Positions 1-64,000 of a stretch of DNA of 64,000 bases are shown piece after piece. Within the stretch, counting starts at the first letter, position 1. The number at the start of each line of letters is the position of its first letter. Source of the DNA: a virus (lineage: Duplodnaviria > Caudoviricetes); IMG/VR virus record IMGVR_UViG_3300021400_000128, positions 32,001-96,000 of that record, one strand, 5' to 3'. Below the pieces are notes generated by a model. That model had not been told where the DNA came from. It saw only the letters and a program-made list of their open reading frames with translations, and did not search any database. The position numbers and the translations under genes were made by a program.

Positions 1-837
1 ATACGCAGGAGACCCGGCGGGAAGTGTTTCAGTTTCCGCAACAGAAACTTCTCCCTGGTCACCTTTCGGAAGGGTAAAATCAAAAGTCGCATTGAGCGGT
101 GTTCCAACGTTTGTCACTGTTGCTGTTGCACCTTGTTTTACTGTTCCAACCGCAATTGTCGCGGATTGCCCATAATTCACACATTCACTGCAAAGGAAAT
201 CCGTTTTCTGTGAATTTGTATAAACCGATACGAAAACGCCTCGTGTGTTGGTGTATGTAAAGGTCTTTGTCCCGGTAAAATTTCCGCTGTAAGATGACGA
301 CAATACATAATTCGACGCATAGTAGGCAAGCGTTCTGACTTCCGCATAGCAGGCTTTGTTATAAACAGCTCCGTCTTTATAGAGCGTGATCGTGCATGTA
401 CCGTCAGGGGAGGTCGCCATAACAGGTACGACCGTCCAATCATTCCGTCCGCAATTTATAGTATTGGCGCATAAGATTTTTTCCCTAAAGCTGTCCTCAT
501 AAATCGTTACGAAAAACGCTTTCACATTGGTGTATGTAAAGGTGACTGTTCCGGTAATAACCTCACTGTAAGAGCTCTCTGTCCAGATGCTACCATGATA
601 ATAAGCAAGAACTTGCACATAAGCGTAATGTGATTCCTGTGTACATAGAACTCCATCTTTGTATAACCGCATAGTGCATTGTCCATCCGGTGTATCAGTC
701 ATGGTCAATGAAAGCGTCCAAACGATTCCGTCATCACCTTTCGCTCCGGCAGGGCCGGTTCGGCCCGGTACTCCTTTTCCTGTCATGCGGATAATGATCG
801 GATCTTCTTTGATTTTGATGATTGTCTTGTCAGTCAT
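1..837 (-). CDS. Tail fibre/collagen-like protein, truncated by the window edge
   Basis: Not in the ORF track because it runs off the edge. ATG at 837 after GAGGTG. MTDKTIIKIKEDPIIIRMTGKGVPGRTGPAGAKGDDG has G-X-Y repeats, followed by two ~90-aa repeats (PDGxCTxxLYKDG...SSYS...TGTxTFTYTN) and a TNVGTPLNATFDFTLPKGDQG fibre motif. Confidence 0.75.
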   Translation of the reverse strand, partial: MTDKTIIKIKEDPIIIRMTGKGVPGRTGPAGAKGDDGIVWTLSLTMTDTPDGQCTMRLYKDGVLCTQESHYAYVQVLAYYHGSIWTESSYSEVITGTVTFTYTNVKAFFVTIYEDSFREKILCANTINCGRNDWTVVPVMATSPDGTCTITLYKDGAVYNKACYAEVRTLAYYASNYVLSSSYSGNFTGTKTFTYTNTRGVFVSVYTNSQKTDFLCSECVNYGQSATIAVGTVKQGATATVTNVGTPLNATFDFTLPKGDQGEVSVAETETLPAGSPAY

Positions 838-846
838 TTTTCACCT

Positions 847-1737
847 CTAAATCGACTTTGCCACACACCACCATGCGGAACCTTCCCACCAGATAATCAG
901 GTTATACCGCTTGTTTTTTGCGGTCACTGCTTCCCCGACCTGTTTCACCTCTGTTGAGGAAAAAGTCACGCCGGTAAATGACGCGTTGGAAGTGAAATTT
1001 ACACCGAATATCACGCCCCGTGTGGCTTGGGGGAGGGTGATTGCCAATGATCCGATTGCGGTATCGTTTTCATATTCTGTTCCGCTTACTGCTGTCAGGG
1101 AAGTTCCAGAGAAGGTGGTGAAACTCACCGCTTTGTCTACTTCGAGATTCGTTCGCGCATCGGCAGCATTTGACGCGCCTGTACCGCCATTTGCAACTGG
1201 AACCGCCCCGTTTGTGTTTCCTAATCCAAGCGCATTCCGTGCAGCCGCCACGGTCGTTTGTCCTGTCCCACCGTTGGCAATAGGTACAGCCCCGCTTGTG
1301 TTTCCTAAACCTAAAGCATTTCGTGCAGCCGCCACAGTCTTTTGTCCCGTACCGCCGCTTTCAATAGGAATGACACTCTCACCGGATTGGAGAACTTCTT
1401 TCCAAGGGTATATCCATCCGTTGGAATTTCCTGCACGTCTATAGATTTTTCCTGCTCCGCCTGCCGCAGTTGGCTGGGTGAACCATAGTTGCGAAACATT
1501 CTCGAATGCGAACAAGCTAAACAGCATACCGTATTTTGATGGCTGATCGTTCAATTGGTTCGATTCCCTGTAATAACAGCAGATATTCCCCAGCGCAGCC
1601 CATTCGGCAGGCGTATCATTGGCAACACTTGTTATCGGCGCGTTGAATGTGGAAAAGGTCAAAGCGTAATTGACCACTCCTGTAGTAATCTCGCCAAGCC
1701 TCACCTGGTCAACTATATAAGTCGGATTCGATGCCAT
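847..1737 (-). CDS. Tail fibre protein with GGTG-x-AAARNALGL repeats
   Basis: Three GGTGxxTxAxARxxL fibre repeats, an N-terminal knob-like segment, and position in the distal tail module. Confidence 0.8.
   Translation of the reverse strand: MASNPTYIVDQVRLGEITTGVVNYALTFSTFNAPITSVANDTPAEWAALGNICCYYRESNQLNDQPSKYGMLFSLFAFENVSQLWFTQPTAAGGAGKIYRRAGNSNGWIYPWKEVLQSGESVIPIESGGTGQKTVAAARNALGLGNTSGAVPIANGGTGQTTVAAARNALGLGNTNGAVPVANGGTGASNAADARTNLEVDKAVSFTTFSGTSLTAVSGTEYENDTAIGSLAITLPQATRGVIFGVNFTSNASFTGVTFSSTEVKQVGEAVTAKNKRYNLIIWWEGSAWWCVAKSI
1150..1365. repeat. About three 84-bp imperfect tandem repeats in the fibre gene
   Basis: GCATT(C/T)CGTGCAGCCGCCAC and GTGTTTCCTAA recur 84 bp apart, giving a 28-aa repeat. 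Confidence 0.8.
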
Positions 1738-1748
1738 TTTCTTCTCCT

Positions 1749-2096
1749 TTACGCCAGGGCATTTGTTACAGCCTTCTGTACAATGAACTTTCCGCCGATA
1801 TAGTAGTAGACCACACGTTCAGACTCAACATCCTCATACAGTGCGATATCATACTCATAATTTCCGCAAGCAATATTTTTGGTATCTGCAGCACTAAGCA
1901 TGTACCGCACACAAGCTGTCGCGAAGTCAATAGAACAGCGAAAGCTTGCAGTAAGGACACGATCTTCTTTTGTCGGACGAATCTGACCCATCACCTTCAT
2001 TCCGGTCAGGTCAATGGGCTTGTCATCGGCATCAACGACATAAAAGCACTTGTCAAATGTCTCGCCTCTTCGAACTTCATAATCGTATTCGTACAT
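1749..2096 (-). CDS. BppU-like small baseplate/fibre adaptor
   Basis: RRGETF...PIDLTG...GQIR...YEYDI...GKFIV pattern typical of this Ig-like adaptor family. Confidence 0.7.
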   Translation of the reverse strand: MYEYDYEVRRGETFDKCFYVVDADDKPIDLTGMKVMGQIRPTKEDRVLTASFRCSIDFATACVRYMLSAADTKNIACGNYEYDIALYEDVESERVVYYYIGGKFIVQKAVTNALA

Positions 2097-2107
2097 GATT
2101 CCTCCGC

Positions 2108-2848
2108 TTATATTGCTGCTATCTGATAATACAGATAAGACATTTCTGACGCGGTGAGCCAGCGACTATAGAAAGCACCGGCTTGAATACTAAACCTGCC
2201 TAAGTTACCATAAGAACTATTATTGTTTCCAAATAATGGCCCATTCCTATATGTATAACCAATTCTGCCTTGTATCTGCCTTACGGTGCCATTAAAATAT
2301 ATTTCTCCTTCATTTTCTCCATCAATGGGATTCATCCATCCAATATTGTATCCAAAGATACCTGACAAATCATATATGACAGGTTTTGAAGGTATTTTTG
2401 CGCCCCAATGAGCCCATTCATCTCCACTTTCCCATGCCATTTCAAAATTACCACAAATACCACAATCGGCTGAAGAACCACCACCATCCTGAGGATCCAT
2501 GTTGTCGTAAATTACTCCGCGTGCCATTTGTCCAATACCACCAGCTATGTCACTATATCGAATGATTACCGATTTGACAGATGAGATAATACTATTGTTG
2601 TTTAGATTACGTACAGGTCTCAACCCTTCAACAAATGTATATCCTATAGCATTGTCGAATGTTACTGCGCCCGTTTTTGTTAGTGTGTTACCTTGCCCGG
2701 TAAGGTCTGTGAGTGCGGCTGATTCGCTCCCTGCCCCTTTAAATTGATACGCAGCAAGACAATCGGCAGGATCAAAGTTCGGAGGAAGCCACCATCCGCC
2801 GGAACCCATAACAATCGCTCTTTTTTTCCATTCCAGATAACTGCTCAT
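2108..2848 (-). CDS. Putative receptor-binding/LamG-like tail tip protein
   Basis: Start refined to MSSYLEW, with ATGA overlap to the upstream gene. LAAYQFKG...DLTGQGNTL and AFYSRWLTASE resemble a LamG-like fold. Confidence 0.55.
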   Translation of the reverse strand: MSSYLEWKKRAIVMGSGGWWLPPNFDPADCLAAYQFKGAGSESAALTDLTGQGNTLTKTGAVTFDNAIGYTFVEGLRPVRNLNNNSIISSVKSVIIRYSDIAGGIGQMARGVIYDNMDPQDGGGSSADCGICGNFEMAWESGDEWAHWGAKIPSKPVIYDLSGIFGYNIGWMNPIDGENEGEIYFNGTVRQIQGRIGYTYRNGPLFGNNNSSYGNLGRFSIQAGAFYSRWLTASEMSYLYYQIAAI

Positions 2849-3687
2849 AACGCAACTCCTTTTGACGCGCACCAGTATTTTCCGAAACCGCTGTCCCACC
2901 AAATGATTAGGTTATACCGTTTACTATTCATTGTTAAGGAATCTCCGATGACTTTCACGTCTGTATTCGTTCCTCCTTTTCGGAACGTTACTCCTGAAAA
3001 AGAAGCATTTGCCGTGAAACAAACTCCTGTGATAAAGGTGTCATTTGGATTAGAAGGCAAATTGATGATGATTGAATGTAATGCAGTGGCACATCTGTAT
3101 TCGATATCATTCACGCAGTTCACTGTTGCTGTTATTTTATTATCAGGTGTGGTCGTCGTAGAAAAAGTGGTCACGGAATCATTCCCCAGCTTATACACAT
3201 AGCGCATATCCGTAATATCCGCCGGGTAGATATTTGTTGTACCGGCACCGATCGTGATTTTGGCAAGAGCTAATTCATAGGTGCCGCCGGTGTTGGTTAC
3301 AAGTGTAGGAGCTTTCGGACTTGTTGCCTCCGCACCGGTTTTCACATCCAGTTCAACGATTGATTTACTGGTATTCCCATAAGTCACACGCAGCACAACC
3401 AGGTCAATTCTTGGCAGTGAACCATGCTTCGCAATACTGAGTGTTTTTTGTGTAGTCAGCCATACCCGGTGATTATCTACCATCGCCTGGCCGGGACGGA
3501 CATATACACTCATTCCCATACCATCTGTTGGAACATAGACCTCCATCGGAGGTGTTGGTTGGGTTTTCCCATCTGGCTGGGCAAGAACGCCATCCGGGAT
3601 GATACCCCGCCAGTAATTCGCCCAGTTGGATTGTTCCAGACCGTAAATACCGTTGAAAAATCCGTATCGGTCACATTCTATAGCCAT
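2845..3687 (-). CDS. Baseplate/upper fibre protein
   Basis: V.V.PG.A...PRIDLVVLR...YELALAKI...ITDMR motif of siphophage baseplate proteins; follows the Gp37-like gene. Confidence 0.75.
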   Translation of the reverse strand: MAIECDRYGFFNGIYGLEQSNWANYWRGIIPDGVLAQPDGKTQPTPPMEVYVPTDGMGMSVYVRPGQAMVDNHRVWLTTQKTLSIAKHGSLPRIDLVVLRVTYGNTSKSIVELDVKTGAEATSPKAPTLVTNTGGTYELALAKITIGAGTTNIYPADITDMRYVYKLGNDSVTTFSTTTTPDNKITATVNCVNDIEYRCATALHSIIINLPSNPNDTFITGVCFTANASFSGVTFRKGGTNTDVKVIGDSLTMNSKRYNLIIWWDSGFGKYWCASKGVAL

Positions 3688-5073
3688 TTAATGTTCCTCC
3701 TGTACCTTCAGCCTTTTGTCGATCCCGCTCATCATCTCAAATACCTCACTGAAAATGCTTTCTTCAACTTTTCCAATAGTTGGTGATACATTTTCGGTCT
3801 GGTCAACAAACGAAATTGTCACCGTTTCGATAGTTGATGCAAATTCTTTCCCGTCTATAATAACCTTGACCTTATCTCCGCATCGCCAATCCTTCATAAA
3901 CATAAGATCGTCTGTTGGGGCAAGTGTGATTGAATATTTTTCTTTAGCAGCATTATCTTTTAATTGCTGATTCGCTTCTTCTCTTAGTAATTTTTCAGCG
4001 TCCTCTGCTGTTACTGTTTCATCTTCTTCTGTTTCTTCATCATCGTCACAAATCGTGATGTCAGATTTTGAAATGAATTTTTCTATGCGCCCATATTTTT
4101 TGATGCTTTCCGTATCTTCCGCATAAACCCAGACTCTGGTTTCATATTGTTCAGTTTCTGGTGTATTAGGGTCTTTCCATTCTTCTTCCGGTACATCGAT
4201 AACTTCTGTGTAGTCACCGGAACAAACCCATACTGCGTTGAATTTGGGATAAGAACGAGTTACAGACCATTTCGCCACATTACCGAATTCAGGTGAAATG
4301 ACGATCAGCTGATTGTTTACATACGTCTTACTGCTATCCATCCCGGATAAATCTCGTTGAATCGGAATGGTGATTTCTTTCCGTCCTGTGATCGGATCCC
4401 ATACATATTGAGGAAATAAGTTAGCGTTTTTCCCAATTTCATCTAATACTGTATTTAGTGATTTCAGACGATAAGCCGATATTCCCTTTTCCCCTCTATC
4501 CGCAATAGGAATTTTGTCTGCTTCGGATGAATTCGGAAAGTGCATACCGGAAATCTCTCGACCTTTTTGTGTCAAGTTTTTATCAAAGCAGTTCCGCATA
4601 TAATGAATCATGCGGTCATAAGCATATTCTTCAGCTCCTTCTTTCCCACATTTATCGTATGTATCATCGTCAAAAGTCAAATCCTGAAATCCCTTGTTTT
4701 GGTCATAATCAGTCAGGATGATTCGATGATTGAATATTTCACTTTCGTCAACACCATCGACCTGCCATTCGTATGTGTTTGTAAGTACATCTTTGCATTT
4801 AATTTCAGTACTCTTAATAATTCCGGTCATCAAGAGTTCTGCGTTTCTGTAAATCAGTACAGTATCTCCGACTTCAAAAGGACATTTATTGATATTCTTT
4901 CCTTTCAGGCTGAACTTATTTTGTTTAGAAAAGTTCAGTGTCATATTGAGAGAATTGAAATTTTCAATAAGCTCATACCGCTTTCCATAATACTGATCCT
5001 GCTCATAAGGAATCAGAAGATTCGTCCTGTCTCGTTCGGCATAGCGTCTGTAAATATCATAAGTGACGATCAT
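3688..5073 (-). CDS. Siphovirus Gp37-like (Tal/hub) minor tail protein
   Basis: Lies after Dit. GRIEKF and C-terminal FMKDWRCGDKVKV...IETVTI motifs. Confidence 0.75.
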   Translation of the reverse strand: MIVTYDIYRRYAERDRTNLLIPYEQDQYYGKRYELIENFNSLNMTLNFSKQNKFSLKGKNINKCPFEVGDTVLIYRNAELLMTGIIKSTEIKCKDVLTNTYEWQVDGVDESEIFNHRIILTDYDQNKGFQDLTFDDDTYDKCGKEGAEEYAYDRMIHYMRNCFDKNLTQKGREISGMHFPNSSEADKIPIADRGEKGISAYRLKSLNTVLDEIGKNANLFPQYVWDPITGRKEITIPIQRDLSGMDSSKTYVNNQLIVISPEFGNVAKWSVTRSYPKFNAVWVCSGDYTEVIDVPEEEWKDPNTPETEQYETRVWVYAEDTESIKKYGRIEKFISKSDITICDDDEETEEDETVTAEDAEKLLREEANQQLKDNAAKEKYSITLAPTDDLMFMKDWRCGDKVKVIIDGKEFASTIETVTISFVDQTENVSPTIGKVEESIFSEVFEMMSGIDKRLKVQEEH

Positions 5074-6344
5074 AGAATACCGCCCCTTCGCTCTGTATAT
5101 ACAAATTTCAGGAAAGATACCGGTGTTGTCTCGCTGTTATTGAAAGTTACTTTGTTCGTACCATGAGACAGCCACCAGTCCAGCGTAGAATCAGCAGATA
5201 ACCATGGAATCAAGTTTGTAACCGCATTGTTCTTTGCTGTTTTCGTGATTTTCCGCTTCAGCGGCGTTGTGGTGATTTTTATCTGTTCATTTACATCCAA
5301 CACGACCGACACATCAAGTTTAATTTTTCTTCCAGTGCTTTCATTGATCAGTGAGATATTCTTCGCCGGGCCGTTGATGATGATATCCGGATACACCTTA
5401 TCACACTGTATATACAAGCCCTGTTCATTATTGGATTGTGCCGAAGCCATATACAGCGTCATCCTTTTGACGATCGCATAATATTTTGTAAAGGTCTTTC
5501 GTGCTTGATATTTCGTCACGTTATTAATATCAATCGGCCACCATGACACACCGCTTGTAGATTTACCGGTATAAGCAACCGCCTCTGCTTGAGTGTCGAA
5601 AAGTTTTGTTTCCTCAAAGGTTGTGGGCCACCAGTGATTTCCAGGCGCACTCTCCCCGGTCTCGTTGATAGCCTCTGCCTGCGTGTCGCAGATCATCGCA
5701 TGATCCATATAGACAGATTTATCCGGGTCGATCGTATAATACTTTGTCTCGCCGTTGATTTTTACTTCCCACCAATTCTTTCCTGCGGTTGGTTCACCTG
5801 TGATTTGAACAGCTTCAGCTTTTGTATTGTAAAGAATCGCATTATCAAAGACAAGATACCCGCTCCGGTCATCTTGTTTGATGGTGTAGCTGTATTCAAA
5901 TCCATTGTAAAAGTATGGATCAGTTGCCCGAAACGTAAGAGAGAACTTAACACGAGTGCTGTTATCTCTGTTGATAGCATCCAATCCTTTTTCATATACA
6001 CAATTCAGATAGACATAATGATTATCTGCCACACGAATACGGAGCTTTCCCCAATCACCTTCCCGTTGTCCTGTCTGAATCAGGATTGCCTTCACTTCAT
6101 CAAATTTTTCTTCCCAATGCGGTATATCAGGCGGGTCTGCCCAGAAATGACAAACAACCTTCCGTTCTTTTAATGTGATAGACACAACGTCACGAGTGCC
6201 ATCGGCGTAATCATGGTCTTTCAATGATAAAGAAGGAGCTTCAAAACCATCACGTCCCTGTAATTCATGTGCGAAAGTTCCCTCATCGTCATCAAGGATA
6301 GCTTCTTCACCACGTGCATTGATGTAGCTCAATCGAATTGGCAT
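5070..6344 (-). CDS. Distal tail protein (Dit) with internal insertion
   Basis: Directly after the TMP. FSLTFRATDPYFY and LSHGTNKVTF Dit motifs; internal three-copy repeat. Confidence 0.8.
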   Translation of the reverse strand: MPIRLSYINARGEEAILDDDEGTFAHELQGRDGFEAPSLSLKDHDYADGTRDVVSITLKERKVVCHFWADPPDIPHWEEKFDEVKAILIQTGQREGDWGKLRIRVADNHYVYLNCVYEKGLDAINRDNSTRVKFSLTFRATDPYFYNGFEYSYTIKQDDRSGYLVFDNAILYNTKAEAVQITGEPTAGKNWWEVKINGETKYYTIDPDKSVYMDHAMICDTQAEAINETGESAPGNHWWPTTFEETKLFDTQAEAVAYTGKSTSGVSWWPIDINNVTKYQARKTFTKYYAIVKRMTLYMASAQSNNEQGLYIQCDKVYPDIIINGPAKNISLINESTGRKIKLDVSVVLDVNEQIKITTTPLKRKITKTAKNNAVTNLIPWLSADSTLDWWLSHGTNKVTFNNSETTPVSFLKFVYTERRGGIL

Positions 6345-6366
6345 TGTTTTTTATCCTCCTTCCTTT

Positions 6367-9300
6367 TTATCTTGCTAACCATAATTCTCTTCTGACAACA
6401 GATGTCAGTTCATCTTCCACCATTGCCCGGAATGCGTCATCTCCAACGATTGTTCCGAAAGTGGTGTTGATATTCTGACTGTTGTCATTTGTTATCGTGC
6501 CGCCGCCGGAAGAGCCGAGAATACGGTTGTAAGATACGAATTCCGCACTATTCGATAACAGATTCAGGCTGTGGCGTGTCCGCGCGATCTCATCCATGAG
6601 TGTGTTATTGGAGAACACTTGCCATGCTTGAGATGTGTTATTCGTAATAAGCTCAGGCCCATGTTCACCGACAATGGCTGTACCGTATCGGAAGTTGTGA
6701 GTACCACCGGCGGCGGCGGTCGATGGTACATACTTTTTACTGCCACCGCCACCGCCCTTACTGCCACCGCCACCGCCACCATCCATGGAGGCAAGTACCA
6801 TAAGCGCATTTATAACTGCCCAGATTGCATCAGCCCACGCAAGAAAAGCTGTTTCTGCGTCATGTGCAGCACCTTCTAATGCGCGTGTTTTTGCTTCTGC
6901 GGCACTACCAAGTACAATAAATTTCTTTATTGCTTCCTGCCACCTGGAACCGAGCCAAAATTCAGCAAGTTCATTGAATTTCTGCACCGTGGTTGTCATG
7001 GAATCAGCCATTTTCTGAAGAACAGGGTTGAGATTTGAATCAATAATCGGAGCTTGCGCTTCTGCTGCTTTCGCAAATTCTTCAAGTCCGGCAATTAATG
7101 TTGCGCCAACCTCTTCCTCACCAAGTGTACCGAGTTCACCATCTTCGCCAAGCTCACCACCTGTAAGAACGATCATGATTGTGGATATTGCATTTGCCAT
7201 GATTTGCAAAGCATTTCCTAACGCAGTCCAGGAATCAATGATATTTGAATCAAATTCTGTTGTCAGAAACGCAATCAAGCCTTCAAGTAATTCAGGAGAG
7301 AACATTGATAATAAAGCAAGTATTGATTCAACATCTAATCCGCCGAAAAGCAGACCGAAGATTCCCCCCATGCCACCGTCCTCACTGTTCGCGGAAAGTG
7401 CGCTTCCTTCTCCCATCAGTGCGTTCAGTTGAGTAATGACATCCCCGATTATCTGTAATGCGTTCGCAAAATTCATCCATTGTGCTATAACTTCTTCGTT
7501 CAATTCGGCTGTAGCTAATTGATGTAATGCTGTGAAAATTCCGGTAACAGCAGCGCCCCCATCATCGGCTTCACTTAACACAGCCTGGATAGTTGCTACT
7601 GTTGATCCAAGTGTTTCCATTGCTGTGGCAAAGACGAGCCAACTTGCGATGCTGTTTTCATCAAGTTCCGCTTGCGCCATCTGTTGGAGCGTTTGTAAAA
7701 TGCCTGTTATTGCGGCACCGCTATCTGCACCTTCACCGCCTTCGCCTAAAGCTGTTTGGATGGTCGCGATTGCTCCACTAAGAGTTGTTATTGCATTACC
7801 AAAAGTTGTCCAACTGTCCGCCGATTCTTTATCAATTGTGATATTAGATAAATTAGTTAACAAGTTAATAAATTCAGTGGATATTCCACCGGTTTCTGAT
7901 GTACCAAATGCTTGGATCATTGAACCAACAGAGGCTCCAAGAGATGCCATCGAATCAGCAAAATCACTCCAGTTTTGGATGTTAGCTTTATTGAGTTCCG
8001 TTTCGGCAACACCTTTTAGCACGCCAAATTTTTGTTTAACAATATCGATATCTTCACCGAAATTCTTCTGGAATAAACCAACTGCATTACCAAGGCTTGC
8101 GATTACCTTCTGCATTGAATCCCAATTTTCGATTTTTGTTACATCCAGTTCAACATCTGCAAAATTTTTCAGTGCATTCTTCATTTTGTTGAACTTTTTA
8201 ACATCTCCGCCGAAACCGAGTATCAGATTACTCACAGCATTACCAAGTGAGCTGATTACCTTTCCTAATTCCCTCCAATTGCTGATTTGGTCACTGTTCA
8301 ATTCTTTATTAGAGGCAGTTTGTAAAGCTGTGAACAATTTTGTTATTGTTTCGCTGTCATTTCCAAACGAAGATATGAACGATGATATAGAACTACCGAT
8401 ATTTGACATCGTATTTCCAAAATCATTCCAATTCTGAATGTTATCCGTATTCACTTCAAGATCTGAAATGTTCTTCAATGATTCAAATAAACTGTATATA
8501 TCATTTCCTAATTTATTTGAAGCAGGAACTGCCATCGCATTTGGGTCTAATCCAGTAATATTAGCAGTAGAATCGCCGAACATTCCGGTAATTGTTTTTA
8601 ATGAATTACCGAGATCTTTCAACATGGACGAGAAGTCTTTCCAAGCTGAGATATTTTCTTGATTCAGCTCTAATTCAGAGGCTTCTTTCAGGATTTTAAA
8701 GATTCGTTTCGGTACTGTCAGATCTTCACCGAATCCGGTTCTCAGTCCTGTCATTGCAGTTCCGAGTGTAGAAAGGGCTGTTGACATCTTGTGCCATGAC
8801 GATGCTTTTTCTGCGTCGATTTCAATGTTGAATAGCTCTTGAATTGCTCCGATTGTATCTTCGTTTAGGAATTCGCTAAGTCCTTCAAGACCTTGAGCAA
8901 AAAGCTCCGACAAATCGAAATCTTCGCCGAAAAGCGTACCGAGAAGTCCGTTATTTTTCTTTTCTTTGCTTAATCGCTCATATTCTTCAGGATTAAGTTC
9001 TTTTAATCTTGCAAGCTCTTCTTCATATGCTTTTCTCTGTTCTAAATGCTGTTTTTCGTTCCAAGCCTGACGCTCTTCCATTGTCCAGCCTTTAGCTTGT
9101 GATGTTCCTAATGTCAGGTAGTTGTCAAGCCATTGTTGTTTTCTTCCTGGATCTTCAAATACATGCCACCAGTCAACGCCAGCCCATACTCCGCCCTTTC
9201 CGTCAAGCGTGGATTCAACCAACCCTTGCAGCATATCACTGTAATGAGTGGTTAAAATCTGATCTCCACTCGCAAGAGCTTTTTGATATTCAGCAAGCAA

Positions 9301-12300
9301 TTCATCTGCGTATTCTTTTCTTGCTCCTCTTGTTCCGGAATAGGATGCGGATGATGTAGGCTTGTCTCCGTTTGGATTAGCACCTCCACCACCTATATAC
9401 GCGATCTTTTCTTGACCAATCTTTTCTTTGAGTTCATCTAATTCACCGCTAAGAAGACTGAAGAACAATGCTGTCCATTTCGGATTTTCACTTTCTGCTA
9501 CGAACTGTGACAAGAGCTCTGCTGATTCGTCATCGGCCATCACAGAAAAGATACTTTCCAACTTGTCAGCTATAATATCTGAATCGGTGATTTGCTTATT
9601 TTTAACTTCCTCAACGAGTTCGTTGTATTTGTCAAAGGATGCAACATAATCCTGTGCTTCTTTTGTTCCGACATTTTCAATTTGAGCAAAGAAATCGCTG
9701 TTAAAGCCAACAGTATCCATTACTTGCTGAAGCACCGGGCCGAGCGTTTCCATGTAATTTTGTTGTTCGCCGAGTGAATCGTAATAAGCTTGTTCGGTAA
9801 ATCCATTTTTCTCCATCCACAGGGCGATCCCTGCTTCATCTAAACCCTCTGTGCCTTTGGATATTGCGTAAGAATTGGAGAGCAAAAAGTCGGAATACAT
9901 TGAATCAAATCCTTTTTGCATTCCTTCGCTCCATTCATCTTTAAAGGTAGGAGCTGCCATAGCCTGTCCATCTTTTCCACCTGCTGCAACCAATCCAGCT
10001 TCTTCAATTGCAGGAATAAGTGTTGTACTAATGTAATCAGCTATGAATGTCTTATCCACGCCATTAGTGGAAATTGCATTTATATAAGCATCTTGTATAT
10101 CTTGTGGCAGATGTGAGTGGTTGATCGCGGATTCAATGAATTTAGCATATTGCTCTTCTGTCATATTTTTTGTATTGGACAAATCAGTCCAATACTTCAT
10201 GCTTTCGATCCATTTATCCATATGAGCTAAAGGTTGCCCATTAAGTTCATTTTTCAGATCGTTTAATGATTTTGGCAGCTCAGTTTCAATAAATGAACGG
10301 AGCTGACTTTCCATCTGATAATATGTATCAGTATCATCGTAATGTTGTTTAGGAAGTGTAGCTTTAATGCCATTTACTAAATCATATATACTCTGAAACA
10401 GAGCAGCTAAATCTGCTTGTGATGTATTTTGATCGGCAAGCTTATCATTGACTGTGTTTATTTCTTTTTGTGACAATCCAATTTCTTTTAGAATGTCAGA
10501 ATATGTATCCTTGGCTTCTTGAAATTCATCGCCAGTAAGATTACCTTCTTCCAGATCTTTAATTTGACCAAGAACATCAAGTTGATCGATAATCTGTTTT
10601 AATGATTGCTCTGTCTCTTTATCGACATCTTTTGTATCTTTAAAGAAGGAATCATCAGCCTTTTTTCCGAATATCCAAGAGGAAAGACCAGACAATAAAC
10701 CGCCGGATTTTTCTTCATTTGCTGAATTGATGTGCTTACTTACAATATCGTCAATGGTTTTGACGTTTTCGCTTTTTTGTTCTTTTAGTTCGTCGGTTAG
10801 ATTGTTTGTAGATTGCAGTAATTGTTCGTTTCCAGTTTCAAGTGTTACAATAATATCTCTGAGTAAAGCCAGATATGTTTCCTTATCTGTCGCACTATTC
10901 AGAGCATCCATTACTGCTTTTTCTGTTTTATCATCTAAACCAACGCCAACAGAATCATCTAAAAGCCAGTTTGAAACTGATTTCTGAATTGTATCGAGTG
11001 ATGCGTATTCATTATCTTGCGATTTTGTAAGTATATTTTTAAGTTGATCGATTGCATCCTCGTTATATTCTTTATTAGAGCTGATGGAATCCTTGAATTC
11101 CTGTTCAATTGATTCTGTAGCCTTTTGTAACAAGCTTTCCTGTGATTTTGTAAACTCAATCAGTGCCTTTGATTCAGCTTCGTTTTCAGCTGCCGTGCTC
11201 CGTGGCTTTCCGTCTTTGGATTTAGATGATTCTTCCTCAGCTTTCGTATTTGTTTCTGTGGATTGCGTATTACTTTCAACAGCGGCGGTGTTCAGACCTA
11301 ACTGTTCATACAAACCATCAATTTTAGATTGTAAATATGGATCTTCGGCCACATAATCATATTTGGATGCAACATATTTATCCGCGTAATCTCTCCTGGA
11401 TTCAGCAGACTTTTTCATGTTTGGATCATATTTTTCAACAGCACTTTGAATGTCGTTTAATATGCTTTGGGTAAATTCTTCAAATAATGATTCATCCGTT
11501 ACTCCTTGTAACGAGTCATATTCTTTTCGTATCTCTTTCTCAGATTTTGTTGGTAATCCTGTTGTTGGATCAGTATAAGTATTAAAATAATCCAAGTATG
11601 ATAAGTTATTAGCTGCATGAACCTTATCAAGATAATCCATACCATATTCATCTTCAAACGCTTTATAAGTTTTTCCTCTGATTTCCTGTCCATTGCTCAT
11701 AACAACGACATCGCCGTTCAGCAAACCTAACATGTGCTGCCATGCGCTTCTAATTTCTTCAATGAATCCGAGTACCTTATCGCGAATTTCTTTAAATTTT
11801 TGAGCGACCTCTGCTCCGAATATTTTTTCAAGTCCTGCTGAAATATCAACAGAATTGACAACATCACAAATCGTTTCCCAAATTCCTTTGAAGAAGTCAA
11901 CAATTCCGTTTAATAAATCTTCTAAAAATGCACCGAATTTATTCCAGATATGTTCTAAACGCCCAACAAGGTTTTCCCATGCCCATTTGATTTTTTCAGT
12001 ATCACCTGTAACAACACCAATAATGAAAGCACCAAGGGAAACAATAATGTCAAACGGTAAGCGAACAATACTCACAATTAGATCAGCAGCATCTATAACC
12101 GCGGCTAAGATATCATCGATTGCTTTGAATAATCCATTTACCGCTCCAAGAATGATAGTTCCAAGCCAAGTAACCATCGCAGCAATAGCAACGCCCGCAG
12201 GTGCAAGTGTTTCTAATAATTCTTTGAATTTCGGAGCAACATTTGTGATAATACCTTCAACAACACCCTGGATTGAGTTCTTGATCGTGCCAAATACATT

Positions 12301-14502
12301 AGATAACAATTCACCAAAGTTGATAAATTGACCGAGAATTGCAAAGCCTTCAACAAGTGCCGTGATAAATAAAGCAACACCGCCGACAATTCCAGAAAAA
12401 GATCCTAAACCAATACTGCCGATTGTAGAAAGGACAGTTCCTAATAATCCGCCAACCTCTGCTGCACCTGTAATCCCATTATATAGAAGGGTTACTGTGT
12501 TTACAACATCCATAAGCCCGCCAATAAGATTTAGCGCGCCCCAACCTAAAGCAATTCCACCAATGGCTTGTCCTATTTTCTCGATCCATCCCCAAACTTG
12601 TTCAATCGTTTGAACAATATTTTCAGGTAGGATATCTTTCATCACGTCTTTAATACCTTTAACAGCATCCGTGAAGACTTTTTGAACAACAGCACCGATA
12701 CCTTCAGTGTCAAATAATTCCTTCAAATTACCGATATAAGAAAAGGCACTTTTTATTGCATTTTTAATTGGTTGAATAAAATTCGTAACATCTGTAATAA
12801 TGGTTTGAATTTTTTCTTTAAAACCTTCCGGCAGTCCATCCCAGATTTTTTGAAGTGTAGGTTTGATATCAGCAACAAGGAGATCAAAAACACCTTTGAA
12901 TCCATTCGTCTGAAAGGCATTTTGTATATCAGTCCATTTTTGGGTAACAGCATTTTTGATTTCATCAAATACACCAGATACATCGGTTTTAATCTTTTCA
13001 AGAACTCCGCTGATTCTGCCTTTTTGAAATGCACTGATAAGACTTTGGATATACTGAATTACATCTTGAGTTTTATCTTGAATTTCAAATAGATTCTTAT
13101 TCCATGCCACACCAAAAGCAGCACCGAGCAATGTGAGCCTTGTTATAGGATTATTTAGTTTTCCGAGTATTCCAAAGAAACCAGATAATTTGTTTATGGC
13201 AAAAGCAGTAGCTAACGCAACACCTATTCCTTTTATTGCACTAATAATTTGATCTTTATATTCAAGAAATTTATCAAGATATCCTCTGATTTCTTTGATT
13301 TTTTCTATCCATTTATCAGCAAACTCTTCTCCGCCGATATCTGAAAGCATTGTTTTTACTGCACCAAGGTTCAGGCTTTTCCCGCTGAAAAAATCCTTCA
13401 GCATATTTATCGCCCGTGACATAGTACCGTTTTCAAGTGTCGCACCAATTTTCTGAAATGGTTCCAGAATACCTTGCGCCCATTTATTAATTCCTTCGCC
13501 CCATCGGGAAAAATCTCCGCCGGTCAGCATTTTCATTAGATATTCAACATAAGGAGCAAGTGTCTTTGATACGGTTTTAGATGTTTCAAGAAACAGATCG
13601 TTGATAGCACTGACTTTGATATCACCTAATGACGAGCGAAGTCCCTCAATCGTGCTTGCCATTGCATCAACAGCATTACCATAATTATCTAAAGCGAATG
13701 TATTGAGTGCATTGAAGAAATCTTCGGTAGATATCTTTCCTTCTGCAATAGCTTTATTGAAATCATTGTTATCTTTAATGAGAATATTGTATTTTTCAGA
13801 AAGGATCCCGAAGATTTGATTCATCTTATCCATTCCGAACCCGTTATTTGCAAATTGCCGCAAATCCATTGCTGTAATGCGTCCGGTTGCACCAGTTTGA
13901 GCCAGCGCAGCAGAGAATCTCTTCATTTCAGCTTGCCCCATACCAAGTCCGGCACCAAGAGCAAGGATAGCTTCTGTAGTCTTTTTTGCAGTCTCAACGG
14001 ATTGCCCCATGTTGGCATTTTGCTTGAAGGATTCCATAACCTCCATAAGCTCATATGGTGATTTCAAAGATAATTCCTTGAACCAATCCATGAGCTCTTT
14101 GGTTTTTACTTCTGCCTGTGCAGTTGCTTCCGTATAATCTTTAACTTGTCCCGTTTTAACCAAGTCGGAGGTAACAAGGCTCTTCATTCCCATCTCAAGG
14201 GATTGCATTCTTGCGGTGGTTGCATATATTTCATTACCAACTTGTTTGATTTTCCCGATTGCTTTTTCAAATCCTTCAGCAAGCACATTACCGGCAGCAA
14301 TGAGGCTGATCTCCTTTAATCCTGAGTGCAGTTCATTGACAGCATTAGATGTGCTTTTAATGGATTTCTCTGCGCTTCCAGTTGTTGAGAAAGCTTTATC
14401 AATTTGTGTAGCAGTAGATCGCACTTTAGCGGTGAGTTCGTCTAATGCTTTTTCAAATCGATTTGTACGCGCATCGATATCAATTACAACATTCTGTGCC
14501 AT
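6367..14502 (-). CDS. Tape measure protein (2711 aa)
   Basis: N-terminal tape-measure domain (LSLKSPYEL...TGRITAMDLRQF), hydrophobic segments, W/F periodic repeats, C-terminal AIVGEHGPELI motif. Confidence 0.95.
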   Translation of the reverse strand: MAQNVVIDIDARTNRFEKALDELTAKVRSTATQIDKAFSTTGSAEKSIKSTSNAVNELHSGLKEISLIAAGNVLAEGFEKAIGKIKQVGNEIYATTARMQSLEMGMKSLVTSDLVKTGQVKDYTEATAQAEVKTKELMDWFKELSLKSPYELMEVMESFKQNANMGQSVETAKKTTEAILALGAGLGMGQAEMKRFSAALAQTGATGRITAMDLRQFANNGFGMDKMNQIFGILSEKYNILIKDNNDFNKAIAEGKISTEDFFNALNTFALDNYGNAVDAMASTIEGLRSSLGDIKVSAINDLFLETSKTVSKTLAPYVEYLMKMLTGGDFSRWGEGINKWAQGILEPFQKIGATLENGTMSRAINMLKDFFSGKSLNLGAVKTMLSDIGGEEFADKWIEKIKEIRGYLDKFLEYKDQIISAIKGIGVALATAFAINKLSGFFGILGKLNNPITRLTLLGAAFGVAWNKNLFEIQDKTQDVIQYIQSLISAFQKGRISGVLEKIKTDVSGVFDEIKNAVTQKWTDIQNAFQTNGFKGVFDLLVADIKPTLQKIWDGLPEGFKEKIQTIITDVTNFIQPIKNAIKSAFSYIGNLKELFDTEGIGAVVQKVFTDAVKGIKDVMKDILPENIVQTIEQVWGWIEKIGQAIGGIALGWGALNLIGGLMDVVNTVTLLYNGITGAAEVGGLLGTVLSTIGSIGLGSFSGIVGGVALFITALVEGFAILGQFINFGELLSNVFGTIKNSIQGVVEGIITNVAPKFKELLETLAPAGVAIAAMVTWLGTIILGAVNGLFKAIDDILAAVIDAADLIVSIVRLPFDIIVSLGAFIIGVVTGDTEKIKWAWENLVGRLEHIWNKFGAFLEDLLNGIVDFFKGIWETICDVVNSVDISAGLEKIFGAEVAQKFKEIRDKVLGFIEEIRSAWQHMLGLLNGDVVVMSNGQEIRGKTYKAFEDEYGMDYLDKVHAANNLSYLDYFNTYTDPTTGLPTKSEKEIRKEYDSLQGVTDESLFEEFTQSILNDIQSAVEKYDPNMKKSAESRRDYADKYVASKYDYVAEDPYLQSKIDGLYEQLGLNTAAVESNTQSTETNTKAEEESSKSKDGKPRSTAAENEAESKALIEFTKSQESLLQKATESIEQEFKDSISSNKEYNEDAIDQLKNILTKSQDNEYASLDTIQKSVSNWLLDDSVGVGLDDKTEKAVMDALNSATDKETYLALLRDIIVTLETGNEQLLQSTNNLTDELKEQKSENVKTIDDIVSKHINSANEEKSGGLLSGLSSWIFGKKADDSFFKDTKDVDKETEQSLKQIIDQLDVLGQIKDLEEGNLTGDEFQEAKDTYSDILKEIGLSQKEINTVNDKLADQNTSQADLAALFQSIYDLVNGIKATLPKQHYDDTDTYYQMESQLRSFIETELPKSLNDLKNELNGQPLAHMDKWIESMKYWTDLSNTKNMTEEQYAKFIESAINHSHLPQDIQDAYINAISTNGVDKTFIADYISTTLIPAIEEAGLVAAGGKDGQAMAAPTFKDEWSEGMQKGFDSMYSDFLLSNSYAISKGTEGLDEAGIALWMEKNGFTEQAYYDSLGEQQNYMETLGPVLQQVMDTVGFNSDFFAQIENVGTKEAQDYVASFDKYNELVEEVKNKQITDSDIIADKLESIFSVMADDESAELLSQFVAESENPKWTALFFSLLSGELDELKEKIGQEKIAYIGGGGANPNGDKPTSSASYSGTRGARKEYADELLAEYQKALASGDQILTTHYSDMLQGLVESTLDGKGGVWAGVDWWHVFEDPGRKQQWLDNYLTLGTSQAKGWTMEERQAWNEKQHLEQRKAYEEELARLKELNPEEYERLSKEKKNNGLLGTLFGEDFDLSELFAQGLEGLSEFLNEDTIGAIQELFNIEIDAEKASSWHKMSTALSTLGTAMTGLRTGFGEDLTVPKRIFKILKEASELELNQENISAWKDFSSMLKDLGNSLKTITGMFGDSTANITGLDPNAMAVPASNKLGNDIYSLFESLKNISDLEVNTDNIQNWNDFGNTMSNIGSSISSFISSFGNDSETITKLFTALQTASNKELNSDQISNWRELGKVISSLGNAVSNLILGFGGDVKKFNKMKNALKNFADVELDVTKIENWDSMQKVIASLGNAVGLFQKNFGEDIDIVKQKFGVLKGVAETELNKANIQNWSDFADSMASLGASVGSMIQAFGTSETGGISTEFINLLTNLSNITIDKESADSWTTFGNAITTLSGAIATIQTALGEGGEGADSGAAITGILQTLQQMAQAELDENSIASWLVFATAMETLGSTVATIQAVLSEADDGGAAVTGIFTALHQLATAELNEEVIAQWMNFANALQIIGDVITQLNALMGEGSALSANSEDGGMGGIFGLLFGGLDVESILALLSMFSPELLEGLIAFLTTEFDSNIIDSWTALGNALQIMANAISTIMIVLTGGELGEDGELGTLGEEEVGATLIAGLEEFAKAAEAQAPIIDSNLNPVLQKMADSMTTTVQKFNELAEFWLGSRWQEAIKKFIVLGSAAEAKTRALEGAAHDAETAFLAWADAIWAVINALMVLASMDGGGGGGSKGGGGGSKKYVPSTAAAGGTHNFRYGTAIVGEHGPELITNNTSQAWQVFSNNTLMDEIARTRHSLNLLSNSAEFVSYNRILGSSGGGTITNDNSQNINTTFGTIVGDDAFRAMVEDELTSVVRRELWLAR

Positions 14503-14531
14503 GATCGCTTTCCTTTCACTGGAATTTCGAC

Positions 14532-14605
14532 TTAAAGAAAAAGAAGACAGTCACTATTATTGACTGCCTTCTTAGGGTCTTTTTGTCACTAAATCTATTA
14601 TAACA
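14532..14605 (-). promoter_or_regulatory. Late-leader element 1, upstream of TMP
   Basis: TGTTATAAT, then AGACCCTAAGAAGGCAGTCA-ataatag-TGACTGTCTTCT-TTTTCTTT. Confidence 0.85.
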
Positions 14606-14743
14606 TACTTAGTTATTCTCTTTATGTTTTGATTTCAACGTCATATATAACTTATTCTTTAGCGTTTACTATTTTAAATATCACAATGTTGTTCTATTTA
14701 CACTTTCCCTGTGCTTGATATAATTGAATTGCTGGAGGATAAT

Positions 14744-15241
14744 ATGAAAAAATACACATTACTTTTTGTTTTATTTATGTTGTTGATATCGGTAAGAATA
14801 GGATTTTGTCAGACTTGTGATTGTGAAGTTTTACAAAATGAAATCGACAATCTTAATATGCAAATTGACATATTGAAAGGTTATCGTTTTCAATTTGAAA
14901 ACGATAACCTTATTTCTTTTGGTGATTATGAAATATTATTTAAAGATATATATACATTAGAAGATAAAGATGATAAATATTTATCTATATTCATTCAGTA
15001 TTATAACAATTCCAATAAATCGAATAATTTTGAAAATTCAATTGGTTATAGATTTTTTGAAAATGGAATTGAATTAGATGTTGCATCTAAGCGTACAGAT
15101 AGATATATAAAGCCTGGAGCAAATATTCATATAAATTTAGTTTATAAATTACATTCTTCAAATGGAGTTATAGAATGTGATTTGTGGTCATTAGATAATC
15201 CTGATATTGTTCATTCCAGTGTTATTTATAATCTTGAATAA
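14744..15241 (+). CDS. Exported/membrane-anchored protein with an Ig-like (DUF5067/DUF4352-type) domain; moron
   Basis: Only credible plus-strand gene. Own TATAAT and GGAGG, signal peptide MKKYTLLFVLFMLLISVRIGFC, FENGIEL...IKPGA motif, very AT-rich. Confidence 0.65.
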   Translation: MKKYTLLFVLFMLLISVRIGFCQTCDCEVLQNEIDNLNMQIDILKGYRFQFENDNLISFGDYEILFKDIYTLEDKDDKYLSIFIQYYNNSNKSNNFENSIGYRFFENGIELDVASKRTDRYIKPGANIHINLVYKLHSSNGVIECDLWSLDNPDIVHSSVIYNLE

Positions 15242-15289
15242 ATCCGGATCATGCTTATGCCGGTGTAATTTACAAGTTCAAATTATCAA

Positions 15290-15310
15290 ATAGCCGGGTA
15301 TCCCGGCTAT
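15290..15310. terminator. Hairpin between convergent genes
   Basis: ATAGCCGGG-tat-CCCGGCTAT. Confidence 0.7.
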
Positions 15311-15318
15311 AATTTTGT

Positions 15319-15555
15319 CTATTCCCTTTTTTGATACAAATCCCATTCCGTCAGTGTCTCTTCATCATCCAGAATATCGGTTAACTTACATCCGAGCACG
15401 TTGCACAGCTTTAGCAGGATCGAAAATTCCGCCTTGTTGAGGTTGCGCCATCCCTGCTCGTAAGACCTGATTGTCTGAGTGTTGACACCTATCAGTTCCG
15501 CGATATCACTTTGCGTTAACGCTTTAGCTTTGCGTATTTCTTTCAATTTTGACAT
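15319..15555 (-). CDS. XRE-family helix-turn-helix regulator
   Basis: LKEIRKAKALTQSDIAELIGVNTQTIRSYEQG. Confidence 0.9.
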   Translation of the reverse strand: MSKLKEIRKAKALTQSDIAELIGVNTQTIRSYEQGWRNLNKAEFSILLKLCNVLGCKLTDILDDEETLTEWDLYQKRE

Positions 15556-15623
15556 TGTTGTGTTATAATTTTTTCATGAGCAGGGGATTGGGATTTTTCA
15601 ATCCCGCACCCCTATATTCTAAC

Positions 15624-15710
15624 TTAGCAAGCCGTCCGTGTGATTATCAGTGCCACTAACACCGCAATCAACAGGGCGGTTACTATTTTATATAATAGTT
15701 TTCTGCTCAT
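15624..15710 (-). CDS. 28-aa hydrophobic peptide MSRKLLYKIVTALLIAVLVALIITRTAC
   Basis: Manual translation. GAGAGGG RBS, downstream of a consensus promoter and followed by a hairpin. Confidence 0.6.
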   Translation of the reverse strand: MSRKLLYKIVTALLIAVLVALIITRTAC

Positions 15711-15801
15711 GATGTCAAAGTACCCTCTCTCTGAATCTAACCTCGCCTGAACGTTAGATATCTTCGATTCAGTATTTCGAATGTTTCCAATCGATACAAT
15801 A

Positions 15802-15829
15802 ATTATATCACTTAAGTTATATTTGTCAA
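15802..15829 (-). promoter_or_regulatory. Sigma-A promoter
   Basis: TTGACA-N16-TATAAT with TG extension. Confidence 0.75.
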
Positions 15830-15880
15830 TGAAATAATGGATTATTTGGAGAGTTTTGTACTAATTTGTAACTATAAATA

Positions 15881-15910
15881 AAAATAAGCCCGTTTAGACG
15901 GGTTTATTTT
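15881..15910 (-). terminator. Intrinsic terminator after the TA pair
   Basis: AAAATAAGCCCGT-ttag-ACGGGTTTATTTT, with A/T tracts on both sides. Confidence 0.75.
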
Positions 15911-15919
15911 TATAGATTT

Positions 15920-16348
15920 TTAGGTATGCCTTTTTTCAACAGGATAAATCTGATGATTCGGGTCTATCCACAAAACTTGAAGTAACGATTCTATTTTTAT
16001 ACACCAAATTCGATATGCAGCATTAACACGAAAAGACCATAGTTCATCTATATCGTCTAAATTGATTTGTGCAATACGTTTTTGTGCGAATTTTGCAAGC
16101 CGATTTACTGCAATCGGATGATCTCTTTTTGAATCTGCTGTGAGTTCTTTCCACCCTCGAAATTCCGTTGACTTTAACATGTCTGCAACATCAGAGAATT
16201 GTAGATCACTTCTCAAACCGGATGGATATTCAATATCAGAATCAAAATATGCAAAACTCCAGAATACCTTATTTTTATCAAAAGACGAACCATTATCTTT
16301 GGGTATTTTTTCTTGTTGCTTATTTGGAAGATTCTTAGCTTTTTTCAT
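15920..16348 (-). CDS. Putative RelE/ParE-like toxin paired with Panacea
   Basis: LWSFRV...YRIWCI...LQVLWIDPNHQIYP C-terminus; directly after a SocA gene. Confidence 0.6.
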   Translation of the reverse strand: MKKAKNLPNKQQEKIPKDNGSSFDKNKVFWSFAYFDSDIEYPSGLRSDLQFSDVADMLKSTEFRGWKELTADSKRDHPIAVNRLAKFAQKRIAQINLDDIDELWSFRVNAAYRIWCIKIESLLQVLWIDPNHQIYPVEKRHT

Positions 16349-16351
16349 ACG

Positions 16352-16807
16352 TCAATCAAGTAAACTAATTGCACTATAATAATCAGCCATCGAATCCCAT
16401 GATATTTCCTTGTTTCCTCGTTCTGCTGGTGCTAAACCTATCCGCGCAATTCTCCAAGGGTCTTCAGAATGAGATAAATCAATCAACCATTGTGAAGATT
16501 TATCTCCGTAATGTTCAAGAACAGCATCAATAGTCTCTCGTCCAATGGCATCGATATTTTCAATATTTCCATCGAATGTATCTTCTTTTACATAATACAT
16601 ACCGCGATGTTTATAAAAAAGTGCAGGAATAACAGGCCCATTTGCCCATGCTTCGATGCGTTCTTGAAATAGTGGACGATCGTCCCATACAAGAGACCAT
16701 GCTTGACAATAATACGCTAATTTTTCGAGTTTCATAGCAGTTATCTCACCAAGCTTATTTAATATATATTTTGCCACATCAAATACCGTTGCTTTCGATT
16801 GTTCCAT
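16352..16807 (-). CDS. Panacea (SocA/DUF4065) antitoxin
   Basis: DVAKYIL...MKLEKLAYYCQAWSL...LF...IEAWANGPV...LSHSEDPW. Confidence 0.9.
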   Translation of the reverse strand: MEQSKATVFDVAKYILNKLGEITAMKLEKLAYYCQAWSLVWDDRPLFQERIEAWANGPVIPALFYKHRGMYYVKEDTFDGNIENIDAIGRETIDAVLEHYGDKSSQWLIDLSHSEDPWRIARIGLAPAERGNKEISWDSMADYYSAISLLD

Positions 16808-16943
16808 TGTACACCTACCCACAACATATTTTATATTTCAACTGTTATTATATACAGAATTCATTTGTTTTTTATAGGTAGATTGTAAAAACTATAAACA
16901 AATGTAATAACTTAATAAAATAAAGGACTCGTTATTAAGTCCT

Positions 16944-17246
16944 TTATTTCCTTTTGTACCATTTGTGCCAGTTCTGGATCTCCTTTGCTTCGTCATATTC
17001 ACCGCGTCTGTAGCCATGGAATCCGCGCCTTGCTTTTCGGATATACAGATACTCTTTCAGCGTGAAAATGCTGTACATATCACAGATATCATACGTCTGA
17101 AAGAAACGCTTATGCGCAGCAGGAGCGAGAGTATCATCAAGTTCCATCCGGTCAATTTTGTGCCGAAACATCCTTTTTGCTTTCCGCTTATCTTCTTTGT
17201 GCTTTCGATCACCGCAGTACGGCGTTTTCTTGTATGACCTGCTCAT
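16944..17246 (-). CDS. Basic hypothetical phage protein (MSRSYKKTP family)
   Basis: ORF with GAGG RBS, followed by a hairpin at about 16922-16945. Confidence 0.7.
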   Translation of the reverse strand: MSRSYKKTPYCGDRKHKEDKRKAKRMFRHKIDRMELDDTLAPAAHKRFFQTYDICDMYSIFTLKEYLYIRKARRGFHGYRRGEYDEAKEIQNWHKWYKRK

Positions 17247-17304
17247 AGTATCCTCTCTGATTAATTATAACAGGATGCTTACAATGTTTGCGTCTATCGT
17301 TTCG

Positions 17305-17823
17305 TCAACAATTCACTTTATTAGCTTTCCTTGCTTTTTTCATCAAATTACGTGATGGTCTGTAGCCTTTTTCTCTGCAAACATCCAAAATTATCTTAGC
17401 TTCTGCGGGTAAGGTTCCTTCTCTGATGCCGATAGAGCCATGTGTTACAAAAATACTTTGATTATCTTCACTTATATTTAGATCGTGGCATATCTCATGA
17501 TACGTCATTTGTACACTCATACCGTTTTTGATAATTGTATAAGTTCCTCTATGCCGTTTTTTGACAGAAAAAGTACCAGCTAATTTTCTGTAGTAAACCT
17601 GAAGCTGCATTTTTTTGTACTTGTATTGATATAATGGGAAATCTTCCGGGCTTACCAACATTTTTCCATCTTCGGTGAATATTCCCTTGCCGGTTTCATC
17701 TGTGTGACATTTTTGTTTTGACAGGATTCTTATACCAAGATCTAATTGTTCATATTTAATCAACGTCCAGCTGTATATAGAACCTTCTTCTTTAAAATCA
17801 TTTATTACGTATTTTATATTCAT
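17305..17823 (-). CDS. Hypothetical protein
   Basis: ORF in the minus-strand operon. Confidence 0.6.
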   Translation of the reverse strand: MNIKYVINDFKEEGSIYSWTLIKYEQLDLGIRILSKQKCHTDETGKGIFTEDGKMLVSPEDFPLYQYKYKKMQLQVYYRKLAGTFSVKKRHRGTYTIIKNGMSVQMTYHEICHDLNISEDNQSIFVTHGSIGIREGTLPAEAKIILDVCREKGYRPSRNLMKKARKANKVNC

Positions 17824-17850
17824 GTTATTCTTTTTTGATGTGTTCTCTGT

Positions 17851-18204
17851 TCAACAATCGCTAATCAAATCCAGATCCGCTCCACGATAATCAACAAAAA
17901 CACCATTTGCCGATAAAACTTCTCTATTCGCTTTGATGAAACTCACAAAGCGAATAGCAGATTCATAAGCATCCCGTATATCCTGAATTTCCCAACCGTT
18001 GAATAAATTATCACCTGGCTCCTCTTCGCCGTTTTCAATTTTTTGGTTGTTTTTTTCTATCGTTTCATAAGCTGATTTAGTCCACGCTGCAACATTGGAT
18101 AACGCAGAGAGCATCATTCTCCTCCGTTTGTCAACTTTGTGGTAGTTGTGTATTTTACGGATTTCTTCTTCATCACGAGCGAAACCAAATTCATCCACTA
18201 TCAT
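17851..18204 (-). CDS. Hypothetical protein
   Basis: ORF tightly packed in the operon. Confidence 0.65.
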   Translation of the reverse strand: MIVDEFGFARDEEEIRKIHNYHKVDKRRRMMLSALSNVAAWTKSAYETIEKNNQKIENGEEEPGDNLFNGWEIQDIRDAYESAIRFVSFIKANREVLSANGVFVDYRGADLDLISDC

Positions 18205-18205
18205 C

Positions 18206-18820
18206 TCATTTCCCTTCTTTCAAAATATCAAGAGCCCATTCATATGCTTCAGCCGTTACACGATCCGGGATATACCCTTCACCACCTTCATTAACCACAT
18301 TGTTCAAATTTTCTTGCCAGAGTTTCACTTCTTTTTCTGTCAGCAATTTTCCGTTCATTGCAATTTCTTTTTCAGCTTTCGCAATGATGGATTTTGCAGC
18401 CCTGATATGGGACGCTTTGTTTTCCGCTTCGTCTTTTGCAATTACTTCTGCTATCTCTTCTGTCTGACCTTCAGCGATAACTTCTTCAAAAAATTTTTCA
18501 ACATTTGTAATAATTTCAGGATCGGTCAGTACAACATTTAGTCCTTCGATTTTTTTGCTTCCTTCCGGGAATACTTCTTTTGACCCAGTTTGAAACAATC
18601 TCCGATATTCACGTGCACTCCAAAGCTTCAGTCCGCAGCCGATGTTTTCTTCATGTTTCACACCGTCAACAAAAATCGCAATGTAATTGTGATTTACTAA
18701 TCTTTTTCCAATGGTGACAATATAACCATCAGAATCTATTGTTTCATCTTGAAGAAAGACATTGTATTCTGCTTCGATTTTGTATTGATGCCCATTTTTC
18801 GTCCATTCAAATGTTTTCAT
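18206..18820 (-). CDS. Hypothetical protein
   Basis: GAGGTG RBS before MKTFEW; C-terminal NEGGEGYIP. Confidence 0.7.
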   Translation of the reverse strand: MKTFEWTKNGHQYKIEAEYNVFLQDETIDSDGYIVTIGKRLVNHNYIAIFVDGVKHEENIGCGLKLWSAREYRRLFQTGSKEVFPEGSKKIEGLNVVLTDPEIITNVEKFFEEVIAEGQTEEIAEVIAKDEAENKASHIRAAKSIIAKAEKEIAMNGKLLTEKEVKLWQENLNNVVNEGGEGYIPDRVTAEAYEWALDILKEGK

Positions 18821-18896
18821 ATTATCACCTCGTTCCATCAGCTATCTTTAATTATTCACAAATGCGGTCATTTGCAAAGTGTATTCGTCAAATTAC

Positions 18897-19325
18897 TCAC
18901 CAATTAAGAACTAAACTCCGCTCCGGGGTGAATCCCTGATCGATAATGTTCTGCGTCCAGGTTTGCAAGAATTGATCGCCATCATGGAGCCAAGTGGACA
19001 AATAGCTGATTCTGCCGTTCTGGTTTCTGAAATACTCAACATTCATTCCCATGTAATCATTTCTGAAAGACAGAGGAAGAATCGATTTTTCAGCTTCGTT
19101 GACACTAAATGTTATTTCAGGATCACGCATTGCATCGCCATTCATTTCACCATAATGAGCAATGCTGTACACAGGGTTTCCCTCAAAGTCGTTGTAGCCG
19201 ATGTTTTCAATTACCAGATCCATGTACCCGTTTGCCGTGAATTTAGCATATCCGCCGTTTTCATTGACCTTTTCGATGAAAGGAATCAGTCTTTTATAAT
19301 TGGTTTTGCCACTCTTGATTTTCAT
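18897..19325 (-). CDS. DUF6908/DUF1249-like protein
   Basis: GYMDLVIE...SIAHYGEMNGDAMRDPEI...WTQNIIDQGF. Confidence 0.7.
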   Translation of the reverse strand: MKIKSGKTNYKRLIPFIEKVNENGGYAKFTANGYMDLVIENIGYNDFEGNPVYSIAHYGEMNGDAMRDPEITFSVNEAEKSILPLSFRNDYMGMNVEYFRNQNGRISYLSTWLHDGDQFLQTWTQNIIDQGFTPERSLVLNW

Positions 19326-19469
19326 GATTACTCCTTTTCTTCTTGACTGTAATGTACTGACAGCGATTCTTTTTTACATCAATCGACTTAATTCATCAGT
19401 GGTCAAAATTCCATAATTGTATTTGCATTTAAATTCAGCCTTGAACCGAACTTATTAGCAACAGAAAAG

Positions 19470-20510
19470 TCATATTTTTTTTACTTCTTCTTTTCCTTCA
19501 ACGACCTCTCGGTTTACCATTTCGACAAATTTTTCTATCTCTTTGTAATCCGGTTTTTCCGGCAGGTCAGATTTCTTCGCTGCCTTATTCATGTTTGAGT
19601 CAAGCTCATTCACCATCTCAAAGAACTCTGGAATAAGCAGTCCTTTTTCGTTCATATACTTCCCGTTACGGATATCCATCAATAAGTCATGGTCAGCTAC
19701 CCTGTGAGTGTGCATTGTGCCCGTTTCAAACAGTTCAGTACACATCTTCAGCAGTCTGACAAGGTGCATAGCATGCTTGTTGACCTTGTTATGAGTAATT
19801 GCATCTGCTGCGCGGCGGCCAATCTTACTGTAGTCCTTTACGATGTTGTTCATCTCGGACCACATACACTTGTAATCCCGCAGCGGATAATGATGCAGGT
19901 TGACGTCCATAAAAATCTCAGTTGACATACCATCTTGTACGGCTTTATCGACGTACAGTCTGATTGCGTCTTCCGGATAGTCAAAGAACTTCTCGTGGAA
20001 GGAAAACTCTGCGTTCTGAACCGAACGAAGGATGTGAACTTCCTGCTGTTCCTGATCAAGCGTGCGTGCTGTTTTGTTGTCCAGGCGTGATAACTGTGAT
20101 CGCGCATATCCACCGAAAGTATGGAGAATTCGCTTTGAGATAAACATGTTCCTTTTCCGCAACAGCATTACACCGATCCGGTTTGCAATGATATATTGAT
20201 CAGGATCAAGGAACAATAACTCAAGCACATTTGGGTTTGCTTCGGTAAGCAGCTTGACAACTTTATTGAACGAATAAATCACAGTGTCAGTCTGATTGTC
20301 AACAACTTGCTCAAAAGGCTTCCCCAGCAGGATTTCGGACGCAGAATTCAATGCGATACCCCTGATGTCAATGTCTGAGCCTTCGACATTTGTACCGTAG
20401 GCATAAGATCCACCGGGACACAGAAGGATAATGTTATCCCCAAGCGGTTCTGCTTTAAGGAAGTCGTATTCTTTTTGCTGTAAAAGTTTTTCGAAATTTT
20501 CTTTATACAT
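19470..20510 (-). CDS. Pol-beta superfamily nucleotidyltransferase (RlaP/YcgL-like)
   Basis: GGSYAYGTN..SDIDIRG, NPNVLELL, KHAMHLVRLL. Confidence 0.85.
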   Translation of the reverse strand: MYKENFEKLLQQKEYDFLKAEPLGDNIILLCPGGSYAYGTNVEGSDIDIRGIALNSASEILLGKPFEQVVDNQTDTVIYSFNKVVKLLTEANPNVLELLFLDPDQYIIANRIGVMLLRKRNMFISKRILHTFGGYARSQLSRLDNKTARTLDQEQQEVHILRSVQNAEFSFHEKFFDYPEDAIRLYVDKAVQDGMSTEIFMDVNLHHYPLRDYKCMWSEMNNIVKDYSKIGRRAADAITHNKVNKHAMHLVRLLKMCTELFETGTMHTHRVADHDLLMDIRNGKYMNEKGLLIPEFFEMVNELDSNMNKAAKKSDLPEKPDYKEIEKFVEMVNREVVEGKEEVKKI

Positions 20511-20524
20511 ATTACTCCTTTCGG

Positions 20525-20821
20525 TTATAGAACAAGTCTGCTGCTGCCACCGGAAATTTCATCGACCACATCCCAGTCTGTCAACGTAGATTCTGGAATC
20601 GTCTTGCCTTTTCCTGCTGCATCGTTAATAGTTTCAAAATAGAGAAAGATTTCTCCTTTTACATTTTGAGTGAAAAACCTTTTGATACGAATTCCGTTCA
20701 GTTTTTTATCTTTATCAATTGTTCGCAGCATCATAGCCATTTTTCTTCTCCTTATTCTTCTTTTTTGCAAATCAAAAGAGCCTCTTTTGGCAAAGACTCT
20801 TTTGATTAAATGGTTAAACAA
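20525..20821 (-). CDS. Hypothetical protein; start uncertain
   Basis: ORF whose 3' end is duplicated at 20887-20943. Confidence 0.45.
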   Translation of the reverse strand: MFNHLIKRVFAKRGSFDLQKRRIRRRKMAMMLRTIDKDKKLNGIRIKRFFTQNVKGEIFLYFETINDAAGKGKTIPESTLTDWDVVDEISGGSSRLVL

Positions 20822-20952
20822 CTACCCTTTTTTCTTTGCTTCGACCATACGTTCGACGATCCAGGTGGCAGAATTGATCTTCAACTTGCTACTGGAAATT
20901 TCTTCGACCACATCCCAGTCAATGTAGATTCGGGGATGTCTTTCTATTTCAT
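20822..20952 (-). pseudogene. Degenerate small gene (ATG AAA TAG plus a frameshift)
   Basis: Perfect GGAGGTG RBS, stop at codon 3, and a 4-nt deletion relative to the paralogous stretch at 20544-20605. Confidence 0.4.
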
Positions 20953-20965
20953 TTCTCACCTCCCA

Positions 20966-21406
20966 TTAGATACAGGAAACAAGCGCGAACACTTTTTCGA
21001 TTTTCGCCGTCAACTCAGCGTTCTTATCCTGAAGTTCGTGTTTCTGCTTTTCGTACAGGTCAAGCATGAATTTCAGGCTTTCGATTTCGGTTTCGAGATC
21101 ATCAACCTTCTGACGAAGAGCAATGTTATCCTCAGCGATACCGCGAAATTTCCAGTACAGTTCTGAGAACCAGACGTTCACGGTCTTACCAGTGGAAAGG
21201 TTGATCTCAAACCGATCATTCAGGTCGCAGATATAGTCATAATAATGACCTTCAGCAGTTGACCGGTAAATCGGATATCCGGCTCTCTGTGAGCACTCCT
21301 CATCCTTGCTGTAATCAGTTGGGAAAATCTGATCGACGATAGCCCAGGCTTCCTTGCGGCTGTTAACTTCAATGCGGGTTTTGGGTGTGGCGATGGCAGT
21401 GTTCAT
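20966..21406 (-). CDS. Hypothetical early protein with a C-terminal coiled coil
   Basis: First gene after an early cassette; CGGAGG RBS before MNTAIAT. Confidence 0.75.
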   Translation of the reverse strand: MNTAIATPKTRIEVNSRKEAWAIVDQIFPTDYSKDEECSQRAGYPIYRSTAEGHYYDYICDLNDRFEINLSTGKTVNVWFSELYWKFRGIAEDNIALRQKVDDLETEIESLKFMLDLYEKQKHELQDKNAELTAKIEKVFALVSCI

Positions 21407-21409
21407 AAG

Positions 21410-21503
21410 ACCTCCGTGATTCAAATTTGTTTAATCAACTTACATTTATTATTATATTAGTTTTTATATATTTGTCAATGTCTATTATTATTTTTATTAC
21501 ATT
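21410..21503 (-). promoter_or_regulatory. Early promoter cassette 1
   Basis: AATGT-N17-ACATTGACA-N16-TATAAT...ATGTAAGTTGA...TTTGAATCACGGAGG. Confidence 0.85.
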
Positions 21504-21629
21504 GAAATTATTATTTTCGTGGCATTAGGAAAATGATTTTATTGGAGCGTTTTTTATCTTTTATAGCGCATCAGGATTAAATATTTCAGGCTTTTGTTAT
21601 TGAAATGTAAAGTAGTTAGGATAATAAAG

Positions 21630-21659
21630 AAAAACCCCACAGATTCACACTGCGGGGCT
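21630..21659 (-). terminator. Intrinsic terminator ending the tail-chaperone transcript
   Basis: GCCCCGCAG-tgtgaat-CTGTGGGGT-TTTT. Confidence 0.7.
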
Positions 21660-21663
21660 AATT

Positions 21664-21774
21664 TCAATGTCTTTTTGTCATTTGGATTATTAACCATGCA
21701 ATAATAAAGAGAAATCCATAGATCAACATTGATTTATATAATCCAAACAAAAAATTAACGGTTTGGCTGCTCAT
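21664..21774 (-). CDS. 36-aa membrane peptide
   Basis: Manual translation MSSQTVNFLFGLYKSMLIYGFLFIIAWLIIQMTKRH; weak RBS. Confidence 0.4.
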   Translation of the reverse strand: MSSQTVNFLFGLYKSMLIYGFLFIIAWLIIQMTKRH

Positions 21775-21777
21775 AGG

Positions 21778-22104
21778 TCAATCTTCATACAGAACTTTCA
21801 ATCCATAGGACTTGGCGATGAAATGCTCCGCCTGACATCCCCTGGCTTTATCCCATCCACGGCAGAAGTACACGGTATCGACTTTACTCATCGCTTCAAT
21901 AGACTTACCGAGAAAATAGACCGCATTGTGTTGTACGCCCTGTTTCACAAGTTCAGAGTTTTCATATTCTTTGTCGTTAAAAAACGTATTTTCTACGGTA
22001 AATCCATTTTTTTGCAACCACTGAAAAGCTTTGTTCCGTGTCTCAATAATTTCAGCTGAGCTCTTACCGTTCATCGGTTGACTAATCATTGCTCTTTTTG
22101 TCAT
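21778..22104 (-). CDS. DUF4406-like (NDT-fold) protein
   Basis: MISQPMNG...YFCRGWDKARGCQAEH. Confidence 0.75.
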   Translation of the reverse strand: MTKRAMISQPMNGKSSAEIIETRNKAFQWLQKNGFTVENTFFNDKEYENSELVKQGVQHNAVYFLGKSIEAMSKVDTVYFCRGWDKARGCQAEHFIAKSYGLKVLYED

Positions 22105-22744
22105 TTCTTTCCTCCCTTTTACGCTTACTCAGATTCATCAGACTGTTCACGAGATTATTCTCCATCGTCTGTTCATTTTCTTTCTTTGGTAATGCAAAGG
22201 TCTTTTGTCCTTTCTGGATCCGTTTCTTTTCTGATTTTGGCATGTCGCTTGTAATTTTTGTTTGTCTCATACCGACGACATAATTCATGGATGTAGAATC
22301 ACTCATCATCAAACCTTCAAACAAAACAAGAAACTCCCACCAGTGCATATACTCAATTTCCTGTAACCGAATATGATAAAAGGATAAAAATGAACAATAA
22401 ATAAATTTCGCATCGAAAATAAAATCAAAATATGCCGGTTTGGGATGCTCTTTGTTCTTTTGCTTTTCCTTTTTTCTTGCGTCATTCTCTGCTTCAGGAA
22501 ATCCAGAATAGAATTGCAGCAGTGCGCTCAAAAAATCATCTGCATAGATATACTCCTTCGGGTACTCTTTTACAACAAGATCGCAAATTTCTTTAAATGC
22601 TTCGTTTTGGTCTTTGGCAACAGACAAATTCTGGATCATGTATCCTGCTTGTATCCATATCCGAAAGTCTGTATAAATATCAAATGGAATGCCATTTACC
22701 GTAATGGCATCTGGCATCCCATCTGTCAGAATATTCTTCAGCAT
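22082..22744 (-). CDS. Gp15-family tail assembly protein
   Basis: IYTDFRIWI...DAKFIYCSF..Y.I.L....MHWWEFL.LFEGL. Confidence 0.85.
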   Translation of the reverse strand: MLKNILTDGMPDAITVNGIPFDIYTDFRIWIQAGYMIQNLSVAKDQNEAFKEICDLVVKEYPKEYIYADDFLSALLQFYSGFPEAENDARKKEKQKNKEHPKPAYFDFIFDAKFIYCSFLSFYHIRLQEIEYMHWWEFLVLFEGLMMSDSTSMNYVVGMRQTKITSDMPKSEKKRIQKGQKTFALPKKENEQTMENNLVNSLMNLSKRKREERNDKKSND

Positions 22745-22750
22745 TGCTTA

Positions 22751-23143
22751 TCAGCGTCGTGCGCGTCGATTGGTACGGTCAATCATGTCAATGACAGGCT
22801 TAGACCGTTCAGCAAGTTTGTCCATCTTCTTCAGAGTATCTTCATATTCCTGATCGCGGATTTCCTGATATTCAGCCTGATATGCTTCATCAATTGCTTT
22901 GGCAACACGATACATCCAGGTCAGGTTTTCTTTTTTACCATTCGGGAATACCTTCTTCACAGCTTCTTCACCGAGCAGAATCTTCACAAGGTTGTAGCTT
23001 GCTTCGTATGAAGTCATGTTGTCCAGATTGTCATTATGAGCTTGGAGCTTTTCGTCGATCTCGGCTGTACGCTCTGCCACCTCATATTCTTCCCCACCGA
23101 TACGAACAAAGATTTTTTTAGGTTCGTAACTTAAATCAATCAT
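22751..23143 (-). CDS. Tail assembly chaperone
   Basis: Between tail tube and Gp15; GGAGG RBS before MIDLSYE. Confidence 0.7.
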   Translation of the reverse strand: MIDLSYEPKKIFVRIGGEEYEVAERTAEIDEKLQAHNDNLDNMTSYEASYNLVKILLGEEAVKKVFPNGKKENLTWMYRVAKAIDEAYQAEYQEIRDQEYEDTLKKMDKLAERSKPVIDMIDRTNRRARR

Positions 23144-23159
23144 CCTTATCCTCCGTTTC

Positions 23160-23229
23160 TTAAACAAAAAAAGACAGTCATTATTTGACTGCCTTCTTAG
23201 GGTCTTGATGTCTATTTCTTATTTTACCA
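23160..23229 (-). promoter_or_regulatory. Late-leader element 2
   Basis: TGGTAAAAT...AGACCCTAAGAAGGCAGTCA-aataa-TGACTGTCTT, then a T-tract. Confidence 0.85.
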
Positions 23230-23265
23230 TAAAAAATTTCTATTTTATTTTTTTTGACAAGAATA

Positions 23266-23294
23266 AAAAACCGGAGTATATCACTCCGGTTATT
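23266..23294 (-). terminator. Terminator after the major tail gene
   Basis: AACCGGAGT-gatat-ACTCCGGTT-TTTT. Confidence 0.75.
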
Positions 23295-23318
23295 TGTTGG
23301 TTTACTTTGGTTATCTGA

Positions 23319-24107
23319 TTAACCAGCGGTGCCGTTCTGCACAGAGCCAAATCCTTTAACGTAGTTTGCGTTGGAAACTTCCGCAATTGCAAGATATTTT
23401 CCAGAAGCAACTTCAAGTTGATCTGCTCCATCCCAAAATTCCCATCCTTCAACAACACGTTCATTGTAATCAGGAGCTTCAGGCTGTGCATCGAAAACTT
23501 TCCACAGGTATTTATTGTTCTGCGCAGGGTTCGGATTAACATCAACCTTTACCTTACCACTTTCACCAGCTTTAATTGTGATTGTCAGATTTTTAACAAC
23601 CTTTTCAGGCAGTTCACCGTCATCATCAAACTCAAGCGTTTCAAGATTGAAAGTTCCATCAATGAACTTACCGACAACATTCAGATTACCGGACATAGTA
23701 AGTGTTTCACCGCCGCCGCCTTGAATATCAGTCACTTCTACAGCACAAGTGAAAAGACGTGCAGGAACAATTGTAGTAATCGGAGTACCGTCTTCTTCGA
23801 TCTTGAAATCAGTACGCAGATATTCAACCAGAGCATTAGAACCGACTTTACGGTTGCGTCCGATTTCATAAATGGTCATGATTGCTTCCTGATCATTCCA
23901 TACATCAGTATCAAAAGCAAAGCTTGATTCATAACGAGTGATGGAAGGTGATGCTTCGTCCTCATGAATGTACACTTTGCTTTCTACCTGTGCATTCGGG
24001 CTTTCATCGAGACTGTTGAAACCAGTTCCGCAGAGTGCCCATACTTTATTTGCTTTCGTGCCGATATTCAGATAATCGGCAACTGCGCTTCGGGTAAGTA
24101 ATGCCAT
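23319..24107 (-). CDS. Major tail (tube) protein with a C-terminal Ig-like extension
   Basis: YLNIG...GTGFNSLDESPNAQ...YI...GGGGETL...G.F motif; position in the tail module. Confidence 0.85.
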   Translation of the reverse strand: MALLTRSAVADYLNIGTKANKVWALCGTGFNSLDESPNAQVESKVYIHEDEASPSITRYESSFAFDTDVWNDQEAIMTIYEIGRNRKVGSNALVEYLRTDFKIEEDGTPITTIVPARLFTCAVEVTDIQGGGGETLTMSGNLNVVGKFIDGTFNLETLEFDDDGELPEKVVKNLTITIKAGESGKVKVDVNPNPAQNNKYLWKVFDAQPEAPDYNERVVEGWEFWDGADQLEVASGKYLAIAEVSNANYVKGFGSVQNGTAG

Positions 24108-24132
24108 CTGTACCTTCTCCTTTTCCTATGAC

Positions 24133-24203
24133 TTAAAACAAAAAGAAGGCAAATCCTTTTATGGACTGCCTTCTTAGGGTCTTATCCTTTTCTTATTATA
24201 ACA
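24133..24203 (-). promoter_or_regulatory. Late-leader element 3
   Basis: TGTTATAAT...AGACCCTAAGAAGGCAGTCC-ataaa-AGGATTTGCCTTCT-TTTTG. Confidence 0.85.
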
Positions 24204-24267
24204 TATTTAGTTACTGTTTTACATCTTTACTCATACAATGCACTATATTTATATATTTATTAATAGT

Positions 24268-24705
24268 TTATCGTTTCGGCTCCAGATATGTGATCCGACA
24301 ACCGAACAAATATTTAGCCACAGTGTCATCCATTCCTGATATAGCTGGCATGTTCGGCATATTTTCGACCTTTACCACAACGCATCCTTTGAAATAAGGA
24401 TAGTTCTTTTTTTCTTCCTGTTCTTCTATCCATTCCATAAGCTTTTCAGCATCAAACATGATTTCCGCATTCTCTTCACTGTTCACATCCACGGTATTCA
24501 GCGGCATATATTGAATTAAAGAAAAGTCATACGCTTTCAGTTTATCGCCGTTCAGATACACCTTCAGCGCATCGGAAGCGGGGTTTGTCGCAATAGTGAT
24601 ATTGCCATTCTGTGTATCTGAAAAATTAAAGAACAGCCGTTTAATATCTTCATTTTGATATAGCCATTGCCAGACTGCTAAATGTTTGTTCTTACCTTCA
24701 GCCAT
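24268..24705 (-). CDS. Tail terminator/completion protein
   Basis: Immediately before the tail tube gene; typical size and AKY...CRITY ending. Confidence 0.65.
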   Translation of the reverse strand: MAEGKNKHLAVWQWLYQNEDIKRLFFNFSDTQNGNITIATNPASDALKVYLNGDKLKAYDFSLIQYMPLNTVDVNSEENAEIMFDAEKLMEWIEEQEEKKNYPYFKGCVVVKVENMPNMPAISGMDDTVAKYLFGCRITYLEPKR

Positions 24706-24707
24706 AT

Positions 24708-25046
24708 TTAATTCAGATCCATCCCATCAATAAAATTCTGCATTTCCTGAACAAAGTAATCTTTCACCGAGGGCATCGCCACCTCATTCCACTTCGCTGT
24801 AGCTAAAGGGTGTTTATCTTTTCTGAAATTCATTCTCAGGTTGTTGTACACTTTATTCGCATATGGGGCGTTATAGATCACGGCATACGGTCTTATTGTT
24901 ACATCGTTGCAAAGCCGTCCGGTATTGTAAGGAATGTAAGGTTCAACGAGCTTTCGCCACGTTTCAGCTGCATGCTTTCCGATTTCCTGATTACCTTTTA
25001 CTTTGCTGATTATTGCATTCTTATCGAAATTTTTTACAAGGGGCAT
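24708..25046 (-). CDS. Neck/minor capsid protein (A118 Gp10/HK97 gp10-like)
   Basis: PYIPYNTGRL...YNAPYA...HPLATAKW. Confidence 0.75.
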   Translation of the reverse strand: MPLVKNFDKNAIISKVKGNQEIGKHAAETWRKLVEPYIPYNTGRLCNDVTIRPYAVIYNAPYANKVYNNLRMNFRKDKHPLATAKWNEVAMPSVKDYFVQEMQNFIDGMDLN

Positions 25047-25047
25047 A

Positions 25048-25437
25048 TTAGTGTCCTGTTACTTTCAGATGCGCTGTCTGGGTTAATTTTGTATCGTCAG
25101 AAACACCTTCTACGGTAAAACATTTTCCGGCGTACTTTGTTTTGATATCAGATAATCGTGTTCCGTTTCCAACCTCGTCAGTGATTTCACCTTTCACGAT
25201 CAGGTCTTCAGAAGCGACCTCTGCTTCATACTCAGCAGGGATTCTGACAACATACCGCTCTCCTGTAACAAATGAGTTATTTGATACGGATATCGTTTGT
25301 ACTCTATTAAAAAAACAATCTTCGTAAACAGAGCGATTGTAGCTTGTCTTAGGTCGTCCGTACTCATCTTCTATCTCTGCCCGATGATAGATTGTGATCT
25401 TATCATTCCATACAAGATTTCTATAATGACTTCTCAT
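25048..25437 (-). CDS. Head-tail joining (stopper) protein
   Basis: ITIY...YVVRIP...DLIVKG...HLKV; position in the head-tail block. Confidence 0.65.
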   Translation of the reverse strand: MRSHYRNLVWNDKITIYHRAEIEDEYGRPKTSYNRSVYEDCFFNRVQTISVSNNSFVTGERYVVRIPAEYEAEVASEDLIVKGEITDEVGNGTRLSDIKTKYAGKCFTVEGVSDDTKLTQTAHLKVTGH

Positions 25438-25826
25438 CTCAGGCTCCCTAAACTGCATGACAGCAGATAATGACCGTTCGGAGCTTTTTCAAATTGCAGA
25501 TATTCTTCTATCAGGTCATTGATGTGTTTTTCCGCCATATCCAAAGACATGATCGTACCGCTTGCGTAACTAATTGAATATCCGTCATTTCCTTCATGAG
25601 CAATTACCGGAGAATAGTTTTCACTCGCGCTGTCATTATTTCCCATGATACCAATCAGTTCAAACATCAGCCGTTTGACAGGTTCACCGATCTCCTTTGC
25701 ATCGGTAAGTCTGTTAAACGTCCGTCTGTCGATTTTTCGCTTTGCTTTGTAGGCTAAACGATTAAAGACGGTCTCCTCTAATGTTCCACCGTATTTTTGA
25801 TATTCGTCAAAAGTCAGATAGTCCAT
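25434..25826 (-). CDS. Head-tail adaptor (connector)
   Basis: YLTFDEY..YGG...F..L...A...ID..TFNR...E..DGYSISY. Confidence 0.8.
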   Translation of the reverse strand: MDYLTFDEYQKYGGTLEETVFNRLAYKAKRKIDRRTFNRLTDAKEIGEPVKRLMFELIGIMGNNDSASENYSPVIAHEGNDGYSISYASGTIMSLDMAEKHINDLIEEYLQFEKAPNGHYLLSCSLGSLR

Positions 25827-25879
25827 CAGATTCGACCGCCTTCAATGTAAGGAGTTTTGTAAAATGAAACGCCAGTTGG

Positions 25880-27193
25880 TTACGGCAGTTCAATTCCAGT
25901 CAGGTCAGGAGTCACGGTTGTGGTGATTCCGTTCGCGGTCAGGGTGAAGTTGGTAGCACCAGATGCTAATTCCGCGCCTTTTGCGCCTTCCTTCAGTCCA
26001 AACACGAAGTCGAAATACCATGCAGCACCGACTTTCTTCATTTCAGCCTTCGGCAGTGCGTTACCGTTGAACAGTACGCCTTCCGGAGCATCTTTGCTAA
26101 TACCAACACCAGGAATTTCCATACGTCCGGTGACGTAATGGGTTGTGCTCTGATCGAAACCGAGTTCACTCTTCTGAGTTGTACTGATGAGGTTTGCAGT
26201 ACCCTTCAGTGCAAGTGTAGCCGCCCAATTGGTGTCATCGGTGCGGGTCAGAGCGACCTTTCCGGTAATATTGGTGGTATCAAGAGCAACTGAAAGTCCC
26301 GGATAGGAATAAACACCTTCCTGCATACGGGCAAATTTCAGGTTTGCGCCGGTGGTCTTCAGGATAACGACCTTAGATTCATTGGTCATGGCGACGCAGT
26401 AAATCTGGTCTCCGGTGATTTCGGTAGAACGCTTGCGCGGTTTCCGATCCACTTCGATATTGGTATCGCGCTTGATGAAATAGGTCAGAGCGGACAGCTC
26501 GTCACGATGCATCGGATCATTGGTCAGAATGATCGGACTATAGAAGAAGCCACCGACACCGGAAACACGGCGGGACGGAACGATACGCGCATTACCAATC
26601 ATACCGATTTCACCGTTAATCATCACCTGATTGCCGTACTTATTCCGATCAATGAAGTTCGGGTCTTTGCGGAGCGTGGTGACGTTATCCGGGTGTACAA
26701 GCATAATCATATCGATTACGCCTTCAGCCTGGAACAGACCAATAGCATCGATGACGTTTTCATAACTGATTGCGTTATTAGCATTGAACACATTGCTGGA
26801 ATTCAGCAGCTCAACATGAGCATCCTCATCCAGTTTACCGAGAATAGAATCAGCCATGGATGTGGTTGCCTGTCCGACCGGGTTACCATGCGCGGAAAGC
26901 ACCGCGACATCGGAAATTTCAGTACCGATACCCGCCATTTTTACGGTGTAATCGGCACTTTCAGTACCAAGAGCACGAATCGGAATTTCATCACCTTCCG
27001 CGACTTCTTCAGCCTCGCCATCCCAAACAAAACGGGCAACAGTAATAGTACTGCCCGCACGTCCTGTCAGGGTTCGGTCAAGTGTTGCGTAGGGCAGCAC
27101 AGTAATAGCTTTTTCAAGCTTTGCCTGAATCATATCTCCAATGACTTCAGGATCAATAAGTTTGCTAAGAGTAGTCAGTTCATAGTCCGCCAT
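25880..27193 (-). CDS. Major capsid protein (N4-gp56-like) with ~150-aa C-terminal extension
   Basis: LIDPEV...DRTLTGRAGSTITV...VAEGDEIP...GNPVGQA...GEIGMI. Confidence 0.9.
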   Translation of the reverse strand: MADYELTTLSKLIDPEVIGDMIQAKLEKAITVLPYATLDRTLTGRAGSTITVARFVWDGEAEEVAEGDEIPIRALGTESADYTVKMAGIGTEISDVAVLSAHGNPVGQATTSMADSILGKLDEDAHVELLNSSNVFNANNAISYENVIDAIGLFQAEGVIDMIMLVHPDNVTTLRKDPNFIDRNKYGNQVMINGEIGMIGNARIVPSRRVSGVGGFFYSPIILTNDPMHRDELSALTYFIKRDTNIEVDRKPRKRSTEITGDQIYCVAMTNESKVVILKTTGANLKFARMQEGVYSYPGLSVALDTTNITGKVALTRTDDTNWAATLALKGTANLISTTQKSELGFDQSTTHYVTGRMEIPGVGISKDAPEGVLFNGNALPKAEMKKVGAAWYFDFVFGLKEGAKGAELASGATNFTLTANGITTTVTPDLTGIELP

Positions 27194-27206
27194 TTCTCTC
27201 TCCTCC

Positions 27207-27437
27207 TTAGATTACGCAGATTTTTACGCCTCGCTTCGGTTTTTTCTCCACTGTCTTGTTTTGCGTCTCTGTCTCTGCTTTTACTGGTTTTATTTCTGGT
27301 TTCTTTTCTTCAACAACTGCGGGTTCTTCCGCTTTAACAACAATGTCCGGCATGATTACCGGATCTTCTGCAAACACTTCATCCTGAACAACAACAGGTT
27401 CATCCATATCAAGACTGCTTTTCTTAGCCCTTGCCAT
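27207..27437 (-). CDS. Small acidic/Lys-rich head-module protein
   Basis: ORF between scaffold and capsid with GGAGG RBS. Confidence 0.6.
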   Translation of the reverse strand: MARAKKSSLDMDEPVVVQDEVFAEDPVIMPDIVVKAEEPAVVEEKKPEIKPVKAETETQNKTVEKKPKRGVKICVI

Positions 27438-27439
27438 CT

Positions 27440-28294
27440 TTACCTCCCCATCGCTCTCGCGTATTCTTCAGGATGTTCATTGCGATAATTCGCACGTTCG
27501 GCGTATCCCATCTTGTCAAGATCAGCTTTCGTGATCCCTGTTTTCGCTTTCGGTTTATGTTCAGCGGCTTCAACAATGGTGGTTTTCGGTGTGATGTATC
27601 GCTTATGTTCCTTCAGATAGTCCTGTAGGTTTTCGTCAAAGTCGCCATCCATCTGCTCCACTTTGTACTGAACAAATTCCACTGCGTCTCGGTCAACGCC
27701 AGCCTTGATAATGGTGTTCTCGTGCCTGAGTTTTTCAACAGCTTCAAAATTCTCTCGTTTCAACTTTTCAATGGTCTCCTCAAGCTTGTTGTTCTTCACA
27801 CGAAGGACACTCATCTTTTCTTCCATCGTCTGCTGACTTTCACGCCATTTATCGAACTGCTCACGTTCTTCTTTGGAAGGGAGCCTTTTTGCAAGCGCAG
27901 ATTTCAGTGCTTTTTCAAATTCAGCCTGGGTAAAGGTCTTTTCAGATCCTTTTTCCTTATTAGCGGCTTTCACTTGCTTTTCCTTGGCTTTGCGCAGCTT
28001 TTCAAAGAAGGCATCAAGTTCAGCGTCCGTATCTTCGTCGGCTTTTTTCTTTTCCGGTTTATTCGGTTTTTCAGGTTCACTTTCCGGTTCGGATTCCTTT
28101 TCAGGTTCCTCATCGGGTTCATCGTTGGTTTTTGTTTCCGGTTCGTCATCCTGTTCAGCAGGTTCGTTTTCCGGTTCCACGGTTTCTGGTTCTGTCGTTT
28201 CTGTTGGTTCGGTTTCTGTCACTTCAGATTCGATCACTTCATTGACAACAGCATCCAGTTCGTCATCTTCGACGTTTTTATTTTTTTTCGCCAT
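27440..28294 (-). CDS. Capsid scaffolding protein
   Basis: Acidic E/P-rich N-terminus, KTFTQAE motif, coiled coil, KMGYAER...PEEY ending; upstream of MCP. Confidence 0.85.
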   Translation of the reverse strand: MAKKNKNVEDDELDAVVNEVIESEVTETEPTETTEPETVEPENEPAEQDDEPETKTNDEPDEEPEKESEPESEPEKPNKPEKKKADEDTDAELDAFFEKLRKAKEKQVKAANKEKGSEKTFTQAEFEKALKSALAKRLPSKEEREQFDKWRESQQTMEEKMSVLRVKNNKLEETIEKLKRENFEAVEKLRHENTIIKAGVDRDAVEFVQYKVEQMDGDFDENLQDYLKEHKRYITPKTTIVEAAEHKPKAKTGITKADLDKMGYAERANYRNEHPEEYARAMGR

Positions 28295-28341
28295 GATTTT
28301 TTCTCCCGTTTAAAGCCCGTCGGCATGTACCCGATGACGAC

Positions 28342-28415
28342 TTAAAAGAAAAGAAGGCAGTCATTCTCTGACTGCCTTCTTAGGGTCTCATCGTTCGATT
28401 ACTTGTATTATAACA
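28342..28415 (-). promoter_or_regulatory. Late-leader element 4, upstream of the scaffold/capsid operon
   Basis: TGTTATAAT...AGACCCTAAGAAGGCAGTCA-gagaa-TGACTGCCTTCTT-TTCTTTT. Confidence 0.85.
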
Positions 28416-28590
28416 TATTTTTTATATTTAGTGTAATTGTCAATATTTATGACATATTAATTATAAATTTAGTTATTTCTTATTCACTTTATTGATTTTT
28501 AGTAAAAAAAAAACCACTAAATATAGTGGTTATCTGTAAAAGTCGCTATTTCATCATCATTCAGCATACTACCTCGATTCCGATCCTGAA

Positions 28591-28995
28591 TTATGCCGGG
28601 ATAGCAACCCCGGCAGCTTCGATCTTGCGAAGAATGGTTTCCTTGCGGAGCCCTTCGCGGACACCCTTGACGCCCATCTTTTGAGCATAAGCAATCAGCT
28701 CCTGATACACTTTGCAGCCATCTTCAAATCTCTTTTTAGATGCTTCGATTTCTGCAAGGTATTCCTCTTTTGTCATAGTGCAGGATTTAGGAATCCAAAC
28801 TGATTTTGTTCCGTCCCATTCGCCATCAATGCTCGAACATTCGATTAGCACTTTATATGCTTTTTCTGTTTCATGAATCACATCAGCTTGATTCGTGAAA
28901 AAATTCAAGTTATAGTGAAATTCACTTTTTAGATTTAAAAGGAACCATTTTTTTATATAAACTGTCTTAATTTCGGTGTTGGCGTTATTATTCAT
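28591..28995 (-). CDS. Hypothetical early protein
   Basis: After an early cassette; HETEKAYKV...WIPKS motif. Confidence 0.7.
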   Translation of the reverse strand: MNNNANTEIKTVYIKKWFLLNLKSEFHYNLNFFTNQADVIHETEKAYKVLIECSSIDGEWDGTKSVWIPKSCTMTKEEYLAEIEASKKRFEDGCKVYQELIAYAQKMGVKGVREGLRKETILRKIEAAGVAIPA

Positions 28996-29000
28996 GATAC

Positions 29001-29092
29001 CCTCCGTGATTCAAATTATTGTTTTCAACTTACAAATATTATTATATGAGTTTTTATATATTTGTCAATGTTTTATTTAATTTTTATTACAT
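29001..29092 (-). promoter_or_regulatory. Early promoter cassette 2
   Basis: ATGT-N17-ACATTGACA-N16-TATAAT...TGTAAGTTGA...TTTGAATCACGGAGG. Confidence 0.85.
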
Positions 29093-29240
29093 ATTAATAC
29101 AAAGAAAAAGCCCGTATTTCAGGGCAAAGATTACATTACTGCTTCAAAAAGGTGCTTACTGGAGCATAATGAAAAGAATTTCAATAAAATCATTTGGATG
29201 TTTTTTTATAATATCCTTCATTTCATCTCCTTGAATTTTT

Positions 29241-30092
29241 TTAATCCCAATTGAAATTCTTTATTTCCATAACACCTGATGGCTCTGTTATTAATTCATC
29301 TGCAATTTTGAGCATTTCATTTTCAAGCTGCTCATATTTAGGAGATCCCATTTTATATTTTCTTTGCTCCTCATATACTTTGTGCATAACTGTTTCTTTT
29401 ATTGTAAATGAATTTTTTGTGTGAAATTGTACTTCAAAGAGTTTTCCATTTTTATTTTGAAGCGTGACATTAATCCCTTTATATGCCCAAGGCTTTGTCC
29501 AAAAGTTTTTAACTTGTATAAGGTTATATCCGGATTCTTGATATGCCTTTAAAGCTTTATTTACATCTTTACCAAATGATTCACTGTTTACTTCATTGGT
29601 ATAGCGAACAAGATCGTTCATTTGAGATGTGTCATTTTTCCCGGCAAGTCGATTTCTTTTTTGTGTAGCAGATGCTCTTGACTTACGTCTGTTTTTTTCT
29701 CCAAGCAGCGGAGCATGGATCATATCTGAAATTCTTTTAACATCTGCCGTAATTTCAGGTTCATTTTTCATTGCTGAATTGTATTCATTCATAAATGTAA
29801 ACTCATCATTTTTTGAAATGTTATTCATTATTTTATTTCCATCATCATCATAATTATTATTTAATATGTGCTGTATTCGATGTCGATCAATATAATGTTT
29901 TGTTTTGGAATTAATTACCCTTTGTCGTGCTTTTTCCTGTGCCGTTTTCTGTGCTTTTAGTTTTCGCTTGTAATCAGTTACCCTGATATATTTCCTTTTC
30001 ATAGCCGGTTTGCCATCATCTCGTAGTATTGGGTTACCGTCTTTATCTTTTCGGATAACCAGTATCGATTTGTAATCTCTGCTTCCACCCAT
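29241..30092 (-). CDS. MGG-leader protein with a RelA/SpoT-type small alarmone synthetase domain (Apk2/toxSAS-like)
   Basis: RRKS..S...K, DLVRYT, KNFW...YKGIN, FEVQFHT SAS motifs; leader shared with 31515..32612. Confidence 0.85.
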   Translation of the reverse strand: MGGSRDYKSILVIRKDKDGNPILRDDGKPAMKRKYIRVTDYKRKLKAQKTAQEKARQRVINSKTKHYIDRHRIQHILNNNYDDDGNKIMNNISKNDEFTFMNEYNSAMKNEPEITADVKRISDMIHAPLLGEKNRRKSRASATQKRNRLAGKNDTSQMNDLVRYTNEVNSESFGKDVNKALKAYQESGYNLIQVKNFWTKPWAYKGINVTLQNKNGKLFEVQFHTKNSFTIKETVMHKVYEEQRKYKMGSPKYEQLENEMLKIADELITEPSGVMEIKNFNWD

Positions 30093-30104
30093 ATATCACC
30101 TCGT

Positions 30105-30165
30105 TTAAATTAAAAGAAGGCTGAACACACAATCAGCCTTCTTAGGGTCTCTATGGGTAATTATA
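30105..30165 (-). promoter_or_regulatory. Late-leader element 5
   Basis: TATAAT-N9-AGACCCTAAGAAGGCTGA-ttgtgtgt-TCAGCCTTCTT-TT. Confidence 0.85.
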
Positions 30166-30167
30166 AA

Positions 30168-30464
30168 TTATTTTTCGTTATATATCCCGCCCCAAGTTAG
30201 ACCGGGAATATTTGTTGTATTCAATTCTTCTTGTTTATTTACTATCTTCTGTGCCATTTCTTCTGTAATGACATTTATATCGCTGGGCGAATAGTTACCA
30301 TATCCATGCATTGCATCATGAATTGCGCTTCGAAAGTCACGATAATAAGGTCCAGGTTTATCTGCAAGCCATCCTTTTCCGGGAATGTAATATTCATAAG
30401 GATAATCATCATCACTGTCTCGCAGATGAATTACTAAATAACCAAAAAGATAATATTTTTCCAT
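30168..30464 (-). CDS. Putative immunity protein for the SAS toxin
   Basis: 98 aa between the HD hydrolase and the SAS; YY...GW..D...ITEEMA pattern. Role inferred from context. Confidence 0.5.
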   Translation of the reverse strand: MEKYYLFGYLVIHLRDSDDDYPYEYYIPGKGWLADKPGPYYRDFRSAIHDAMHGYGNYSPSDINVITEEMAQKIVNKQEELNTTNIPGLTWGGIYNEK

Positions 30465-30478
30465 ACAATTTCTCCTTT

Positions 30479-30934
30479 TTACGCTGTTAATTTTTTAAGA
30501 GCAGTATTGTATTTTTCAATCCTCATTTCATTCCATTGTTTTTCCTTATCATTGGCAGGAGGAGTTAATCTTGTTTTATCTAAGTTGTGCTGAAGATCCG
30601 CAATTTTTACTTTTAAAGCCAATGGATTATTTTTGATAGCAGGGATGTAAACTTCCAGATAATCATCCTTTTCATCATGTGTCAGTAGTTTAATTGCGTC
30701 AATGATCTGCGGAGGAAATTGCATAGCAAGTTCTTTCAATGTCATATCCGTATCTTCTGCATCTTCAGCGACATCATGCAACAATGCAACACAAATAGCA
30801 TATTCATCATTTCCCATTTGCTCCGCTAAGTGATAAGGATGAAATATATAAGGCACCCCGGACTTATCTTGAGCTCCATGATGCTTTTCATATGCAATAT
30901 TCATGGCTTTTCTCGTTAGATTTGTATAAATCAT
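30479..30934 (-). CDS. HD-domain small alarmone hydrolase (Mesh1/SAH-like)
   Basis: HHGAQDKSGVPYIFHP...ALLHDVAED...VKIADLQHN. Confidence 0.88.
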   Translation of the reverse strand: MIYTNLTRKAMNIAYEKHHGAQDKSGVPYIFHPYHLAEQMGNDEYAICVALLHDVAEDAEDTDMTLKELAMQFPPQIIDAIKLLTHDEKDDYLEVYIPAIKNNPLALKVKIADLQHNLDKTRLTPPANDKEKQWNEMRIEKYNTALKKLTA

Positions 30935-30966
30935 AAGCTTCCTTGTTGAAGTTTTTATATATTATT

Positions 30967-31155
30967 TTATGCAAAAACCTTCATTTCCGTCAGAATTTGC
31001 AATACATCAGAAATTCCTTCAGCATACCCTGCAGCGAAGGTTTTCTTCTGCTCATCTGTGATAGGTACAATAATTTCGTTGAAAAGATCATTTTCTCGAC
31101 TCAACATTTCGCTGAGAATAGAGGTAAGTTCATTTAAATAATTATTGTTATTCAT
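30967..31155 (-). CDS. Small early hypothetical protein
   Basis: First gene after an early cassette (MNNNNYL). Confidence 0.65.
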   Translation of the reverse strand: MNNNNYLNELTSILSEMLSRENDLFNEIIVPITDEQKKTFAAGYAEGISDVLQILTEMKVFA

Positions 31156-31160
31156 AATAG

Positions 31161-31256
31161 CCTCCATGATTCAAACAAATTGTTTTTCAACTTACATCAA
31201 TTATTATACATGATAATTATATATTTGTCAATGTTTAATATTATTTTTATTACATT
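31161..31256 (-). promoter_or_regulatory. Early promoter cassette 3
   Basis: AATGT-N17-ACATTGACA-N17-TATAAT...ATGTAAGTTGA...TTTGAATCATGGAGG. Confidence 0.85.
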
Positions 31257-31302
31257 ACAATCATAAAAAAAACACGGTTCTCCGTGTCTTTTTTTTACAT
31301 TT

Positions 31303-31512
31303 CTATTTTTCAATCTCTTCTACATACTTCCAAAAATCCATAAATTGTTTACCTGGAAGTCCAGTTCCCATTGCAGATTGATCAATGAGATATTTGACAT
31401 CTTCCCGATCTTCTTTTGATAGTTTTGAATATTCTTCACGCCATTTCTTTGACAAAGGATTTTTTAATAACCCTGCTGCAACCTGATTTACACTTGCCAT
31501 TTTATACCTCAT
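31303..31512 (-). CDS. Small partner (putative immunity) of 31515..32612
   Basis: Directly downstream of the effector and followed by a terminator at about 31270-31296. Confidence 0.55.
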   Translation of the reverse strand: MRYKMASVNQVAAGLLKNPLSKKWREEYSKLSKEDREDVKYLIDQSAMGTGLPGKQFMDFWKYVEEIEK

Positions 31513-31514
31513 TT

Positions 31515-32612
31515 CTAAAACAATCTATTTTCTGCAATCACAGCCGCTCTATCAAGCACAACTGTATATCCGTTAGAAACTTCAATTACATTGTAACCAG
31601 CCGCTAATGCAATTAAAGCTTCCTGATTACCAACAGCTTTTTGAAGTGCGGGGGAGAACTTTTGCCTTATGCTCTGCAAATCATCATACTTTACAACTTT
31701 TGCTGTTTGAGGATTCAATACTGCATTCATTGAAAGACGACCATACCCCGTATTGCTTCCATAACTATGTGCGAAATAAGTACCTTCACCATAAACACTT
31801 CCGCCTTTTCTGCCGGCAATATAATTATAATCGCTTGTTCGGAAGGCATCAAAAGTGTTTGGATTATCAGCAGATCTCGTAAGTAATTGGCTCTTTGGAA
31901 TATTGTTATCTTTCATAAATTTATTAAATTCTTTTGTGTCCAATACAGTTGGTTTATCGTTTAATCCTAAATCATAGACAACTTTCTGAACTCGACTTTC
32001 ACCGCCTTTTTGTAATGGTGTAGGTAATCTCGTAATATCGCCTTTTGTTCCCATGGATGTGATTATTGCTGATGCTTTTTCGTCATCTGTCATATTCATA
32101 AATTTATTATATTGAGAATTATTATTGGAATTAGACCTTTGTTGTCTCAAAGTTTTCTTGTATTCAGAAAAACTTTGAGTCAGCATCTTACGAGCAGCAT
32201 CAGATAATGTTCCGTCTTCACTATGTAAAGATCCATCAGTTAAATCAATATATGTTTTCTTTCCATATAAATCATCAGAAGCATTCAATGAAGATGCATT
32301 AATATATAGCCTGTCTTTTCCGTGTTTTGTCCAACGCTTAAATCCGGCACGTTCTAATTGACTGATAAGATTAGTATCCTTGTTTGTTAACAAACCTGTA
32401 ATTTCTTTGTTACGTTGATCTACCAATCTTTGTGCTCCGCGTCCCCTTGCGTTTTGCTGCGCAGTCGCTTGTGCCTTCAATTTCCGTTTATAGTTGGTTA
32501 TTCTGATATATTTTCTTTTCATTGATGGCTTGCCATTATCACGTAATATTGGATTGCCGTTTTCGTCTTTTCTGATTACCATTACTGTTTTATAATCTCG
32601 TCCTCCACCCAT
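31515..32612 (-). CDS. MGG-leader protein with a putative ADP-ribosyltransferase-like C-terminal domain
   Basis: MGGGRDYK leader; LLTRS...GGSVYGEGTYFA...GYNVI...VVLDRAAV resembles PARP/ART-like folds; immediately after portal. Confidence 0.6.
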   Translation of the reverse strand: MGGGRDYKTVMVIRKDENGNPILRDNGKPSMKRKYIRITNYKRKLKAQATAQQNARGRGAQRLVDQRNKEITGLLTNKDTNLISQLERAGFKRWTKHGKDRLYINASSLNASDDLYGKKTYIDLTDGSLHSEDGTLSDAARKMLTQSFSEYKKTLRQQRSNSNNNSQYNKFMNMTDDEKASAIITSMGTKGDITRLPTPLQKGGESRVQKVVYDLGLNDKPTVLDTKEFNKFMKDNNIPKSQLLTRSADNPNTFDAFRTSDYNYIAGRKGGSVYGEGTYFAHSYGSNTGYGRLSMNAVLNPQTAKVVKYDDLQSIRQKFSPALQKAVGNQEALIALAAGYNVIEVSNGYTVVLDRAAVIAENRLF

Positions 32613-32624
32613 ATTTCACCTCAC

Positions 32625-34331
32625 TTAAAATGGAACATTATTAATATCAATCTCTGAATTTTCGTCCGGTTCTAATTCGTCAGGTGTTTCATCTTCCTGT
32701 TGATTACTTTCCCGATCAAATCCGAACTGAGCATTTTTCATTTGCTCATTCTGTGACATCTGCTTTTCAAACGCTTCGTCTGACATAGCATCATTCTGTT
32801 CTTTGATCTCAGCGATCCGCTCTTTGGATTCCTCTACCGTCTCATACGGGAACAGATATTGCCGTATCTCTTCCTGACCGACCACCCCGGCTTCAAGTCC
32901 TTTCATTAGTTCATCCAGTGTCGGAGTTACGTGCTTCTTTGCTTCTTTTTCGGATTCGCCGTAAAAGTGCATACGGAATTCTGTCTTTGAACGGATACCC
33001 ATTTGTAAATCAGACAGCCACTGTGCGCGCTCTGTATCAGCATCGATGATATAACTGTCATCAGCAATGATGGTAATTTGAGCATCCGGATTCACTTTTT
33101 CATGAAGAATATTTTTGCCGATCCATAGGATTGCCCTGGTTACTTCCTTCAATGCTTTTTCAATGCAAATCATTTCTTTATTTGCATTCTGGATCATTTC
33201 TTGACGTTCACCGATCCACTGTGTAGCCGTTGTACTTGTTATCTGACTTCCTTCCAGAACGTATCGCTTTGCTCCAAGTCCTATACGCATTGAAAACATA
33301 TCAAGCATCTTTTGTACACCGGCTGCATTTTCTGTAACACGAAGCGACGGGTTATATTCCTGATACATTCCGCCATCAAGTATCTTGTCTCCTGCATTAA
33401 TAAACAACTGCTCCCCGGCTTCCTGTGGAGCTTTGATCTTGCCATCTTCATCTGTATTAAACATTGAAGATGACATCAGTACCATTTTTCTGCCGAGTTT
33501 AAAATCTGTGATGAAGTTATCGAATGCGCAGTCAAGACCCTTTAGCACATCTTCTGCACCTGAAATGATAGACACCCCGAAAGGTGAATCGTAATCAAAA
33601 ATGTTGACACCGGATTTTCGGATCAATGAGAACCAGGGAAAGGGGCTTCCGGTATGAACTAACTGTCCGTAGCCTTCCTGTTCGATATTGACACCGTACT
33701 TATCCAGATAAAAAGATTCAATATCATACGTTCCTTTGTCATTCAGCAAATGGATTGATACAAGAGAAACTTCCTCACCGTTCATGATTCTGTCTGAAAC
33801 AAAAGCTGCTTCTCGCATAATGGAATTGTCATAGCTGATAGGAATAATTTGTTCGGCGGATAAGTAATTTATCCCGATACTGGCTCCGTCCACAAGGTTT
33901 TCACTCTTCTCAGTGATTTTCATTTTTCGGACATAAACCTCAAACGCCCCTGTTCCGCTCCATCTGGATGTAGTAACAAGCTCGTTTGCATTACGCCAGA
34001 AGTCATTTTCACCGAACACGCCGCTGATTTCATCTTTACCCATGACAAATTCATTTGAAGCTTCATCATCGATAACGATACGGGTTTTTTCATTCAGGAG
34101 GATGGATGCCCAATCTTCGGCACCTTTCAGGAGCATATTGGTTCTGTGTCGTTTTACTTTTTGATAACTATCATTATCATTCAGATCCATTTTCTTTTCA
34201 TATTCATGGAATCCTCTAACATTACCTTCCAACCAGTTCCGCCATTCCGCAACTTTATCGTACATCACGGATTTTTTAACATCCTTGTTGTACTTTCTGT
34301 TAATATAGTCAATTACGTTCTGATAGTTCAT
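32625..34331 (-). CDS. Portal protein (A118/SPP1-like)
   Basis: WASILLNEK, SPFGVSI, DFKLGRK, YNPSLR, TATQ, DDSYIID, FRMHFYGESEKEA. Confidence 0.92.
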   Translation of the reverse strand: MNYQNVIDYINRKYNKDVKKSVMYDKVAEWRNWLEGNVRGFHEYEKKMDLNDNDSYQKVKRHRTNMLLKGAEDWASILLNEKTRIVIDDEASNEFVMGKDEISGVFGENDFWRNANELVTTSRWSGTGAFEVYVRKMKITEKSENLVDGASIGINYLSAEQIIPISYDNSIMREAAFVSDRIMNGEEVSLVSIHLLNDKGTYDIESFYLDKYGVNIEQEGYGQLVHTGSPFPWFSLIRKSGVNIFDYDSPFGVSIISGAEDVLKGLDCAFDNFITDFKLGRKMVLMSSSMFNTDEDGKIKAPQEAGEQLFINAGDKILDGGMYQEYNPSLRVTENAAGVQKMLDMFSMRIGLGAKRYVLEGSQITSTTATQWIGERQEMIQNANKEMICIEKALKEVTRAILWIGKNILHEKVNPDAQITIIADDSYIIDADTERAQWLSDLQMGIRSKTEFRMHFYGESEKEAKKHVTPTLDELMKGLEAGVVGQEEIRQYLFPYETVEESKERIAEIKEQNDAMSDEAFEKQMSQNEQMKNAQFGFDRESNQQEDETPDELEPDENSEIDINNVPF

Positions 34332-34344
34332 TTATCCTCTTTGG

Positions 34345-35055
34345 TCAGGGTTGAATATCTCCCGCTGAAATCCATTTTGTACTCCCATCTTTCCATTGCA
34401 TGAGAAAATTATAGGAAACAACTTTCATCATATTTCCGTCAAGATCAGGTATTTCATATACGTTTCCATTGACTTTTAATACTGTTCCTTCCTCTCCTTT
34501 CGGATAGTAGACAGGATTCATTGTGTCATACCAACCGGCTTTAACATCATTCTTTAGCTTCACTTGTTTGCCTGCAAACTTCTTTTGTAATTCTTTCAAT
34601 TTTTCATTTACGGTAATCATTTTTGATGCTTTTAGAAATGAGGCGTTTCGGATTTTCGTTACCTTTTCAGGTGAATTTTTTGCTATTTCGAGAAGTATTT
34701 TTCGAATTCTCGATAATTGTTGCTGATTTTCACCCGTTCCAAAGTCTCCGTTTTTTAATTTTTTATCTAACCCGATAACGGCATTTTTATCTCTTTTATC
34801 AATAGCACGTAAATATTGCAGAACAGCTCTTTGCATTAAAGGTCTCTCATTTACGATCACAGCATCTTTATCATTACTGCCATGAATATTATCGAAATAT
34901 GTCATAACAGAATCAGGATTTATAGGTTGATTAATAATTTCAGAAATCAGTCTGTTGGCTTCTTTTTCATTGTCTTTATACGATCCGACACGTACATATT
35001 TACCATTCACTCGCTTATAAAGTGCCGCACCTGCATTATCACGTCCGCCGCCCAT
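34345..35055 (-). CDS. MGG-leader protein of unknown function
   Basis: Start refined to MGGGRDNAG (GGTG RBS); directly upstream of portal. Confidence 0.65.
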   Translation of the reverse strand: MGGGRDNAGAALYKRVNGKYVRVGSYKDNEKEANRLISEIINQPINPDSVMTYFDNIHGSNDKDAVIVNERPLMQRAVLQYLRAIDKRDKNAVIGLDKKLKNGDFGTGENQQQLSRIRKILLEIAKNSPEKVTKIRNASFLKASKMITVNEKLKELQKKFAGKQVKLKNDVKAGWYDTMNPVYYPKGEEGTVLKVNGNVYEIPDLDGNMMKVVSYNFLMQWKDGSTKWISAGDIQP

Positions 35056-35056
35056 G

Positions 35057-35533
35057 TCACCACCCCACATCTAATCCTGGAAATCTGCTCATTTCTGAAT
35101 CAAATCTTGTTGACTGCGTTATCGTGTTTCCGTTTTTGTCTTTAAATGAAAAAGTCAAATCCATAGCTCCATTGTTGATGGTGGAGCTTTGAATCGTTAT
35201 TCCATATTCTGAAAGAAGCTTTCTTAACATTTGCGGGTGTTCAAACAGTTGAGATAATGCTATTCTCATATCGTTGTATTTCGGTTGTATTTGTGAATTA
35301 TTCTGCTGATCGATTCCCGTGTATTCGTTTCGGGCAGTCTTGTTTATTGTTACAACCATGTTTTTGTCTCTTGCTTGTGTAGCCGCTGCGATTCCTGCAA
35401 TATACTCATACGCAGTTCCTTCGTAAACTCCACCACGACCTTGGAATGAGTGCTCCGCGAGAAATTCATCGATTGCGTTCCTTGCGGTCTGTTGTGTCTT
35501 TTTACCGTCTCTATATTCTGCACTTCCGCCCAT
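35057..35533 (-). CDS. MGG-leader protein of unknown function
   Basis: MGGSAEYRDGKK; first gene after leader 6. Confidence 0.65.
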   Translation of the reverse strand: MGGSAEYRDGKKTQQTARNAIDEFLAEHSFQGRGGVYEGTAYEYIAGIAAATQARDKNMVVTINKTARNEYTGIDQQNNSQIQPKYNDMRIALSQLFEHPQMLRKLLSEYGITIQSSTINNGAMDLTFSFKDKNGNTITQSTRFDSEMSRFPGLDVGW

Positions 35534-35544
35534 ATGTCACCGCC

Positions 35545-35604
35545 TTAAATAAAAAAAGGCACCTGTATGTACAAAGTGCCTTCTTAGGGTCTGTTTTTAT
35601 TATA
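35545..35604 (-). promoter_or_regulatory. Late-leader element 6, upstream of the portal operon
   Basis: TATAAT-N6-AGACCCTAAGAAGGCACTTTGTAC-atacag-GTGCCTT, then a T-tract. Confidence 0.85.
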
Positions 35605-35648
35605 ATTGATTTTGTTGTTATATGACTATTTATATTTACCGGAGCATT

Positions 35649-36308
35649 TTATGATTTTTTCGTCCATTGGCCGAGAATATATCGTTGATAGTCAGCTCCG
35701 ATATACATTGATTTGTATGATTCTTTTATGGTGTCTGGAATGTATTGATTGTCATCTATTGAAAAGTTGAGATATAGTGCATTCTTTTCAGAAGATTTTG
35801 TGATCCATTCTCTGAAAAACCAATTCGATTTATCAAGTGGGGTTGTGTTGAACCAGTATCGAGAATTCTTTATTGAGCTGCACCCAATAATATTTTCAAC
35901 AAATGATTTTGGTGTCAAGGGTGCTTGATCGAAAAAGGCCCCTGCAAAATTGAAATATTGTGCTTTTTTCACTGAATCATCATCGTGTGAATTGAACAGG
36001 TAGAATTGATTTGCAGTTTTATGTTTCTTGATTAGAACGTATCTCTGTTCTCTGTTGAAATCCATATTGTATTGAGTTTTTAATTCAGCATTCGATATGA
36101 TTTGTGACACAATATTTTTACTGCACGTTTGATAACTTAATCCACATAATGCAAAATCGTTATTATCAAAATTTTTCATTGCCCATTTGATAAATGTTTC
36201 GAGGATGATGGTGCTTTTTCCCGAATGAACCGCTCCGTCACATATCAGGGTTTTGAATTTTGTGTTCGGAAAATCAAGGATCTTTTTCTGTTTTTCACTT
36301 AGCTGCAT
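35649..36308 (-). CDS. Terminase large-subunit ATPase-domain paralogue, nuclease-less, with degenerate catalytic motifs
   Basis: Colinear with the TerL N-terminal half: GAVHSGKS vs GAIRSGKT, FFDQAP vs MFDEVA; ends at QRYILGQW. Confidence 0.8.
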   Translation of the reverse strand: MQLSEKQKKILDFPNTKFKTLICDGAVHSGKSTIILETFIKWAMKNFDNNDFALCGLSYQTCSKNIVSQIISNAELKTQYNMDFNREQRYVLIKKHKTANQFYLFNSHDDDSVKKAQYFNFAGAFFDQAPLTPKSFVENIIGCSSIKNSRYWFNTTPLDKSNWFFREWITKSSEKNALYLNFSIDDNQYIPDTIKESYKSMYIGADYQRYILGQWTKKS

Positions 36309-36345
36309 TGTTTTCTCCATTATTGTATTTCGCGCCAGGAGTGAA

Positions 36346-37584
36346 CTACTCGGCCATAAATGACCGAGCTTCTTGCTTCATCGCTGCGTCTTGCTGTTGA
36401 AAACGTATTTTCGAACAGTAGAGGGCGCGGGCTCCACAAGCGTTATTGGTTTGGCCAGTTCCTGACCTACCATTATTCAAAAGGAATTGTCTAATTCCTT
36501 CGTTTCTAATATTGACAGCAGCATTGATATCACGGTCATGATGTGTTCGGCAGTTATTACAAACCCATTGACGGATACGTAGATCTTTCACTTCTGGATG
36601 TAATGAGCCGCAAACTGAACAGGTTTGTGAGGATGGGTACCATTTATTGATCCGTATAAGGACTTTTCCCCTGTCTTGTAACTTATAATCTAAAAAGTTC
36701 AGAAACATTCCATAACCATTATCAAGTGTCACTTTTCCGTTACCAAAGCCTTTATTAGACATTGCTTTCATATTCAGATCTTCAACACAGACCATGTCAT
36801 ACTGATTGGCTATCTCAGCAGATTTCTTGTGAAGAAAATCGCTTCTTTGGTTTGCTATATGTCTATGTACTTTTGCAATTTTTAATTTTGTTTTTTTATA
36901 ATTATTGCTTCCTTTCGTTTTATGCCGTAATTTCCTTTGTGCGTGAGTTAGCCGCTTTTGCCCTTTTCGGAAGTATTTCGGTGATCCACAAGTATTTCCA
37001 TTGGAATCAGTATATAAACCATCCGATTTATAATCGAGACCAATTGCATTCAATTCTGGCTCGGTAACAGACCTTTTATCAGAATCATACTCAAACAAAA
37101 CTGAACAGAAATATTTTCCATCATTTGTCATAGAGACGGTTGCAGATTTTAGTTTCCATCCGTCATCAGGATATCTATGAAGAATAGCTTTTACCTTTCC
37201 GATTTTTGGTAATCGTATCTTTTTATTTTCAAAATCAAGGGATACTGTTCCATTTTGATTATTAGTTGTATATGAATCCCGAGATTTCTTTTTTGATTTG
37301 AATTTTGGGCGTCCGGTTCCTTTTGCAGTGAAAAATCGTTTGTACGCATCCTGTAAATTAAGCTGAACATTTGCCAATGCTAATGAATCCACTTCACGAA
37401 GATATGGGTATTCATCTTTATACATAGCAGGGGTTGGTTTTACAATGGATTTATCCTTTTTATAAGCATTTTCCCGTGTTGCAAGCATCAAATTCCAGAT
37501 TTTCCGACAACATCCAAAGGTCTTTGCAAATAAGACTTTCTGTTCATCGTTTGGATATATTTGATATTTGATAGCTCTGTTCAT
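36346..37584 (-). CDS. tnpB: TnpB RNA-guided endonuclease
   Basis: HTH N-terminus, IGLD, VEDL, SSQTCSVCG Zn ribbon, HDRDINAAVNI. Confidence 0.95.
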   Translation of the reverse strand: MNRAIKYQIYPNDEQKVLFAKTFGCCRKIWNLMLATRENAYKKDKSIVKPTPAMYKDEYPYLREVDSLALANVQLNLQDAYKRFFTAKGTGRPKFKSKKKSRDSYTTNNQNGTVSLDFENKKIRLPKIGKVKAILHRYPDDGWKLKSATVSMTNDGKYFCSVLFEYDSDKRSVTEPELNAIGLDYKSDGLYTDSNGNTCGSPKYFRKGQKRLTHAQRKLRHKTKGSNNYKKTKLKIAKVHRHIANQRSDFLHKKSAEIANQYDMVCVEDLNMKAMSNKGFGNGKVTLDNGYGMFLNFLDYKLQDRGKVLIRINKWYPSSQTCSVCGSLHPEVKDLRIRQWVCNNCRTHHDRDINAAVNIRNEGIRQFLLNNGRSGTGQTNNACGARALYCSKIRFQQQDAAMKQEARSFMAE

Positions 37585-37994
37585 ATTTGTACGTTGTTCT
37601 GTCTTTCGATATATTTGAGTATATTTTCTTCACTGGTAGAGCCAATTGTCTCCACAAAATAGCTACCATTCCAAAGGTGTCCTTTCCAGAGTTTGTTCTT
37701 TATTTCGGGAAATTCAAGCAATAGATGACGACCAGATATCCCTTTTAACCATCGGACAATATCTGTCACGGATAATTTGGGAGGCGAAGATACAAAACAG
37801 TGGACATGATCCATCTCCCCAACTTTCGCTTCAATGACACTAAATCCTTTTTCGTTTCCTATTTCTGCAAGTAGATCATATAATCTTTCGGAAATATTTT
37901 CATTCAATACTTTTCGACGATATTTTGTACACCAAATAATATGATAGTTGATGTTATAAACACATGTTCGTCCGTGAGTGTATTTGTTTGACAT
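37581..37994 (-). CDS. tnpA: IS200 Y1 transposase
   Basis: YHIIWCTKYRRKVL, DHVH, LWNGSYFVETIG, YIERQ. Confidence 0.95.
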   Translation of the reverse strand: MSNKYTHGRTCVYNINYHIIWCTKYRRKVLNENISERLYDLLAEIGNEKGFSVIEAKVGEMDHVHCFVSSPPKLSVTDIVRWLKGISGRHLLLEFPEIKNKLWKGHLWNGSYFVETIGSTSEENILKYIERQNNVQI

Positions 37995-38169
37995 ACATAT
38001 AGTATATCATACTATATGAGATAATTCAAATATAAGCAGGCTCAAAAATAGACTACACATAGTCAACGCTTTCATCTCCCACATGAATGAGGGAGAATTC
38101 CCGCGTCACCCTCAATTAAAAATTTTAGACTTTTCTATATTAAGCGAACATCTTTACATCTTGTAAGAA

Positions 38170-38198
38170 AAAAGCCCTCAGTTTAACGCTGTGAGCTT
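38170..38198 (-). terminator. Terminator after terL
   Basis: AGCTCACAG-cgttaaa-CTGAGGGCT-TTTTT. Confidence 0.65.
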
Positions 38199-38208
38199 AA
38201 TTTCGATA

Positions 38209-39489
38209 TCATGCCGTTCCTCTTACGCCCATATTGTCAATAAACTTTTCCCACGCGTATTCTTCTGCATCGGCAACATCATTGACCTTTGGTTCGTTAT
38301 CTAAACGAACATCTTTATTTGGCTTGCTTTCATCCCAAACCTGATTCTGCGTGGAGAATATCACCATCTCACACCATTTCATGACGTGCCATTTCCCCTG
38401 GTTCAGCATCCTTTGTTTAGCGTATATCCGTGTATTAATTGATTCTTTTCTTGCAATCGTTACACCAATCGGCACGCCTGCTCGTTTGATTGCTGCATAA
38501 ATCCCGTGTGTCAGTGTTTCAGGTTGATCTGTCCAACAATATGTAGGTTTTATTTCTCTGTCCTTATAAATCCATTGGTATTTCTTGATACACTTCTTTG
38601 CAAAGTCAACGAAATCGGTTTCAATTCCATCCGGAGCAACACCTGTGCTGTCTCGCATGAATTCTTCAAGAACAACCACGCCATTTCCTTTATCCATGAT
38701 CCCGCAGCAGATAAATACCGTATTAGAATGATTTACACCGAAATCAATACCAAAAGTCAGATATTTAATTCCTCTTGGGACTGCATCCAGTATCCAGTTT
38801 TTCGGATTGTTGGCAAACTGAGTAAAGATGACACCTTCAGCTCTCACCCACATTCCGAGAATGTACCGCTGATAGAAGACACCGCTGTACATAGACTTGT
38901 AACGTGCGATAATGTGTTCACTCAAACTTGGGTTATCTTCAAGAAGAAAGTGTAGGTATAAGGCGTTCTTTTCTTCTTTACCAAGTATCCATTCCTGATA
39001 AAACCAGTGATCAGGTTTGTCAGGGTTGCAGTTGAACCAATATTTAGAACCTTCCACGGAGCATCGAGCACAGCCTTGATCCACAAATGATTTTGGCATC
39101 AGGGCAACTTCATCAAACATGATCCCTGCCATCGTAATACCCTGGATCAACTGATAACTTGCTGCATCTCGTCCGCCGTACAAGTAGAAATTATTGACAA
39201 CATCACCTTTGCTGATCTGGAGAAGGTTTTCTGTCCGTCTGAAATGGATGTTGTATCGTTTCTGGGCATAGCGGAGATTAATATATGGCTGTACAATATT
39301 TCGGTTGCATGTAGAAAAGGTTTTCCCGCACAATCCGAAATTGCGTCCATTGAAATTTCGCATTGCCCAATCAACAAAAGCGACGGTCATGATACTTGTC
39401 TTTCCGGAGCGGATGGCTCCATCACAAATCAATGCATCGTAATTTGTGAATGGAAATGCCCGGATCATGTTTTGCTTTTCGCTTAACAA
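38209..39489 (-). CDS. terL: Terminase large subunit (PBSX-like)
   Basis: CDGAIRSGKT Walker A, MFDEVA Walker B, NCNP, GIDFG nuclease and C-terminal DVADAEEY; start refined to the TTG after AGGAG. Confidence 0.93.
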   Translation of the reverse strand: MLSEKQNMIRAFPFTNYDALICDGAIRSGKTSIMTVAFVDWAMRNFNGRNFGLCGKTFSTCNRNIVQPYINLRYAQKRYNIHFRRTENLLQISKGDVVNNFYLYGGRDAASYQLIQGITMAGIMFDEVALMPKSFVDQGCARCSVEGSKYWFNCNPDKPDHWFYQEWILGKEEKNALYLHFLLEDNPSLSEHIIARYKSMYSGVFYQRYILGMWVRAEGVIFTQFANNPKNWILDAVPRGIKYLTFGIDFGVNHSNTVFICCGIMDKGNGVVVLEEFMRDSTGVAPDGIETDFVDFAKKCIKKYQWIYKDREIKPTYCWTDQPETLTHGIYAAIKRAGVPIGVTIARKESINTRIYAKQRMLNQGKWHVMKWCEMVIFSTQNQVWDESKPNKDVRLDNEPKVNDVADAEEYAWEKFIDNMGVRGTA

Positions 39490-39506
39490 TATATACGCAA
39501 GCTCCT

Positions 39507-39567
39507 TTAACAAAAAAAAAGAAGGCACACGATCAAATGTGCCTTCTTAGGGTCTGTTTTTATTATA
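39507..39567 (-). promoter_or_regulatory. Late-leader element 7, upstream of terL
   Basis: TATAAT-N6-AGACCCTAAGAAGGCACA-tttgatcg-TGTGCCTTCTT, then a T-tract. Confidence 0.85.
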
Positions 39568-39574
39568 TCTGATT

Positions 39575-39775
39575 TTAGATATCAGTTGTTAATTCCTCGA
39601 ACAATTGTAGGAATCTCTCGTAGTCTTTTTTGATTTCTTCCGGGGCATCTGGTTTGAGCTTTTTCGTCTTTGAATCCCAATAGGGTTCAAGTTTTTCACC
39701 GAGCTGCTCTATTTCTTTTTCCTTTGCCTGATTTTTTTTCTGATGTTCTTTATATTCTTTTTCAGACTTTATCAT
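39575..39775 (-). CDS. Small partner (putative peptidase inhibitor/immunity)
   Basis: PYWDSKTKKLKPDAPEEIKKDYE; paralogous to 43041..43259. Confidence 0.65.
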   Translation of the reverse strand: MIKSEKEYKEHQKKNQAKEKEIEQLGEKLEPYWDSKTKKLKPDAPEEIKKDYERFLQLFEELTTDI

Positions 39776-39788
39776 AATAATCTCCTCA

Positions 39789-40622
39789 CTATGCTTTTAT
39801 TCCATATTGGCTTTCTAAAGTTTCAAACATGGCTTCCACATAAGCCTTTGAGTTGTTACTTGCATTATCGCCATTTGAATATACATCCGCGAAAGCTTCC
39901 GCAAATCCTTCCATCACATTTGTTTTCGCATATCGGGATATTCCTGATAATAATGCGTCTTTTGATTTTACATGAGCTTTCTTCTTTGCAAGCTTCCAAA
40001 CATCATTCAGAAATTCGCCAGATAATCTTTTTTTATATAATTTACTTAATTCTAAAAAAGTCAAATTGCCTTCTTGCATCCAATTGAAATAATAATTATG
40101 TATAGCATGACCAAATTCATGAGCGATCGTTGCTTCAGGTGTTGAATTTGGTGTATTGTAAGACGATTCATACAAAACAGGATTATCCTTCATCTCCCAA
40201 AACACAGGATTCAATGTCAATTTTCCGCTTTGGCTCATAGCGGCAATTGCATCATTTCGGATATCAAATTCTTTAATAAATCCTTCCATAAAAGGATAAC
40301 GTGCTTCCAAGTCAGATATAACGCCCATAACACGCTTTGCCATTGACAATTCAGTTCTGTTTATAAAATCATCCGATACTGCTTTATTACCGTACCTTTC
40401 ACGCATGACAGAAGCAAATTCTTCTTTTGTCTGCGTGTCGTTTATCCTATCTTTGAAAGTTTTTTCTGTCGGCGGCTGCTTTGCGGCTAACCGTTTTTGC
40501 CGTTCCGCTTCTCTGGCTTCCTGTCGCCTCCGCTCAAGTTCATCGATCTCGCTCTGCGGAGCTCCGTCTTGTATTGCCCTTGCTATCTTTTTCGCTAATC
40601 TGTAACTTGCCGATCCGCCCAT
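39789..40622 (-). CDS. MGG-leader zinc metallopeptidase (zincin)
   Basis: HEFGHAIH with downstream ISRYA...EGFAEAFAD. Confidence 0.8.
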   Translation of the reverse strand: MGGSASYRLAKKIARAIQDGAPQSEIDELERRRQEAREAERQKRLAAKQPPTEKTFKDRINDTQTKEEFASVMRERYGNKAVSDDFINRTELSMAKRVMGVISDLEARYPFMEGFIKEFDIRNDAIAAMSQSGKLTLNPVFWEMKDNPVLYESSYNTPNSTPEATIAHEFGHAIHNYYFNWMQEGNLTFLELSKLYKKRLSGEFLNDVWKLAKKKAHVKSKDALLSGISRYAKTNVMEGFAEAFADVYSNGDNASNNSKAYVEAMFETLESQYGIKA

Positions 40623-40686
40623 AAGGGTATCCTCCTCTCTGATTTAGATACCCTTTCTTAGAGCGCATATCTTTTCTAATATTTTA
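40623..40686 (-). promoter_or_regulatory. Late-leader element 8, RBS-occluding variant
   Basis: TAAAAT...GCGCTCTAAGAAAGGGTATC...GGAG-GATACCCTT-ATG; the hairpin ends at the start codon and has no U-tract. Confidence 0.7.
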
Positions 40687-40688
40687 AT

Positions 40689-41201
40689 TTATTTTTGATT
40701 GAGATACATCATCATGTTCTGTTGGAGCTTCACATATCTGCTCCGTGCGCTTCCGCTTTGGCATGTCCGGTTCCGTGGAATTGTTCGGTTCGGTTCTTCT
40801 TTGTAATTATCGCGATACAGAGAAAACTGCTCAAAGGTCAGGTCAACCCATTGATCGTTGATCTTGTTGAAATAATGCGTTCCACCACCCTTCAGTGATA
40901 TTCTGTGAATCGATCCACCAAACATATCATTCACTAAGGCAGCGGTGATGGCGCATTGTCCGTAGGTCGGATCGCTTGCTTCCCAATCCTTCTGACAGTC
41001 AGGGTAAGCCGTATTTGCTCTCCAACATTTGCGAAGCACAGCATATAGTTCATTCAGATTTGTGATTCCTGGAAATTGTGGAATTTCCTTGCATTTCAGT
41101 TCGCCGAGTTGTTCACCCTTGTAATGACCTCTGCGATCTTTGGATGTTTCACGAATATACTGCATATCTTCTAATGCTTTTGTTACGTTTGGGTTATTCA
41201 T
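40689..41201 (-). CDS. YunG-like protein
   Basis: GQCAITAALVNDMFGG...THYFNKI...DLTFEQF. True start is MNNPNV after AGGAG; the ORF-track extension lies inside the mini-IS. Confidence 0.75.
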   Translation of the reverse strand: MNNPNVTKALEDMQYIRETSKDRRGHYKGEQLGELKCKEIPQFPGITNLNELYAVLRKCWRANTAYPDCQKDWEASDPTYGQCAITAALVNDMFGGSIHRISLKGGGTHYFNKINDQWVDLTFEQFSLYRDNYKEEPNRTIPRNRTCQSGSARSRYVKLQQNMMMYLNQK

Positions 41202-41214
41202 AATACTCTCCTTT

Positions 41215-41358
41215 TTGACACTCCCCATGCCTAAAGGCAGGGGATTCTCTCTCGATGACGGTAACCCGCCAAGCATAAAAGAGCTATCTCCGTGTGCCCC
41301 ACGGTTAGTTCGTCTTTGACCCCATAGCTAAAGCAAGGGGATTGCAGACGGTTTTTTG
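41215..41358 (-). mobile_element. Non-autonomous IS605/IS1341-type mini-element (PATE-like), 144 bp
   Basis: Left-end hairpin CCCCTTGCTTTAGCTATGGGG; right end GAATCCCCTGCCTTTAGGCATGGGGAGTGTCAA identical to 44725..44903. Confidence 0.75.
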
Positions 41359-41365
41359 TTCAAGT

Positions 41366-41824
41366 TTAATTCCACGGGCTATCCAGTTTACCGCCGGGAG
41401 TCCACTGTTGTCTGATCGGGTTTCGTCTCATCCACGCATCAGCTCGTTTTTGTGCATCTGCGTGAATTTTCGCAAGAGCCTGCAATTTTTTCTGTCCTGC
41501 ATCATCAAATACGCAGGATGAAACATCATCCGGGAAAGTGGTGTGCCAGCTTACCGGGCCATCAGTCCAGATTTTAGCTCCGACAAAATTGCAATTGATA
41601 AGATCAGCACCAAAGAAGCTAACACCCATCAAATCGCATCCCGTAAAATTACAGTCGGTAATTTTTGCATTCACAAAATTACTGTTGCGAATATCAAATT
41701 GACTAAAATCAATACCATTGATATCACTGTCTTTGAAAGATGCCGGGAAATCATCCTGAGACAAACGTGTATCAGTCGTTATAGTTTCTCGCCAGAAATT
41801 TGCTTTGAAGTCTGCCATATTCAC
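41366..41824 (-). CDS. Pentapeptide-repeat protein
   Basis: SFKDS DINGI DFSQF DIRNS NFVNA KITDC NFTGC DLMGV SFFGA DLINC NFVGA. Confidence 0.85.
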   Translation of the reverse strand: MNMADFKANFWRETITTDTRLSQDDFPASFKDSDINGIDFSQFDIRNSNFVNAKITDCNFTGCDLMGVSFFGADLINCNFVGAKIWTDGPVSWHTTFPDDVSSCVFDDAGQKKLQALAKIHADAQKRADAWMRRNPIRQQWTPGGKLDSPWN

Positions 41825-42108
41825 CTCTGAACTTTAGAAACCCGATAGGTATTCATCATAGCGCCAAAATCATCTAACTGCTGCGACGATAAATCAACAC
41901 CGCGAAGGTCAAATGGACAAATATAATCCACTGTGGTAATATCAATTGCCAAAGACGCAAGGCTCAAAGGCAGTACACCGATGACGTGCTTTCCACGAAC
42001 ATCATCAGGCGTTGCTTGAGAAATAACTTTTCCGGTAATTCCACGCATCGCGAGCCAATCAATAAGTCCAGAATGTCTGGTAACAATGATAGTGTTGTTG
42101 TCTGTCAT
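41821..42108 (-). CDS. csx16: Csx16-like protein (candidate ring nuclease)
   Basis: VTRHSGLIDWL...DVRGKHVIGVLPLSLA...RGVDLS...GA signature of Csx16/VVA1548. Confidence 0.7.
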   Translation of the reverse strand: MTDNNTIIVTRHSGLIDWLAMRGITGKVISQATPDDVRGKHVIGVLPLSLASLAIDITTVDYICPFDLRGVDLSSQQLDDFGAMMNTYRVSKVQR

Positions 42109-42128
42109 AGTATTCTTCTTACAGCTTC

Positions 42129-42392
42129 CTAATTAAATTTCACATCAAGTTGTGCAAAATTAGGTATGATACCATATTCGGCGAGAATTTCTTCTGCTTC
42201 ACGAACTATTGTATGCAGTTCGTTAGGATAGGTTTCCCACGCAAAATCAGATGCCGCAATGGCATCATACCAGTGATGCTCCGCTTCGAGAATGCTGTTA
42301 CTGACGTAATTCAGTTCAGCCTGTTCCCAATAAGTGGTCAAACCTTCAGTGCTGTCATTGGTGTTGGTATCGTAATCGAAATTGCCGTTCAT
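42129..42392 (-). CDS. Acidic early hypothetical protein
   Basis: First gene after an early cassette. Confidence 0.65.
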   Translation of the reverse strand: MNGNFDYDTNTNDSTEGLTTYWEQAELNYVSNSILEAEHHWYDAIAASDFAWETYPNELHTIVREAEEILAEYGIIPNFAQLDVKFN

Positions 42393-42397
42393 GATTG

Positions 42398-42494
42398 CCT
42401 CCGTGATTCAAAATTTATTATTTAATCAACTTACATCTATTATTATATGCGTTAATATATATTTGTCAATGTCTTTATTTATTTTTATTACATT
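42398..42494 (-). promoter_or_regulatory. Early promoter cassette 4
   Basis: AATGT-N17-ACATTGACA-N16-TATAAT...ATGTAAGTTGA...TTTGAATCACGGAGG. Confidence 0.85.
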
Positions 42495-42916
42495 TACAAT
42501 TTTTTCGCAATTTCTTCAAGAGACTTCGTAAGTTCATCGTCTTCAACATCTTCAGCCTTATTGATGGAAATGCTCTGATTATCACGCCATCCTAACTGTT
42601 TCAAACTAAAAATTGCCGCTCCGTGCTTAATAGTTCCATACAGCATGCCCTGTTCAAGCAATACTTCTTTCCATCCTAAAAGCTCTTGTGCTTTTTCGCT
42701 CAAGTCTGCATTGTCCCGCTGCAATTGCATAACGTAATCATAATTCCATCCATTTTTCAGGCAGCATTCTTTGAATACAGGGATCCGCAGCGGTTTCCGT
42801 TGTCCGGTTTTTGTATATTGAGAACCGTCCACGTTGCACTCCTGCATGTATTTATCAATTTGGTTAATCATATATGGGATATCATATATTGGTTTTTTTG
42901 GTCTTCCTGCCGGCAT
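42494..42916 (-). CDS. terS: Terminase small subunit
   Basis: MPAGRPKK N-terminus, GAAIFSLKQLGWRD, DDELTKSL ending. Confidence 0.8.
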   Translation of the reverse strand: MPAGRPKKPIYDIPYMINQIDKYMQECNVDGSQYTKTGQRKPLRIPVFKECCLKNGWNYDYVMQLQRDNADLSEKAQELLGWKEVLLEQGMLYGTIKHGAAIFSLKQLGWRDNQSISINKAEDVEDDELTKSLEEIAKKL

Positions 42917-42928
42917 AATATCACCTCT

Positions 42929-42988
42929 TTAAAAAAAATAAGAAAGTGCAATGAATACACTTTCTTAGAGTCTTTTGTTATTATACCA
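42929..42988 (-). promoter_or_regulatory. Late-leader element 9, upstream of terS
   Basis: TGGTATAAT-N6-AGACTCTAAGAAAGTG-tattcattg-CACTTTCTTA, then a T-tract; compensatory changes in the stem. Confidence 0.8.
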
Positions 42989-43040
42989 GTTTTTATTATT
43001 TGTCAATATTAGTATTTGATTATTACTTTGTCAAACAGCT

Positions 43041-43259
43041 CTAAAAACCGCTTGTAGTCTTTTTTTTATTTTTTATGACATAACCAGGATTATGAAACAA
43101 TTCAGGATTACTTAAAAGTTCATTCATTAGTTTGTCAAGCGTCTCATATGCTTCTTTCACATTTTCTGGTGCATCATTATTCAATTTTCCCGTCTCCTCA
43201 TCATAATAAGGCTTAATAATCTTTAACAATGCTTTTGCTGTTTTCATTTTATCTTCCAT
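43041..43259 (-). CDS. Small partner (putative peptidase inhibitor/immunity)
   Basis: PYYDEETGKLNNDAPENVKEAYE; paralogous to 39575..39775. Confidence 0.65.
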   Translation of the reverse strand: MEDKMKTAKALLKIIKPYYDEETGKLNNDAPENVKEAYETLDKLMNELLSNPELFHNPGYVIKNKKKTTSGF

Positions 43260-43261
43260 TT

Positions 43262-44164
43262 TTATCCTCCATATCCTAATCTGTCAATTTCATCTAATAA
43301 TACCTTGACATATGCCTTTGAAACTTCACTGGCATTGTCTTTATTAGTATATATATCTGCAAATGCTTCCGCAAATGCTTCTTTTGTTGGGCTGCCGCCA
43401 TATGACTTCGCATCACTGGCATACCCCGAGATTTCATGTCGGAAAGATGGTAAGGCTTTTTTATATCCTATTGATTTTTTTGCTTCCTTTTCCAGACGTT
43501 GTAAAGTTTTACTTTTTCTGATATCATCCATCATATTATAAGTATCAAAAAAACCTTTTTTCTTTGCATCTTTCAACATTCTGCCTAATAAGTAATTATG
43601 TATCGCATGACCGAATTCATGTGCAACCACAGATTCAGGTGTCATATTTGGGATATCAAATCCTCTTTCAGCTCCTGAAAACAATTTTGGATCATCTACC
43701 TTTGAAAAATGTACGCCTAACCCAAAGGTTTGACGTGTTTCACCAGTAGCCCCACTGAATGTAGATTTAATTTCTGCGGCAGTTGTACCACCAGGATCAA
43801 CGATGTAATGGAATCCATTTATAGCCCCCTGCATAAAGGGATATCTTTCTTCAAGTTCAGAAATGGTATTCAACGCCCGTTTTATCATTTGTAAATCATG
43901 GTTCTCCGTAAAACCCTTTGCAACATTTGTTTCGCCATATTTTTCAATCAACACAGAACGCAGATCTTCTTTTGTCTGCGCATCATTTATTTTATCCCAA
44001 AAAGACTTTTCTTTTGGCTGCTTTGCGGTTAACCGTTTTTGCCGCTCCACTTCTTTCGCTGCCTGTCTCTGCTGTTCAAGTTCATCGATTTCACTTTGAG
44101 GAGCCCCGTTCTGCAATGCTCTTGCTATCTTTTTTGCTAACCTGTAGCTTGCTGATCCACCCAT
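43262..44164 (-). CDS. MGG-leader zinc metallopeptidase (zincin)
   Basis: MGGSASYRLAKK leader; HEFGHAIH; ISGYA...EAFAEAFAD. Confidence 0.8.
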   Translation of the reverse strand: MGGSASYRLAKKIARALQNGAPQSEIDELEQQRQAAKEVERQKRLTAKQPKEKSFWDKINDAQTKEDLRSVLIEKYGETNVAKGFTENHDLQMIKRALNTISELEERYPFMQGAINGFHYIVDPGGTTAAEIKSTFSGATGETRQTFGLGVHFSKVDDPKLFSGAERGFDIPNMTPESVVAHEFGHAIHNYLLGRMLKDAKKKGFFDTYNMMDDIRKSKTLQRLEKEAKKSIGYKKALPSFRHEISGYASDAKSYGGSPTKEAFAEAFADIYTNKDNASEVSKAYVKVLLDEIDRLGYGG

Positions 44165-44176
44165 GTCAACCATCCT

Positions 44177-44237
44177 TTAAAGCAAAAGAAGACTGAACAT
44201 TGATCGCTCAGTCTTCTTAGGAATCTCGCTGATTATA
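44177..44237 (-). promoter_or_regulatory. Late-leader element 10
   Basis: TATAAT-N5-AGATTCCTAAGAAGACTGAGC-gatcaat-GTTCAGTCTTCTT-TTG. Confidence 0.8.
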
Positions 44238-44283
44238 ATTATATCATGAGCGGTGATATATTTTACAGTTTATCTCATCATCC

Positions 44284-44682
44284 TCATCCTAATTCCCAGA
44301 CATCTTCATCTGAGTCTCGGTACTCGAACATATCATCCGTAGGTTGTGTTCTGAGCTCCGGATTTTCTTCGATCTGCTTTATCACACCCCAGGCAAGGTC
44401 ATCCAGAACGTCTTCATAGTCATACCATGCCCGTGACGTATCGAAAAGAGCATTAGCGATATAATTGACCGTCCTGTCACCCATCGCCATCAGATAGCGT
44501 GCAGCGGGATTGCACGTTTCCTTTCCATATTCGATTCCGACACGATCACCATCGTTGTTATAACGATAGATGATCCTGGAAGTAGCACGAACCATCTCCC
44601 CGGCAACGCTTTCCGCTTTTCCCTCGAAAGGAACCAATTCATCAAACAGTTGATTTAATTGATCCTCGTAAATGCTCATCAT
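44284..44682 (-). CDS. Acidic hypothetical phage protein
   Basis: LVPFEGKAESVAGEMVRA..RI.YRY.NDGD. Confidence 0.7.
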   Translation of the reverse strand: MMSIYEDQLNQLFDELVPFEGKAESVAGEMVRATSRIIYRYNNDGDRVGIEYGKETCNPAARYLMAMGDRTVNYIANALFDTSRAWYDYEDVLDDLAWGVIKQIEENPELRTQPTDDMFEYRDSDEDVWELG

Positions 44683-44974
44683 TTTTGACCTTCCTTTACA
44701 ATTTGCTGGCCTCGTTTTATTGCTTTGACACTCCCCATGCCTAAAGGCAGGGGATTCTTAAGAAGGTTGCTAAGATAGCCTTATTCTTAAAGGGCTTGCC
44801 AATAGCCCGCTATCCAGTCTTTCAAAATTGAAATTCTGTTTACATTTCCGTTACCGCCTTATATCCCCATAGTTGAAGCGAGGGGTTTTACGGCTGTTTT
44901 CTGATAAAATCACCGTACCAGTTTGTTTCGAATTGAAAATCAAAATTCTTCAGCATTTGCTGTCGAAGTGTCAT
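44679..44974 (-). pseudogene. 38-aa ORF interrupted by the mini-IS
   Basis: Removing 44725..44903 restores MTLRQQMLKNFDFQFETNWYGDFIAIKRGQQIVKEGQK*, with a GAGGAG RBS. Confidence 0.65.
44725..44903 (-). mobile_element. Non-autonomous IS605/IS1341-type mini-element (PATE-like), 179 bp
   Basis: Inserted 3' of TTTAT without duplication; left-end hairpin CCCCTCGCTTCAACTATGGGG; right end finishes GTGTCAA. Confidence 0.8.
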
Positions 44975-44986
44975 GTCATTCTCCTC

Positions 44987-45154
44987 TCAGCAAACCGCCA
45001 TCATCTGCTGCCAAATGCACATTTTTTCGTTATCATCATAATCGGCAGCGTCCAAATCGTCATATACTTCGATCATGGCGTACTATTTTTCTTCTAAAGT
45101 GCTGATGGTGGACAACTTGTTAAGATAGTTGGCGAAAATTGTGTTTGCGTTCAT
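44987..45154 (-). pseudogene. Early small gene with an in-frame TAG at 45083-45085
   Basis: MNANTIFANYLNKLSTISTLEEK*YAMIEVYDDLDAADYDDNEKMCIWQQMMAVC. Confidence 0.5.
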
Positions 45155-45160
45155 AGGTAA

Positions 45161-45255
45161 CCTCCGTGATTCAAAATTTATTATTTAATCAACTTACATT
45201 TATTATTATATGCGTTATTATATATTTGTCAATGTCTTCTTTTATTTTTATTACA
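45161..45255 (-). promoter_or_regulatory. Early promoter cassette 5
   Basis: TGT-N17-ACATTGACA-N16-TATAAT...ATGTAAGTTGA...TTTGAATCACGGAGG; near-identical to cassette 4. Confidence 0.85.
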
Positions 45256-45295
45256 ATTAATCGTAAAGAAAAAACCGGGATATCCGGTTGTAATA

Positions 45296-46195
45296 TTATT
45301 TTGAATTATCGTATGTTACTTTAAATCCCGCTGATTCGATTTGTTGAATTGTCGCCGCATGTGATGGATTATTTTTCCATGTCTTTGGTACAGAGAAATG
45401 ATCTATATCATTGAGTGTTACATCACCGTGGAATTGTAATTCAGCGTATTGGTATCCATAGCTGCCGGTGTCATATAATTGTTTTGCTTGTTCGTAAAAA
45501 TAACGAGCTTCACCTTCAGTAATTCTATCCGGTTCACCCCATTCTGCACTATATTTTGAAATGATACGGGGATTTGACACCCAACTCGGATATAAAACAT
45601 CATACAACGAATCTCCAAGGGTCATTGTTGTACGGCTCACCATTGTATCTTTTTTGAAGACAATATCCAAATTACCGTAAGATGCAGCAGAAACAGAATC
45701 AGGACTTCCAAGATAGCCGTATTTTTCATAATCAGCGGGAGCTAAGACACCATCATATTCAAATGCTGTTCGCGAAAAATAATCTCTTGCGTCGAGATCT
45801 TCTGCACCCATTGATGTACCCGTCTCGAACTGATTCATAATTCTTCCACTGGATAAAATCTTTGCAACTGTACTTTCTTTTATTCTTCGGCGAAATTCAA
45901 GTTTCTCAACTGCTTTGCGTAAATATTCTTCTCCACGATCGATTAGTTTCTGTGCGTCTACGGGCGAGTTATCCCGTAAGTTCTTTGACTTCTCAATATG
46001 CCCTGTGAAATTCTTTAATAATTTTGGTAATTCTGTATTTACAGGATTATTCTTTTCTCGTAAATATTGCTCATATGCTTCTTTTGCTTGCTGCCGTACA
46101 TAATCTTCATCGAATTCAAAAATTTCATTTTCGTATTCTTTTCTTTTCTTTTCGATAAATCTTTTAACAAATCTGAATTTTGCACTTCCACCCAT
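45296..46195 (-). CDS. MGG-leader protein with a DUF3626-like (putative ART-fold) domain
   Basis: SGRIMNQFETGTSMG...KYGYL...YG...RTTMTLGDS...YAELQFHGDVTLNDI. Confidence 0.65.
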   Translation of the reverse strand: MGGSAKFRFVKRFIEKKRKEYENEIFEFDEDYVRQQAKEAYEQYLREKNNPVNTELPKLLKNFTGHIEKSKNLRDNSPVDAQKLIDRGEEYLRKAVEKLEFRRRIKESTVAKILSSGRIMNQFETGTSMGAEDLDARDYFSRTAFEYDGVLAPADYEKYGYLGSPDSVSAASYGNLDIVFKKDTMVSRTTMTLGDSLYDVLYPSWVSNPRIISKYSAEWGEPDRITEGEARYFYEQAKQLYDTGSYGYQYAELQFHGDVTLNDIDHFSVPKTWKNNPSHAATIQQIESAGFKVTYDNSK

Positions 46196-46206
46196 GTGTT
46201 ACCACC

Positions 46207-46257
46207 TTAAATAAAAAAAGAAGACTAAACTTTTTTAGCTTAGCCTTCTTAGGGTCC
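46207..46257 (-). promoter_or_regulatory. Late-leader element 11 (no clear -10 box)
   Basis: GGACCCTAAGAAGGCTAAGC-taaaaaa-GTTTAGTCTTCTT-TTTTT. Confidence 0.8.
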
Positions 46258-46274
46258 TGTAGCTGATGATTTAC

Positions 46275-46592
46275 TTATTTTCTTATTCTCTGCTCGTAAA
46301 TTTTCTCTTCACGATCAATTAATTTTTTGATATGCGACTTTACTTTATCCGGTACTGGAACATTTTTGTCACGGAGATCCTCTAATCCTTCCGTTTCCCA
46401 TCCATCATCATACACTCTGGCAATGTTAAGGAATGAATCTAAAACTCCACTCTCACCATTTCCGTAATAAGTAGTATGTTTATGTAATTTATCTTTATAA
46501 TCCGGGAATTGTACAAGGTAGAAGTCGGAATATTCTTCATCACCAACTTCTTTCTTTTCACGTCCAATTACTTTCATCTTGATTTCTGCCAT
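46275..46592 (-). CDS. Hypothetical protein (candidate immunity for 45296..46195)
   Basis: Last gene of the early run, directly upstream of leader 11. Confidence 0.55.
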   Translation of the reverse strand: MAEIKMKVIGREKKEVGDEEYSDFYLVQFPDYKDKLHKHTTYYGNGESGVLDSFLNIARVYDDGWETEGLEDLRDKNVPVPDKVKSHIKKLIDREEKIYEQRIRK

Positions 46593-46611
46593 ATTTACCT
46601 CGCTGATTTAA

Positions 46612-46989
46612 TTATACATCATCTGATTTACGATGGTTTGATAATTCTGTGGAAAAACCTTCTGGATATCGAGCTTTGAGCTTATCCACATTCATTTGCA
46701 TGATTTCGTCAAGCTTCCACCCAAAAGAATGTGCAATCATGGCACAATACCAAAGTGTGTCTCCAAGCTCTTTTTTTGCGTGTTCTCTGTCAAGTTTCGC
46801 GCTATGGAATATCCACTTTTTTATCATGTCATTGAGCTCTCCTACTTCACCGGAAAGACCAAGGCAGCCATTCAGAATACCACCAACGTCCAAAGTCGTG
46901 TCATTACAGTCCATTCAGAAGTTTAACCGTTCTGTAGCCTTGCCATCGTTAGTTCTCATTGCTAATTCTTGATATTCGTTTCCAGTCAT
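46612..46989 (-). pseudogene. mazG: MazG-like NTP pyrophosphohydrolase with an in-frame TGA at 46915-46917
   Basis: MTGNEYQELAMRT...LNF*MDC...LGLSGEVGE...KELGD..WY...NVDKLKARYPEGF; the RBS AGGAG precedes 46989. Confidence 0.75.
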
Positions 46990-46999
46990 ACATCTCTCC

Positions 47000-47674
47000 T
47001 CACATATGAATATTAACACAAGTCAAATAATAATCACCTGGAATGCTGTCAAGTATTTTGTTGTATTCATCATTCCATTGTGTATTAAATTTTCCTTCTT
47101 GTTCGATCCATTCTCCATCTGGTTTCAATACCGCCCACGGAGTCCATGTAAAAAGAAATTCTGCAAACGTCCGCTTTTCTGGTGACCAATTAGGATTCGA
47201 GGAGCAATCAAGAACATGCTGCACCCATCTGCGCCAAATCAAAGGGAACTGTTTTCTCAGCTTTTCTTCTGGTGCCGCAAGGTCAATTCGTGGAACATCT
47301 TTGATCTGAATATAATTGTTGGGCTGTTCGTACAGGCCACAACCTTCTTTAATTATGTAATAGTCCCATTTCGCATCGGGATTATTTGCAGAAATAGCAT
47401 TACCTTCTTTATCGATATCTTCATACAATTCCATTTTTAAACTGTAATAGCGAATCGTGCCGATATCATCTTTATCCAGTGCTTCAAAAAGCTCTCTTTT
47501 TCCTTGTTCCGATAATAAATCTGAATATTTTCTTAATCGTTTTTTTACCTCTGGATATTCAGCGCAAATATATGGATCCACTTCTAAATCCTGATCGAAT
47601 GGTTCCATGCACTCTGCTATCATCTTCAGGGTTGGTTTTTTCTCTGTGATAACCGCAACTTCTAAATGTCCCAT
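47000..47674 (-). CDS. Hypothetical phage protein
   Basis: MGH..VAVI...NPDAKWDYY...AVLKPDGEW...VNIH. Confidence 0.7.
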   Translation of the reverse strand: MGHLEVAVITEKKPTLKMIAECMEPFDQDLEVDPYICAEYPEVKKRLRKYSDLLSEQGKRELFEALDKDDIGTIRYYSLKMELYEDIDKEGNAISANNPDAKWDYYIIKEGCGLYEQPNNYIQIKDVPRIDLAAPEEKLRKQFPLIWRRWVQHVLDCSSNPNWSPEKRTFAEFLFTWTPWAVLKPDGEWIEQEGKFNTQWNDEYNKILDSIPGDYYLTCVNIHM

Positions 47675-47677
47675 CTC

Positions 47678-48403
47678 TTAGCTTCCTTCCCTTATCTTTG
47701 GCTCATAGTTTTTTTCATTCTCGTCATATTCTTCACGATCAATGAACCTGGTTCCGCATCGTGGACACATCCGCCACTGCGAAGATTGAATGACTGCGCC
47801 GCAGTTGCAGAAACCATTATTTTCTTGAATTTCTTTTTCTGTCATTGTCTCAGAAAAACCGAAGCCTCTTTTTATGATTTGTTCACACCAATTAAAAGAT
47901 ATTGGTTGACCGTCATCAACTAACCAACTCGGATCTTCAAACATCTGATAATATGGTTCAGCATCCGTAATATTGTAGACATTATCATGACCTAATAAAA
48001 ACCAGTTCCCGGTTATACGAACGTTGATTTCCATGACCATTACTCGTTTCGCAAGTCTGCACAACCAGGTAATGAATGATTTCAGTCCTTCTTTAAATGA
48101 CCGATCACGCAGATCGCCTTCTACCACCAGAAAATAGTTACTCTGCATTCGCATCCAGCCATGATTCCTATCCCTATATCCATCCCTATCAAATAGATTG
48201 TTTGTACGATTACCGAATTCGTCATGAGAACAGGAATCTGTGTTACCGCTTCTTTGAATGATATGAACTGTCATATCTCCTTCACTGCCGGATACGATAG
48301 GCAGATGATTCAGTACGGTTTCTAAAACAAAGCGTTTTTCTGCTTGTGTTCTGCCAATCGGCGAAACGGTAATTAATCCGCGGATATGTGTCCAGTAACT
48401 CAT
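47678..48403 (-). CDS. Hypothetical phage protein with a C-terminal Zn ribbon
   Basis: MSYWT...GSEGDM...GDLRDR; CNCG...CPRCG. Confidence 0.7.
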   Translation of the reverse strand: MSYWTHIRGLITVSPIGRTQAEKRFVLETVLNHLPIVSGSEGDMTVHIIQRSGNTDSCSHDEFGNRTNNLFDRDGYRDRNHGWMRMQSNYFLVVEGDLRDRSFKEGLKSFITWLCRLAKRVMVMEINVRITGNWFLLGHDNVYNITDAEPYYQMFEDPSWLVDDGQPISFNWCEQIIKRGFGFSETMTEKEIQENNGFCNCGAVIQSSQWRMCPRCGTRFIDREEYDENEKNYEPKIREGS

Positions 48404-48852
48404 AAGTTATCCCCACCAGTGACGATCTCTTTCATCAACTCGGCAATTTTCTCCAACTCACTTATTTGTTGCTGTTTCTTTTCGTACCGTGCGTACTTCT
48501 CAGGCTCAACAGCATCCCAATCAATCGCCTGACCGCATCGTGAACAGTAATTCGATTTCTGCTGATTGTGCCTTCGCGGTACGTACTGCTCTCCGACGAA
48601 CCATCCGCAAGTAGGGCAGCACCATTCAGCCCATTTGCTGATCCAGGTGTCTCCTGGTTTGTCAATATAATCAGTACCAATAAGTGATTCACCTGTCTTG
48701 AAAATAGGTTCTTTCGGTATCAATCTGTTATCATCTTGCAACACGTGATACTGATTATCTAATTTTGGCAAATCAACATAAATACAATCCATCTCATTGA
48801 CTTCAGGATATTTAATTGCTATTGCATTCGCGTCAATCAATCTGTAACTCAT
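48400..48852 (-). CDS. Zn-ribbon protein
   Basis: RLIDA start; CPTCG...YCSRCGQAIDW. Confidence 0.7.
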   Translation of the reverse strand: MSYRLIDANAIAIKYPEVNEMDCIYVDLPKLDNQYHVLQDDNRLIPKEPIFKTGESLIGTDYIDKPGDTWISKWAEWCCPTCGWFVGEQYVPRRHNQQKSNYCSRCGQAIDWDAVEPEKYARYEKKQQQISELEKIAELMKEIVTGGDNL

Positions 48853-48901
48853 TACTTGTTTCCTTTTTTCTTACATAAAATAAAAATCCATTGCACTTGT
48901 C

Positions 48902-49231
48902 TTATTTTTCATTGTCAGCTCCGTTATAACTTCCGCAGTTCGGGCAGTACGAAAAATCTGTGAAGTAATACTGATACGGAGCGGTCATATACTTCCCACA
49001 CACAGAACATCTTGCTGACTGCCAGACTGGAATTTCATAATCCGCATTGTCAAAAGTTTCCTTTTCCATCCACTTTCCTTTCTTCCGCTCTGGCTCTACG
49101 GATGGCAATGTTTGCACCAGTTTTCTCACACCGCTGGCGGCACCCCCAAGGTCGCCATACAGGCCTCTTAATGTTTCTGCTCTCGAAGTCAATAAATTAA
49201 TTATCGTTTGCCTATCTATACAATCACTCAT
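48902..49231 (-). CDS. Zn-ribbon protein (MSD-x-I-x-RQ family)
   Basis: LPSVEPERKKGKW...CSVCG...YCPNCG. Confidence 0.7.
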   Translation of the reverse strand: MSDCIDRQTIINLLTSRAETLRGLYGDLGGAASGVRKLVQTLPSVEPERKKGKWMEKETFDNADYEIPVWQSARCSVCGKYMTAPYQYYFTDFSYCPNCGSYNGADNEK

Positions 49232-49406
49232 TCCAACTCCGATCTAACTTTGCACCGCAATGTGAACAATAAGAATCACAACTAAAAACTTTTTTCTTGC
49301 AATACTAAATTCTCTGGTATCTTCACTAATATATTCACCACACTCAAATAAATGTGTAAACATTATTTTTTTTTGCGCGTCTATTGCGTCCTGTCTGCCT
49401 ATAAGG

Positions 49407-49766
49407 TCACTCATAATTAGCTTTCTCTAAATCCATATATCCACATTTATCCATCATATCCGCTCCGCAGTGGTAACAATAGTAAAAATTGTGATTCCCG
49501 ATATCTGAGTTTTCTAAAACTGCATGACATTCAGAGCACTCCCAACAATCTTCATCTTTTCGGCGTTGCCACCTTCCCTTCTTTCGATCTGCGGAAGCTA
49601 AATTATTAATTGCTTTTATCGCATCGTCCAGCCCTTTGTTGTACTGTGTGAACGGATTACCTTCACTAACATAACCGTTACTATTTCCTTTGTAGGCAGT
49701 CATGTAAACCTTCTCAAATTCGATTGCTTCAACAGCATCATTTCTATCAATCAAATCACTCATCAT
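49407..49766 (-). CDS. Zn-ribbon protein (MSDLIDR family)
   Basis: RKKGRW...CSEC...YCYHCGADM. Confidence 0.7.
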   Translation of the reverse strand: MMSDLIDRNDAVEAIEFEKVYMTAYKGNSNGYVSEGNPFTQYNKGLDDAIKAINNLASADRKKGRWQRRKDEDCWECSECHAVLENSDIGNHNFYYCYHCGADMMDKCGYMDLEKANYE

Positions 49767-50143
49767 TTACTTCTCCAAGGTTCTGGTAACGGCATCCATG
49801 CGAGTACATTCACATTATGTGCGTCACAGTCACCATCATGCGCACACCACCATGCACTCTGATTCCAACTAATATACCCGACAGAGATAAATGAATTCTG
49901 GTTATATTTTTTATCTAATCTACGGATTGTCAACAGTACAAACTCTCCATCTTTCGGCAATGCTTCAGTAACAGAAATCCACTTCCGCTCCGGCTCTGCG
50001 GATGGCAAGGCTTTCAATGCTTCTACTGCTGGTTTTGCATCAAAACCTTCCGGGATGGAACAGCCATATGTTTCAATGTCTTCCGTTTCCAACCGATACA
50101 TTGCATCTATCGCATCCTGTCTCCGAATCAAATCACCATTCAT
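49763..50143 (-). CDS. DUF551-like protein
   Basis: DLIRRQDAI...WISVTEALP...VLAWMPLPEPW. Confidence 0.75.
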   Translation of the reverse strand: MNGDLIRRQDAIDAMYRLETEDIETYGCSIPEGFDAKPAVEALKALPSAEPERKWISVTEALPKDGEFVLLTIRRLDKKYNQNSFISVGYISWNQSAWWCAHDGDCDAHNVNVLAWMPLPEPWRSK

Positions 50144-50471
50144 ACTGCACATCCTCCTTGCAAATATCGTCTACTCTGACGATCCAGACAGGAAACCAAC
50201 CTTTACCATAATTCGGCTTTTCCTGACCGACTTCAGCCACATACCCTGAAGCTCTTTCGCCATCATACCACCCACAATAATATCGACACCAACCATCTTT
50301 GATTTCTGCTTTTGGATTTATGTCCACATTAGGTATATTATTCAGACAATCTTCGCCTACGATATAACCAATCACAGCTCTTTTTTCACGGCAAACATCT
50401 TTAGAAACGACGTAAATACTACCTTCATCAAAATCTACCAATACACCCCATGTGAATTTTCTGTTACTCAT
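50133..50471 (-). CDS. Hypothetical protein
   Basis: ORF overlapping its neighbours in the operon. Confidence 0.6.
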   Translation of the reverse strand: MSNRKFTWGVLVDFDEGSIYVVSKDVCREKRAVIGYIVGEDCLNNIPNVDINPKAEIKDGWCRYYCGWYDGERASGYVAEVGQEKPNYGKGWFPVWIVRVDDICKEDVQYEW

Positions 50472-50667
50472 TACTCACTCCAATAAAACCAAAAATTTCA
50501 GCACAAATGCATTTCGATGATGGACAAATATATTGGTAATGATTTTCTAAATCACATGAACCTATATGAGTACCAATTTCACTTCTATCTATTGTGTTTT
50601 TCCCACTAAAATATGGACAATTACAAATATATTCATCAATTTTTTTGTTATCCATACAGTCTTCCAT
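50464..50667 (-). CDS. Small Cys-rich protein
   Basis: GAGGA RBS before MEDCM. Confidence 0.5.
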   Translation of the reverse strand: MEDCMDNKKIDEYICNCPYFSGKNTIDRSEIGTHIGSCDLENHYQYICPSSKCICAEIFGFIGVSNE

Positions 50668-50678
50668 CTCAGCATTCC

Positions 50679-50960
50679 TCAACCAGCGTCTTCATCGTCA
50701 CTCCAATCCAGTTTTACTCCGCACACCGGGCAAAAATTGACTTGAGCACCATCATAAAATCGTCTGAGATAAAATCCGCATTCGCATTTATACACTTGAA
50801 ATCCAAGATAATTCGCTTTCACTGTTCGCTTTTCAGGGTCTATGGTAGGCGCGTTTTCAATCTCTCGCCATACGTCCTTATTAGAAAAATCTTGGTCATC
50901 GTGAACATTCCACAGTTCTTCCAATTCCTCTTTCAATGCGTCAGCGTCAATTAACCTCAT
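50679..50960 (-). CDS. MRLIDADAL-family Zn-ribbon protein
   Basis: MRLIDADAL...APTID...FCPVCGVKLDW. Confidence 0.7.
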   Translation of the reverse strand: MRLIDADALKEELEELWNVHDDQDFSNKDVWREIENAPTIDPEKRTVKANYLGFQVYKCECGFYLRRFYDGAQVNFCPVCGVKLDWSDDEDAG

Positions 50961-51129
50961 CTGACAGCTCCTTACTCTCTATTATTTCTTCTGGATCAGG
51001 ATCCATAAGAGCGCCACAATTAGGACAATACAGTGACTTTTCTTCTGGCGTGTCGTACTCAAATCCGCATTCCGAGCAACGGTTGTAACCGTAATCGTCT
51101 TCTATCCATTCGCCAAATTGAATATCCAT
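50947..51129 (-). CDS. Small Zn-ribbon protein
   Basis: GEWI...CSECG...YCPNCGALM. Confidence 0.65.
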   Translation of the reverse strand: MDIQFGEWIEDDYGYNRCSECGFEYDTPEEKSLYCPNCGALMDPDPEEIIESKELSDEVN

Positions 51130-51130
51130 C

Positions 51131-51730
51131 TCAGCACTCCTCAATCATCTCCGTCGTTTCGCTAAACTCGCCACCCGAATTTTCTATCTTTGCATAAATG
51201 TCGCAATAAGTACAATCAAAGTAATCGTCCACTTTTTCAAGAAACCATGGTTGTTTTTCTAATTCTGGGCCACCGTAATAATTCCAATTCAAGCCTCCGA
51301 TTCGTGCATGAATATACAGAACATCGTCGCGGCCACAGTATTTATTCCAAACATTCCACTGCGCTCTTACTCTTTTATCTGCTTTTTTAAAAGCATATCT
51401 AAACATTTTGCGTTTTCTGCCGTGAACAGATTTCCATTTAACGTCTACCGTTTCACCATCTCGGCGGAATAAATACTTTTTAATAATTCGATCAGTTCGA
51501 CCTGATAATTCAAAACCGTTAGGGTCCAGCGAAACAAAATCTGATTGACAAAAATCCTCACAAAACATTAAAGCACGATAGTTAATCAAATCTTGTATTT
51601 CTTTTTCTGTCAGAGGTTTTTCATTTGTCATAAGACGCAGACCGCGAAGTCTCGGAACATCAATATTGTTATTCGTCATTACTGGTTCGAGATCTTCAAT
51701 TTGAGCATAAGCACCTAAATCCATAATCAT
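51131..51730 (-). CDS. Hypothetical phage protein
   Basis: MDLGAYAQI...VPRLRGLRLM...YIHARIGG...DCTYCDIYAKI. Confidence 0.7.
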   Translation of the reverse strand: MIMDLGAYAQIEDLEPVMTNNNIDVPRLRGLRLMTNEKPLTEKEIQDLINYRALMFCEDFCQSDFVSLDPNGFELSGRTDRIIKKYLFRRDGETVDVKWKSVHGRKRKMFRYAFKKADKRVRAQWNVWNKYCGRDDVLYIHARIGGLNWNYYGGPELEKQPWFLEKVDDYFDCTYCDIYAKIENSGGEFSETTEMIEEC

Positions 51731-52065
51731 TCCTCTTTCGATTCTAATATTTTTAGTGCGGATTTTGGCCATCTTGTATCCTCATTCCAACCGTGATACC
51801 CTTTTGGTTGATAGCATTCGATTTCTTCACCATCAAAGTGAAGAACAGGTGTCGCCCAAGTGGAAGCAAGATAAGTGGCACTTTTTACTGGTCTACCATT
51901 TTCATAGATAGTTCCGCCAGTCCAAAACCAATCTTCAGCCAATCCGGCACTTGCCGTTTCCGGTTTTCTCTCTTTTATGATTTTCGCCGCTTTATCCCAA
52001 TCAAAGACTTTCCCATTTCCGTAAGGTGTTGATTGATTTATTTCAATCTCTTTTAATAAAGCCAT
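51727..52065 (-). CDS. Hypothetical phage protein
   Basis: VFDWDKAA...AGLAEDW..TGG...LASTWATP. Confidence 0.7.
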   Translation of the reverse strand: MALLKEIEINQSTPYGNGKVFDWDKAAKIIKERKPETASAGLAEDWFWTGGTIYENGRPVKSATYLASTWATPVLHFDGEEIECYQPKGYHGWNEDTRWPKSALKILESKEE

Positions 52066-52411
52066 TTTCCACTACCCTTTCTTTTTTATATGCAAGCCAC
52101 GTTTTCCCGTAATTAGCAGCATAAAACAATCTTGGATCAGTCAAAATTCCTTCAATAAAAGATTGTCTGATAACTACCCAGCCGCAATGTTTCTTTCCGA
52201 TACTTTGAGATTCTATCCAGATAGGTTTTCCGACCATCTGTTGAAGTTCTTCATATTCAAGTGGCTCGTTTTCAACATTTTCAAGCATTTCTCGATACTC
52301 TGTCAGATAGTGGATCGTATCTGACAGCTCATTTTCATGCAGCTTAATCATTTGGTCATCATCAGGCTGCAAATCAGACAACCATGTGATTATTTCAGTT
52401 AAAGATTTCAT
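52043..52411 (-). CDS. Hypothetical protein
   Basis: PLEYEELQQMVGKPIWI...YGKTWLAY. Confidence 0.65.
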   Translation of the reverse strand: MKSLTEIITWLSDLQPDDDQMIKLHENELSDTIHYLTEYREMLENVENEPLEYEELQQMVGKPIWIESQSIGKKHCGWVVIRQSFIEGILTDPRLFYAANYGKTWLAYKKERVVENGFIKRD

Positions 52412-52617
52412 TCATGACCACCGTTCCGCTCTGCGTAATACTGTCGGAGCTCATTCGTTAGTCCCAATACCATGACGATCTCGTTCCATTCATTAGAGCG
52501 TTTTTTGAGTTTTCCATATTCAGCATCATCAGAAGCGTTCTCAATAGCATCATTCGCTTTGACGGCCATCTTGAAAAGGCGTTTCTTTGCACCATCGCTA
52601 ATCACTGCATAAGTCAT
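52408..52617 (-). CDS. Hypothetical protein
   Basis: ORF with ATGA overlaps. Confidence 0.6.
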   Translation of the reverse strand: MTYAVISDGAKKRLFKMAVKANDAIENASDDAEYGKLKKRSNEWNEIVMVLGLTNELRQYYAERNGGHE

Positions 52618-52859
52618 TTATTTTTTTCCTCATCGTCCACTTTCATCACGATATCCTCACCGAAAACGACGTTCAAACCGGAGCCATTATCCCAATGAAC
52701 CAGGATTGAGCCGATATCGTCAACGCCATGTACCGTTCCTAATGTTCCCATCGGAGGAGCCTGTACATCATTCATGTGGATAAGCTTCACACGGCAGCCG
52801 ACCGGATAGATTTTGCGCAGTGTCGCGATTACGTCAGGGTGAATATTATTGAATTTCAT
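52614..52859 (-). CDS. DUF4314 protein
   Basis: YPVGCRVKL..MND...GTV..VDDIGSI.V.WDNGSGL. Confidence 0.85.
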   Translation of the reverse strand: MKFNNIHPDVIATLRKIYPVGCRVKLIHMNDVQAPPMGTLGTVHGVDDIGSILVHWDNGSGLNVVFGEDIVMKVDDEEKNK

Positions 52860-52925
52860 TTGAGATTCCTTTTTTTAAACAGGTCGGGCGGATTTTTTCA
52901 CCGCCCAGACCTTTATCAATCCTTA

Positions 52926-53849
52926 TTATGCTTCAGCGTTCACCATGGCATATACCTTATCCAGGAGCGGGTGACCGTTCGTTACCTTATCGAAAAGGTT
53001 TCCGAAGTAGGAATCTGTCATTCTCAATGGTTCTGTGTGGCTTACCATGTCACTGACCGCATTCACAACACCGAAAGCCGTACCCCTGAAGTTGGCAATA
53101 TCATCAGCGTTATAACAGCGTTTCAGCTGTTCCCGCTGATAAAAAGCGTTTCTCAGTTCTCGTTCACTTGCATCCTTACTGACCGGGAAAAGTTCTTCCC
53201 AGAATTTCTGGATCTTTTCGTTTGAGATTTTGATTCTGGCAAGGCGGACATAATCCTCATTTACTTCCGTGAAGTAATCCTCAGACAATTTCAGCGTTCT
53301 GTCAGCTTCTTTAATCTTTCCCTCAATATCACCGGTGTGACGAATCGAGAAGGAGCGATACGCATCCTTCACAGCAAGATTCAGTGTATTCTGACAAATT
53401 ACGCGGATCGGGGTCACGCAAACCTTTACCGCACCTTTTCCATCAAAGGAATTTTTGAAAATCAGGTAATGATGATACCAATCTCCCATCACCTGTTTCG
53501 GTTCCAGACTTGCCTGCAGCCAGATGGTTTTCCAGTCATTGCAGCTTCCGGCATTTTCGTATGTACATCCACGACCGATCAACCCGTCAGTGAATGCAAA
53601 CGCATCCGTATTTTGCACGATCTTGTACCGATCAGTGACCATTCCAAGAACTTTTCCATCATTGGATTTCCGATTAACCCGGTATCCTTTGATATGGTTC
53701 CCTTGAACATCAAACACAGGTTCCTGAAGCACCTCGAAATCAAGGTGAGCAGCTTTCAGCGCATCAGCAGAAGTCAGTGCGTCATTCACAATCGTCGCAT
53801 TGGTGCGGGCGAAAATACTCGGGCGGGTGGAATAAAAACTTGTAAACAT
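52926..53849 (-). CDS. DUF932/DUF945 family protein
   Basis: LGMVTDRYKIVQNTDAF...NSFDGK...TPIRVICQNTL...RHTG...RGTAFG..NAV. Confidence 0.88.
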   Translation of the reverse strand: MFTSFYSTRPSIFARTNATIVNDALTSADALKAAHLDFEVLQEPVFDVQGNHIKGYRVNRKSNDGKVLGMVTDRYKIVQNTDAFAFTDGLIGRGCTYENAGSCNDWKTIWLQASLEPKQVMGDWYHHYLIFKNSFDGKGAVKVCVTPIRVICQNTLNLAVKDAYRSFSIRHTGDIEGKIKEADRTLKLSEDYFTEVNEDYVRLARIKISNEKIQKFWEELFPVSKDASERELRNAFYQREQLKRCYNADDIANFRGTAFGVVNAVSDMVSHTEPLRMTDSYFGNLFDKVTNGHPLLDKVYAMVNAEA

Positions 53850-53926
53850 GTCATTCTCCTTATATTTTTACTTCAGATTATTTGATTACGATATCTTGTA
53901 CATGGATGGGAATAATATTATTCCTT

Positions 53927-54061
53927 TTAAAAAATCTCAACGCTTGCATAATCGGCGACATCAATATCGCCGTCAGGATATTTCACCACAACACAAGGAT
54001 CGCCGTTTTCGATAATGTATTCCAGGATTGAAACTTTTTCACCGTCAAGATAAGTGCTCAT
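53927..54061 (-). CDS. 44-aa acidic early protein
   Basis: Manual translation MSTYLDGEKVSILEYIIENGDPCVVVKYPDGDIDVADYASVEIF; CGGAGG RBS. Confidence 0.65.
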   Translation of the reverse strand: MSTYLDGEKVSILEYIIENGDPCVVVKYPDGDIDVADYASVEIF

Positions 54062-54067
54062 TTGTTG

Positions 54068-54163
54068 CCTCCGTTATTTTTAGTCTTGCTTTTTTCAACT
54101 TACATTACTTATTATACGCGCTTTTATTTAATTGTCAATGTATTTAATCATTTTTATTACATT
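54068..54163 (-). promoter_or_regulatory. Early promoter cassette 6
   Basis: AATGT-N17-ACATTGACA-N16-TATAAT...ATGTAAGTTGA...ACGGAGG. Confidence 0.85.
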
Positions 54164-54176
54164 TCAACTTATTTTT

Positions 54177-54199
54177 TAACCGGGAATTTCACCCGGTTA
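54177..54199 (-). terminator. Hairpin after the 33-aa peptide gene
   Basis: TAACCGGG-tgaaatt-CCCGGTTA; no U-tract on the minus strand. Confidence 0.5.
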
Positions 54200-54202
54200 T
54201 TA

Positions 54203-54304
54203 TTACATATGACGAATTATGGTATCAATCACCAGATACAGAGCATACAAGGCAACCAGTGAAGCAATCGCACCGATAAATTCTGAAATAATCGTAAAAA
54301 ACAT
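54203..54304 (-). CDS. 33-aa single-TM peptide MFFTIISEFIGAIASLVALYALYLVIDTIIRHM
   Basis: Manual translation; own promoter cassette and CGGAGG RBS. Confidence 0.65.
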   Translation of the reverse strand: MFFTIISEFIGAIASLVALYALYLVIDTIIRHM

Positions 54305-54309
54305 TGTGA

Positions 54310-54399
54310 CCTCCGTTGTTTTTTATTCAATCAACTTACATTATTTATTATATTCAGCATTATATATTTGTCAATGTTTATGTTTATTTTCATTACATT
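54310..54399 (-). promoter_or_regulatory. Early promoter cassette 7
   Basis: AATGT-N17-ACATTGACA-N16-TATAAT...ATGTAAGTTGA...ACGGAGG. Confidence 0.85.
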
Positions 54400-54428
54400 T
54401 AATAATTGTTTCTATTTTACATTTAACA

Positions 54429-54468
54429 AAAAATGCGCCTTGAAAAATTAACATCAGGACGCATTTTG
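54429..54468 (-). terminator. Terminator ending the ParB/methyltransferase operon
   Basis: AAAATGCGTCCTGA...TCAAGGCGCATTTTT. Confidence 0.6.
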
Positions 54469-54553
54469 AAGGACATTTTGTGTTTGATATATTGTTTATT
54501 GGTTTTGATATTTCAATAGCTTTATTTTTAATCCTGTGCGCTCCAGTTGGGTC

Positions 54554-55147
54554 TTAACCGATTATGTGGATACGTCCACACTTTGGGCACTTGCTGTAAA
54601 CAGGCTGCTTAATCGGTGCCGATACATTCTCAGGATCGTTGGTCATCGGTTTGTTCATTTGTTGTGAAGTCTGCACAGTTCTTGCTTCATGTTCCTGGGC
54701 GGTTTCAGCTGGTGCATCGTCATAGACTTCCGTCAGATATCCGGTATTGGTTGGAGCTGTTGTCTGCGGTTTGAAGGATGGCGCGAATCCGAACATTGCC
54801 ATATCGAAGTTCATGCTTTCCAGTTCCCGTTTTTCTACTGCAAGTTTTTCGGCATCCCATGTAGCAAATTCTGCTGTCCGGTTATCAGCGATCCGGTATG
54901 CTCTGATCTGTTCATCTGTCAGGTCATCCGCACGAACACAGGGAACGGTCTTCATATGGAGCTTTATCGCTGCCTTCAGTCGTGTATGTCCAGCAACGAT
55001 CTCATTATTCGCGTCAATGACAATCGGCTGTTTGAATCCGAATTCTTTTATACTGTTTGCTACATAATTCACCGCAGCGTCATTTCTGCGTGGATTTTTG
55101 ATATATCCGAACAATTCATCTACCGGGATTTCTTCTATTTCCATCAT
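54554..55147 (-). CDS. ParB/Srx N-terminal domain protein with a C-terminal Zn knuckle
   Basis: NPRRND...SIKEFGFKQPIVID...VAGHTR...YRIADNR; CPKCG. Confidence 0.88.
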   Translation of the reverse strand: MMEIEEIPVDELFGYIKNPRRNDAAVNYVANSIKEFGFKQPIVIDANNEIVAGHTRLKAAIKLHMKTVPCVRADDLTDEQIRAYRIADNRTAEFATWDAEKLAVEKRELESMNFDMAMFGFAPSFKPQTTAPTNTGYLTEVYDDAPAETAQEHEARTVQTSQQMNKPMTNDPENVSAPIKQPVYSKCPKCGRIHIIG

Positions 55148-56184
55148 TTCAGCCTCCGGAGCCATTGATCATATACTTGAGAGGATATCTGTGCCATCAT
55201 GACAGGCGGAACGCTCATTCCGCAAATGTATTTTGGAGATTGGTTTAAGAAGTTATAATCTTCTGGAAATGTCTGCATGTGGATAATATCCGTATCACTG
55301 ATATTTTTACCATCATACATTCTCGCCATACTTCCTGAGGCTGCAAGTGTCGGAGCAACATCGTTATCCGCAATTACACCATATTGAAAGCTCGTTTCTT
55401 TTTGGTTATTGTTTTTCATAATAGAAGATATATCCTTATCGCCAGGTTTTCTAACCATCAGGCGCATTTTTGATATTGCGTTTTCATTAGCCCATTCTTT
55501 TCCCGATTCGCTCCGTATTTCTTTAAACAGGATCGGCGGTTCATTGAAGGATAATTTTAATTTCGGAAGGTCAATATCATTTCTATGAGCAATGAAGAAC
55601 ACTCTTTCACGTCTCTGCGGTACTCCCATTTTCGCGGCATTCAGTTTAAATAACTGCACTGTATATCCCGCTTCATGATAAGCTTTGATGATTTCATTTA
55701 CGTATCCTTTGGCGTTTCCTGCAAGTAATCCTGTGACGTTCTCCGCAATACTGACCTTTGGCTTCAGCTGGTCGATCAGTTTGATAAACCAGAAGAATAG
55801 ATCGTCTAACCGCTGCATTTTCTGACCTTCCCGGAATTGCTTTTCTACATTCCACCCTTCTTCACGTTTTCCCGCCTGACTGAAGACGCTGCAGGGCGGA
55901 GAACCGTCCAGAATGTCCAAATCATATAATTCAGCGGGCTTTTCTTTATCCAGAAAATCACGGATATCCATCAAAAACGGGTATTTTGGATGATGATTCA
56001 CCTGATATACTTTCATTACACTGGAATCGATCTCACAATTACCGAGTAATTCATATCCGGCTAATTTGTATCCCATAGAGCTCCCCCCCCCGCAAGAGAA
56101 ACATGAAAAGACAGTACAGCCGTTCTTTTTCACATTTGCAAGATCTGTAAGGTTCCATTTCCACGGAAATTTATGTTCAGTCAT
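55144..56184 (-). CDS. C5 cytosine DNA methyltransferase
   Basis: FSCGGG, GSPPCS, AENV, GVPQRRERVF, QTFP, GMSVPP. Confidence 0.92.
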   Translation of the reverse strand: MTEHKFPWKWNLTDLANVKKNGCTVFSCFSCGGGSSMGYKLAGYELLGNCEIDSSVMKVYQVNHHPKYPFLMDIRDFLDKEKPAELYDLDILDGSPPCSVFSQAGKREEGWNVEKQFREGQKMQRLDDLFFWFIKLIDQLKPKVSIAENVTGLLAGNAKGYVNEIIKAYHEAGYTVQLFKLNAAKMGVPQRRERVFFIAHRNDIDLPKLKLSFNEPPILFKEIRSESGKEWANENAISKMRLMVRKPGDKDISSIMKNNNQKETSFQYGVIADNDVAPTLAASGSMARMYDGKNISDTDIIHMQTFPEDYNFLNQSPKYICGMSVPPVMMAQISSQVYDQWLRRLK

Positions 56185-56749
56185 TGTACCGGAATCCGCA
56201 GTAAGGGCATTGCCGTTCAAATTGTTCGTCTGCATAGTCATCTAAGTCAATCTCCTCATTGTCGTTTATTTTACTGATTGGTTCTGTTGGTCTTGTATGG
56301 ATCGGTATTTCTTCATTGCTATCATATTCTGAATCATCGGAATATGTCTGATCGATTGGCAATGGTTCCGGGTCCTGAGTGATAATACCGAACCCAAAAC
56401 TGTTCATATCAAAACCAACGTTTTGAAGCTCTTTCATTTCGATACTGAGCTTTTCAAAGTCCCAACCGGATTGTTCCTTCACCTTGTTATCCGCTAATCT
56501 GTATGCTTTGATCTGCTCATCGGTAAGGTCATCTGCCATCACACATGGCACTGTAGTCAGTCCGAGTTTCTTTGCGGCAAGAAGACGGGTATGTCCTGCG
56601 ACAATAACATAATCCTTATCTATTACGATAGGCTGCTTAAAACCAAATTCCTTGATTGACGCAGCAACATATTTCACCGCCGGAAGGTTGTTCCGTGGAT
56701 TGTTTTCATACATTTTCAGTTTCTCAACCGGTATCTCTATTATTTCCAT
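56177..56749 (-). CDS. ParB/Srx N-terminal domain protein with a C-terminal Zn knuckle
   Basis: YENNPRNN...SIKEFGF...AGHTR...YRLADNK; CPYCG. Confidence 0.88.
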   Translation of the reverse strand: MEIIEIPVEKLKMYENNPRNNLPAVKYVAASIKEFGFKQPIVIDKDYVIVAGHTRLLAAKKLGLTTVPCVMADDLTDEQIKAYRLADNKVKEQSGWDFEKLSIEMKELQNVGFDMNSFGFGIITQDPEPLPIDQTYSDDSEYDSNEEIPIHTRPTEPISKINDNEEIDLDDYADEQFERQCPYCGFRYND

Positions 56750-57411
56750 CAGCTTTTTCTCTTTCCATAAATCCATGCAATAGGAATAAGCGTATAAGTG
56801 TCTTTTAGTGCTCTGATACAGTTAACCATCGTCATTCCACTTGTACAAACATCATCAATAAAGATACAAACTGGTTTATTAGAGTGTCCGATTACCTGTA
56901 TCACACCTCTGTCCTGTGTTACATCCGCGTATGTTGATCCTGATAAGTGTCTGTCTGCAAACATCTTGACGTATGGACAATTTAATTTCTCAGCAAGAAC
57001 TTTCCCGACTTCGGAAATGAAATGTTTTTTTGTTTTGCTATGTCCTTGCGGAGCATTATAGACAAAGCAGTTATCGGTTTTATGAATCAATTGCCGGATC
57101 GTGAGTTCGAACTCACTGGCAACCATATTCAGAGCTTCAGGTTCCTGTTCCGCTTTTACTCTCTTGAGCCATTTGACCTGTTCTTTTTCGCTGGTGTCCC
57201 AAGAGCGAATAGACAACCAACGATAATCACCTTTTCTGTTAAATTTCGGAGCTAATGTTCCGATATTAACAGGCATGATTTTCAATTCATGGTCAACAGT
57301 ATCAAATGCGCTGTATGTACTGATTTTTTTCTTTGTACTTTCCGGAGATAACAAGCCATTATCAAATGAAAACACATCGAAGCTGAACCCAGCTCCTAAA
57401 TCATTTCGCAT
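56749..57411 (-). CDS. Phosphoribosyltransferase-fold (ComF-like) protein
   Basis: IFIDDVCTSGMT PRPP-binding loop. Confidence 0.75.
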   Translation of the reverse strand: MRNDLGAGFSFDVFSFDNGLLSPESTKKKISTYSAFDTVDHELKIMPVNIGTLAPKFNRKGDYRWLSIRSWDTSEKEQVKWLKRVKAEQEPEALNMVASEFELTIRQLIHKTDNCFVYNAPQGHSKTKKHFISEVGKVLAEKLNCPYVKMFADRHLSGSTYADVTQDRGVIQVIGHSNKPVCIFIDDVCTSGMTMVNCIRALKDTYTLIPIAWIYGKRKS

Positions 57412-57935
57412 TCGATCCCCATGTTCGTTAACCGTTCGTAGGTTTCCCGCTGTTCATTTAGGCTCTTGCATTCAATCTGTACAATGAAGCGAGGATTACC
57501 TGATCCGGATGTTTCATTATCATCCTCATCCTCTTCTTCATCGTCAGTATCATAATTCGGGAAAAACCCGAAGTCGGCGATGTCGAATTCCAACGGATCG
57601 AGAAGCATGAATTCTTGTTCCAGACGGTCATAATCCCAGGTGGACATTTCCGCTACTTTGTTATCTGCAAGACGAAAAGCGCGGATCTGGTCTTCTGAAA
57701 GGTCATCTGCCATGATGCAAGGGACTTTTGCCATCTTTAACCGTCTGGCTGCCTTGTATCTGGTGTGCCCGCAGATGATCATGTTGTTCTTATCAATAAT
57801 AATGGGTACTTTAAAACCGAAATTCTGAATTGAATTTGCCACGTACTGGACTGCATCGGAGTTCTTTCGTGGGTTGTTTTCATACATTTGAAGGTCGTTG
57901 ATGTCTTTATATACTATCTGTAACTCATCTGCCAT
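57396..57935 (-). CDS. ParB/Srx N-terminal domain protein
   Basis: YENNPRKN...SIQNFGF...CGHTR...FRLADNK. Confidence 0.88.
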   Translation of the reverse strand: MADELQIVYKDINDLQMYENNPRKNSDAVQYVANSIQNFGFKVPIIIDKNNMIICGHTRYKAARRLKMAKVPCIMADDLSEDQIRAFRLADNKVAEMSTWDYDRLEQEFMLLDPLEFDIADFGFFPNYDTDDEEEDEDDNETSGSGNPRFIVQIECKSLNEQRETYERLTNMGIECEMI

Positions 57936-57950
57936 ATTCTCTCCTTACGT

Positions 57951-58006
57951 TTAAATAAAAAGTAGACACTTGTATGTACAAAGTGCCTTCTTAGGGTCTG
58001 ATTATA
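57951..58006 (-). promoter_or_regulatory. Late-leader element 12
   Basis: AGACCCTAAGAAGGCACTTTGTAC-atac-AAGTGTCTAC-TTTTT; loop nearly identical to element 6. Confidence 0.8.
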
Positions 58007-58180
58007 TTTTACCTTATTTTATTATTCACATCGTTGTCATTTCATCCCATATATAGTGATATGGTATCCATCGTGTGGAAGTGTCGAATTCCGTCACAGG
58101 CTGAATCACGGGTATCCGGTACTCACCTGTTCCAACGAACATCGCTTTTTCAAGATTTAATAATGGGAGCTGACTTTTCT

Positions 58181-58894
58181 TCATTTCTTCTTACCGAGCT
58201 TTTCCCGCTGTTTTCTTATCCGCTCATCATGTTTTTCCATATCTTCAACGTTGTATGTCTTTCCACCAAACAATTGATATCCTCGTTCTAACGGTATCAC
58301 TTCATCCTTCAGCTCTTCTGGCACAATACCGTTAAACAATATCTGTGATGGGTTCAGTCGTTTCTTCATTTCTTCATAACCCATCCAGAAATTATCATAA
58401 TAATCCTTCGTCTGCATTGTCCCAACGGTTGACACACAGACCACCGAGTTTGTAGGTTCACCGTCGAAGCAGAATTGAAACGTCTGTGGCAATGCCCATG
58501 TGATCGTTGGGATAATGTTCACCCCGTTCATTTGAAGATAGGCAGCTACCCAGTGTTTTCGGTAGTGATTCCACACCTGCATCGCCTTCGGCATATTGGT
58601 ATATATCGAAAACTCAGGGGAACAGACATAGCGGTACTGTTTCAGACGATCAAGATACAGGTCAGGTGCACTCCAAAGACGTTCGAATTGATAATCATGA
58701 ACGTGAAAATGGATACCACGCTTAGATGGATCGTTCTTTTTGATATCACTTTGCATATAGTTGAATGGGATCCACTTTGTTGTTGTGTCGTATTCCTTCA
58801 CTCTGCCTGCTATCACAGGAATTCCATATTCACCGACACCATCAAACAGAGCTTTTTCCATATTTAGCAGTGGGACAATAAACTTTTTTGCCAT
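58181..58894 (-). CDS. DUF4417 family protein
   Basis: GEYGIPVI...IHFHVHDYQFERLW...SPEFSIY.NMP...QVWNHYR..W...IPTITW...FCFDGEP. Confidence 0.85.
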   Translation of the reverse strand: MAKKFIVPLLNMEKALFDGVGEYGIPVIAGRVKEYDTTTKWIPFNYMQSDIKKNDPSKRGIHFHVHDYQFERLWSAPDLYLDRLKQYRYVCSPEFSIYTNMPKAMQVWNHYRKHWVAAYLQMNGVNIIPTITWALPQTFQFCFDGEPTNSVVCVSTVGTMQTKDYYDNFWMGYEEMKKRLNPSQILFNGIVPEELKDEVIPLERGYQLFGGKTYNVEDMEKHDERIRKQREKLGKKK

Positions 58895-58897
58895 GTG

Positions 58898-59464
58898 TCA
58901 CCCCACGGAAGATTCATAATCGTTCCTGACAGATGCGTCCCCCATCTCACATCTTGCCATTTTGTGAAATTCGTCTAATCCTTTGTCGCGGATACACTCC
59001 AGGAACTTGATAATCAGTGTATCAGTCTCCGGATGAAAATGTCTGCCTTTTCGCATTTTCTTATAGTGGATCATTGGTGATTCAGGTGTCCAGGCTTCTT
59101 TTTGATAGACCTTCCCGGCACCGATCCAGTCACAGATCATCTCTATGACATAGTGATATGGGATTTTGTTTGCAATCACACTTCCGTCTGCTTCAGTAAA
59201 ATCTGTCCAAAATTCCCAATGATGAGGATTCGCTCCTTTGTGATGGAGCCATGCATAGCTGTAGCCGATGTCTTCCTTCTCTGCTTCAATCGGGCTTCGG
59301 TTCCCTTGAAAGTATTTCGCCGAGGGTATGAACTCTGCAAAACTAAATTTTGAAAGATCATGTTTGATTCCCTGCCATGTGATACCACACGCTCTGCATT
59401 CCTTGAATACAACTTTTTTATGTCTGCAAACGGTTAGAAAATGTTTGATATAGGGATTGTTCAT
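58898..59464 (-). CDS. DUF5662 (HD-like) protein
   Basis: HK..V...HDLSKFS..EF...AWLHHKG.NPHHWE...EMICDWIGAG. Confidence 0.85.
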   Translation of the reverse strand: MNNPYIKHFLTVCRHKKVVFKECRACGITWQGIKHDLSKFSFAEFIPSAKYFQGNRSPIEAEKEDIGYSYAWLHHKGANPHHWEFWTDFTEADGSVIANKIPYHYVIEMICDWIGAGKVYQKEAWTPESPMIHYKKMRKGRHFHPETDTLIIKFLECIRDKGLDEFHKMARCEMGDASVRNDYESSVG

Positions 59465-59480
59465 ATTACTCCTAATGTGT

Positions 59481-59538
59481 AAATAAGAAGGCACCTGTTA
59501 ATTAAGGTGCCTTCTTAGGGTCTGTGTTTATTATAACA
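59481..59538 (-). promoter_or_regulatory. Late-leader element 13
   Basis: TGTTATAAT-N6-AGACCCTAAGAAGGCACCT-taattaac-AGGTGCCTTCTTA-TTT. Confidence 0.85.
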
Positions 59539-59543
59539 GAATA

Positions 59544-61838
59544 TTATTTAGCAAACTCCCGAATCTGGTTCAGCCCTATGTATTTCTTTCCACCACTAAC
59601 CAAAACTGGAACGCTCTGGATATCGTATTTTTTGGCAAACTCAGTTGTAGCTTCATCCTTCACGACAATCTTTTGATAATCGATCCCAGCTTGCTTCAGT
59701 ACATTCTCAGCCATGTTGCAATTTGGGCATGTCTCTGTTGAGAAAAGCATATTAACATCCTTCTTTTCCTTGTGAAAGTTAGGATCATATTCTTTTCGCT
59801 CTTTGAATTCCTGCACCTTCCCATCATTCCAATTGCGCAGCGGACGATAATATCCCGTGATTCTGCTGTACACTTCGGTTTCTTTTCCACATTGTGGACA
59901 TTGAGCAACTTCACCTGTCAAATATCCATGGTCAGGACAAATTGAATACGTCGGGGATAGTGTGTAATACGGGAGATGATAATTTTCCGCTATTTTCCTT
60001 ACAAGCTGCGCCGCTGCTTTCCACCCGCTCAATCTCTCGCCGAGAAATACATGGAATACGGTTCCGGACGTGTAAAGCGTTTGCAGTTTATCCTGAATAT
60101 CCAGTGCTTCGAACACATCTTCAGTATAACCGACAGGAAGGTGAGATGAGTTTGTATAATAAGGTGTTCCGTCTGACGCTGTTATTATTTCCGGCCATCG
60201 TTCTTTATCATGCTTCGCAAGGCGATATGATGTTGATTCTGCTGGTGTCGCTTCAAGATTGAATAAATTTCCGTATTTTTCCTGATAATCTGAAAGACGT
60301 TCCCGCATATGATTTAGAACATTTTCTGCAAACTTCTGCGTTTCAGGATTTGTCAGATCTTTTTTCAACCACTTCGCATTCAGTCCCGCTTCATTCATAC
60401 CAACCAAACCAATTGTAGAAAAATGATTGTTAAACGTTCCGAGATAGCGTTTTGCGTAAGGATAGAACCCTGCATCAAGATATTTTGTGAGGACTTTTCT
60501 CTTAATATCTAAAGAACGGGCAGCAATATCCATCATTTTATCTAATCGCTTATAAAAGTCAGTTTCATCTTTCGCAAGAAAAGCGATGCGGGGAAGGTTG
60601 ATGGTAACAACGCCGATCGATCCAGTACTTTCTCCGGAGCCAAAGAATCCACCTGATTTTTTACGCAGTTCACGAAGATCAAGGCGCAACCGACAACACA
60701 TCGACCTCACGTCTGTTGGTTCCATATCGCTGTTGATGTAATTAGAAAAATAAGGTGTTCCGTACTTGGCGGCCATTTCAAAAAGCAGACGATTGTTTTC
60801 AGACTCCGACCAATCAAAATCTTTCGTGATAGAGTACGTCGGAATTGGGTACTGTAATCCACGACCATTTGCATCACCTTCAATCATCACTTCGATGAAT
60901 GCTTTGTTTACCATATCAGCTTCTTTTTGGCAGTCGCCATATGTGAAATCCATCGGTTCCCCTCCGACCAAAGCAGGCTGGTCTTTCAGGTCAGTAGGAA
61001 TTCTCCAGTCCAGCGTGATGTTAGTAAATGGAGCCTGTGAACCCCATCGGCTTGGCGTGTTTACCCCGAAGACAAAAGACTGAATGCAGTTTTTTACATC
61101 TTCATATTTCAGGTGATCCGCTTTTACAAAAGGAGCTAAATATGTATCAAAAGAGGAAAATGCCTGTGCACCAGCCCATTCGTTTTGCATTATTCCAATA
61201 AAATTCACCATCTGATTACATAGAGAGGATAGATGCCTCGCCGGAGCAGATGTGATTTTACCAGGAACACCGCCAAGTCCTTCCTGGATCAACTGTTTCA
61301 GCGACCATCCGGCACAGTATGGAGCTAACATGGCAAGGTCGTGAATGTGAATATCAGCATTTCGGTGTGCATCACCGATTTCCTGATCGTAAATTTCACT
61401 CAGCCAGTAATTTGCCGTAATAGCTCCACTGTTGGAAAGAATCAGTCCGCCAATAGAATAAGTTATGGTCGAATTTTCTTTAACTCTCCAATCAGAACTA
61501 TCAACATAACTGTTGACCAATTCTTTGTAGTCAAGGAAAGTGCTTTTTAGATTTCGGATATTTTCTCGCTGTTTGCGATAAAGGATATAGGATTTCGCAA
61601 CATCTGAATATCCGGCTTGACTAAGAATTGTTTCCACACTATCCTGAATATCTTCAACGTTAATCGTATTATTCTTCACCTTTGATTGGAAATCTGCCGT
61701 AACCTGTATTGCAAGCATTTCTAAAACATCTGGAAATACAGTTTTTTCTTCCGCAAGAAAGGCTTTTTCCATAGCGTGAATAACTTTTTGAATATCGAAC
61801 TTAGCATGACTGCCATTTCTCTTTATCACATCACACAT
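59544..61838 (-). CDS. nrdD: Anaerobic ribonucleoside-triphosphate reductase with ATP cone and C-terminal glutaredoxin-like domain
   Basis: VIKRNG ATP cone, HIHDL..PYCAG, SMCCRL, ATPAES, YSRITGYY, C-terminal CPNC. Confidence 0.95.
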   Translation of the reverse strand: MCDVIKRNGSHAKFDIQKVIHAMEKAFLAEEKTVFPDVLEMLAIQVTADFQSKVKNNTINVEDIQDSVETILSQAGYSDVAKSYILYRKQRENIRNLKSTFLDYKELVNSYVDSSDWRVKENSTITYSIGGLILSNSGAITANYWLSEIYDQEIGDAHRNADIHIHDLAMLAPYCAGWSLKQLIQEGLGGVPGKITSAPARHLSSLCNQMVNFIGIMQNEWAGAQAFSSFDTYLAPFVKADHLKYEDVKNCIQSFVFGVNTPSRWGSQAPFTNITLDWRIPTDLKDQPALVGGEPMDFTYGDCQKEADMVNKAFIEVMIEGDANGRGLQYPIPTYSITKDFDWSESENNRLLFEMAAKYGTPYFSNYINSDMEPTDVRSMCCRLRLDLRELRKKSGGFFGSGESTGSIGVVTINLPRIAFLAKDETDFYKRLDKMMDIAARSLDIKRKVLTKYLDAGFYPYAKRYLGTFNNHFSTIGLVGMNEAGLNAKWLKKDLTNPETQKFAENVLNHMRERLSDYQEKYGNLFNLEATPAESTSYRLAKHDKERWPEIITASDGTPYYTNSSHLPVGYTEDVFEALDIQDKLQTLYTSGTVFHVFLGERLSGWKAAAQLVRKIAENYHLPYYTLSPTYSICPDHGYLTGEVAQCPQCGKETEVYSRITGYYRPLRNWNDGKVQEFKERKEYDPNFHKEKKDVNMLFSTETCPNCNMAENVLKQAGIDYQKIVVKDEATTEFAKKYDIQSVPVLVSGGKKYIGLNQIREFAK

Positions 61839-61854
61839 TTCTCTCTCCTCTTAT

Positions 61855-62529
61855 TTAACGCACCATTGTTTTTACATATTTATTTCCAATGGAACGATAT
61901 TCTTTCATTTCCTCTGATGTCGGTGAATGCAGACCGCGTTGAAACACCTCCGTTGTATCCATGAAAGGCTGTAAATACCAGATAGTGGATCCTTGTAAAT
62001 ACCTTCCGGTTTCTTCGATATCCCTTTGGGAATGAAATTCTCTGACAACGGTCGTGCGAAATTCATAAGGAACACCACTACTACGGATAATTTCTATCGA
62101 TTGCTGAATAAGATCGGTTTTCAGATTTTGGATTCCGGATGTTTTAGCGTATTTTTCAAAAGAGTTTTTTACATCCATTGCAATGTAATCAATGATATTT
62201 TGTGTTAGTATCTTTTGTAAAGTTTCAGGATTGCTTCCGTTCGTATCAAGTTTGATGGAATATCCAATCTGCTTGATTTCCTGCAAAAAAGGAATAATAT
62301 CTTGATGTATTAAAGGTTCTCCACCTGTTACACATACACCATCTATTATTCCTTTGCGCTTTTGCAGATATTGAAAAACAGTTTCCGGATCAATTGATTC
62401 ATCACCATTCACAATCCCACTGTTATAACAAAATGGGCAGTGAAAATTACAACCTGTCGTAAATATTACGCAGGCTGTTTTATCCGGATAATTTAGCAAA
62501 CTGAGCTTTTGGAATCCGCCAATCTTCAT
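61855..62529 (-). CDS. nrdG: Anaerobic RNR activating radical-SAM enzyme
   Basis: CNFHCPFC, TGGEP, LDTNG, EFRTT; adjacent to nrdD. Confidence 0.92.
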   Translation of the reverse strand: MKIGGFQKLSLLNYPDKTACVIFTTGCNFHCPFCYNSGIVNGDESIDPETVFQYLQKRKGIIDGVCVTGGEPLIHQDIIPFLQEIKQIGYSIKLDTNGSNPETLQKILTQNIIDYIAMDVKNSFEKYAKTSGIQNLKTDLIQQSIEIIRSSGVPYEFRTTVVREFHSQRDIEETGRYLQGSTIWYLQPFMDTTEVFQRGLHSPTSEEMKEYRSIGNKYVKTMVR

Positions 62530-62545
62530 TCTTTCGTCCTATAGC

Positions 62546-62608
62546 AAAAATAAAAGAAAGCACAATTCAATTACGAAATGTGCCTTCTTAGGGTCTGAGG
62601 TAATTATA
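62546..62608 (-). promoter_or_regulatory. Late-leader element 14
   Basis: TATAAT-N6-AGACCCTAAGAAGGCACA...TGTGCTTTCTT-TTATTTTT. Confidence 0.85.
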
Positions 62609-62715
62609 ACTGATTTTCTTTATGTGTTTTTTTTATTTTAATTGGCGATATCCTTGATGGAATATACTTATCATCTGTTTACTGAATTATCGCCGGATAT
62701 ATGAGCTTCGACATA

Positions 62716-63039
62716 TTACCTTTCCTGGTACTTCGGACATTTCTCATTATCGAAATATACCCCAGTGGGTTTTGTTTCATACTTTTCACATGATCCGGCA
62801 GTGTAGTCTGTTGTCTTACGACCGCTGAACATCTTTCCTGCAAATTTACACGTTCTGCAAGCCATGTTCTTTTGCTTTTCACGCTGACGCTCTGCTGATG
62901 CCGCCATAGCTTCATCTTCTGAATAATAACGGAGCCATACGCTTTTCCTGCTGTCTGAAAGACTGTTAAATTCCTTCTTTTCTTCATCTGAAAGGTCATT
63001 CCAGATTTCATCCAAATATTTTTTCTCACTATCTGTCAT
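62716..63039 (-). CDS. Cys-containing partner (putative immunity) of the ART
   Basis: CRTCKF...CEKY..KP..V...EKC..Y; directly downstream of the ART. Confidence 0.6.
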   Translation of the reverse strand: MTDSEKKYLDEIWNDLSDEEKKEFNSLSDSRKSVWLRYYSEDEAMAASAERQREKQKNMACRTCKFAGKMFSGRKTTDYTAGSCEKYETKPTGVYFDNEKCPKYQER

Positions 63040-63051
63040 TTTTCACCTTCT

Positions 63052-63948
63052 TTAAATTTTACTCCAATCAATTTCAGGGCGTTCAATAGTTTTTGCATCT
63101 TGTCCAACTATAGTAAACACGACTTGTGGAGTTCCATATCTACCACCAGTTCTGTTGATCGCAATCGGTTTCAGTTTATAACCTCTCTGTAAGATGATTT
63201 CAAATTCAGTTCCATAATCAGATTGTTTTGAAACACCATCCCATCCTAAACCGCTTCCCATCCCATGAATACTAAAAGGTTCTGCGTAAATACCTTTTGA
63301 TCCTTTCGGTACAAAAATCTTCATTTCCACGCCACTAAATCCACTTTCAGAAGTCGCACCTGTTGACATAAAGTTATTAACATCTATGATTTTACCTTGA
63401 TCGATGGCTTCCTGAACACCATCCAACATTGCTGGTATAGGCTGAGCAAGCATTAAACCAAACATTCTGTTCATATGTCGTGTTGATACTCCGCGCCGCA
63501 CCCAGATATCTTCTGGAATCTCGGTTTTATCCAAAGCAGCTGTCAGCTGATTCACACGTTCCATTGTTCCATCGTAAAGGTATTCTGTAGGATCCAGTCT
63601 TCCACCTAATAATTTATTCATTGAATCATAAGCACCACCGGTAAATTCATAAGCAGCATCTCTTTCATCATCTGTAAAGCTATTCCATGCTTTACCGGAG
63701 CTTTCCCGGAATTTATCATCAACTTCTTGTTTGTCTTTAGTCCATATCGCATTATCTAATCGTTTTTGATCGTATGATTCACGGTATGGGCTTTGATTTT
63801 CTGAATTCTGCTGTCTTCTTTTTTCTCGTTCCGCTTCTTTTGCTGCTTGTCTCTTGCGTTCAAGATCATCAATTTCAGTCTGCGGAGCTCCATTCAGCCT
63901 TGCATTGGCTATTTTCTTTGCTAATCGATAACTTGCTGATCCACCCAT
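63052..63948 (-). CDS. MGG-leader ADP-ribosyltransferase (VIP2/C3-like R-S-ExE)
   Basis: FTGGAY..MN..L, VRRG, FMST, VPKGSKGIY, EFEIILQRG. Confidence 0.85.
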   Translation of the reverse strand: MGGSASYRLAKKIANARLNGAPQTEIDDLERKRQAAKEAEREKRRQQNSENQSPYRESYDQKRLDNAIWTKDKQEVDDKFRESSGKAWNSFTDDERDAAYEFTGGAYDSMNKLLGGRLDPTEYLYDGTMERVNQLTAALDKTEIPEDIWVRRGVSTRHMNRMFGLMLAQPIPAMLDGVQEAIDQGKIIDVNNFMSTGATSESGFSGVEMKIFVPKGSKGIYAEPFSIHGMGSGLGWDGVSKQSDYGTEFEIILQRGYKLKPIAINRTGGRYGTPQVVFTIVGQDAKTIERPEIDWSKI

Positions 63949-64000
63949 AGAAAAGACACCTCCTAATCAAGATGCCCTTTCTTAGAGCGCACATCTTTTT
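63949..64000 (-). promoter_or_regulatory. Late-leader element 15, RBS-occluding variant, truncated upstream
   Basis: GCGCTCTAAGAAAGGGCATC-ttgattagga-GGTGTCTTTTCT-ATG. Confidence 0.7.

Follow-up and report, generated by a model that had tools for sequence, protein, structure and literature searches.

A repeated promoter, box and hairpin unit that looks like a late-gene switch in a 137-kb temperate phage

Why should one phage place the same short sequence, followed by a hairpin, ahead of so many of its operons? The question is raised by a 64-kb stretch of DNA (the window, analysed over its whole length of 64,000 nucleotides) from a 137-kb temperate phage (136,915-bp genome) found in ruminant-gut metagenomes, which encodes both an integrase and a CI-like repressor. 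How late genes are controlled in phages of Gram-positive and other anaerobic gut bacteria is little understood. As read from sequence, the repeated unit is a predicted promoter followed by an invariant box of 15 bases and a strong hairpin of terminator type, and would head about 17 operons; these include genes for lysis, packaging, heads and tails as well as nucleotide metabolism. The unit looks like an undescribed means of holding late genes off until a factor permits transcription through.

The repeated unit

The box GACCCTAAGAAGGC (plus-strand form GCCTTCTTAGGGTC) occurs in 11 exact copies on the minus strand of the window, against 0.22 expected, a count reached by none of 100 shuffled sequences. 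Two close variants and two copies of a sister class also lie in the window (Table 1), and two further cassette copies lie elsewhere in the 136,915-bp genome. A first-pass annotation had listed about 15 copies, each just upstream of a minus-strand gene. That placement is true at all sites, and 13 of the 15 have the terminator form; the units at 40652 and 63976 are not terminators. The gene identities it gave were confirmed for TMP, the Gp15-type chaperone, capsid, TerL, ParB_N, DUF5662, DUF4417, NrdG and NrdD, while the 568-aa putative portal has no Pfam match and is named from position alone.

Table 1. Units carrying the box, and two box-less terminators, in the window (spacer: distance from the −10 element to the box; exact: identical to GCCTTCTTAGGGTC on the plus strand)
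Feature	Coordinates	Strand	Promoter and spacer	Box	Hairpin and tail
Class II cassette before TMP gene (TMP_3 match)	14532-14605	-	TGnTATAAT 14597-14605, 17 nt	14566-14579, exact	14541-14573, U-tract
Class II cassette before 138-aa / Gp15-type chaperone operon (Phage_Gp15 match)	23159-23229	-	TGnTAAAAT, 16 nt	23191-23204, exact	23168-23198, U-tract
Box-less conventional terminator ending the upstream gene, upstream of cassette promoter	23269-23291	-
Class II cassette before 262-aa tail protein (phrog_3099, SbsC_C Ig-like domain)	24134-24203	-	TGnTATAAT, 13 nt	24168-24181, exact	24143-24175
Class II cassette before 284-aa putative scaffold and capsid operon (Phage_capsid_4 match)	28342-28415	-	TGnTATAAT, 19 nt	28374-28387, exact	28351-28381
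Box-less conventional terminator ending a class I 'moron' gene, upstream of cassette promoter	28512-28531	-
Class II cassette before 283-aa MGG protein	30105-30165	-	TATAAT, 10 nt	30136-30149, exact	30114-30143
Class II cassette before 158-aa MGG protein, 241-aa protein and 568-aa putative portal	35544-35604	-	TATAAT, 7 nt	35578-35591, exact	35553-35585
Class II cassette before terL	39510-39567	-	TATAAT, 7 nt	39541-39554, exact	39519-39548, U9
Class IIb unit before 277-aa MGG protein	40623-40686	-	TAAAAT	TGCGCTCTAAGAAAGG 40652-40667	9-bp hairpin, ribosome-binding site in loop, 3′ arm abuts ATG at 40622, no U-tract
Class II cassette before 140-aa putative terS	42930-42988	-	TTGACA −35 in promoter	42959-42972, variant GACTCTAAGAAAGT	stem changes compensated
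Class II cassette before 303-aa MGG protein	44177-44237	-		44211-44224, variant ATTCCTAAGAAGAC	44186-44218
Class II box and terminator before 299-aa MGG protein	46209-46257	-	no recognisable −10	46243-46256, exact
Class II cassette before ParB_N / C5-methylase operon	57951-58011	-	TAAAAT, 7 nt	57985-57998, exact	57960-57992
Class II cassette before DUF5662/DUF4417	59475-59538	-	TGnTATAAT, 7 nt	59509-59522, exact	59484-59517, weakest U-tract of the set
Class II cassette before nrdG-nrdD	62545-62608	-	TATAAT, 7 nt	62582-62595, exact	62554-62589
Class IIb unit before 298-aa MGG protein	63949-63991	-		TGCGCTCTAAGAAAGG 63976-63991	hairpin with ribosome-binding site, ATG at 63948

Pooling this phage with its relatives gave a set of 59 non-redundant cassettes, and a covariance model of the cassette was built. 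Across the set the box is nearly invariant from −1 to +14, where the information content is 1.2–2 bits and falls to about 0 in both flanks, and in every cassette its final 8 nt serve as the hairpin's 5′ arm. We found no cis pairing partner for the AGACCCU part, so that a trans partner is needed to account for its conservation. Rfam gave no match for the whole window at gathering thresholds, and none for 35000–47000 at E ≤ 1.

The pairing and compensatory changes noticed in the first-pass annotation are confirmed across the 59 cassettes. The hairpin is 91% paired, compared with 45–64% in slid controls, and the observed covariation score of the upper stem was reached by none of 500 shuffles. There are 10–19 predicted pairs with a mean ΔG of −17 kcal/mol; the 5′ arm is invariant and the 3′ arm wobbles, with G·U pairs confined to the sense strand. 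At least five U are found among the first eight tail nucleotides in 42 of the 59 (the cassette at 59509 has a poor U-tract, a point against the attenuator reading given below), and in a generic terminator scan the cassette hairpins rank first. By these sequence features the hairpin and U-tract would constitute an intrinsic (factor-independent) terminator. Conventional terminators lacking the box stand upstream of two cassette promoters, and thus the cassette hairpin is not merely the terminator of the preceding operon.

A −10 element matching at least five of six hexamer positions precedes 12 of the 13 terminator-type sites of the window, much as the annotation had it (57985 is counted on a by-eye reading of the sequence, with TAAAAT 7 nt from the box), and 57 of the 59 pooled cassettes. 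The site without one is 46243, whose orthologue in a collinear relative, C7, likewise has none. TG extensions are common (31/59) and −35 elements rare (4/59), so the predicted promoters belong with the extended −10, sigma-A class. In seven of these 12 window sites the G of the box comes 7 nt after the −10 element, and the conserved A 6 nt after it; over the whole set this spacing ranges from 7 to 29 nt, and the box-to-hairpin register never varies.

The two class IIb units share only the core CTAAGAARGG with class II. TGCGCY precedes the core; the ribosome-binding site lies within the hairpin, which runs right up to the ATG, and there is no U-tract. Class I is a second promoter-cassette family, with full −35/−10 consensus and a conserved initial transcribed sequence.

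C7 is 65–80% identical to this phage in nucleotide sequence (94% amino-acid identity for TerL, 30–85% for most genes), and has 17 cassettes with the identical box; the leader of its other promoter cassette has diverged, unlike the box. A variant at the holin cassette is kept at the orthologous site in C7, with compensatory stem changes. Smaller, more distant relatives (TerL 47–49%) carry one or two cassettes, with box variants in which GACCCU is constant, and a terminator; there the cassette heads the holin/late operon, at the early/late boundary. A single cassette separates the last early genes of the 30-kb phage G001 from its first late gene. Across relatives the genes found behind the same cassette can also be non-homologous, and variable MGG genes are flanked by it.

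What the box may do

The explanation we prefer, at about even chances, is that the cassettes are promoter-proximal terminators relieved by a trans-acting factor that binds the box in the nascent RNA. From a host sigma-A-type extended −10 promoter with no −35, RNA is predicted to start at A-GACCCUAAGAAGGC or up to ~20 nt earlier, and to pass through a hairpin of 10–17 bp with its U-tract, reaching the terminator end ~40–65 nt from its start. By default polymerase would release this short RNA and the 17 operons would stay silent, as a temperate phage with constitutive promoters would require in the lysogen. During lytic growth the factor would read the box while single-stranded, its site being the unpaired AGACCCU plus the AAGAAGGC arm; with the 5′ arm so held, no hairpin would form and polymerase would read on. 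In class IIb, where the core precedes a hairpin around the ribosome-binding site, the same factor would open translation.

Sequence and comparison both support the first proposal, that a canonical intrinsic terminator comes directly after a promoter. The further proposal of default termination with regulated read-through survives in part. It fits the box-less terminators, the box–hairpin register and the single boundary cassette of the small relatives; its antisense-activator version is not supported, as no other box-complementary sequence occurs in the phage genome, nor is its late-only label, since the nrdDG, ParB/methylase and holin operons would be gated too. Two further points weigh against the attenuator reading: a general RNAP-binding antiterminator has no need of a box, and reading of the box as double-stranded DNA would equally lead one to expect a 3′ arm that wobbles against an invariant 5′ arm.

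A possible objection, which we consider unlikely to be right, is that the box is a DNA operator, a duplex site of 14–15 bp at +1 to +15 bound by a repressor or roadblock (stoperator-like) or by a DNA-loaded antiterminator of Q/AlpA type, the hairpin being a separate safety device. An asymmetric site with many intergenic copies in one orientation is what stoperators present (PMC9283540, PMC6550527). This phage, with its integrase and CI-like repressor, must silence ~17 constitutive promoters; the box begins at the predicted +2 in 18 of the 59 cassettes; class I cassettes also conserve their initial transcribed sequence; and DNA recognition would account as well as RNA recognition for a box that is invariant while the 3′ arm is free. 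However, the register of the box is fixed to the hairpin and never to the −10, whereas Q-type loading requires a fixed promoter geometry. At 46243 and its orthologue the box has a hairpin but no promoter, the same core precedes another RNA hairpin in class IIb, and there is no known reason why an operator should always coincide with a terminator's 5′ arm. Palindromes, moreover, are what the CI-like repressor, a dimeric LexA-type protein, is expected to bind.

Somewhat more doubtful is a general, sequence-independent change of RNAP by a small protein like p7 or gp39, the box then having another RNA role (5′ stabiliser, processing site or site for a host RNA-binding protein). The contrast between class I promoters with full −35/−10 and class II promoters with extended −10 and terminators is the division that gp39 of phage P23-45 exploits: it antiterminates and blocks −10/−35 promoters, leaving those of the extended −10 type unaffected (PMC3351154). 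A box identical between phages of 65–80% nucleotide identity would also suit a conserved host partner. None was found: searched at up to one mismatch, the associated MAG contains neither the box nor its complement, and its two-mismatch matches outside the phage contig are about as many as in the control. The overlap of the box with the terminator arm would also be left unexplained.

We think it improbable that the phage makes the short terminated RNAs for their own sake, read-through being secondary; on that view ~17 loci would yield small RNAs that share an AGACCCU 5′ seed and either titrate a protein or act on targets in host or phage. A single-stranded 5′ seed, terminator hairpin and U-tail are a typical small-RNA layout, and StxS is a functional small RNA arising from PR′ termination in lysogens (PMC7547250). 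Yet no box-complementary target was found in the phage, the small relatives have a single copy only, and each copy directly heads an operon with no other promoter, which makes read-through obligatory for the phage. We give very little credence to cassettes conserved mainly as boundaries of recombination modules, working as ordinary promoters and terminators without a dedicated factor, on the model of the promoter–stem-loop cassettes of T4-type phages: the phage does encode an ERF recombinase, and the cassette's presence before non-homologous genes and beside MGG genes fits, but a stretch of 15 nt offers very little for homologous exchange to work on, no information lies in the sequence adjoining the box, lineages with one cassette only still keep the box, and a position-specific variant is kept at orthologous sites.

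A candidate factor

The first-pass annotation saw no recognisable antiterminator gene in the window, and this holds. Among ~220 ORFs searched against Pfam there was no match to Q antiterminators, NusG paralogues, HutP, ANTAR, CAT_RBD, cold-shock proteins or sigma factors; divergent Q proteins can evade Pfam. The only candidate, by position, is an orphan protein of 55–63 aa encoded outside the window at the end of the early operon (genome 134146–134328). In three lineages (L152, G001, L226) its gene lies directly upstream of a cassette. The family, 29 clusters among 1.8 billion representatives, has no Pfam family and no fold match. Its gene always follows a nuclease gene, and so its position may mark only the end of the early operon. 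The protein is slightly acidic, which, like the missing fold match, counts against the RNA-binding reading; RNAP-binding phage proteins are acidic too, which suits the general RNAP change considered above. Tentatively, and with the chances against it, it could be a new sequence-specific antiterminator that binds the single-stranded RNA box AGACCCUAAGAAGGC, holds the upstream arm of the terminator (or of the ribosome-binding-site hairpin) and switches on all 17 dispersed operons at once; one tiny protein would then be the key to a phage-wide RNA regulon.

Textbook antitermination systems (Q, N) have one or two sites of action. In this 137-kb temperate phage the wiring of the whole genome appears to run through ~17 identical leader attenuators, a design that recurs in single copy in smaller relatives and would show a way for a prophage to carry many strong constitutive promoters safely. 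If a small phage protein does read the box in RNA, the pair would be a new case of RNA–protein recognition and a compact, portable, orthogonal switch, a 60-nt part plus one small gene. The covariance model can be used to annotate late-operon starts in related uncultured phages.

Comparison with known systems

Among DNA-based systems, mycobacteriophage stoperators (L5 gp71 type) are likewise numerous asymmetric intergenic sites, of 13–14 bp, in temperate phages and in one orientation relative to transcription (PMC9283540, PMC6550527), and the box has all these properties: asymmetric, intergenic, multi-copy and of one orientation. Stoperators, however, are DNA roadblocks for a monomeric repressor with no coupling to a hairpin and U-tract, whereas the box is always a terminator arm. 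The SAS/ESAS of cluster K mycobacteriophages are also asymmetric, a 13-bp motif repeated immediately ahead of many genes, often with an inverted repeat, a variable spacer and a better conserved left arm (PMC3203893), but they occupy the ribosome-binding-site position of early genes, have no promoter or U-tract, and are unrelated in sequence and hosts.

P23-45 late promoters, too, are of the extended −10 type lacking a −35 and are served by an antiterminator; gp39, like p7 of Xp10, is a small protein that shifts promoter use and suppresses intrinsic termination (PMC3351154). Unlike the factor proposed here, gp39 and p7 act without a specific RNA or DNA box, and no homologue of them was detected.

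With lambda N/nut the cassettes share a short linear RNA box beside a leader hairpin at variable distance from the promoter. The class IIb prefix CGCUCUAAG seems to us to resemble lambda boxA CGCUCUUA, as a lead only. The conserved boxB loop is absent: the loops are 3–10 nt, unrelated in sequence and not conserved, and therefore cannot be boxB. The hairpin here is itself the terminator, with one site per operon, in contrast to processive action from two sites.

Closer is the lambdoid PR′–tR′/Q arrangement with its 6S/StxS by-product RNAs, in which a constitutive late promoter, always on, runs into an intrinsic terminator and yields a short RNA in lysogens, until antitermination opens the late genes, lysis first and then packaging and structure (PMC7547250); the corresponding behaviour is here predicted from sequence. 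The single cassette of the small relatives, right after the last early gene, has the same position. The differences are that this phage has 17 dispersed copies, not one, and that the conserved element overlaps the terminator arm at no fixed distance from the −10. A Q-type site (lambda/21/82, AlpA) is not seen: the 7–29-nt geometry is not fixed and there is no −10-like pause element, the best hexamer, TAAGAA, lacking the final T. No Q-family protein was matched in Pfam among the ~220 ORFs. What is recognised here is probably RNA, not DNA, unlike Q.

HutP, and LicT and SacY at their RAT, are proteins that bind nascent RNA including the 5′ arm of a terminator, so that no hairpin forms, and this is the mechanism that we propose. 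The box contains no UAG repeats of the HutP type, no HutP match was found in the phage ORFs, and, unlike LicT/SacY, the system has no RAT stem-loop and no CAT_RBD domain found in the phage. The regulon also differs: in place of a catabolic operon, it would be the whole late programme of a phage.

Anatomy of the leader cassettes

The class II cassettes consist of a -10 element, a 15-nt box, a terminator hairpin and a U-tract, in that order, and stand before minus-strand operons as a conserved, covarying unit. We assembled 59 non-redundant cassettes from this genome and its relatives. The box, which reads GACCCUAAGAAGGC in minus-strand RNA, is sharply bounded: positions -1 to +14 (A-GACCCUAAGAAGGC) carry 1.2-2 bits of information, with positions 5-6 and 8-11 preset by the search pattern, and the bases directly adjoining them about zero. 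The first-pass annotation had counted about 15 copies in the window. Eleven are exact matches to GCCTTCTTAGGGTC, on the plus strand only, against 0.22 expected (no shuffle gets to 11), and those at 42959 and 44211 are variants, but those at 40652 and 63976 keep the core alone. Looser searches added a box variant outside the window, at genome position 113338 before the holin gene; searches of this genome at 3-4 mismatches gave no additional hairpin-bearing variants. A cassette-based covariance model recovers exactly the known copies; the early region yields no match.

The 3' arm of the hairpin pairs with box positions 7-14, a further 2-9 pairs of free sequence extend the stem, and the register between box and hairpin is constant throughout. 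AGACCCU is unpaired and GACCCU, which the annotation described as unpaired and conserved, is constant in all lineages; the annotation's variable upper stem with compensatory changes is also borne out: in a MAFFT alignment 91% of cells are paired, versus 45-64% in slid controls, none of 500 shuffles attains the observed covariation, and all Watson-Crick types are represented at stem positions 15-20. The uncommon box changes G12A, G13A and C14U have compensated partners; at positions 9 and 13 the box G is constant while its partner is C or U (12-15 times each). Mean hairpin stability is -17 kcal/mol and most tails carry 5-7 U per 8 nt. The annotated combination of hairpin and U-tract accounts for the best terminator-like sites found by a generic scan of 22.5-42.5 kb, but does not extend to the sister units that we call class IIb (40652, 63976 and genome 97262). 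These have CUAAGAARGG in common with the box and nothing more, preceded by GAYRUGCGCY, and their hairpin, which runs across the ribosome-binding site to finish at the ATG, lacks a U-tract.

A -10 hexamer (at least 5 of 6 matches) is present in 57 of the 59 cassettes, and agrees with the earlier description in being often TG-extended (31 cassettes) and seldom accompanied by a -35 element (4). The cassette at 46243 and its orthologue in a relative have box and terminator without a -10. The hexamer lies 7-29 nt from the box; at the modal spacing of 7 nt the predicted start falls on the conserved A, where the RNA had been proposed to begin in six cases. The genes upstream of the cassettes at 23191 and 28374 each have an ordinary terminator of their own, beyond which come first the promoter and then the terminator of the cassette. 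The cassette hairpin thus belongs to the leader and does more than close the preceding operon.

Another repeated promoter unit (class I) comprises about 16 small copies scattered genome-wide. Each has a conserved upstream block (TGTAATAAAAATAA), a perfect TTGACA-16/17-TATAAT promoter, a leader TAAATGTAAGTTGA that is conserved and lacks a hairpin, and a ribosome-binding site GAATCACGGAGG, followed by small genes. Several copies, which look like morons or early genes, have ordinary terminators at their ends. In a large collinear relative (C7) the class I units are built alike, but their leader has diverged (TATrTATAGTTGA). Two promoter classes this sharply different fit a temporal or conditional division.

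Coordinates of repeated elements and associated genes
Feature	Window position	Genome position	Strand
Tyrosine integrase and CI-like HTH+S24 repressor		20.8-22.7 kb	plus
Class I units	15802, 21451, 29041-29068, 31203-31231, 42442-42469, 45205, 54111, 54347		minus
Class I units		11611, 98679, 103199, 106515, 111571, 117237, 132703, 134060	
MGG genes	29241-30092, 35057-35533, 39789-40622, 43262-44173, 45296-46195, 63052-63948		minus
MGG gene		96473-97231	
TnpB (OrfB_IS605 / Cas12f1-like TNB) genes		97318-98514, 125164-126294	
40-nt hairpins	41310-41351, 44853-44897		plus
40-nt hairpin		98546-98586	
~130-aa paralogues		6868-7338, 7308-7775, 1856-2479, 120739-121104, 128276-128689, 129218-129805	
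~130-aa paralogue	52043-52411	84043-84411	
Conserved leader block	28300-28345		minus
78-aa ORF	15319-15555		minus
ORF adjoining the 78-aa ORF	14711-15241		plus

The phage and its relatives

The IMG/VR record (136,915 bp with terminal repeats, about 40% G+C), of which the window covers 32001-96000, is a temperate siphovirus-like phage transcribed almost entirely from the minus strand. It encodes an integrase and a CI-like repressor, and its leftward early operon begins with a Cro-like gene, an ERF recombinase and replication genes; the window holds genes for tape measure, Gp15-type chaperone, capsid, TerL, ParB_N, C5-methylase, DUF5662, DUF4417, NrdG and NrdD. Megablast of 24 kb of sequence against GenBank phages gave zero matches. 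Relatives were binned in a 'Flexilinea' MAG and a 'Bacillota' MAG, although binning alone does not prove a host, and the far-end ORFs of C7, examined for a host clue, have no PDB homologues.

C7 is a 148-kb contig from a goat-jejunum MAG; its TerL is 94% identical to that of this phage, most of its proteins are 30-85% identical and its DNA 65-80%. It has 17 cassettes with an identical box. The holin cassette variant GUCUCUAAGAAAGC occurs in both phages, with compensatory stem differences. The same box precedes various genes in IMG/VR, ENA and Logan fragments with TerL at 77-92% identity. Phages at only 47-49% TerL identity have one or two cassettes, with the variant boxes GACCCU(A/G)AAUAAGGCG, GACCCUAAAAAGGC and GACCCUGAAAAGGU; a terminator comes next, ahead of the holin or scaffold operon, except in one (L207), where we see no clear terminator after the box. 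IMG/VR scans for variant boxes returned chance or coding matches only, apart from one duplicate of the relative L211. The 30-kb relative G001 has a single cassette, with the exact box, between its last early genes and its first late gene. This is the position of lambda PR'-tR', and shows the element to be old, selected and tied to late-gene opening.

Several other features deserve record. The stretch from cassette to scaffold gene also contains a conserved leader block, UCAUCGGGUA-N-GCCGACGGGC, which is present at the homologous place in L120, L146, L152, L207 and L211 and kept even in distant relatives without a box there. Paralogous proteins beginning MGG(S/G) have a class II or IIb leader before each of their genes, and weakly match a zincin domain of the anthrax lethal-factor type as well as a head-morphogenesis PHROG. 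The unassigned ORFs of the window include an ADPrib_exo_Tox (ADP-ribosyltransferase-domain) match, and in L146 a 206-aa ADPrib_exo_Tox gene lies just 5' of a 558-aa gene at the portal position. Three near-identical 40-nt hairpins (CGTCTTT-ACCCCATAGCTAAAGCAAGGGG...) near two TnpB genes probably represent IS200/IS605-type ends or portions of omega-RNAs. Seven paralogues of a ~130-aa protein, one with zinc-ribbon matches, all match a single C7 gene (95646-96023). Finally, a 78-aa ORF and an adjoining plus-strand ORF are inserted after the tail-assembly genes, ahead of the tape measure leader, and might form a toxin-antitoxin pair or represent a moron; read from sequence, the 78-aa ORF seems to encode the small XRE-type HTH_3 protein of the window, the Pfam hit in the batch scan not being tied to an ORF.

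Candidate partners of the box

Within the leaders, AGACCCU pairs with downstream leader or ribosome-binding-site sequence at -4.7 kcal/mol versus -4.3 for shuffled 8-mers, which it beats in 34 of the 59 cassettes. With no better-than-random partner in cis, a partner in trans is required. By eye, the box resembles the anti-SD, or the 3' end of 16S, only poorly. An antisense activator RNA had been suggested; the box complement is unmatched elsewhere in the genome at up to 3 mismatches, making such an RNA from this phage unlikely, and no antisense or trans duplex is more stable than -20 kcal/mol except with the cassettes' own opposite strand.

Our Pfam and PHROG scans of ~220 ORFs agree with the annotation, which saw no obvious antiterminator gene in the window: no known elongation or RNA-binding regulator appeared, and Q-family, NusG-like, HutP, ANTAR, CAT_RBD, cold-shock and sigma-factor profiles had no match. 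The idea of a Q gene directly 5' of the first (holin) cassette finds no support, the upstream genes there not being conserved among G000, C7, L152, L211 and L207. Only one small non-structural gene is common to the box-bearing phages. It encodes an orphan protein of 55-63 aa and comes after a VRR-NUC or DUF1064 nuclease gene; it is immediately 5' of the cassette in L152, G001 and L226/227/228, five genes away in L211, and ~20 kb away in both large phages. In this phage the gene occupies genome 134146-134328 and its product has 60 aa. The family is rare (29 clusters among 1.8 billion representatives), and protein-based scans for further loci found none in IMG/VR and three close relatives in metagenomes. 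The confidently predicted fold has one helix and four strands (pLDDT 85), with no PDB sequence match and no Foldseek match; the best VIA Z is 4.1, and Atlas gives a weak lead to DUF2292 (0.80). The position suits a late regulator but equally the last early gene, so we treat this positional candidate as a lead rather than a finding.

Mechanism and known systems

The sequences establish how promoter, box, hairpin and U-tract are arranged, that this arrangement is conserved and covaries, and where it stands in the genomes; we infer that termination occurs in these leaders, and likewise its relief, timing and agent. The best-supported reading is that each leader would terminate by default, and that a factor binding the box in nascent RNA would withhold the 5' arm of the hairpin and so relieve termination; in class IIb the same factor would open the hairpin over the ribosome-binding site. 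A possible alternative, the first in our ranking, is that the box is a stoperator-like DNA operator. The main argument for action on RNA is that an invariant box is coupled to two kinds of hairpin while its distance to the promoter is free; the asymmetry between the arms does not discriminate between the two. Possible too, in descending rank, are an antiterminator that modifies RNAP in general, the box then having a role in RNA stability or processing, and short RNAs functional in themselves, as StxS is (PMC7547250). That the cassette marks a recombination boundary is the lowest-ranked possibility.

The two promoter classes recall the division seen with P23-45 gp39 (PMC3351154), and stoperators (PMC9283540) and the Cluster K SAS/ESAS (PMC3203893) have a similar copy pattern. 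HutP and LicT-type RNA-binding antitermination resembles the proposed action, but their motifs and proteins are absent here. Rfam has no family for the motif, and a literature search with the box sequence returned unrelated primers only and no paper with the motif. Architecture and placement resemble those of lambdoid PR'-tR'/Q, although the cassettes lack two features that define Q systems, the fixed geometry to the -10 and the -10-like pause element. Given these likenesses, we rate cassette control as antitermination of phage late genes, a known kind of regulation, in a new form.

What the first reader, a model, noticed from the sequence alone, without database searches (positions are those of the whole stretch)
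29241..63948. Eight 'MGG-leader' proteins: a MuF-independent polymorphic phage effector system
Seen: eight minus-strand genes (starts 30092, 32612, 35055, 35533, 40622, 44164, 46195, 63948) begin M-G-G-[S/G]-[A/R]; seven continue x-[Y/F]-[R/K]. Leader A (MGGSASYRLAKKIA..GAPQ.EID.LE..RQ.A.E.ER.KR, ~45-50 aa) is fused to two HEXXH peptidases and a VIP2-type ART. Leader B (MGG.RDYK...IRKD..GNPILRD.GKP.MKRKYIR.T.YKRKLKAQ.TAQ..AR, ~57 aa) is fused to a RelA/SpoT synthetase and an ART-like domain. The other three keep shorter versions. Most have an adjacent small partner gene, and six sit directly behind the same regulatory leader as the virion genes. Known: peptidase, ART and RelA/SpoT domains plus immunity genes are typical cargo of MuF-fused phage polymorphic toxins. 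Inference: a short basic N-terminal peptide replaces MuF as a capsid-targeting or ejection signal (compare T4 internal proteins and Alt), loading several enzymes into the virion for delivery at infection.
Basis: partly seen in the sequence, partly recalled or inferred. Interest (0 to 1): 0.92.

Follow-up and report, generated by a model that had tools for sequence, protein, structure and literature searches.

The report
Shared N-terminal address tags on phage enzymes
A 137-kb phage from the ruminant gut puts the same short Gly-Gly-starting peptide at the front of nine unrelated proteins, several of them toxin-type enzymes, and related phages show that this peptide is a swappable label, most likely the signal that loads these proteins into the virus head for injection.

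Summary
All eight genes start M-G-G-[S/G]-[A/R] at the stated coordinates. A ninth lies just past the window end. Chance expects under one.

The leaders are portable modules. Leader A heads about 35 protein clusters, always from residue 1. Across 84 MGG proteins there are 34 unrelated C-terminal groups, and six occur behind more than one leader class.

A wider survey was the strongest result. In 37 non-redundant 30-60 kb phages and prophages of Clostridia, two non-homologous ADP-ribosyltransferase-type enzymes share one N-terminal peptide within a phage. The peptide differs between phages (79% vs 30% identity, p<=1e-4). Synonymous codon differences show selection on the protein. Some copies replace the initiator Met with a leader like the host L27/Prp cleavage site, which would expose the same Gly-Gly end.

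The genes share a late-gene leader with virion genes and sit among terminase, portal and scaffold genes. This genome has no MuF, but MuF coexists with tags in some relatives.

Virion loading is inferred, not shown, and the receptor is unknown. Earlier notes of this scan reported Gly-Gly-Arg-Gly tags linked to DUF4417 on other DNA. I found no paper describing them.

Verdict: a new variant of phage cargo-targeting (T4 CTS-like, MuF-toxin-like).

The parts
63052..63948 (-). g63948: leader A (residues 1-~48) fused to an ADP-ribosyltransferase of the exoenzyme/VIP2/Alt type
   Evidence: Translation. Pfam PF03496 1.6e-21, and PHROG Bxa and Alt-like ART families. R / S-T-G / E-F-E motif read directly from the sequence.
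62716..63039 (-). 107-aa Cys-rich ORF 13 bp downstream of g63948; candidate partner
   Evidence: ORF list. No Pfam match. The partner role is inferred from position only.
45296..46195 (-). g46195: MGGSAKFRF.. short tag fused to a 299-aa protein of unknown function
   Evidence: phrog_8314, unknown function, 4.6e-9. No Pfam match.
43262..44164 (-). g44164: leader A fused to an HEFGH zincin peptidase
   Evidence: ATLF 3.7e-3. Falls in cluster 1 of C-terminal domains.
43041..43259 (-). 72-aa partner of g44164 (immunity-like)
   Evidence: 40% identical to the partner of g40622, E 4e-10.
39789..40622 (-). g40622: leader A fused to an HEFGH zincin peptidase
   Evidence: ATLF 8e-4. 21 leader-A relatives found with it as query.
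39575..39775 (-). 66-aa partner of g40622 (immunity-like)
35057..35533 (-). g35533: MGGSAEYR.. 158-aa protein conserved in every relative between terminase and portal; core member, function unknown
   Evidence: AF2 pLDDT 82, a helical bundle plus a 3-stranded sheet, with no meaningful fold match.
34345..35055 (-). g35055: short beta-type leader (class C, MGGGRD..YKRVNGKYVR) fused to a 236-aa protein of unknown function
   Evidence: The same C-domain occurs behind leader A in P0029.
32625..34331 (-). SPP1-type portal protein, flanked on both sides by MGG genes
   Evidence: phrog_533 2.5e-71. PF05133 on the orthologues.
31515..32612 (-). g32612: leader B fused to a middle domain and an ART-like C-domain; occupies the position where SPP1-like phages have MuF/gp7
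   Evidence: ESM features 0.92 to ART-PolyVal clusters. AF2 pLDDT 77. Fold matches to a cyanophage A4 pre-ejectosome chain (Z 5.7) and to cholix, ExoA and PARP ART domains (Z 3.5-4.5). No Pfam HMM match.
31303..31512 (-). 69-aa ORF 2 bp downstream of g32612; candidate partner
   Evidence: Conserved position in L002 and L003. The role is inferred.
30479..30934 (-). HD-domain phosphohydrolase (small alarmone hydrolase type) upstream of g30092; candidate enzymatic immunity
   Evidence: PF13328 HD_4 1.5e-6; phrog_990 2.9e-36. Analogy to Aph1 beside MuF-Apk2 (PMC10083569).
30168..30464 (-). 98-aa ORF between the HD hydrolase and g30092; candidate binding-type immunity
   Evidence: Conserved in L002 and L003. 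No family match.
29241..30092 (-). g30092: leader B fused to a RelA/SpoT-type small alarmone synthetase domain
   Evidence: PDB 8vx3 SaSAS 8.8e-12 and Tas1 weakly. The C-terminal part of phrog_7625 'head morphogenesis' matches at 1.8e-19. The same domain occurs behind leader A in P0044.
63949..63993 (-). Late-gene leader, RBS-sequestering variant (GCGCTCTAAGAAAGGG..GGAGG..), upstream of g63948
46196..46260 (-). Late-gene leader (ACCCTAAGAAGGC, hairpin, U-tract) upstream of g46195
44165..44229 (-). Variant late-gene leader (CCTAAGAAGAC, hairpin, U-tract) upstream of g44164
40623..40669 (-). Late-gene leader, RBS-sequestering variant, upstream of g40622
35534..35595 (-). Late-gene leader (hairpin, U-tract) upstream of g35533, g35055, portal and g32612
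30093..30153 (-). Late-gene leader (hairpin, U-tract) upstream of g30092
58181..58894 (-). DUF4417 gene, behind the same kind of late leader; candidate reader or handler of the tags, based only on co-occurrence
   Evidence: PF14386 3e-50 / 1.3e-51. A homologue lies directly upstream of the first tagged gene in 18 of 18 surveyed loci.

Best explanation
The MGG leaders are N-terminal address tags. Each tag has two parts. The first is an invariant extreme N-terminus: Gly-Gly-[S/G]-[A/R]-x-[Y/F]-[R/K] once the initiator Met is removed. The second is a spacer, which is a basic helix-turn-helix in class A, a basic beta-hairpin plus helix in classes B and C, and a Gly/Ser/Pro/Gln-rich linker in distant phages. 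One phage-specific reader recognises the tag on otherwise unrelated proteins. These proteins are made late, together with the virion proteins. The most likely outcome is that they are loaded into the procapsid, so that an ADP-ribosyltransferase, an ART-like enzyme, two zincin peptidases, an alarmone synthetase and several unknown proteins travel in the head and enter the next host with the DNA. Small neighbouring genes and an HD hydrolase would hold the enzymes in check in the producing cell. Shown here: the modularity, the protein-level selection on the tag, the sharing of one tag within a phage, the late-gene co-regulation, the position in the head module, and the absence of MuF from this genome.
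For: 1. There are nine MGG starts where fewer than one is expected. Codon usage shows selection on the residues, not the bases.
2. An exhaustive HMM search found leader A in 35 clusters at 50% identity. In 33 the match starts at residue 1. One starts at residue 14, which is a mis-called start. One is a repetitive 2581-aa protein that I take for noise.
3. Across 84 unique MGG proteins there are 34 C-terminal groups. Six groups occur behind more than one leader class. For example, the alarmone synthetase domain occurs behind B here and behind A in P0044, and the P0003 domain occurs behind both A and B.
4. Relatives carry 7-8 MGG genes within 15-20 kb around terminase and portal, with differing cargo sets.
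5. In 37 non-redundant Clostridia (pro)phage loci, two non-homologous enzymes share residues 2-10 at 79% identity within a phage against 30% between phages (permutation p<=1e-4). Up to 6 of 12 identical residues are encoded by different codons.
6. In L031, L026 and L009 the tag follows (D/N)LQ(L/I)F. This is the Firmicutes L27/Prp cleavage motif [MLxx(D/N)LQ(F/L)F'A..] (PMC9405229; PMC5744158). Cleavage there would expose the same GGRG end that the partner gene obtains by Met removal.
7. Seven of the nine genes sit behind the CTAAGAA(G/A) leader. That leader is otherwise found only before TerS, TerL, scaffold, tail, tape-measure and a few other genes; 16 copies, all in the sense strand and all intergenic.
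8. The head module is SPP1-like. g32612 sits directly after the portal, where SPP1 has gp7/MuF. PF04233 is absent at E<=1 from this complete genome.
9. The g30092 C-domain matches the C-terminal part of a PHROG annotated 'head morphogenesis'. MuF-fused alarmone synthetases with HD-hydrolase immunity are published (PMC10083569).
10. A direct precedent exists. The 10-residue capsid targeting sequence of T4 is identical on IPII and IPIII, and it suffices to load foreign proteins (PMC9026906).
Against: There are no virion proteomics, and no cultured relative: three tblastn searches and one megablast against GenBank phages found nothing. Leader A was never found fused behind a portal or MuF domain. 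I noticed no prohead protease in the few head-module genes I scanned, and I ran no dedicated search, so release of cargo from its anchor is unexplained. Nine proteins competing for one reader implies either low copy number per cargo or an abundant receptor. Most cargo domains have no recognisable toxin fold. g35533 is conserved rather than polymorphic. MuF coexists with tagged enzymes in some relatives, so the tag is not simply a MuF substitute. Tag class and phage lineage are confounded, so the between-phage variation could reflect host rather than phage specificity.
Confidence: 0.6

Rival explanations
1. The tag is read by a non-virion handler encoded beside it. The best candidate is the DUF4417 protein, which is fused to a ParB-CTPase domain in small phages. 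It would modify, activate, chaperone or localise the enzymes inside the infected cell, without packaging them.
For: A DUF4417 homologue lies directly upstream of the first tagged gene in 18 of 18 surveyed loci. It is also present as a late gene in this genome. DUF4417 has no known function, and its fusions to the ParB-CTPase fold are enriched in phages (bioRxiv 10.1101/2025.10.10.680097). An earlier scan note reports the same linkage on other DNA.
Against: Late expression alongside terminase, portal and scaffold fits proteins needed at assembly or at the next infection, not during takeover of the current cell. In this genome DUF4417 lies about 4 kb from the nearest MGG gene. This rival is also compatible with the main explanation, since DUF4417 could be the loader.
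Confidence: 0.2
2. The tag is read by host machinery. It could be a degron, a processing signal or a localisation signal, for example one tied to Prp and ribosome assembly or to secretion. It would then vary between phages because the hosts differ.
For: Some copies carry a leader that matches the host L27/Prp site. The host MAGs are Clostridia whose L27 carries that extension. Prp acts on substrates in large assemblies (PMC5744158).
Against: The mature tags show no significant similarity to host L27: 13 of 15 leaders are at the null level. Several tag classes occur in phages of similar hosts. Most tags need only Met removal. No secretion signal features were seen.
Confidence: 0.12
3. The shared N-termini have no function of their own. 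They would be relics of recombination at a common 5' cassette junction or of translation-initiation constraints.
For: Polymorphic loci often recombine at conserved junctions. The MGG codons (ATGGGNGG) are purine-rich and SD-like.
Against: Identical residues are encoded by different codons, both within pairs and among the nine genes. The upstream sequences of paired genes differ. The extreme N-terminus is invariant across 44 leader-A sequences that are only 36-80% identical overall. The Prp-type variants keep the mature end while changing the start.
Confidence: 0.04

Closest known systems
[quoted passage not shown]
   Same: A short N-terminal peptide is shared by unrelated proteins of one phage. 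The cargo is variable and the tag is conserved across relatives. The cargo includes an ADP-ribosyltransferase. The genes are expressed late.
   Different: There is no sequence similarity. The T4 CTS is removed by the prohead protease gp21, and I noticed no such protease here. Here an invariant free Gly-Gly end appears to be required, followed by a 20-50 aa structured or flexible spacer. The phage is an SPP1-like siphovirus of Clostridia. Packaging is not demonstrated.
MuF-fused polymorphic toxins of temperate phages (Jamet et al. 2017, PMC5576092; Zhang et al. 2012, PMC3482391; Apk2-Tis1-Aph1, PMC10083569)
   Same: A conserved N-terminal module is joined to swappable C-terminal toxin-type domains (ART, RelA/SpoT, peptidase). 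Small downstream genes are present. The genes lie next to the portal. The alarmone synthetase has an HD hydrolase neighbour.
   Different: There is no MuF domain; PF04233 is absent at E<=1. The module is 8-60 residues rather than about 300. There are many tagged genes per genome (nine here) rather than one. MuF can coexist as a separate gene in related tagged phages.
Polyvalent proteins and the ARTs of polyvalent proteins (Tox-ART-HYD2 clade in Iyer et al. 2017, PMC5512222; Pfam ART-PolyVal PF18760)
   Same: These are predicted head-packaged, injected early effectors. The ART-like domain of g32612 resembles ART-PolyVal by language-model features.
   Different: Here each enzyme is a separate small protein with its own tag, not many domains in one giant polypeptide. 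The Pfam model does not match.
Prp-processed N-terminal leaders of phage 80alpha capsid and scaffolding proteins (PMC5744158)
   Same: Some relatives of the tagged enzymes carry the L27-type (D/N)LQxF leader.
   Different: In 80alpha the leader is on structural proteins and its role is unclear. Here it is only on cargo, not on scaffold or capsid, and it seems to serve to expose the Gly-Gly tag. Cleavage is untested.

Membership tests
MuF polymorphic toxins | N-terminal Phage_Mu_F domain (PF04233) | tested here: not met
   No match at E<=1 in the complete 136,915-bp genome. No match in any of the eight proteins at E<=0.1.
MuF polymorphic toxins | Variable C-terminal toxin domains behind a conserved N-terminal module | tested here: met
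   34 C-terminal groups behind the MGG leaders. They include PF03496, Zeta_toxin, HEXXH peptidases and a small alarmone synthetase.
MuF polymorphic toxins | Small downstream immunity gene | tested here: inconclusive
   Homologous 66- and 72-aa genes follow the two peptidases. Small ORFs follow g32612 and g63948. An HD hydrolase lies near g30092. No function was tested. None follows g35533 or g35055.
MuF polymorphic toxins | Encoded in the head morphogenesis module next to the portal | tested here: met
   g35533 and g35055 lie immediately upstream of the portal and g32612 immediately downstream. The same holds in L002, L003 and L006.
T4-type capsid targeting sequence | The same short N-terminal peptide on several unrelated proteins of one phage | tested here: met
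   Nine genes here. Pairs share the peptide in 37 other non-redundant loci, p<=1e-4.
T4-type capsid targeting sequence | Removal of the peptide by a prohead protease | not tested
   No protease appeared among the head-module genes I scanned, but I ran no dedicated search for protease families.
T4-type capsid targeting sequence | Tagged proteins are present in the virion and ejected | not testable with these tools
   Uncultured phage with no relatives in GenBank phages.
ADPrib_exo_Tox (C3/VIP2/Alt-type ART) for g63948 | Pfam PF03496 above the gathering score, and the R / S-T-S / E-x-E catalytic pattern | tested here: met
   77 bits against a cut-off of 23.4. VRRG, STG and EFE are visible in the translation.
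RelA/SpoT small alarmone synthetase for g30092 | Significant similarity to a characterised synthetase domain | tested here: met
   phmmer against PDB 8vx3 'SaSAS' gives 8.8e-12 over residues 106-263. The Pfam RelA_SpoT model itself did not report at E<=0.1.
ART-PolyVal (PF18760) for g32612 | Match to the family model | tested here: not met
   No match at E<=10 in the six-frame genome search and none. The resemblance rests on ESM features (0.92, 172 shared) and on weak ART-fold matches with Z 3.5-5.7, so 'ART-like' is a functional lead only.
Prp (L27-type) cleavable leader, in relatives L009, L026 and L031 | N-terminal ..(D/N)LQ(F/L)F' motif followed by a small residue | tested here: met
   FDLQIF'GG, FNLQLF'GG and INLQLF'GG compared with the published motif. 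Cleavage itself cannot be tested here.

The most novel reading that the evidence does not exclude
Clostridia phages use a general, programmable cargo address. It is a free N-terminal Gly-Gly-basic peptide, exposed either by methionine removal or by hijacking Prp, the host ribosomal-protein L27 maturation protease. A phage-encoded reader, possibly DUF4417 or the SPP1-type portal, recognises it and loads any protein carrying it into the capsid for injection. The 137-kb rumen lineage has expanded this into an arsenal of nine or more cargo proteins with exchangeable warheads.
Probability: 0.35. Interest if true: 0.85.

Novelty: new variant of a known kind. Interest (0 to 1): 0.76.

Why it matters
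If the tag is a loading signal, it explains how many phages of gut and rumen Clostridia deliver enzymes at the moment of infection without fusing them to a head protein. These enzymes include ADP-ribosyltransferases, peptidases, alarmone synthetases and zeta-type kinases. It would also give function-level context to dozens of orphan protein families that carry the tag. It assigns a testable role to DUF4417. It links phage cargo maturation to the host L27 protease. Finally, it offers an 8-50 residue handle for putting chosen proteins into phage particles. The within-phage tag matching is a simple, searchable signature for finding such cargo in any phage genome.

Tried and rejected
1. Complex prediction of the portal (6-row alignment) with leader A residues 2-50 (44-row alignment) scored 0.00, giving no verdict. 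This is not evidence either way.
2. GenBank phages: megablast of window 39000-47000 and tblastn of g40622, g32612, P0064 and the L021 ART-like protein all found no match.
3. The search for related loci with leader A in IMG/VR confirmed nothing: 48 pattern matches were made, none confirmed by tblastn. With leader B it returned one locus, L001, whose match is an internal segment of an unrelated 155-aa protein; I rejected it as chance.
4. [quoted passage not shown] Local alignments of 15 leaders against five host L27 proteins, compared with shuffles, gave only 2 of 15 with z>2.8 and the rest at the null level. Rejected.
5. I checked whether scaffold or capsid proteins also carry the Prp-type leader in the phages whose cargo has it. 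They do not.
6. PF18760 (ART-PolyVal) does not match the genome.
7. Foldseek against PDB for the g32612 model gave E>=0.16 throughout.
8. The g35533 model found no meaningful match in PDB (best Z 7.4 for a helical protein) or in BFVD (E>=0.02).
9. A eukaryote-type N-myristoylation reading of MGxxxS fits leader A only, not classes B, C or D, and was dropped.
10. A double-glycine secretion leader was dropped because the GG is at residues 2-3, not at a cleavage site.
It was repeated with the closer alignment A8.

Full report
**Setting**

The window is bases 32001-96000 of a single 136,915-bp contig. IMG/VR classes the record as a complete virus with direct terminal repeats. GC content is 40%, and every credible gene lies on the minus strand.

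PHROG and Pfam scans identify the following:
- a major capsid protein at 25880-27193;
- an SPP1-type portal at 32625-34331;
- a large terminase at 38209-39528;
- a 2711-aa tape measure at 6367-14502.

An acidic coiled-coil protein at 27440-28294 looks like a scaffold from its sequence and position. Nothing in GenBank phages resembles the region, either at DNA level or as protein. Close relatives occur in metagenomes, most of those read coming from one large metagenome project (sample names).

**The observation**

All eight genes exist with the stated starts, and all begin M-G-G-[S/G]-[A/R]. Seven continue x-[Y/F]-[R/K].

In two cases the longest ORF begins a few codons earlier, but only the MGG start has a correctly spaced Shine-Dalgarno sequence. 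A ninth gene of the same kind lies at genome 96473-97231, just past the window end.

Using the genome's own residue frequencies, 0.5-0.9 MGG starts are expected among 214 ORFs. P(>=9) is therefore about 3e-7 to 3e-9. Ser4 is written with both AGY and TCN codons, and the Gly codons vary at the third base. The constraint is therefore on the protein.

**The domains**

- g63948 is a clear exoenzyme-type ADP-ribosyltransferase (PF03496, 1.6e-21).
- g40622 and g44164 carry HEFGH and weak anthrax-LF-type matches.
- g30092 matches a solved small alarmone synthetase at 8.8e-12. It also matches the C-terminal part of a PHROG annotated 'head morphogenesis'.
- g32612 has no HMM match. Its C-domain does resemble ART-PolyVal clusters by language-model features. 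An AF2 model (pLDDT 77) gives weak matches that are dominated by ART domains. The best is a chain of the cyanophage A4 pre-ejectosome (Z 5.7), followed by cholix toxin, exotoxin A and PARPs (Z 3.5-4.5).
- g35533, g35055, g46195 and the ninth gene have no assignable fold or family.

**The leaders are portable modules**

A profile of leader A searched against 1.84 billion representative proteins found 35 clusters. In 33 the match starts at residue 1. One starts at residue 14 of a mis-called ORF. One is a repetitive 2581-aa protein that I disregard.

Word-indexed searches added 21 leader-A and 4 leader-B proteins. Pooling these with the MGG genes of four related loci gives 84 unique proteins in 34 C-terminal similarity groups.

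Only a few groups are recognisable: ART, zeta toxin/AAA_33 and zincin. Six groups occur behind more than one leader class. Examples are:
- the alarmone synthetase domain, behind leader B here and leader A in P0044;
- the g35055 domain, behind class C here and leader A in P0029;
- the P0003 domain, behind both A and B.

Relatives pack 7-8 MGG genes into 15-20 kb around terminase and portal, and their sets differ. One member, the g35533 family, is conserved in every relative and is better seen as a core component.

In leader A, residues M1, G2, G3, S4, A5, R8, I13, G20 and I26 are invariant across 44 sequences. The pattern is that of a helix-turn-helix. Leader B is modelled as two strands plus a long helix.

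**A wider system**

Homologues of the g32612 C-domain led out of this lineage. In IMG/VR and in MAGs of Christensenellales, Oscillospiraceae, Lachnospiraceae, Acutalibacteraceae and Anaerovoracaceae I found 47 loci, 37 of them non-redundant, in 30-60 kb (pro)phages. They share one cassette:
- a DUF4417 gene, often fused to ParB_N;
- an ADPrib_exo_Tox enzyme;
- a tiny basic ORF;
- the ART-like enzyme;
- another tiny ORF;
- then TerS, TerL and portal.

The two enzymes are not homologous, yet within each phage they begin with the same peptide. Between phages the peptide differs. Variants seen include MGGRGS.S, MAKSSRGG(K/R)R, MPKSSRGG, MAKGNTGG, MGRG.SKAGG, MASNK.R.SGVT, MKVRSNGVVNYVRK and MAK.RSGLSKT.

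Identity over residues 2-10 is 79% within phages and 30% between them. None of 10,000 permutations reached the observed value. Up to half of the identical residues use different codons, and the upstream sequences differ. The match is therefore maintained by selection on the peptide and is not explained by recent gene conversion.

This is the signature expected of a signal read by one shared reader in each phage, which I take to have co-evolved with it.

**The mature N-terminus**

In L031 one partner begins M-GGRGSSS and the other begins ..INLQLF-GGRGSSS. L026 and L009 have FNLQLF-GG and FDLQIF-GG.

This is the Firmicutes L27 leader that the host protease Prp cuts after Phe. The published motif is MLxx(D/N)LQ(F/L)F'A(S/H)KK (PMC9405229). 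Prp also cuts the capsid and scaffold proteins of phage 80alpha (PMC5744158).

Four of the five host MAGs examined encode L27 with such an extension. Cleavage would yield the same Gly-Gly end that the MGG versions reach by removal of the initiator Met. Met removal before Gly is established knowledge of methionine aminopeptidase.

I infer that a free Gly-Gly-basic N-terminus is the core of the tag. In those phages the Prp-like leader is on the cargo only, not on scaffold or capsid. The idea that the mature tag mimics L27 itself did not survive a shuffle test.

**Link to the virion**

The evidence is circumstantial but consistent.

- Sixteen copies of a CTAAGAA(G/A) leader occur in the genome, all in the sense strand and all intergenic. 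They precede TerS, TerL, scaffold, two tail operons, the tape measure and a few other genes. They also precede six MGG genes by the strict motif, and a seventh, g44164, has a one-base variant.
- MGG genes flank the portal on both sides. g32612 holds the position that gp7/MuF holds in SPP1-like modules.
- The complete genome lacks MuF.
- The alarmone synthetase with a neighbouring HD hydrolase mirrors the published MuF-Apk2/Aph1 arrangement (PMC10083569).

The closest functional precedent is the T4 capsid targeting sequence. It is 10 residues long, identical on IPII and IPIII, sufficient to load foreign proteins, and proposed as an evolutionary route for packing varied proteins (PMC9026906).

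- MuF is not generally replaced. PF04233 is present in 4 of 24 related tagged records (3 of 10 complete ones). It occurs with the MAKSSRGG, MGRG and Prp-GGRGG tags, and it is absent from all complete MGGRGS and MASNK phages and from this genome.
- Packaging, ejection, toxicity and immunity are all untested.
- A co-fold of portal and leader A gave no verdict.
- The reader of the tag is unknown. DUF4417 is a candidate by co-occurrence: it lies directly upstream of the first tagged gene in 18 of 18 loci. It is also a late gene at 58181-58894 here. It has no known function.

**Novelty**

No paper in the searchable library contains MGGRGS, and the literature on MuF toxins, polyvalent proteins and CTS does not describe these tags. 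Earlier notes of this scan independently reported the following on other genomes:
- Gly-Gly-Arg-Gly tags upstream of terminase;
- a DUF4417 linkage;
- other shared N-terminal cargo tags.

These are unchecked AI notes. I re-derived the GGRG pattern and the DUF4417 adjacency here from this window's own protein.

I class the finding as a new variant of a known kind, namely N-terminal virion-cargo targeting joined to polymorphic phage effectors. What is unusual is the breadth (nine cargo genes in one genome), the several structural classes of spacer behind one invariant N-terminus, and a probable use of the host L27 protease.

Noticed in passing
window 35649-39528: An IS200/IS605-type tnpA (37581-37994) and tnpB (36346-37584) pair sits just downstream of the large terminase gene (38209-39528). 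It is followed by a 223-aa ORF (35649-36320) that repeats the terminase ATPase N-domain, including a second Walker A motif (CDGAVHSGKST against CDGAIRSGKTS). This looks like a partial terminase duplicate rather than a split gene.
   Followed up: partly
window 14575-63985 (16 copies genome-wide): A strand-specific intergenic leader with invariant CTAAGAA(G/A) comes in two designs. One is ACCCTAAGAAGGC, a hairpin and a U-tract, so it looks like a terminator. The other is GCGC(C/T)CTAAGAA(A/G)GGG with pairing across the GGAGG ribosome-binding site. It precedes virion genes and MGG genes alike. It is probably a late-gene switch; I did not analyse it further.
   Followed up: partly
window 54554-59494: A block of late-leader-driven genes of unclear role: DUF5662 (58898-59494, 1e-38), DUF4417 (58181-58894), two ParB_N proteins (57396-57935 and 54554-55165), a weak PRTase-like protein (56749-57411) and a C5 cytosine DNA methylase (55144-56241).
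   Followed up: partly
L008:135-599 (genome 96034-96498, just past the window end): The ninth MGG gene is followed by a 154-aa protein with two CxxC pairs and a weak HTH_19 match. This is an MqsA-like zinc-ribbon plus HTH layout, so it may be an antitoxin-type partner. A 398-aa TnpB-like ORF lies immediately upstream of the ninth gene (L008:1419-2615).
   Followed up: no
L010, L013-L021 and others (loci): In the small phages each tagged enzyme is followed by a tiny, very basic ORF of 34-62 aa. The first kind shares a (D/G)RW motif and a Lys-rich tail. These could be immunity proteins, chaperones or DNA-binding head proteins.
   Followed up: no
window 59544-62529: A 764-aa ORF and a 224-aa ORF with a CxxxCxxC radical-SAM-like motif lie between g63948 and the DUF4417 block. 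By their sequence they look like an anaerobic ribonucleotide reductase and its activase. I did not check this with a family search.
   Followed up: no
window 40689-41276, 41366-41824, 41821-42108: YunG (1.2e-30) lies between g40622 and TerS. Beside it are a pentapeptide-repeat-like protein and a Cas_VVA1548-like small protein, named here from the precomputed Pfam hits on their counterparts in the relatives. All three are conserved in that position in the relatives.
   Followed up: no
L037 (IMGVR_UViG_3300021387_000252): This 60.7-kb phage has three consecutive GGRGS-tagged genes, one of which starts with GTG. Expansion of tagged cargo is therefore not limited to the 137-kb lineage.
   Followed up: no

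Follow-up and report, generated by a model that had tools for sequence, protein, structure and literature searches.

Coliphage 186 (NC_001317) carries, between its terminase gene (Orf12) and its portal gene, a coding sequence at 1215..1961 for a 248-aa protein (NP_052250) annotated as 'similar to Orf12'. Like the gene described here, which we call the paralogue, it specifies a stand-alone large-terminase (TerL) ATPase domain without the nuclease half; its identity to the phage's own TerL (residues 125-371) is 37%, and it lies in the same late operon. A truncated gp17-like terminase, CBB_274, was described beside terL (CBB_275) in Rak2-like phages, and also in phiM12 and phiN3, by Buttimer et al. 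(2017), who called this type of gene unusual and assigned no function to it (PMC5259590). In T4, vs.8 is an uncharacterised 219-aa TerL-ATPase-like protein which activates EcAvs2, as reported in 2026 (PMC13601566). The same study found that Avs2 and Avs3 touch both the ATP site of the terminase and the ATP bound there, and that the TerL ATPase domain alone activates Upx with no requirement for its catalytic residues, and its authors proposed that small TerL-ATPase-like proteins, such as T4 vs.8, might be anti-defence factors (PMC13601566). The closest solved structure to the paralogue is the PBSX-family TerL of Geobacillus phage D6E (5OE8; E 6e-40, 33% identity), whose isolated ATPase domain is pentameric by itself (PMC5727402).

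Here, we analysed a window of 64,000 nucleotides, which corresponds to bases 32001-96000 of the complete, 136.9-kb genome, with direct terminal repeats, of an uncultured gut phage. Nearly all genes of the window lie on the minus strand, along which the order is a leader box with hairpin, terL, an IS200/IS605 element, the TerL ATPase paralogue, a second leader box with hairpin, a 158-aa gene, a 241-aa gene and the portal gene. The order of terL, ATPase-only copy and portal is common to 186 and this phage. However, the 186 copy has P2-type TerL ancestry, a Walker A-like KSRQIGAT and a retained Walker B D-E, and no sequence similarity was detectable between it and the paralogue, indicating that the two are of independent origin. 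The Rak2-like copy resembles the paralogue in being a second, incomplete terminase gene next to the real terL, but it is of T4/gp17-type ancestry, lies upstream of terL, belongs to jumbo myoviruses and is unrelated in sequence to the PBSX/D6E-type paralogue. T4 vs.8 is likewise an accessory protein that resembles the TerL ATPase and stands alone, equal in length to the paralogue and confined to one phage group; in contrast to the paralogue, its Walker A (GGRQSGKS) and Walker B (IIDE) are intact and its gene lies far from gene 17, in an early accessory region, and no significant similarity was found between the two. As the paralogue derives from a PBSX/D6E-type TerL, and not from the 186 or vs.8 line, the resemblance is convergent.

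As judged from its sequence, the paralogue is a separate ATPase-only TerL homologue beside a complete terL, of a kind already on record, which the sequence-only reading did not mention, and as a member from the PBSX/D6E-type lineage it is new. ATPase-only copies of the large terminase have arisen recurrently and independently, in P2-like (186), T4-like (vs.8), Rak2-like and the present PBSX/D6E-type phages, and recent work has shown that host immune sensors read precisely this domain. To these known cases the locus adds evidence of selection from four alleles, a contrast of presence and absence at near-identical TerL, a residue-level list of what was lost and kept, and two distant degenerate relatives, one of which (P0322) lies outside the packaging module. 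If the paralogue does serve in immune interference or motor regulation, that function would probably extend to other ATPase-only lineages.

The paralogue and its transcription unit

The features of the locus, in the order of transcription, are as follows:

39519..39555, minus strand: leader box, hairpin and U-run before terL (-20.5 kcal/mol, z -6.7); start of the terL/paralogue unit
38209..39489, minus strand: complete resident terL; gene callers start it at the TTG at 39489 (426 aa), and the open frame reaches 39528
38166..38198, minus strand: weak hairpin with U-run behind the terL stop (MFE of the whole stretch -12.8 kcal/mol, z -1.5, like shuffles)
36340..38114, minus strand: IS200/IS605-family element of 1,775 bp, with tnpA at 37994..37581 and tnpB at 37584..36346 (Pfam Y1_Tnp, OrfB_IS605, Cas12f1-like_TNB)
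36315..36318, minus strand: Shine-Dalgarno GGAG, 6 nt before the ATG at 36308; identical in the related contig L003
35649..36308, minus strand: paralogue with the TerL ATPase domain only, 219 aa and a stop codon, or 4 residues more from the in-frame ATG at 36320
35550..35592, minus strand: the same leader box with hairpin right after the paralogue stop (-14.7 kcal/mol, z -3.6); opens the next unit, that of the 158-aa MGGS gene
34331-32625, minus strand: portal gene

The open frame of the paralogue extends over 36320..35649 on the minus strand (223 aa), and the second ATG, at 36308, is the likely start, which gives 219 aa. The sequence-only reading had placed the gene at 35649-36308, and these coordinates are right, because GGAG precedes the ATG at 36308 by six bases and gene callers use that start. 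In BLASTP, 95 of 215 residues (44%) were identical to the resident TerL, gapless and with an E value of 2e-67. The match covers TerL residues 2-216, or residues 7-221 against 15-229 when the longer frames (223 and 439 aa) are compared. Both proteins open with (M)LSEKQ. The paralogue stops two to three residues past the conserved ILGxW that closes the ATPase lid; its frame ends at the boundary between ATPase and nuclease, so that the RNase H-like C-terminal nuclease domain is missing. Just 115 nt, containing the next leader, follow at its 3' side. The description of an uninterrupted frame of about 219 aa that aligns with the ATPase half of TerL was therefore borne out.

Divergence from the resident TerL is uneven along the paralogue, with identities of 50% in the N-terminal segment, 51% in the lid and 36% in the catalytic and DNA-contacting middle, compared with 43%, 53% and 45%, respectively, in real TerLs of equal overall divergence. 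The paralogue scored below the curated family cut-offs (TIGR01547, 70.3 bits vs 105; PF04466, 22.0 vs 23.2; PF03237, 18.1 vs 22), whereas the resident TerL matched Pfam Terminase_6N (4e-11) and passed the TIGR01547 cut-off with 156 bits. Judged on these alignments, the paralogue is homologous to the PBSX-family large terminase yet lies below every curated threshold. The whole 137-kb genome holds two TerL-like places, the complete terL and the ATPase-only copy, and no leftover or second nuclease-like match was found in it.

The leader box occurs in 11 copies in the window, where 0.03 would be expected by chance, and the invariant box, AGACCCTAAGAAGGC, is found at 39541-39555 before terL and at 35578-35592 after the paralogue. 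No leader box lies between the two genes. Since the boxes flank terL and the paralogue together, with none in between, the paralogue is taken to belong to the terL transcription unit. The sequence-only reading had noted that the gene lacks the late leader, and indeed no AGACCCTAAGAAGGC box stands ahead of it. It had also put the gene behind a terL terminator: a weak hairpin and U-run does exist there, but the terminator scan called none, the folding energy is that of shuffled sequence (z -1.5), and the U-run is interrupted in L003, so that this part of the claim found weak support.

The sequence-only reading made no mention of an insertion element between terL and the paralogue. The IS200/IS605 element is inserted after TTTTTAAT, 31 nt upstream of the paralogue ATG (36308), and is absent from L003 and L004. 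In L003 the gap between terL and the paralogue is 113 nt and IS-free; the empty site reads AAAATTTTTAAT followed directly by CCTGGCGCG, with the insertion point between them, and both flanks match the window. Survival of the empty site in this relative indicates that the insertion is recent.

Retained fold and lost catalytic residues

An AlphaFold2 model of the paralogue reached a pLDDT of 96.7 with an alignment of 88 sequences, most of them real TerLs, which favours this outcome; from the single sequence the pLDDT was 37. Foldseek placed the model on the ATPase half of D6E TerL (5OE8) with a TM score of 0.94 and an rmsd of 1.6 Å, lid included. According to the model, the paralogue keeps the complete TerL ATPase (ASCE) fold, including the lid.

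We then aligned 308 full-length relatives, scored the columns conserved in at least 80% of them, and assigned D6E TerL residues from the structure paper (PMC5727402). The sites at which the paralogue departs from TerL are:

36213..36236, minus strand: degenerate P-loop GAVHSGKS, residues 25-32; the cis-arginine is His, and other alleles read GAVRSGKN
36120..36140, minus strand: hypervariable loop, residues 57-63, reading LSYQTCS, ITQYSCI and YNYQTCI in three alleles, in the place of the TerL G-K-T motif
35925..35930, minus strand: Walker B Asp127-Gln128; the catalytic Glu is Gln in all alleles
35880..35882, minus strand: Cys143 at the trans-arginine finger position (D6E R158), from conservation mapping and the D6E structure paper
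35838..35849, minus strand: C-motif NTTP, against NCNP in TerL; it keeps the first Asn, the counterpart of D6E N169

The motif replacements named in the sequence-only reading (GAIRSGKT to GAVHSGKS, MFDEVA to FFDQAP and NCNP to NTTP) are exact. In the P-loop, the window allele has exchanged Arg (D6E R44) for His and kept Ser, while L003 and L007 (GAVRSGKN) have kept Arg and exchanged Ser/Thr for Asn; the P-loop Lys (D6E K47) is present in every allele. The Walker B D and E are each 100% conserved across the 308 relatives, and the trans-finger position, Cys143 in the paralogue, is Arg in 99% of them. Moreover, the DNA-tunnel Lys (D6E K123) has become His108, the G-K-T after strand 2 has become G-L-S, and the I-Q-G-x-T before Walker B has become A-Q-Y-F-N. 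D6E TerL has a nuclease domain, a C-terminal arm, the catalytic Glu, R158, K123 and R44, all of which the paralogue lacks, bar the P-loop Arg in some alleles. On the other side, the paralogue retains the Walker B Asp, the N169-equivalent Asn, the lid Tyr (Y213) and the N-terminal S-x-K-Q, and in total 56-59 of the 94 TerL-conserved columns, which are mostly core residues. The case for an intact but catalytically dead protein is stronger than had been claimed from the letters, as the trans-arginine finger and the DNA-tunnel Lys are gone too and the gene is under purifying selection (see below). With the P-loop Lys and Ser and the Walker B Asp kept, the window allele might still bind nucleotide, whereas the GKN alleles are unlikely to do so; hydrolysis, or activation of a neighbouring subunit, should not be expected from any allele.

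Some 400 TerL relatives were retrieved and Walker A and B were judged over the fully covered domain. Apart from one probable split TerL (D-D) and two relatives whose P-loop varied slightly, degenerate Walker A or B was seen only in four stand-alone proteins of 218-221 aa with the same end boundary, namely P0278, P0322 and the two allele clusters of the paralogue. The search for stand-alone homologues that the sequence-only reading had suggested therefore recovered P0278 and P0322, both catalytically degenerate. Their motifs compare as follows:

Paralogue, window allele: P-loop GAVHSGKS; Walker B position D-Q; C-motif NTTP
P0278: P-loop GAPRSGNL; Walker B position I-N; C-motif HSIP
P0322: P-loop GSNYSGHA; Walker B position Y-D; C-motif VSYP

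The three proteins are 34-40% identical to each other, cluster with an SH-aLRT of 99 (98-99 in leave-one-out trees) and have derived residues in common, e.g. DFA[LM]C, H161N and C154[TS]; as all three are long branches, the clustering may be due to long-branch attraction. P0278 lies on a contig of 795 bp, which leaves no neighbouring genes to read. P0322, on a 44-kb contig, has no terL in the 2.8 kb available upstream or in 8 kb downstream; translational coupling links it to a MazG-like gene, and Macro, DUF5131 and Lar-like genes belong to the block as well. Three further candidates were discarded as stand-alone copies: P0367 (218 aa, D-D) is probably a split terL (218 + 61 + 307 aa), and P0321 and P0323 are fragments or frameshifted real TerLs. 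The ESM Atlas also holds TerL-like clusters of about 216-246 aa, which are probably fragments.

Selective maintenance, distribution and origin

Four alleles of the paralogue are known, all intact and of the same length, three of them beyond the window, on L003 and L004 (Logan assemblies) and on L007 and L008 (metagenome). The protein databases held the window's cluster and one cluster at 90% identity, and the metagenome scan added two short contigs with new alleles; IMG/VR scans with the paralogue, P0278 and P0322 as queries gave no further copies. The window and L003 differ by 27 non-synonymous and 20 synonymous changes, for a dN/dS of 0.29 (binomial p 1.8e-4 against neutrality), and the pairwise values among the three full-length alleles are 0.24-0.31. 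In the pair of window and L003, terL has a dN/dS of 0.024 over its C-terminal 310 codons, indicating that the paralogue is constrained but about ten times more relaxed than terL. Neutral decay of the homologues, which would have spoken against the sequence-only reading, was thus not seen. We also simulated neutral drift of the TerL N-terminal half to 45% identity without indels, which produced nine stops on average, and 0 of 1000 runs stayed open.

These data bear directly on the alternative of a non-functional remnant, left by a partial terL duplication or a module swap and not yet decayed. Such a remnant would fit the narrow distribution, in one small phage clade, the GC content of 33.9% against 42% in terL, the tenfold higher dN/dS and the IS that landed just upstream. 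However, 56% of residues have changed with neither a stop nor an indel, a course that none of the simulations reproduced, while dN/dS stayed significantly below neutrality, all four alleles remained intact at equal length, the Shine-Dalgarno and start were conserved, and the hydrophobic core was kept together with most TerL-conserved columns. We consider a remnant very unlikely. By the substitution pattern, the paralogue is selectively maintained and not decaying, and it is very probably a functional pseudo-ATPase.

The paralogue was not found within 6 kb of terL in phages whose TerL is 92%, 83% and 80% identical to the resident one (L009/L010 with 14 contigs, L011/L012 and L014). The slot after terL is variable and in relatives holds zincin-like and MGGS-leader genes, with a zincin-like gene in L009. 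From this distribution, the paralogue is an accessory gene, and it is not a core part of the motor, because relatives with 80-92% identical TerL package DNA without it.

As to origin, the resident TerL clade is among the closest to the paralogue (43-47% identity, within a range of 41-47% for all sampled TerLs), and in the tree the paralogue branches outside that clade, on a very long stem. A recent duplication of the resident terL was rejected, since forcing the paralogue into the resident crown clade costs 22 log-likelihood units, with a borderline AU p of 0.048. A closer full-length donor was also sought and set aside: no TerL above 46% identity appeared in a word search of 5.8 billion proteins ('longer' lengths) or in an exhaustive scan of 1.84 billion representatives. 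No trace of gene conversion with terL was seen; at identical residues, codon identity is 0.33-0.7 and third positions look saturated. Synonymous divergence between the window and L003 is 0.16-0.19 in the paralogue and 0.50 in terL, and this lower divergence, together with the lower GC content, is compatible with a mosaic past. The gene may go back to an old duplication that most relatives have since lost, or it may have been captured from a phage not yet sampled.

The former ATP pocket and candidate partners

The best overall explanation, to which we give a probability of about 0.5, is that the paralogue is a maintained, non-catalytic accessory copy of the TerL ATPase domain, which shares its late transcript with terL and acts by binding and not by ATP hydrolysis or DNA movement. 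Its partner would then be something that normally contacts the TerL ATPase domain. We tentatively propose the packaging machinery as that partner, at somewhat less than an even chance. Most likely, in our judgement, the paralogue would associate with TerL itself or its partners in assembly and would there cap or tune terminase oligomers as a subunit that does not hydrolyse ATP; lacking both the catalytic Glu and the arginine finger, such a subunit would silence two neighbouring active sites in a ring. A stand-alone ATPase domain plausibly oligomerises, because the isolated D6E domain forms pentamers (PMC5727402). Retention of the fold, the N-terminal segment and the lid, the predicted co-transcription with terL and the recurrence of the layout in 186 would all argue for a packaging partner. 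On the other hand, the adjacency to terL may reflect birth by tandem duplication alone, and P0322 lies far from any terL; a ring poison made together with the phage's own TerL would somehow have to spare the phage itself; and the IS now separates the paralogue from terL in this phage.

Could the ring that is poisoned belong to a rival? In such inter-phage exclusion, the paralogue would enter the TerL ring of a competing phage and stall it, as a dominant-negative subunit. The combined loss of catalytic Glu and arginine finger, which would disable two neighbouring ring sites, the retained fold and lid, and the accessory distribution are what one would expect of such a poison. The timing is poor, however: the protein would be made late with the phage's own TerL, in a phage that has direct terminal repeats and shows no hint of lysogeny within the window. 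Moreover, no rival target is apparent, because the paralogue is about equally distant (41-47%) from every sampled TerL, its own included, and no precedent was found in the literature. We regard this reading as quite improbable.

The changes among alleles point to the former ATP pocket. Of the 21 amino acids that differ between the window and L003, 11 fall within 16 residues (28-33, 57-63 and 130-132), that is, in the P-loop, in what was the G-K-T loop and in the segment immediately past Walker B, which line the pocket. Inside these hot loops dN/dS is 0.46-0.8 against 0.16-0.21 outside, with segments that were chosen after seeing the data and contain few sites, and on these counts the rates would fit relaxation as well as diversifying selection. 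The pocket is also the surface that Avs2 and Avs3 read (PMC13601566), and the hot loops might be a contested surface in counter-defence, with the paralogue binding TerL-ATPase sensors (Avs1-3, Upx or similar) without activating them, or shielding TerL. We place this alternative on the doubtful side. Of the two functions put forward in the sequence-only reading, an anti-defence decoy and a dominant-negative packaging inhibitor against competing phages, neither is favoured by the present data. It would accommodate the presence and absence of the gene among close relatives in a variable slot, and the setting of the degenerate relative P0322, coupled to a MazG-like gene in a block with Macro and Lar-like genes; an anti-defence role for small TerL-ATPase-like proteins has also been suggested (PMC13601566). 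Against it, the stand-alone TerL-like proteins vs.8 and Ksap2 trigger Avs2 and do not block it, and weak binding is to be expected, as Avs2 and Avs3 contact bound ATP and active-site residues that the paralogue lacks. Simple relaxation of a disused pocket predicts the same faster change in loops that were in any case defined post hoc, PADLOC gave no match, and our literature search found no paper on a terminase decoy. Since these sensors read the ATP site and the bound ATP, a ruined site is more likely invisible to Avs2 and Avs3 than a decoy for them, and such 'stealth' accounts for the dead motifs equally well.

A broader version of counter-defence joins the paralogue, P0278 and P0322 in one old family of TerL-ATPase mimics directed against host terminase-ATPase sensors, with the pocket loops under an arms race and with loss of ATP binding turning a vs.8-like trigger into a silent blocker; we consider this unlikely.

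Divergence of terL and its ATPase-domain paralogue

We compared the window phage with L003, a related contig that carries an intact allele of the 219-aa TerL ATPase-domain paralogue. Synonymous divergence was 0.16–0.19 in the paralogue (35649–36308) versus 0.50 in terL (38209–39141 compared), and the first 60 nt past the terL stop were identical in the two phages. Taken together, these differing divergences and the identical stretch suggest that the region is a mosaic produced by recombination, with a junction close to the terL end.

At paralogue residues 57–63 (window 36120–36140), two alleles read S-Y-Q-T and T-Q-Y-S, an apparent tetrapeptide reversal, and a third reads Y-N-Y-Q-T. DNA inversion as the source of the first two was ruled out, and several separate nucleotide changes were found instead.

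An IS200/IS605 element and variable genes around terL

The late packaging operon contains a complete IS200/IS605-family element, which is inserted after TTTTTAAT and ends only 6 nt beyond the tnpB stop at its right end. The sequence CCTGGCGCGAAATAC... adjoins this end and extends to the ribosome-binding site of the paralogue. The empty site is kept in both L003 and L004, a second relative with an intact paralogue. The features of this region are as follows.

Window 36340–38114, minus strand: complete IS200/IS605-family element, tnpA (137 aa) and tnpB (412 aa)
Window 39575–39775 and 39789–40622: zincin-like HEFGH protein and paired 66-aa partner, upstream of terL
L009 7291–8070: zincin-like gene, directly downstream of terL
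Window 35057–35533, 34345–35070, 31515–32612 and 39789–40622, and L003 1836–3364: genes with an MGG[SG]xxY[RK] N-terminus, around terL and portal

L009 is a relative whose TerL is 92% identical to that of the window, and the terL-flanking genes have evidently been shuffled among relatives. The MGG[SG]xxY[RK] proteins look like cargo with a common N-terminal targeting leader. Their C-terminal parts are variable and unrelated, among them a zincin-like one with HExxH and an ART-like one, and the content of this gene set differs between the window and L003.

ATPase-domain proteins on other contigs

Two further loci encode 218-aa TerL-ATPase-like proteins.

L017 8001–9776, also L018 and L019: probable split large terminase, a 218-aa ATPase part, then a 61-aa ORF, then a 307-aa ORF
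L016 2709–3903 (locus): P0322, degenerate TerL-ATPase-like protein, 218 aa

The three-ORF array on L017 is probably a split large terminase; its ATPase part carries D-D at Walker B, and the 218 + 61 + 307 aa layout is kept in five contigs. The P0322 gene, on a phage contig unrelated to the window phage, is flanked by a 54-aa gene and one for a MazG-like pyrophosphatase, with translational coupling, in a block that also holds Macro, DUF5131 and Lar-like genes.
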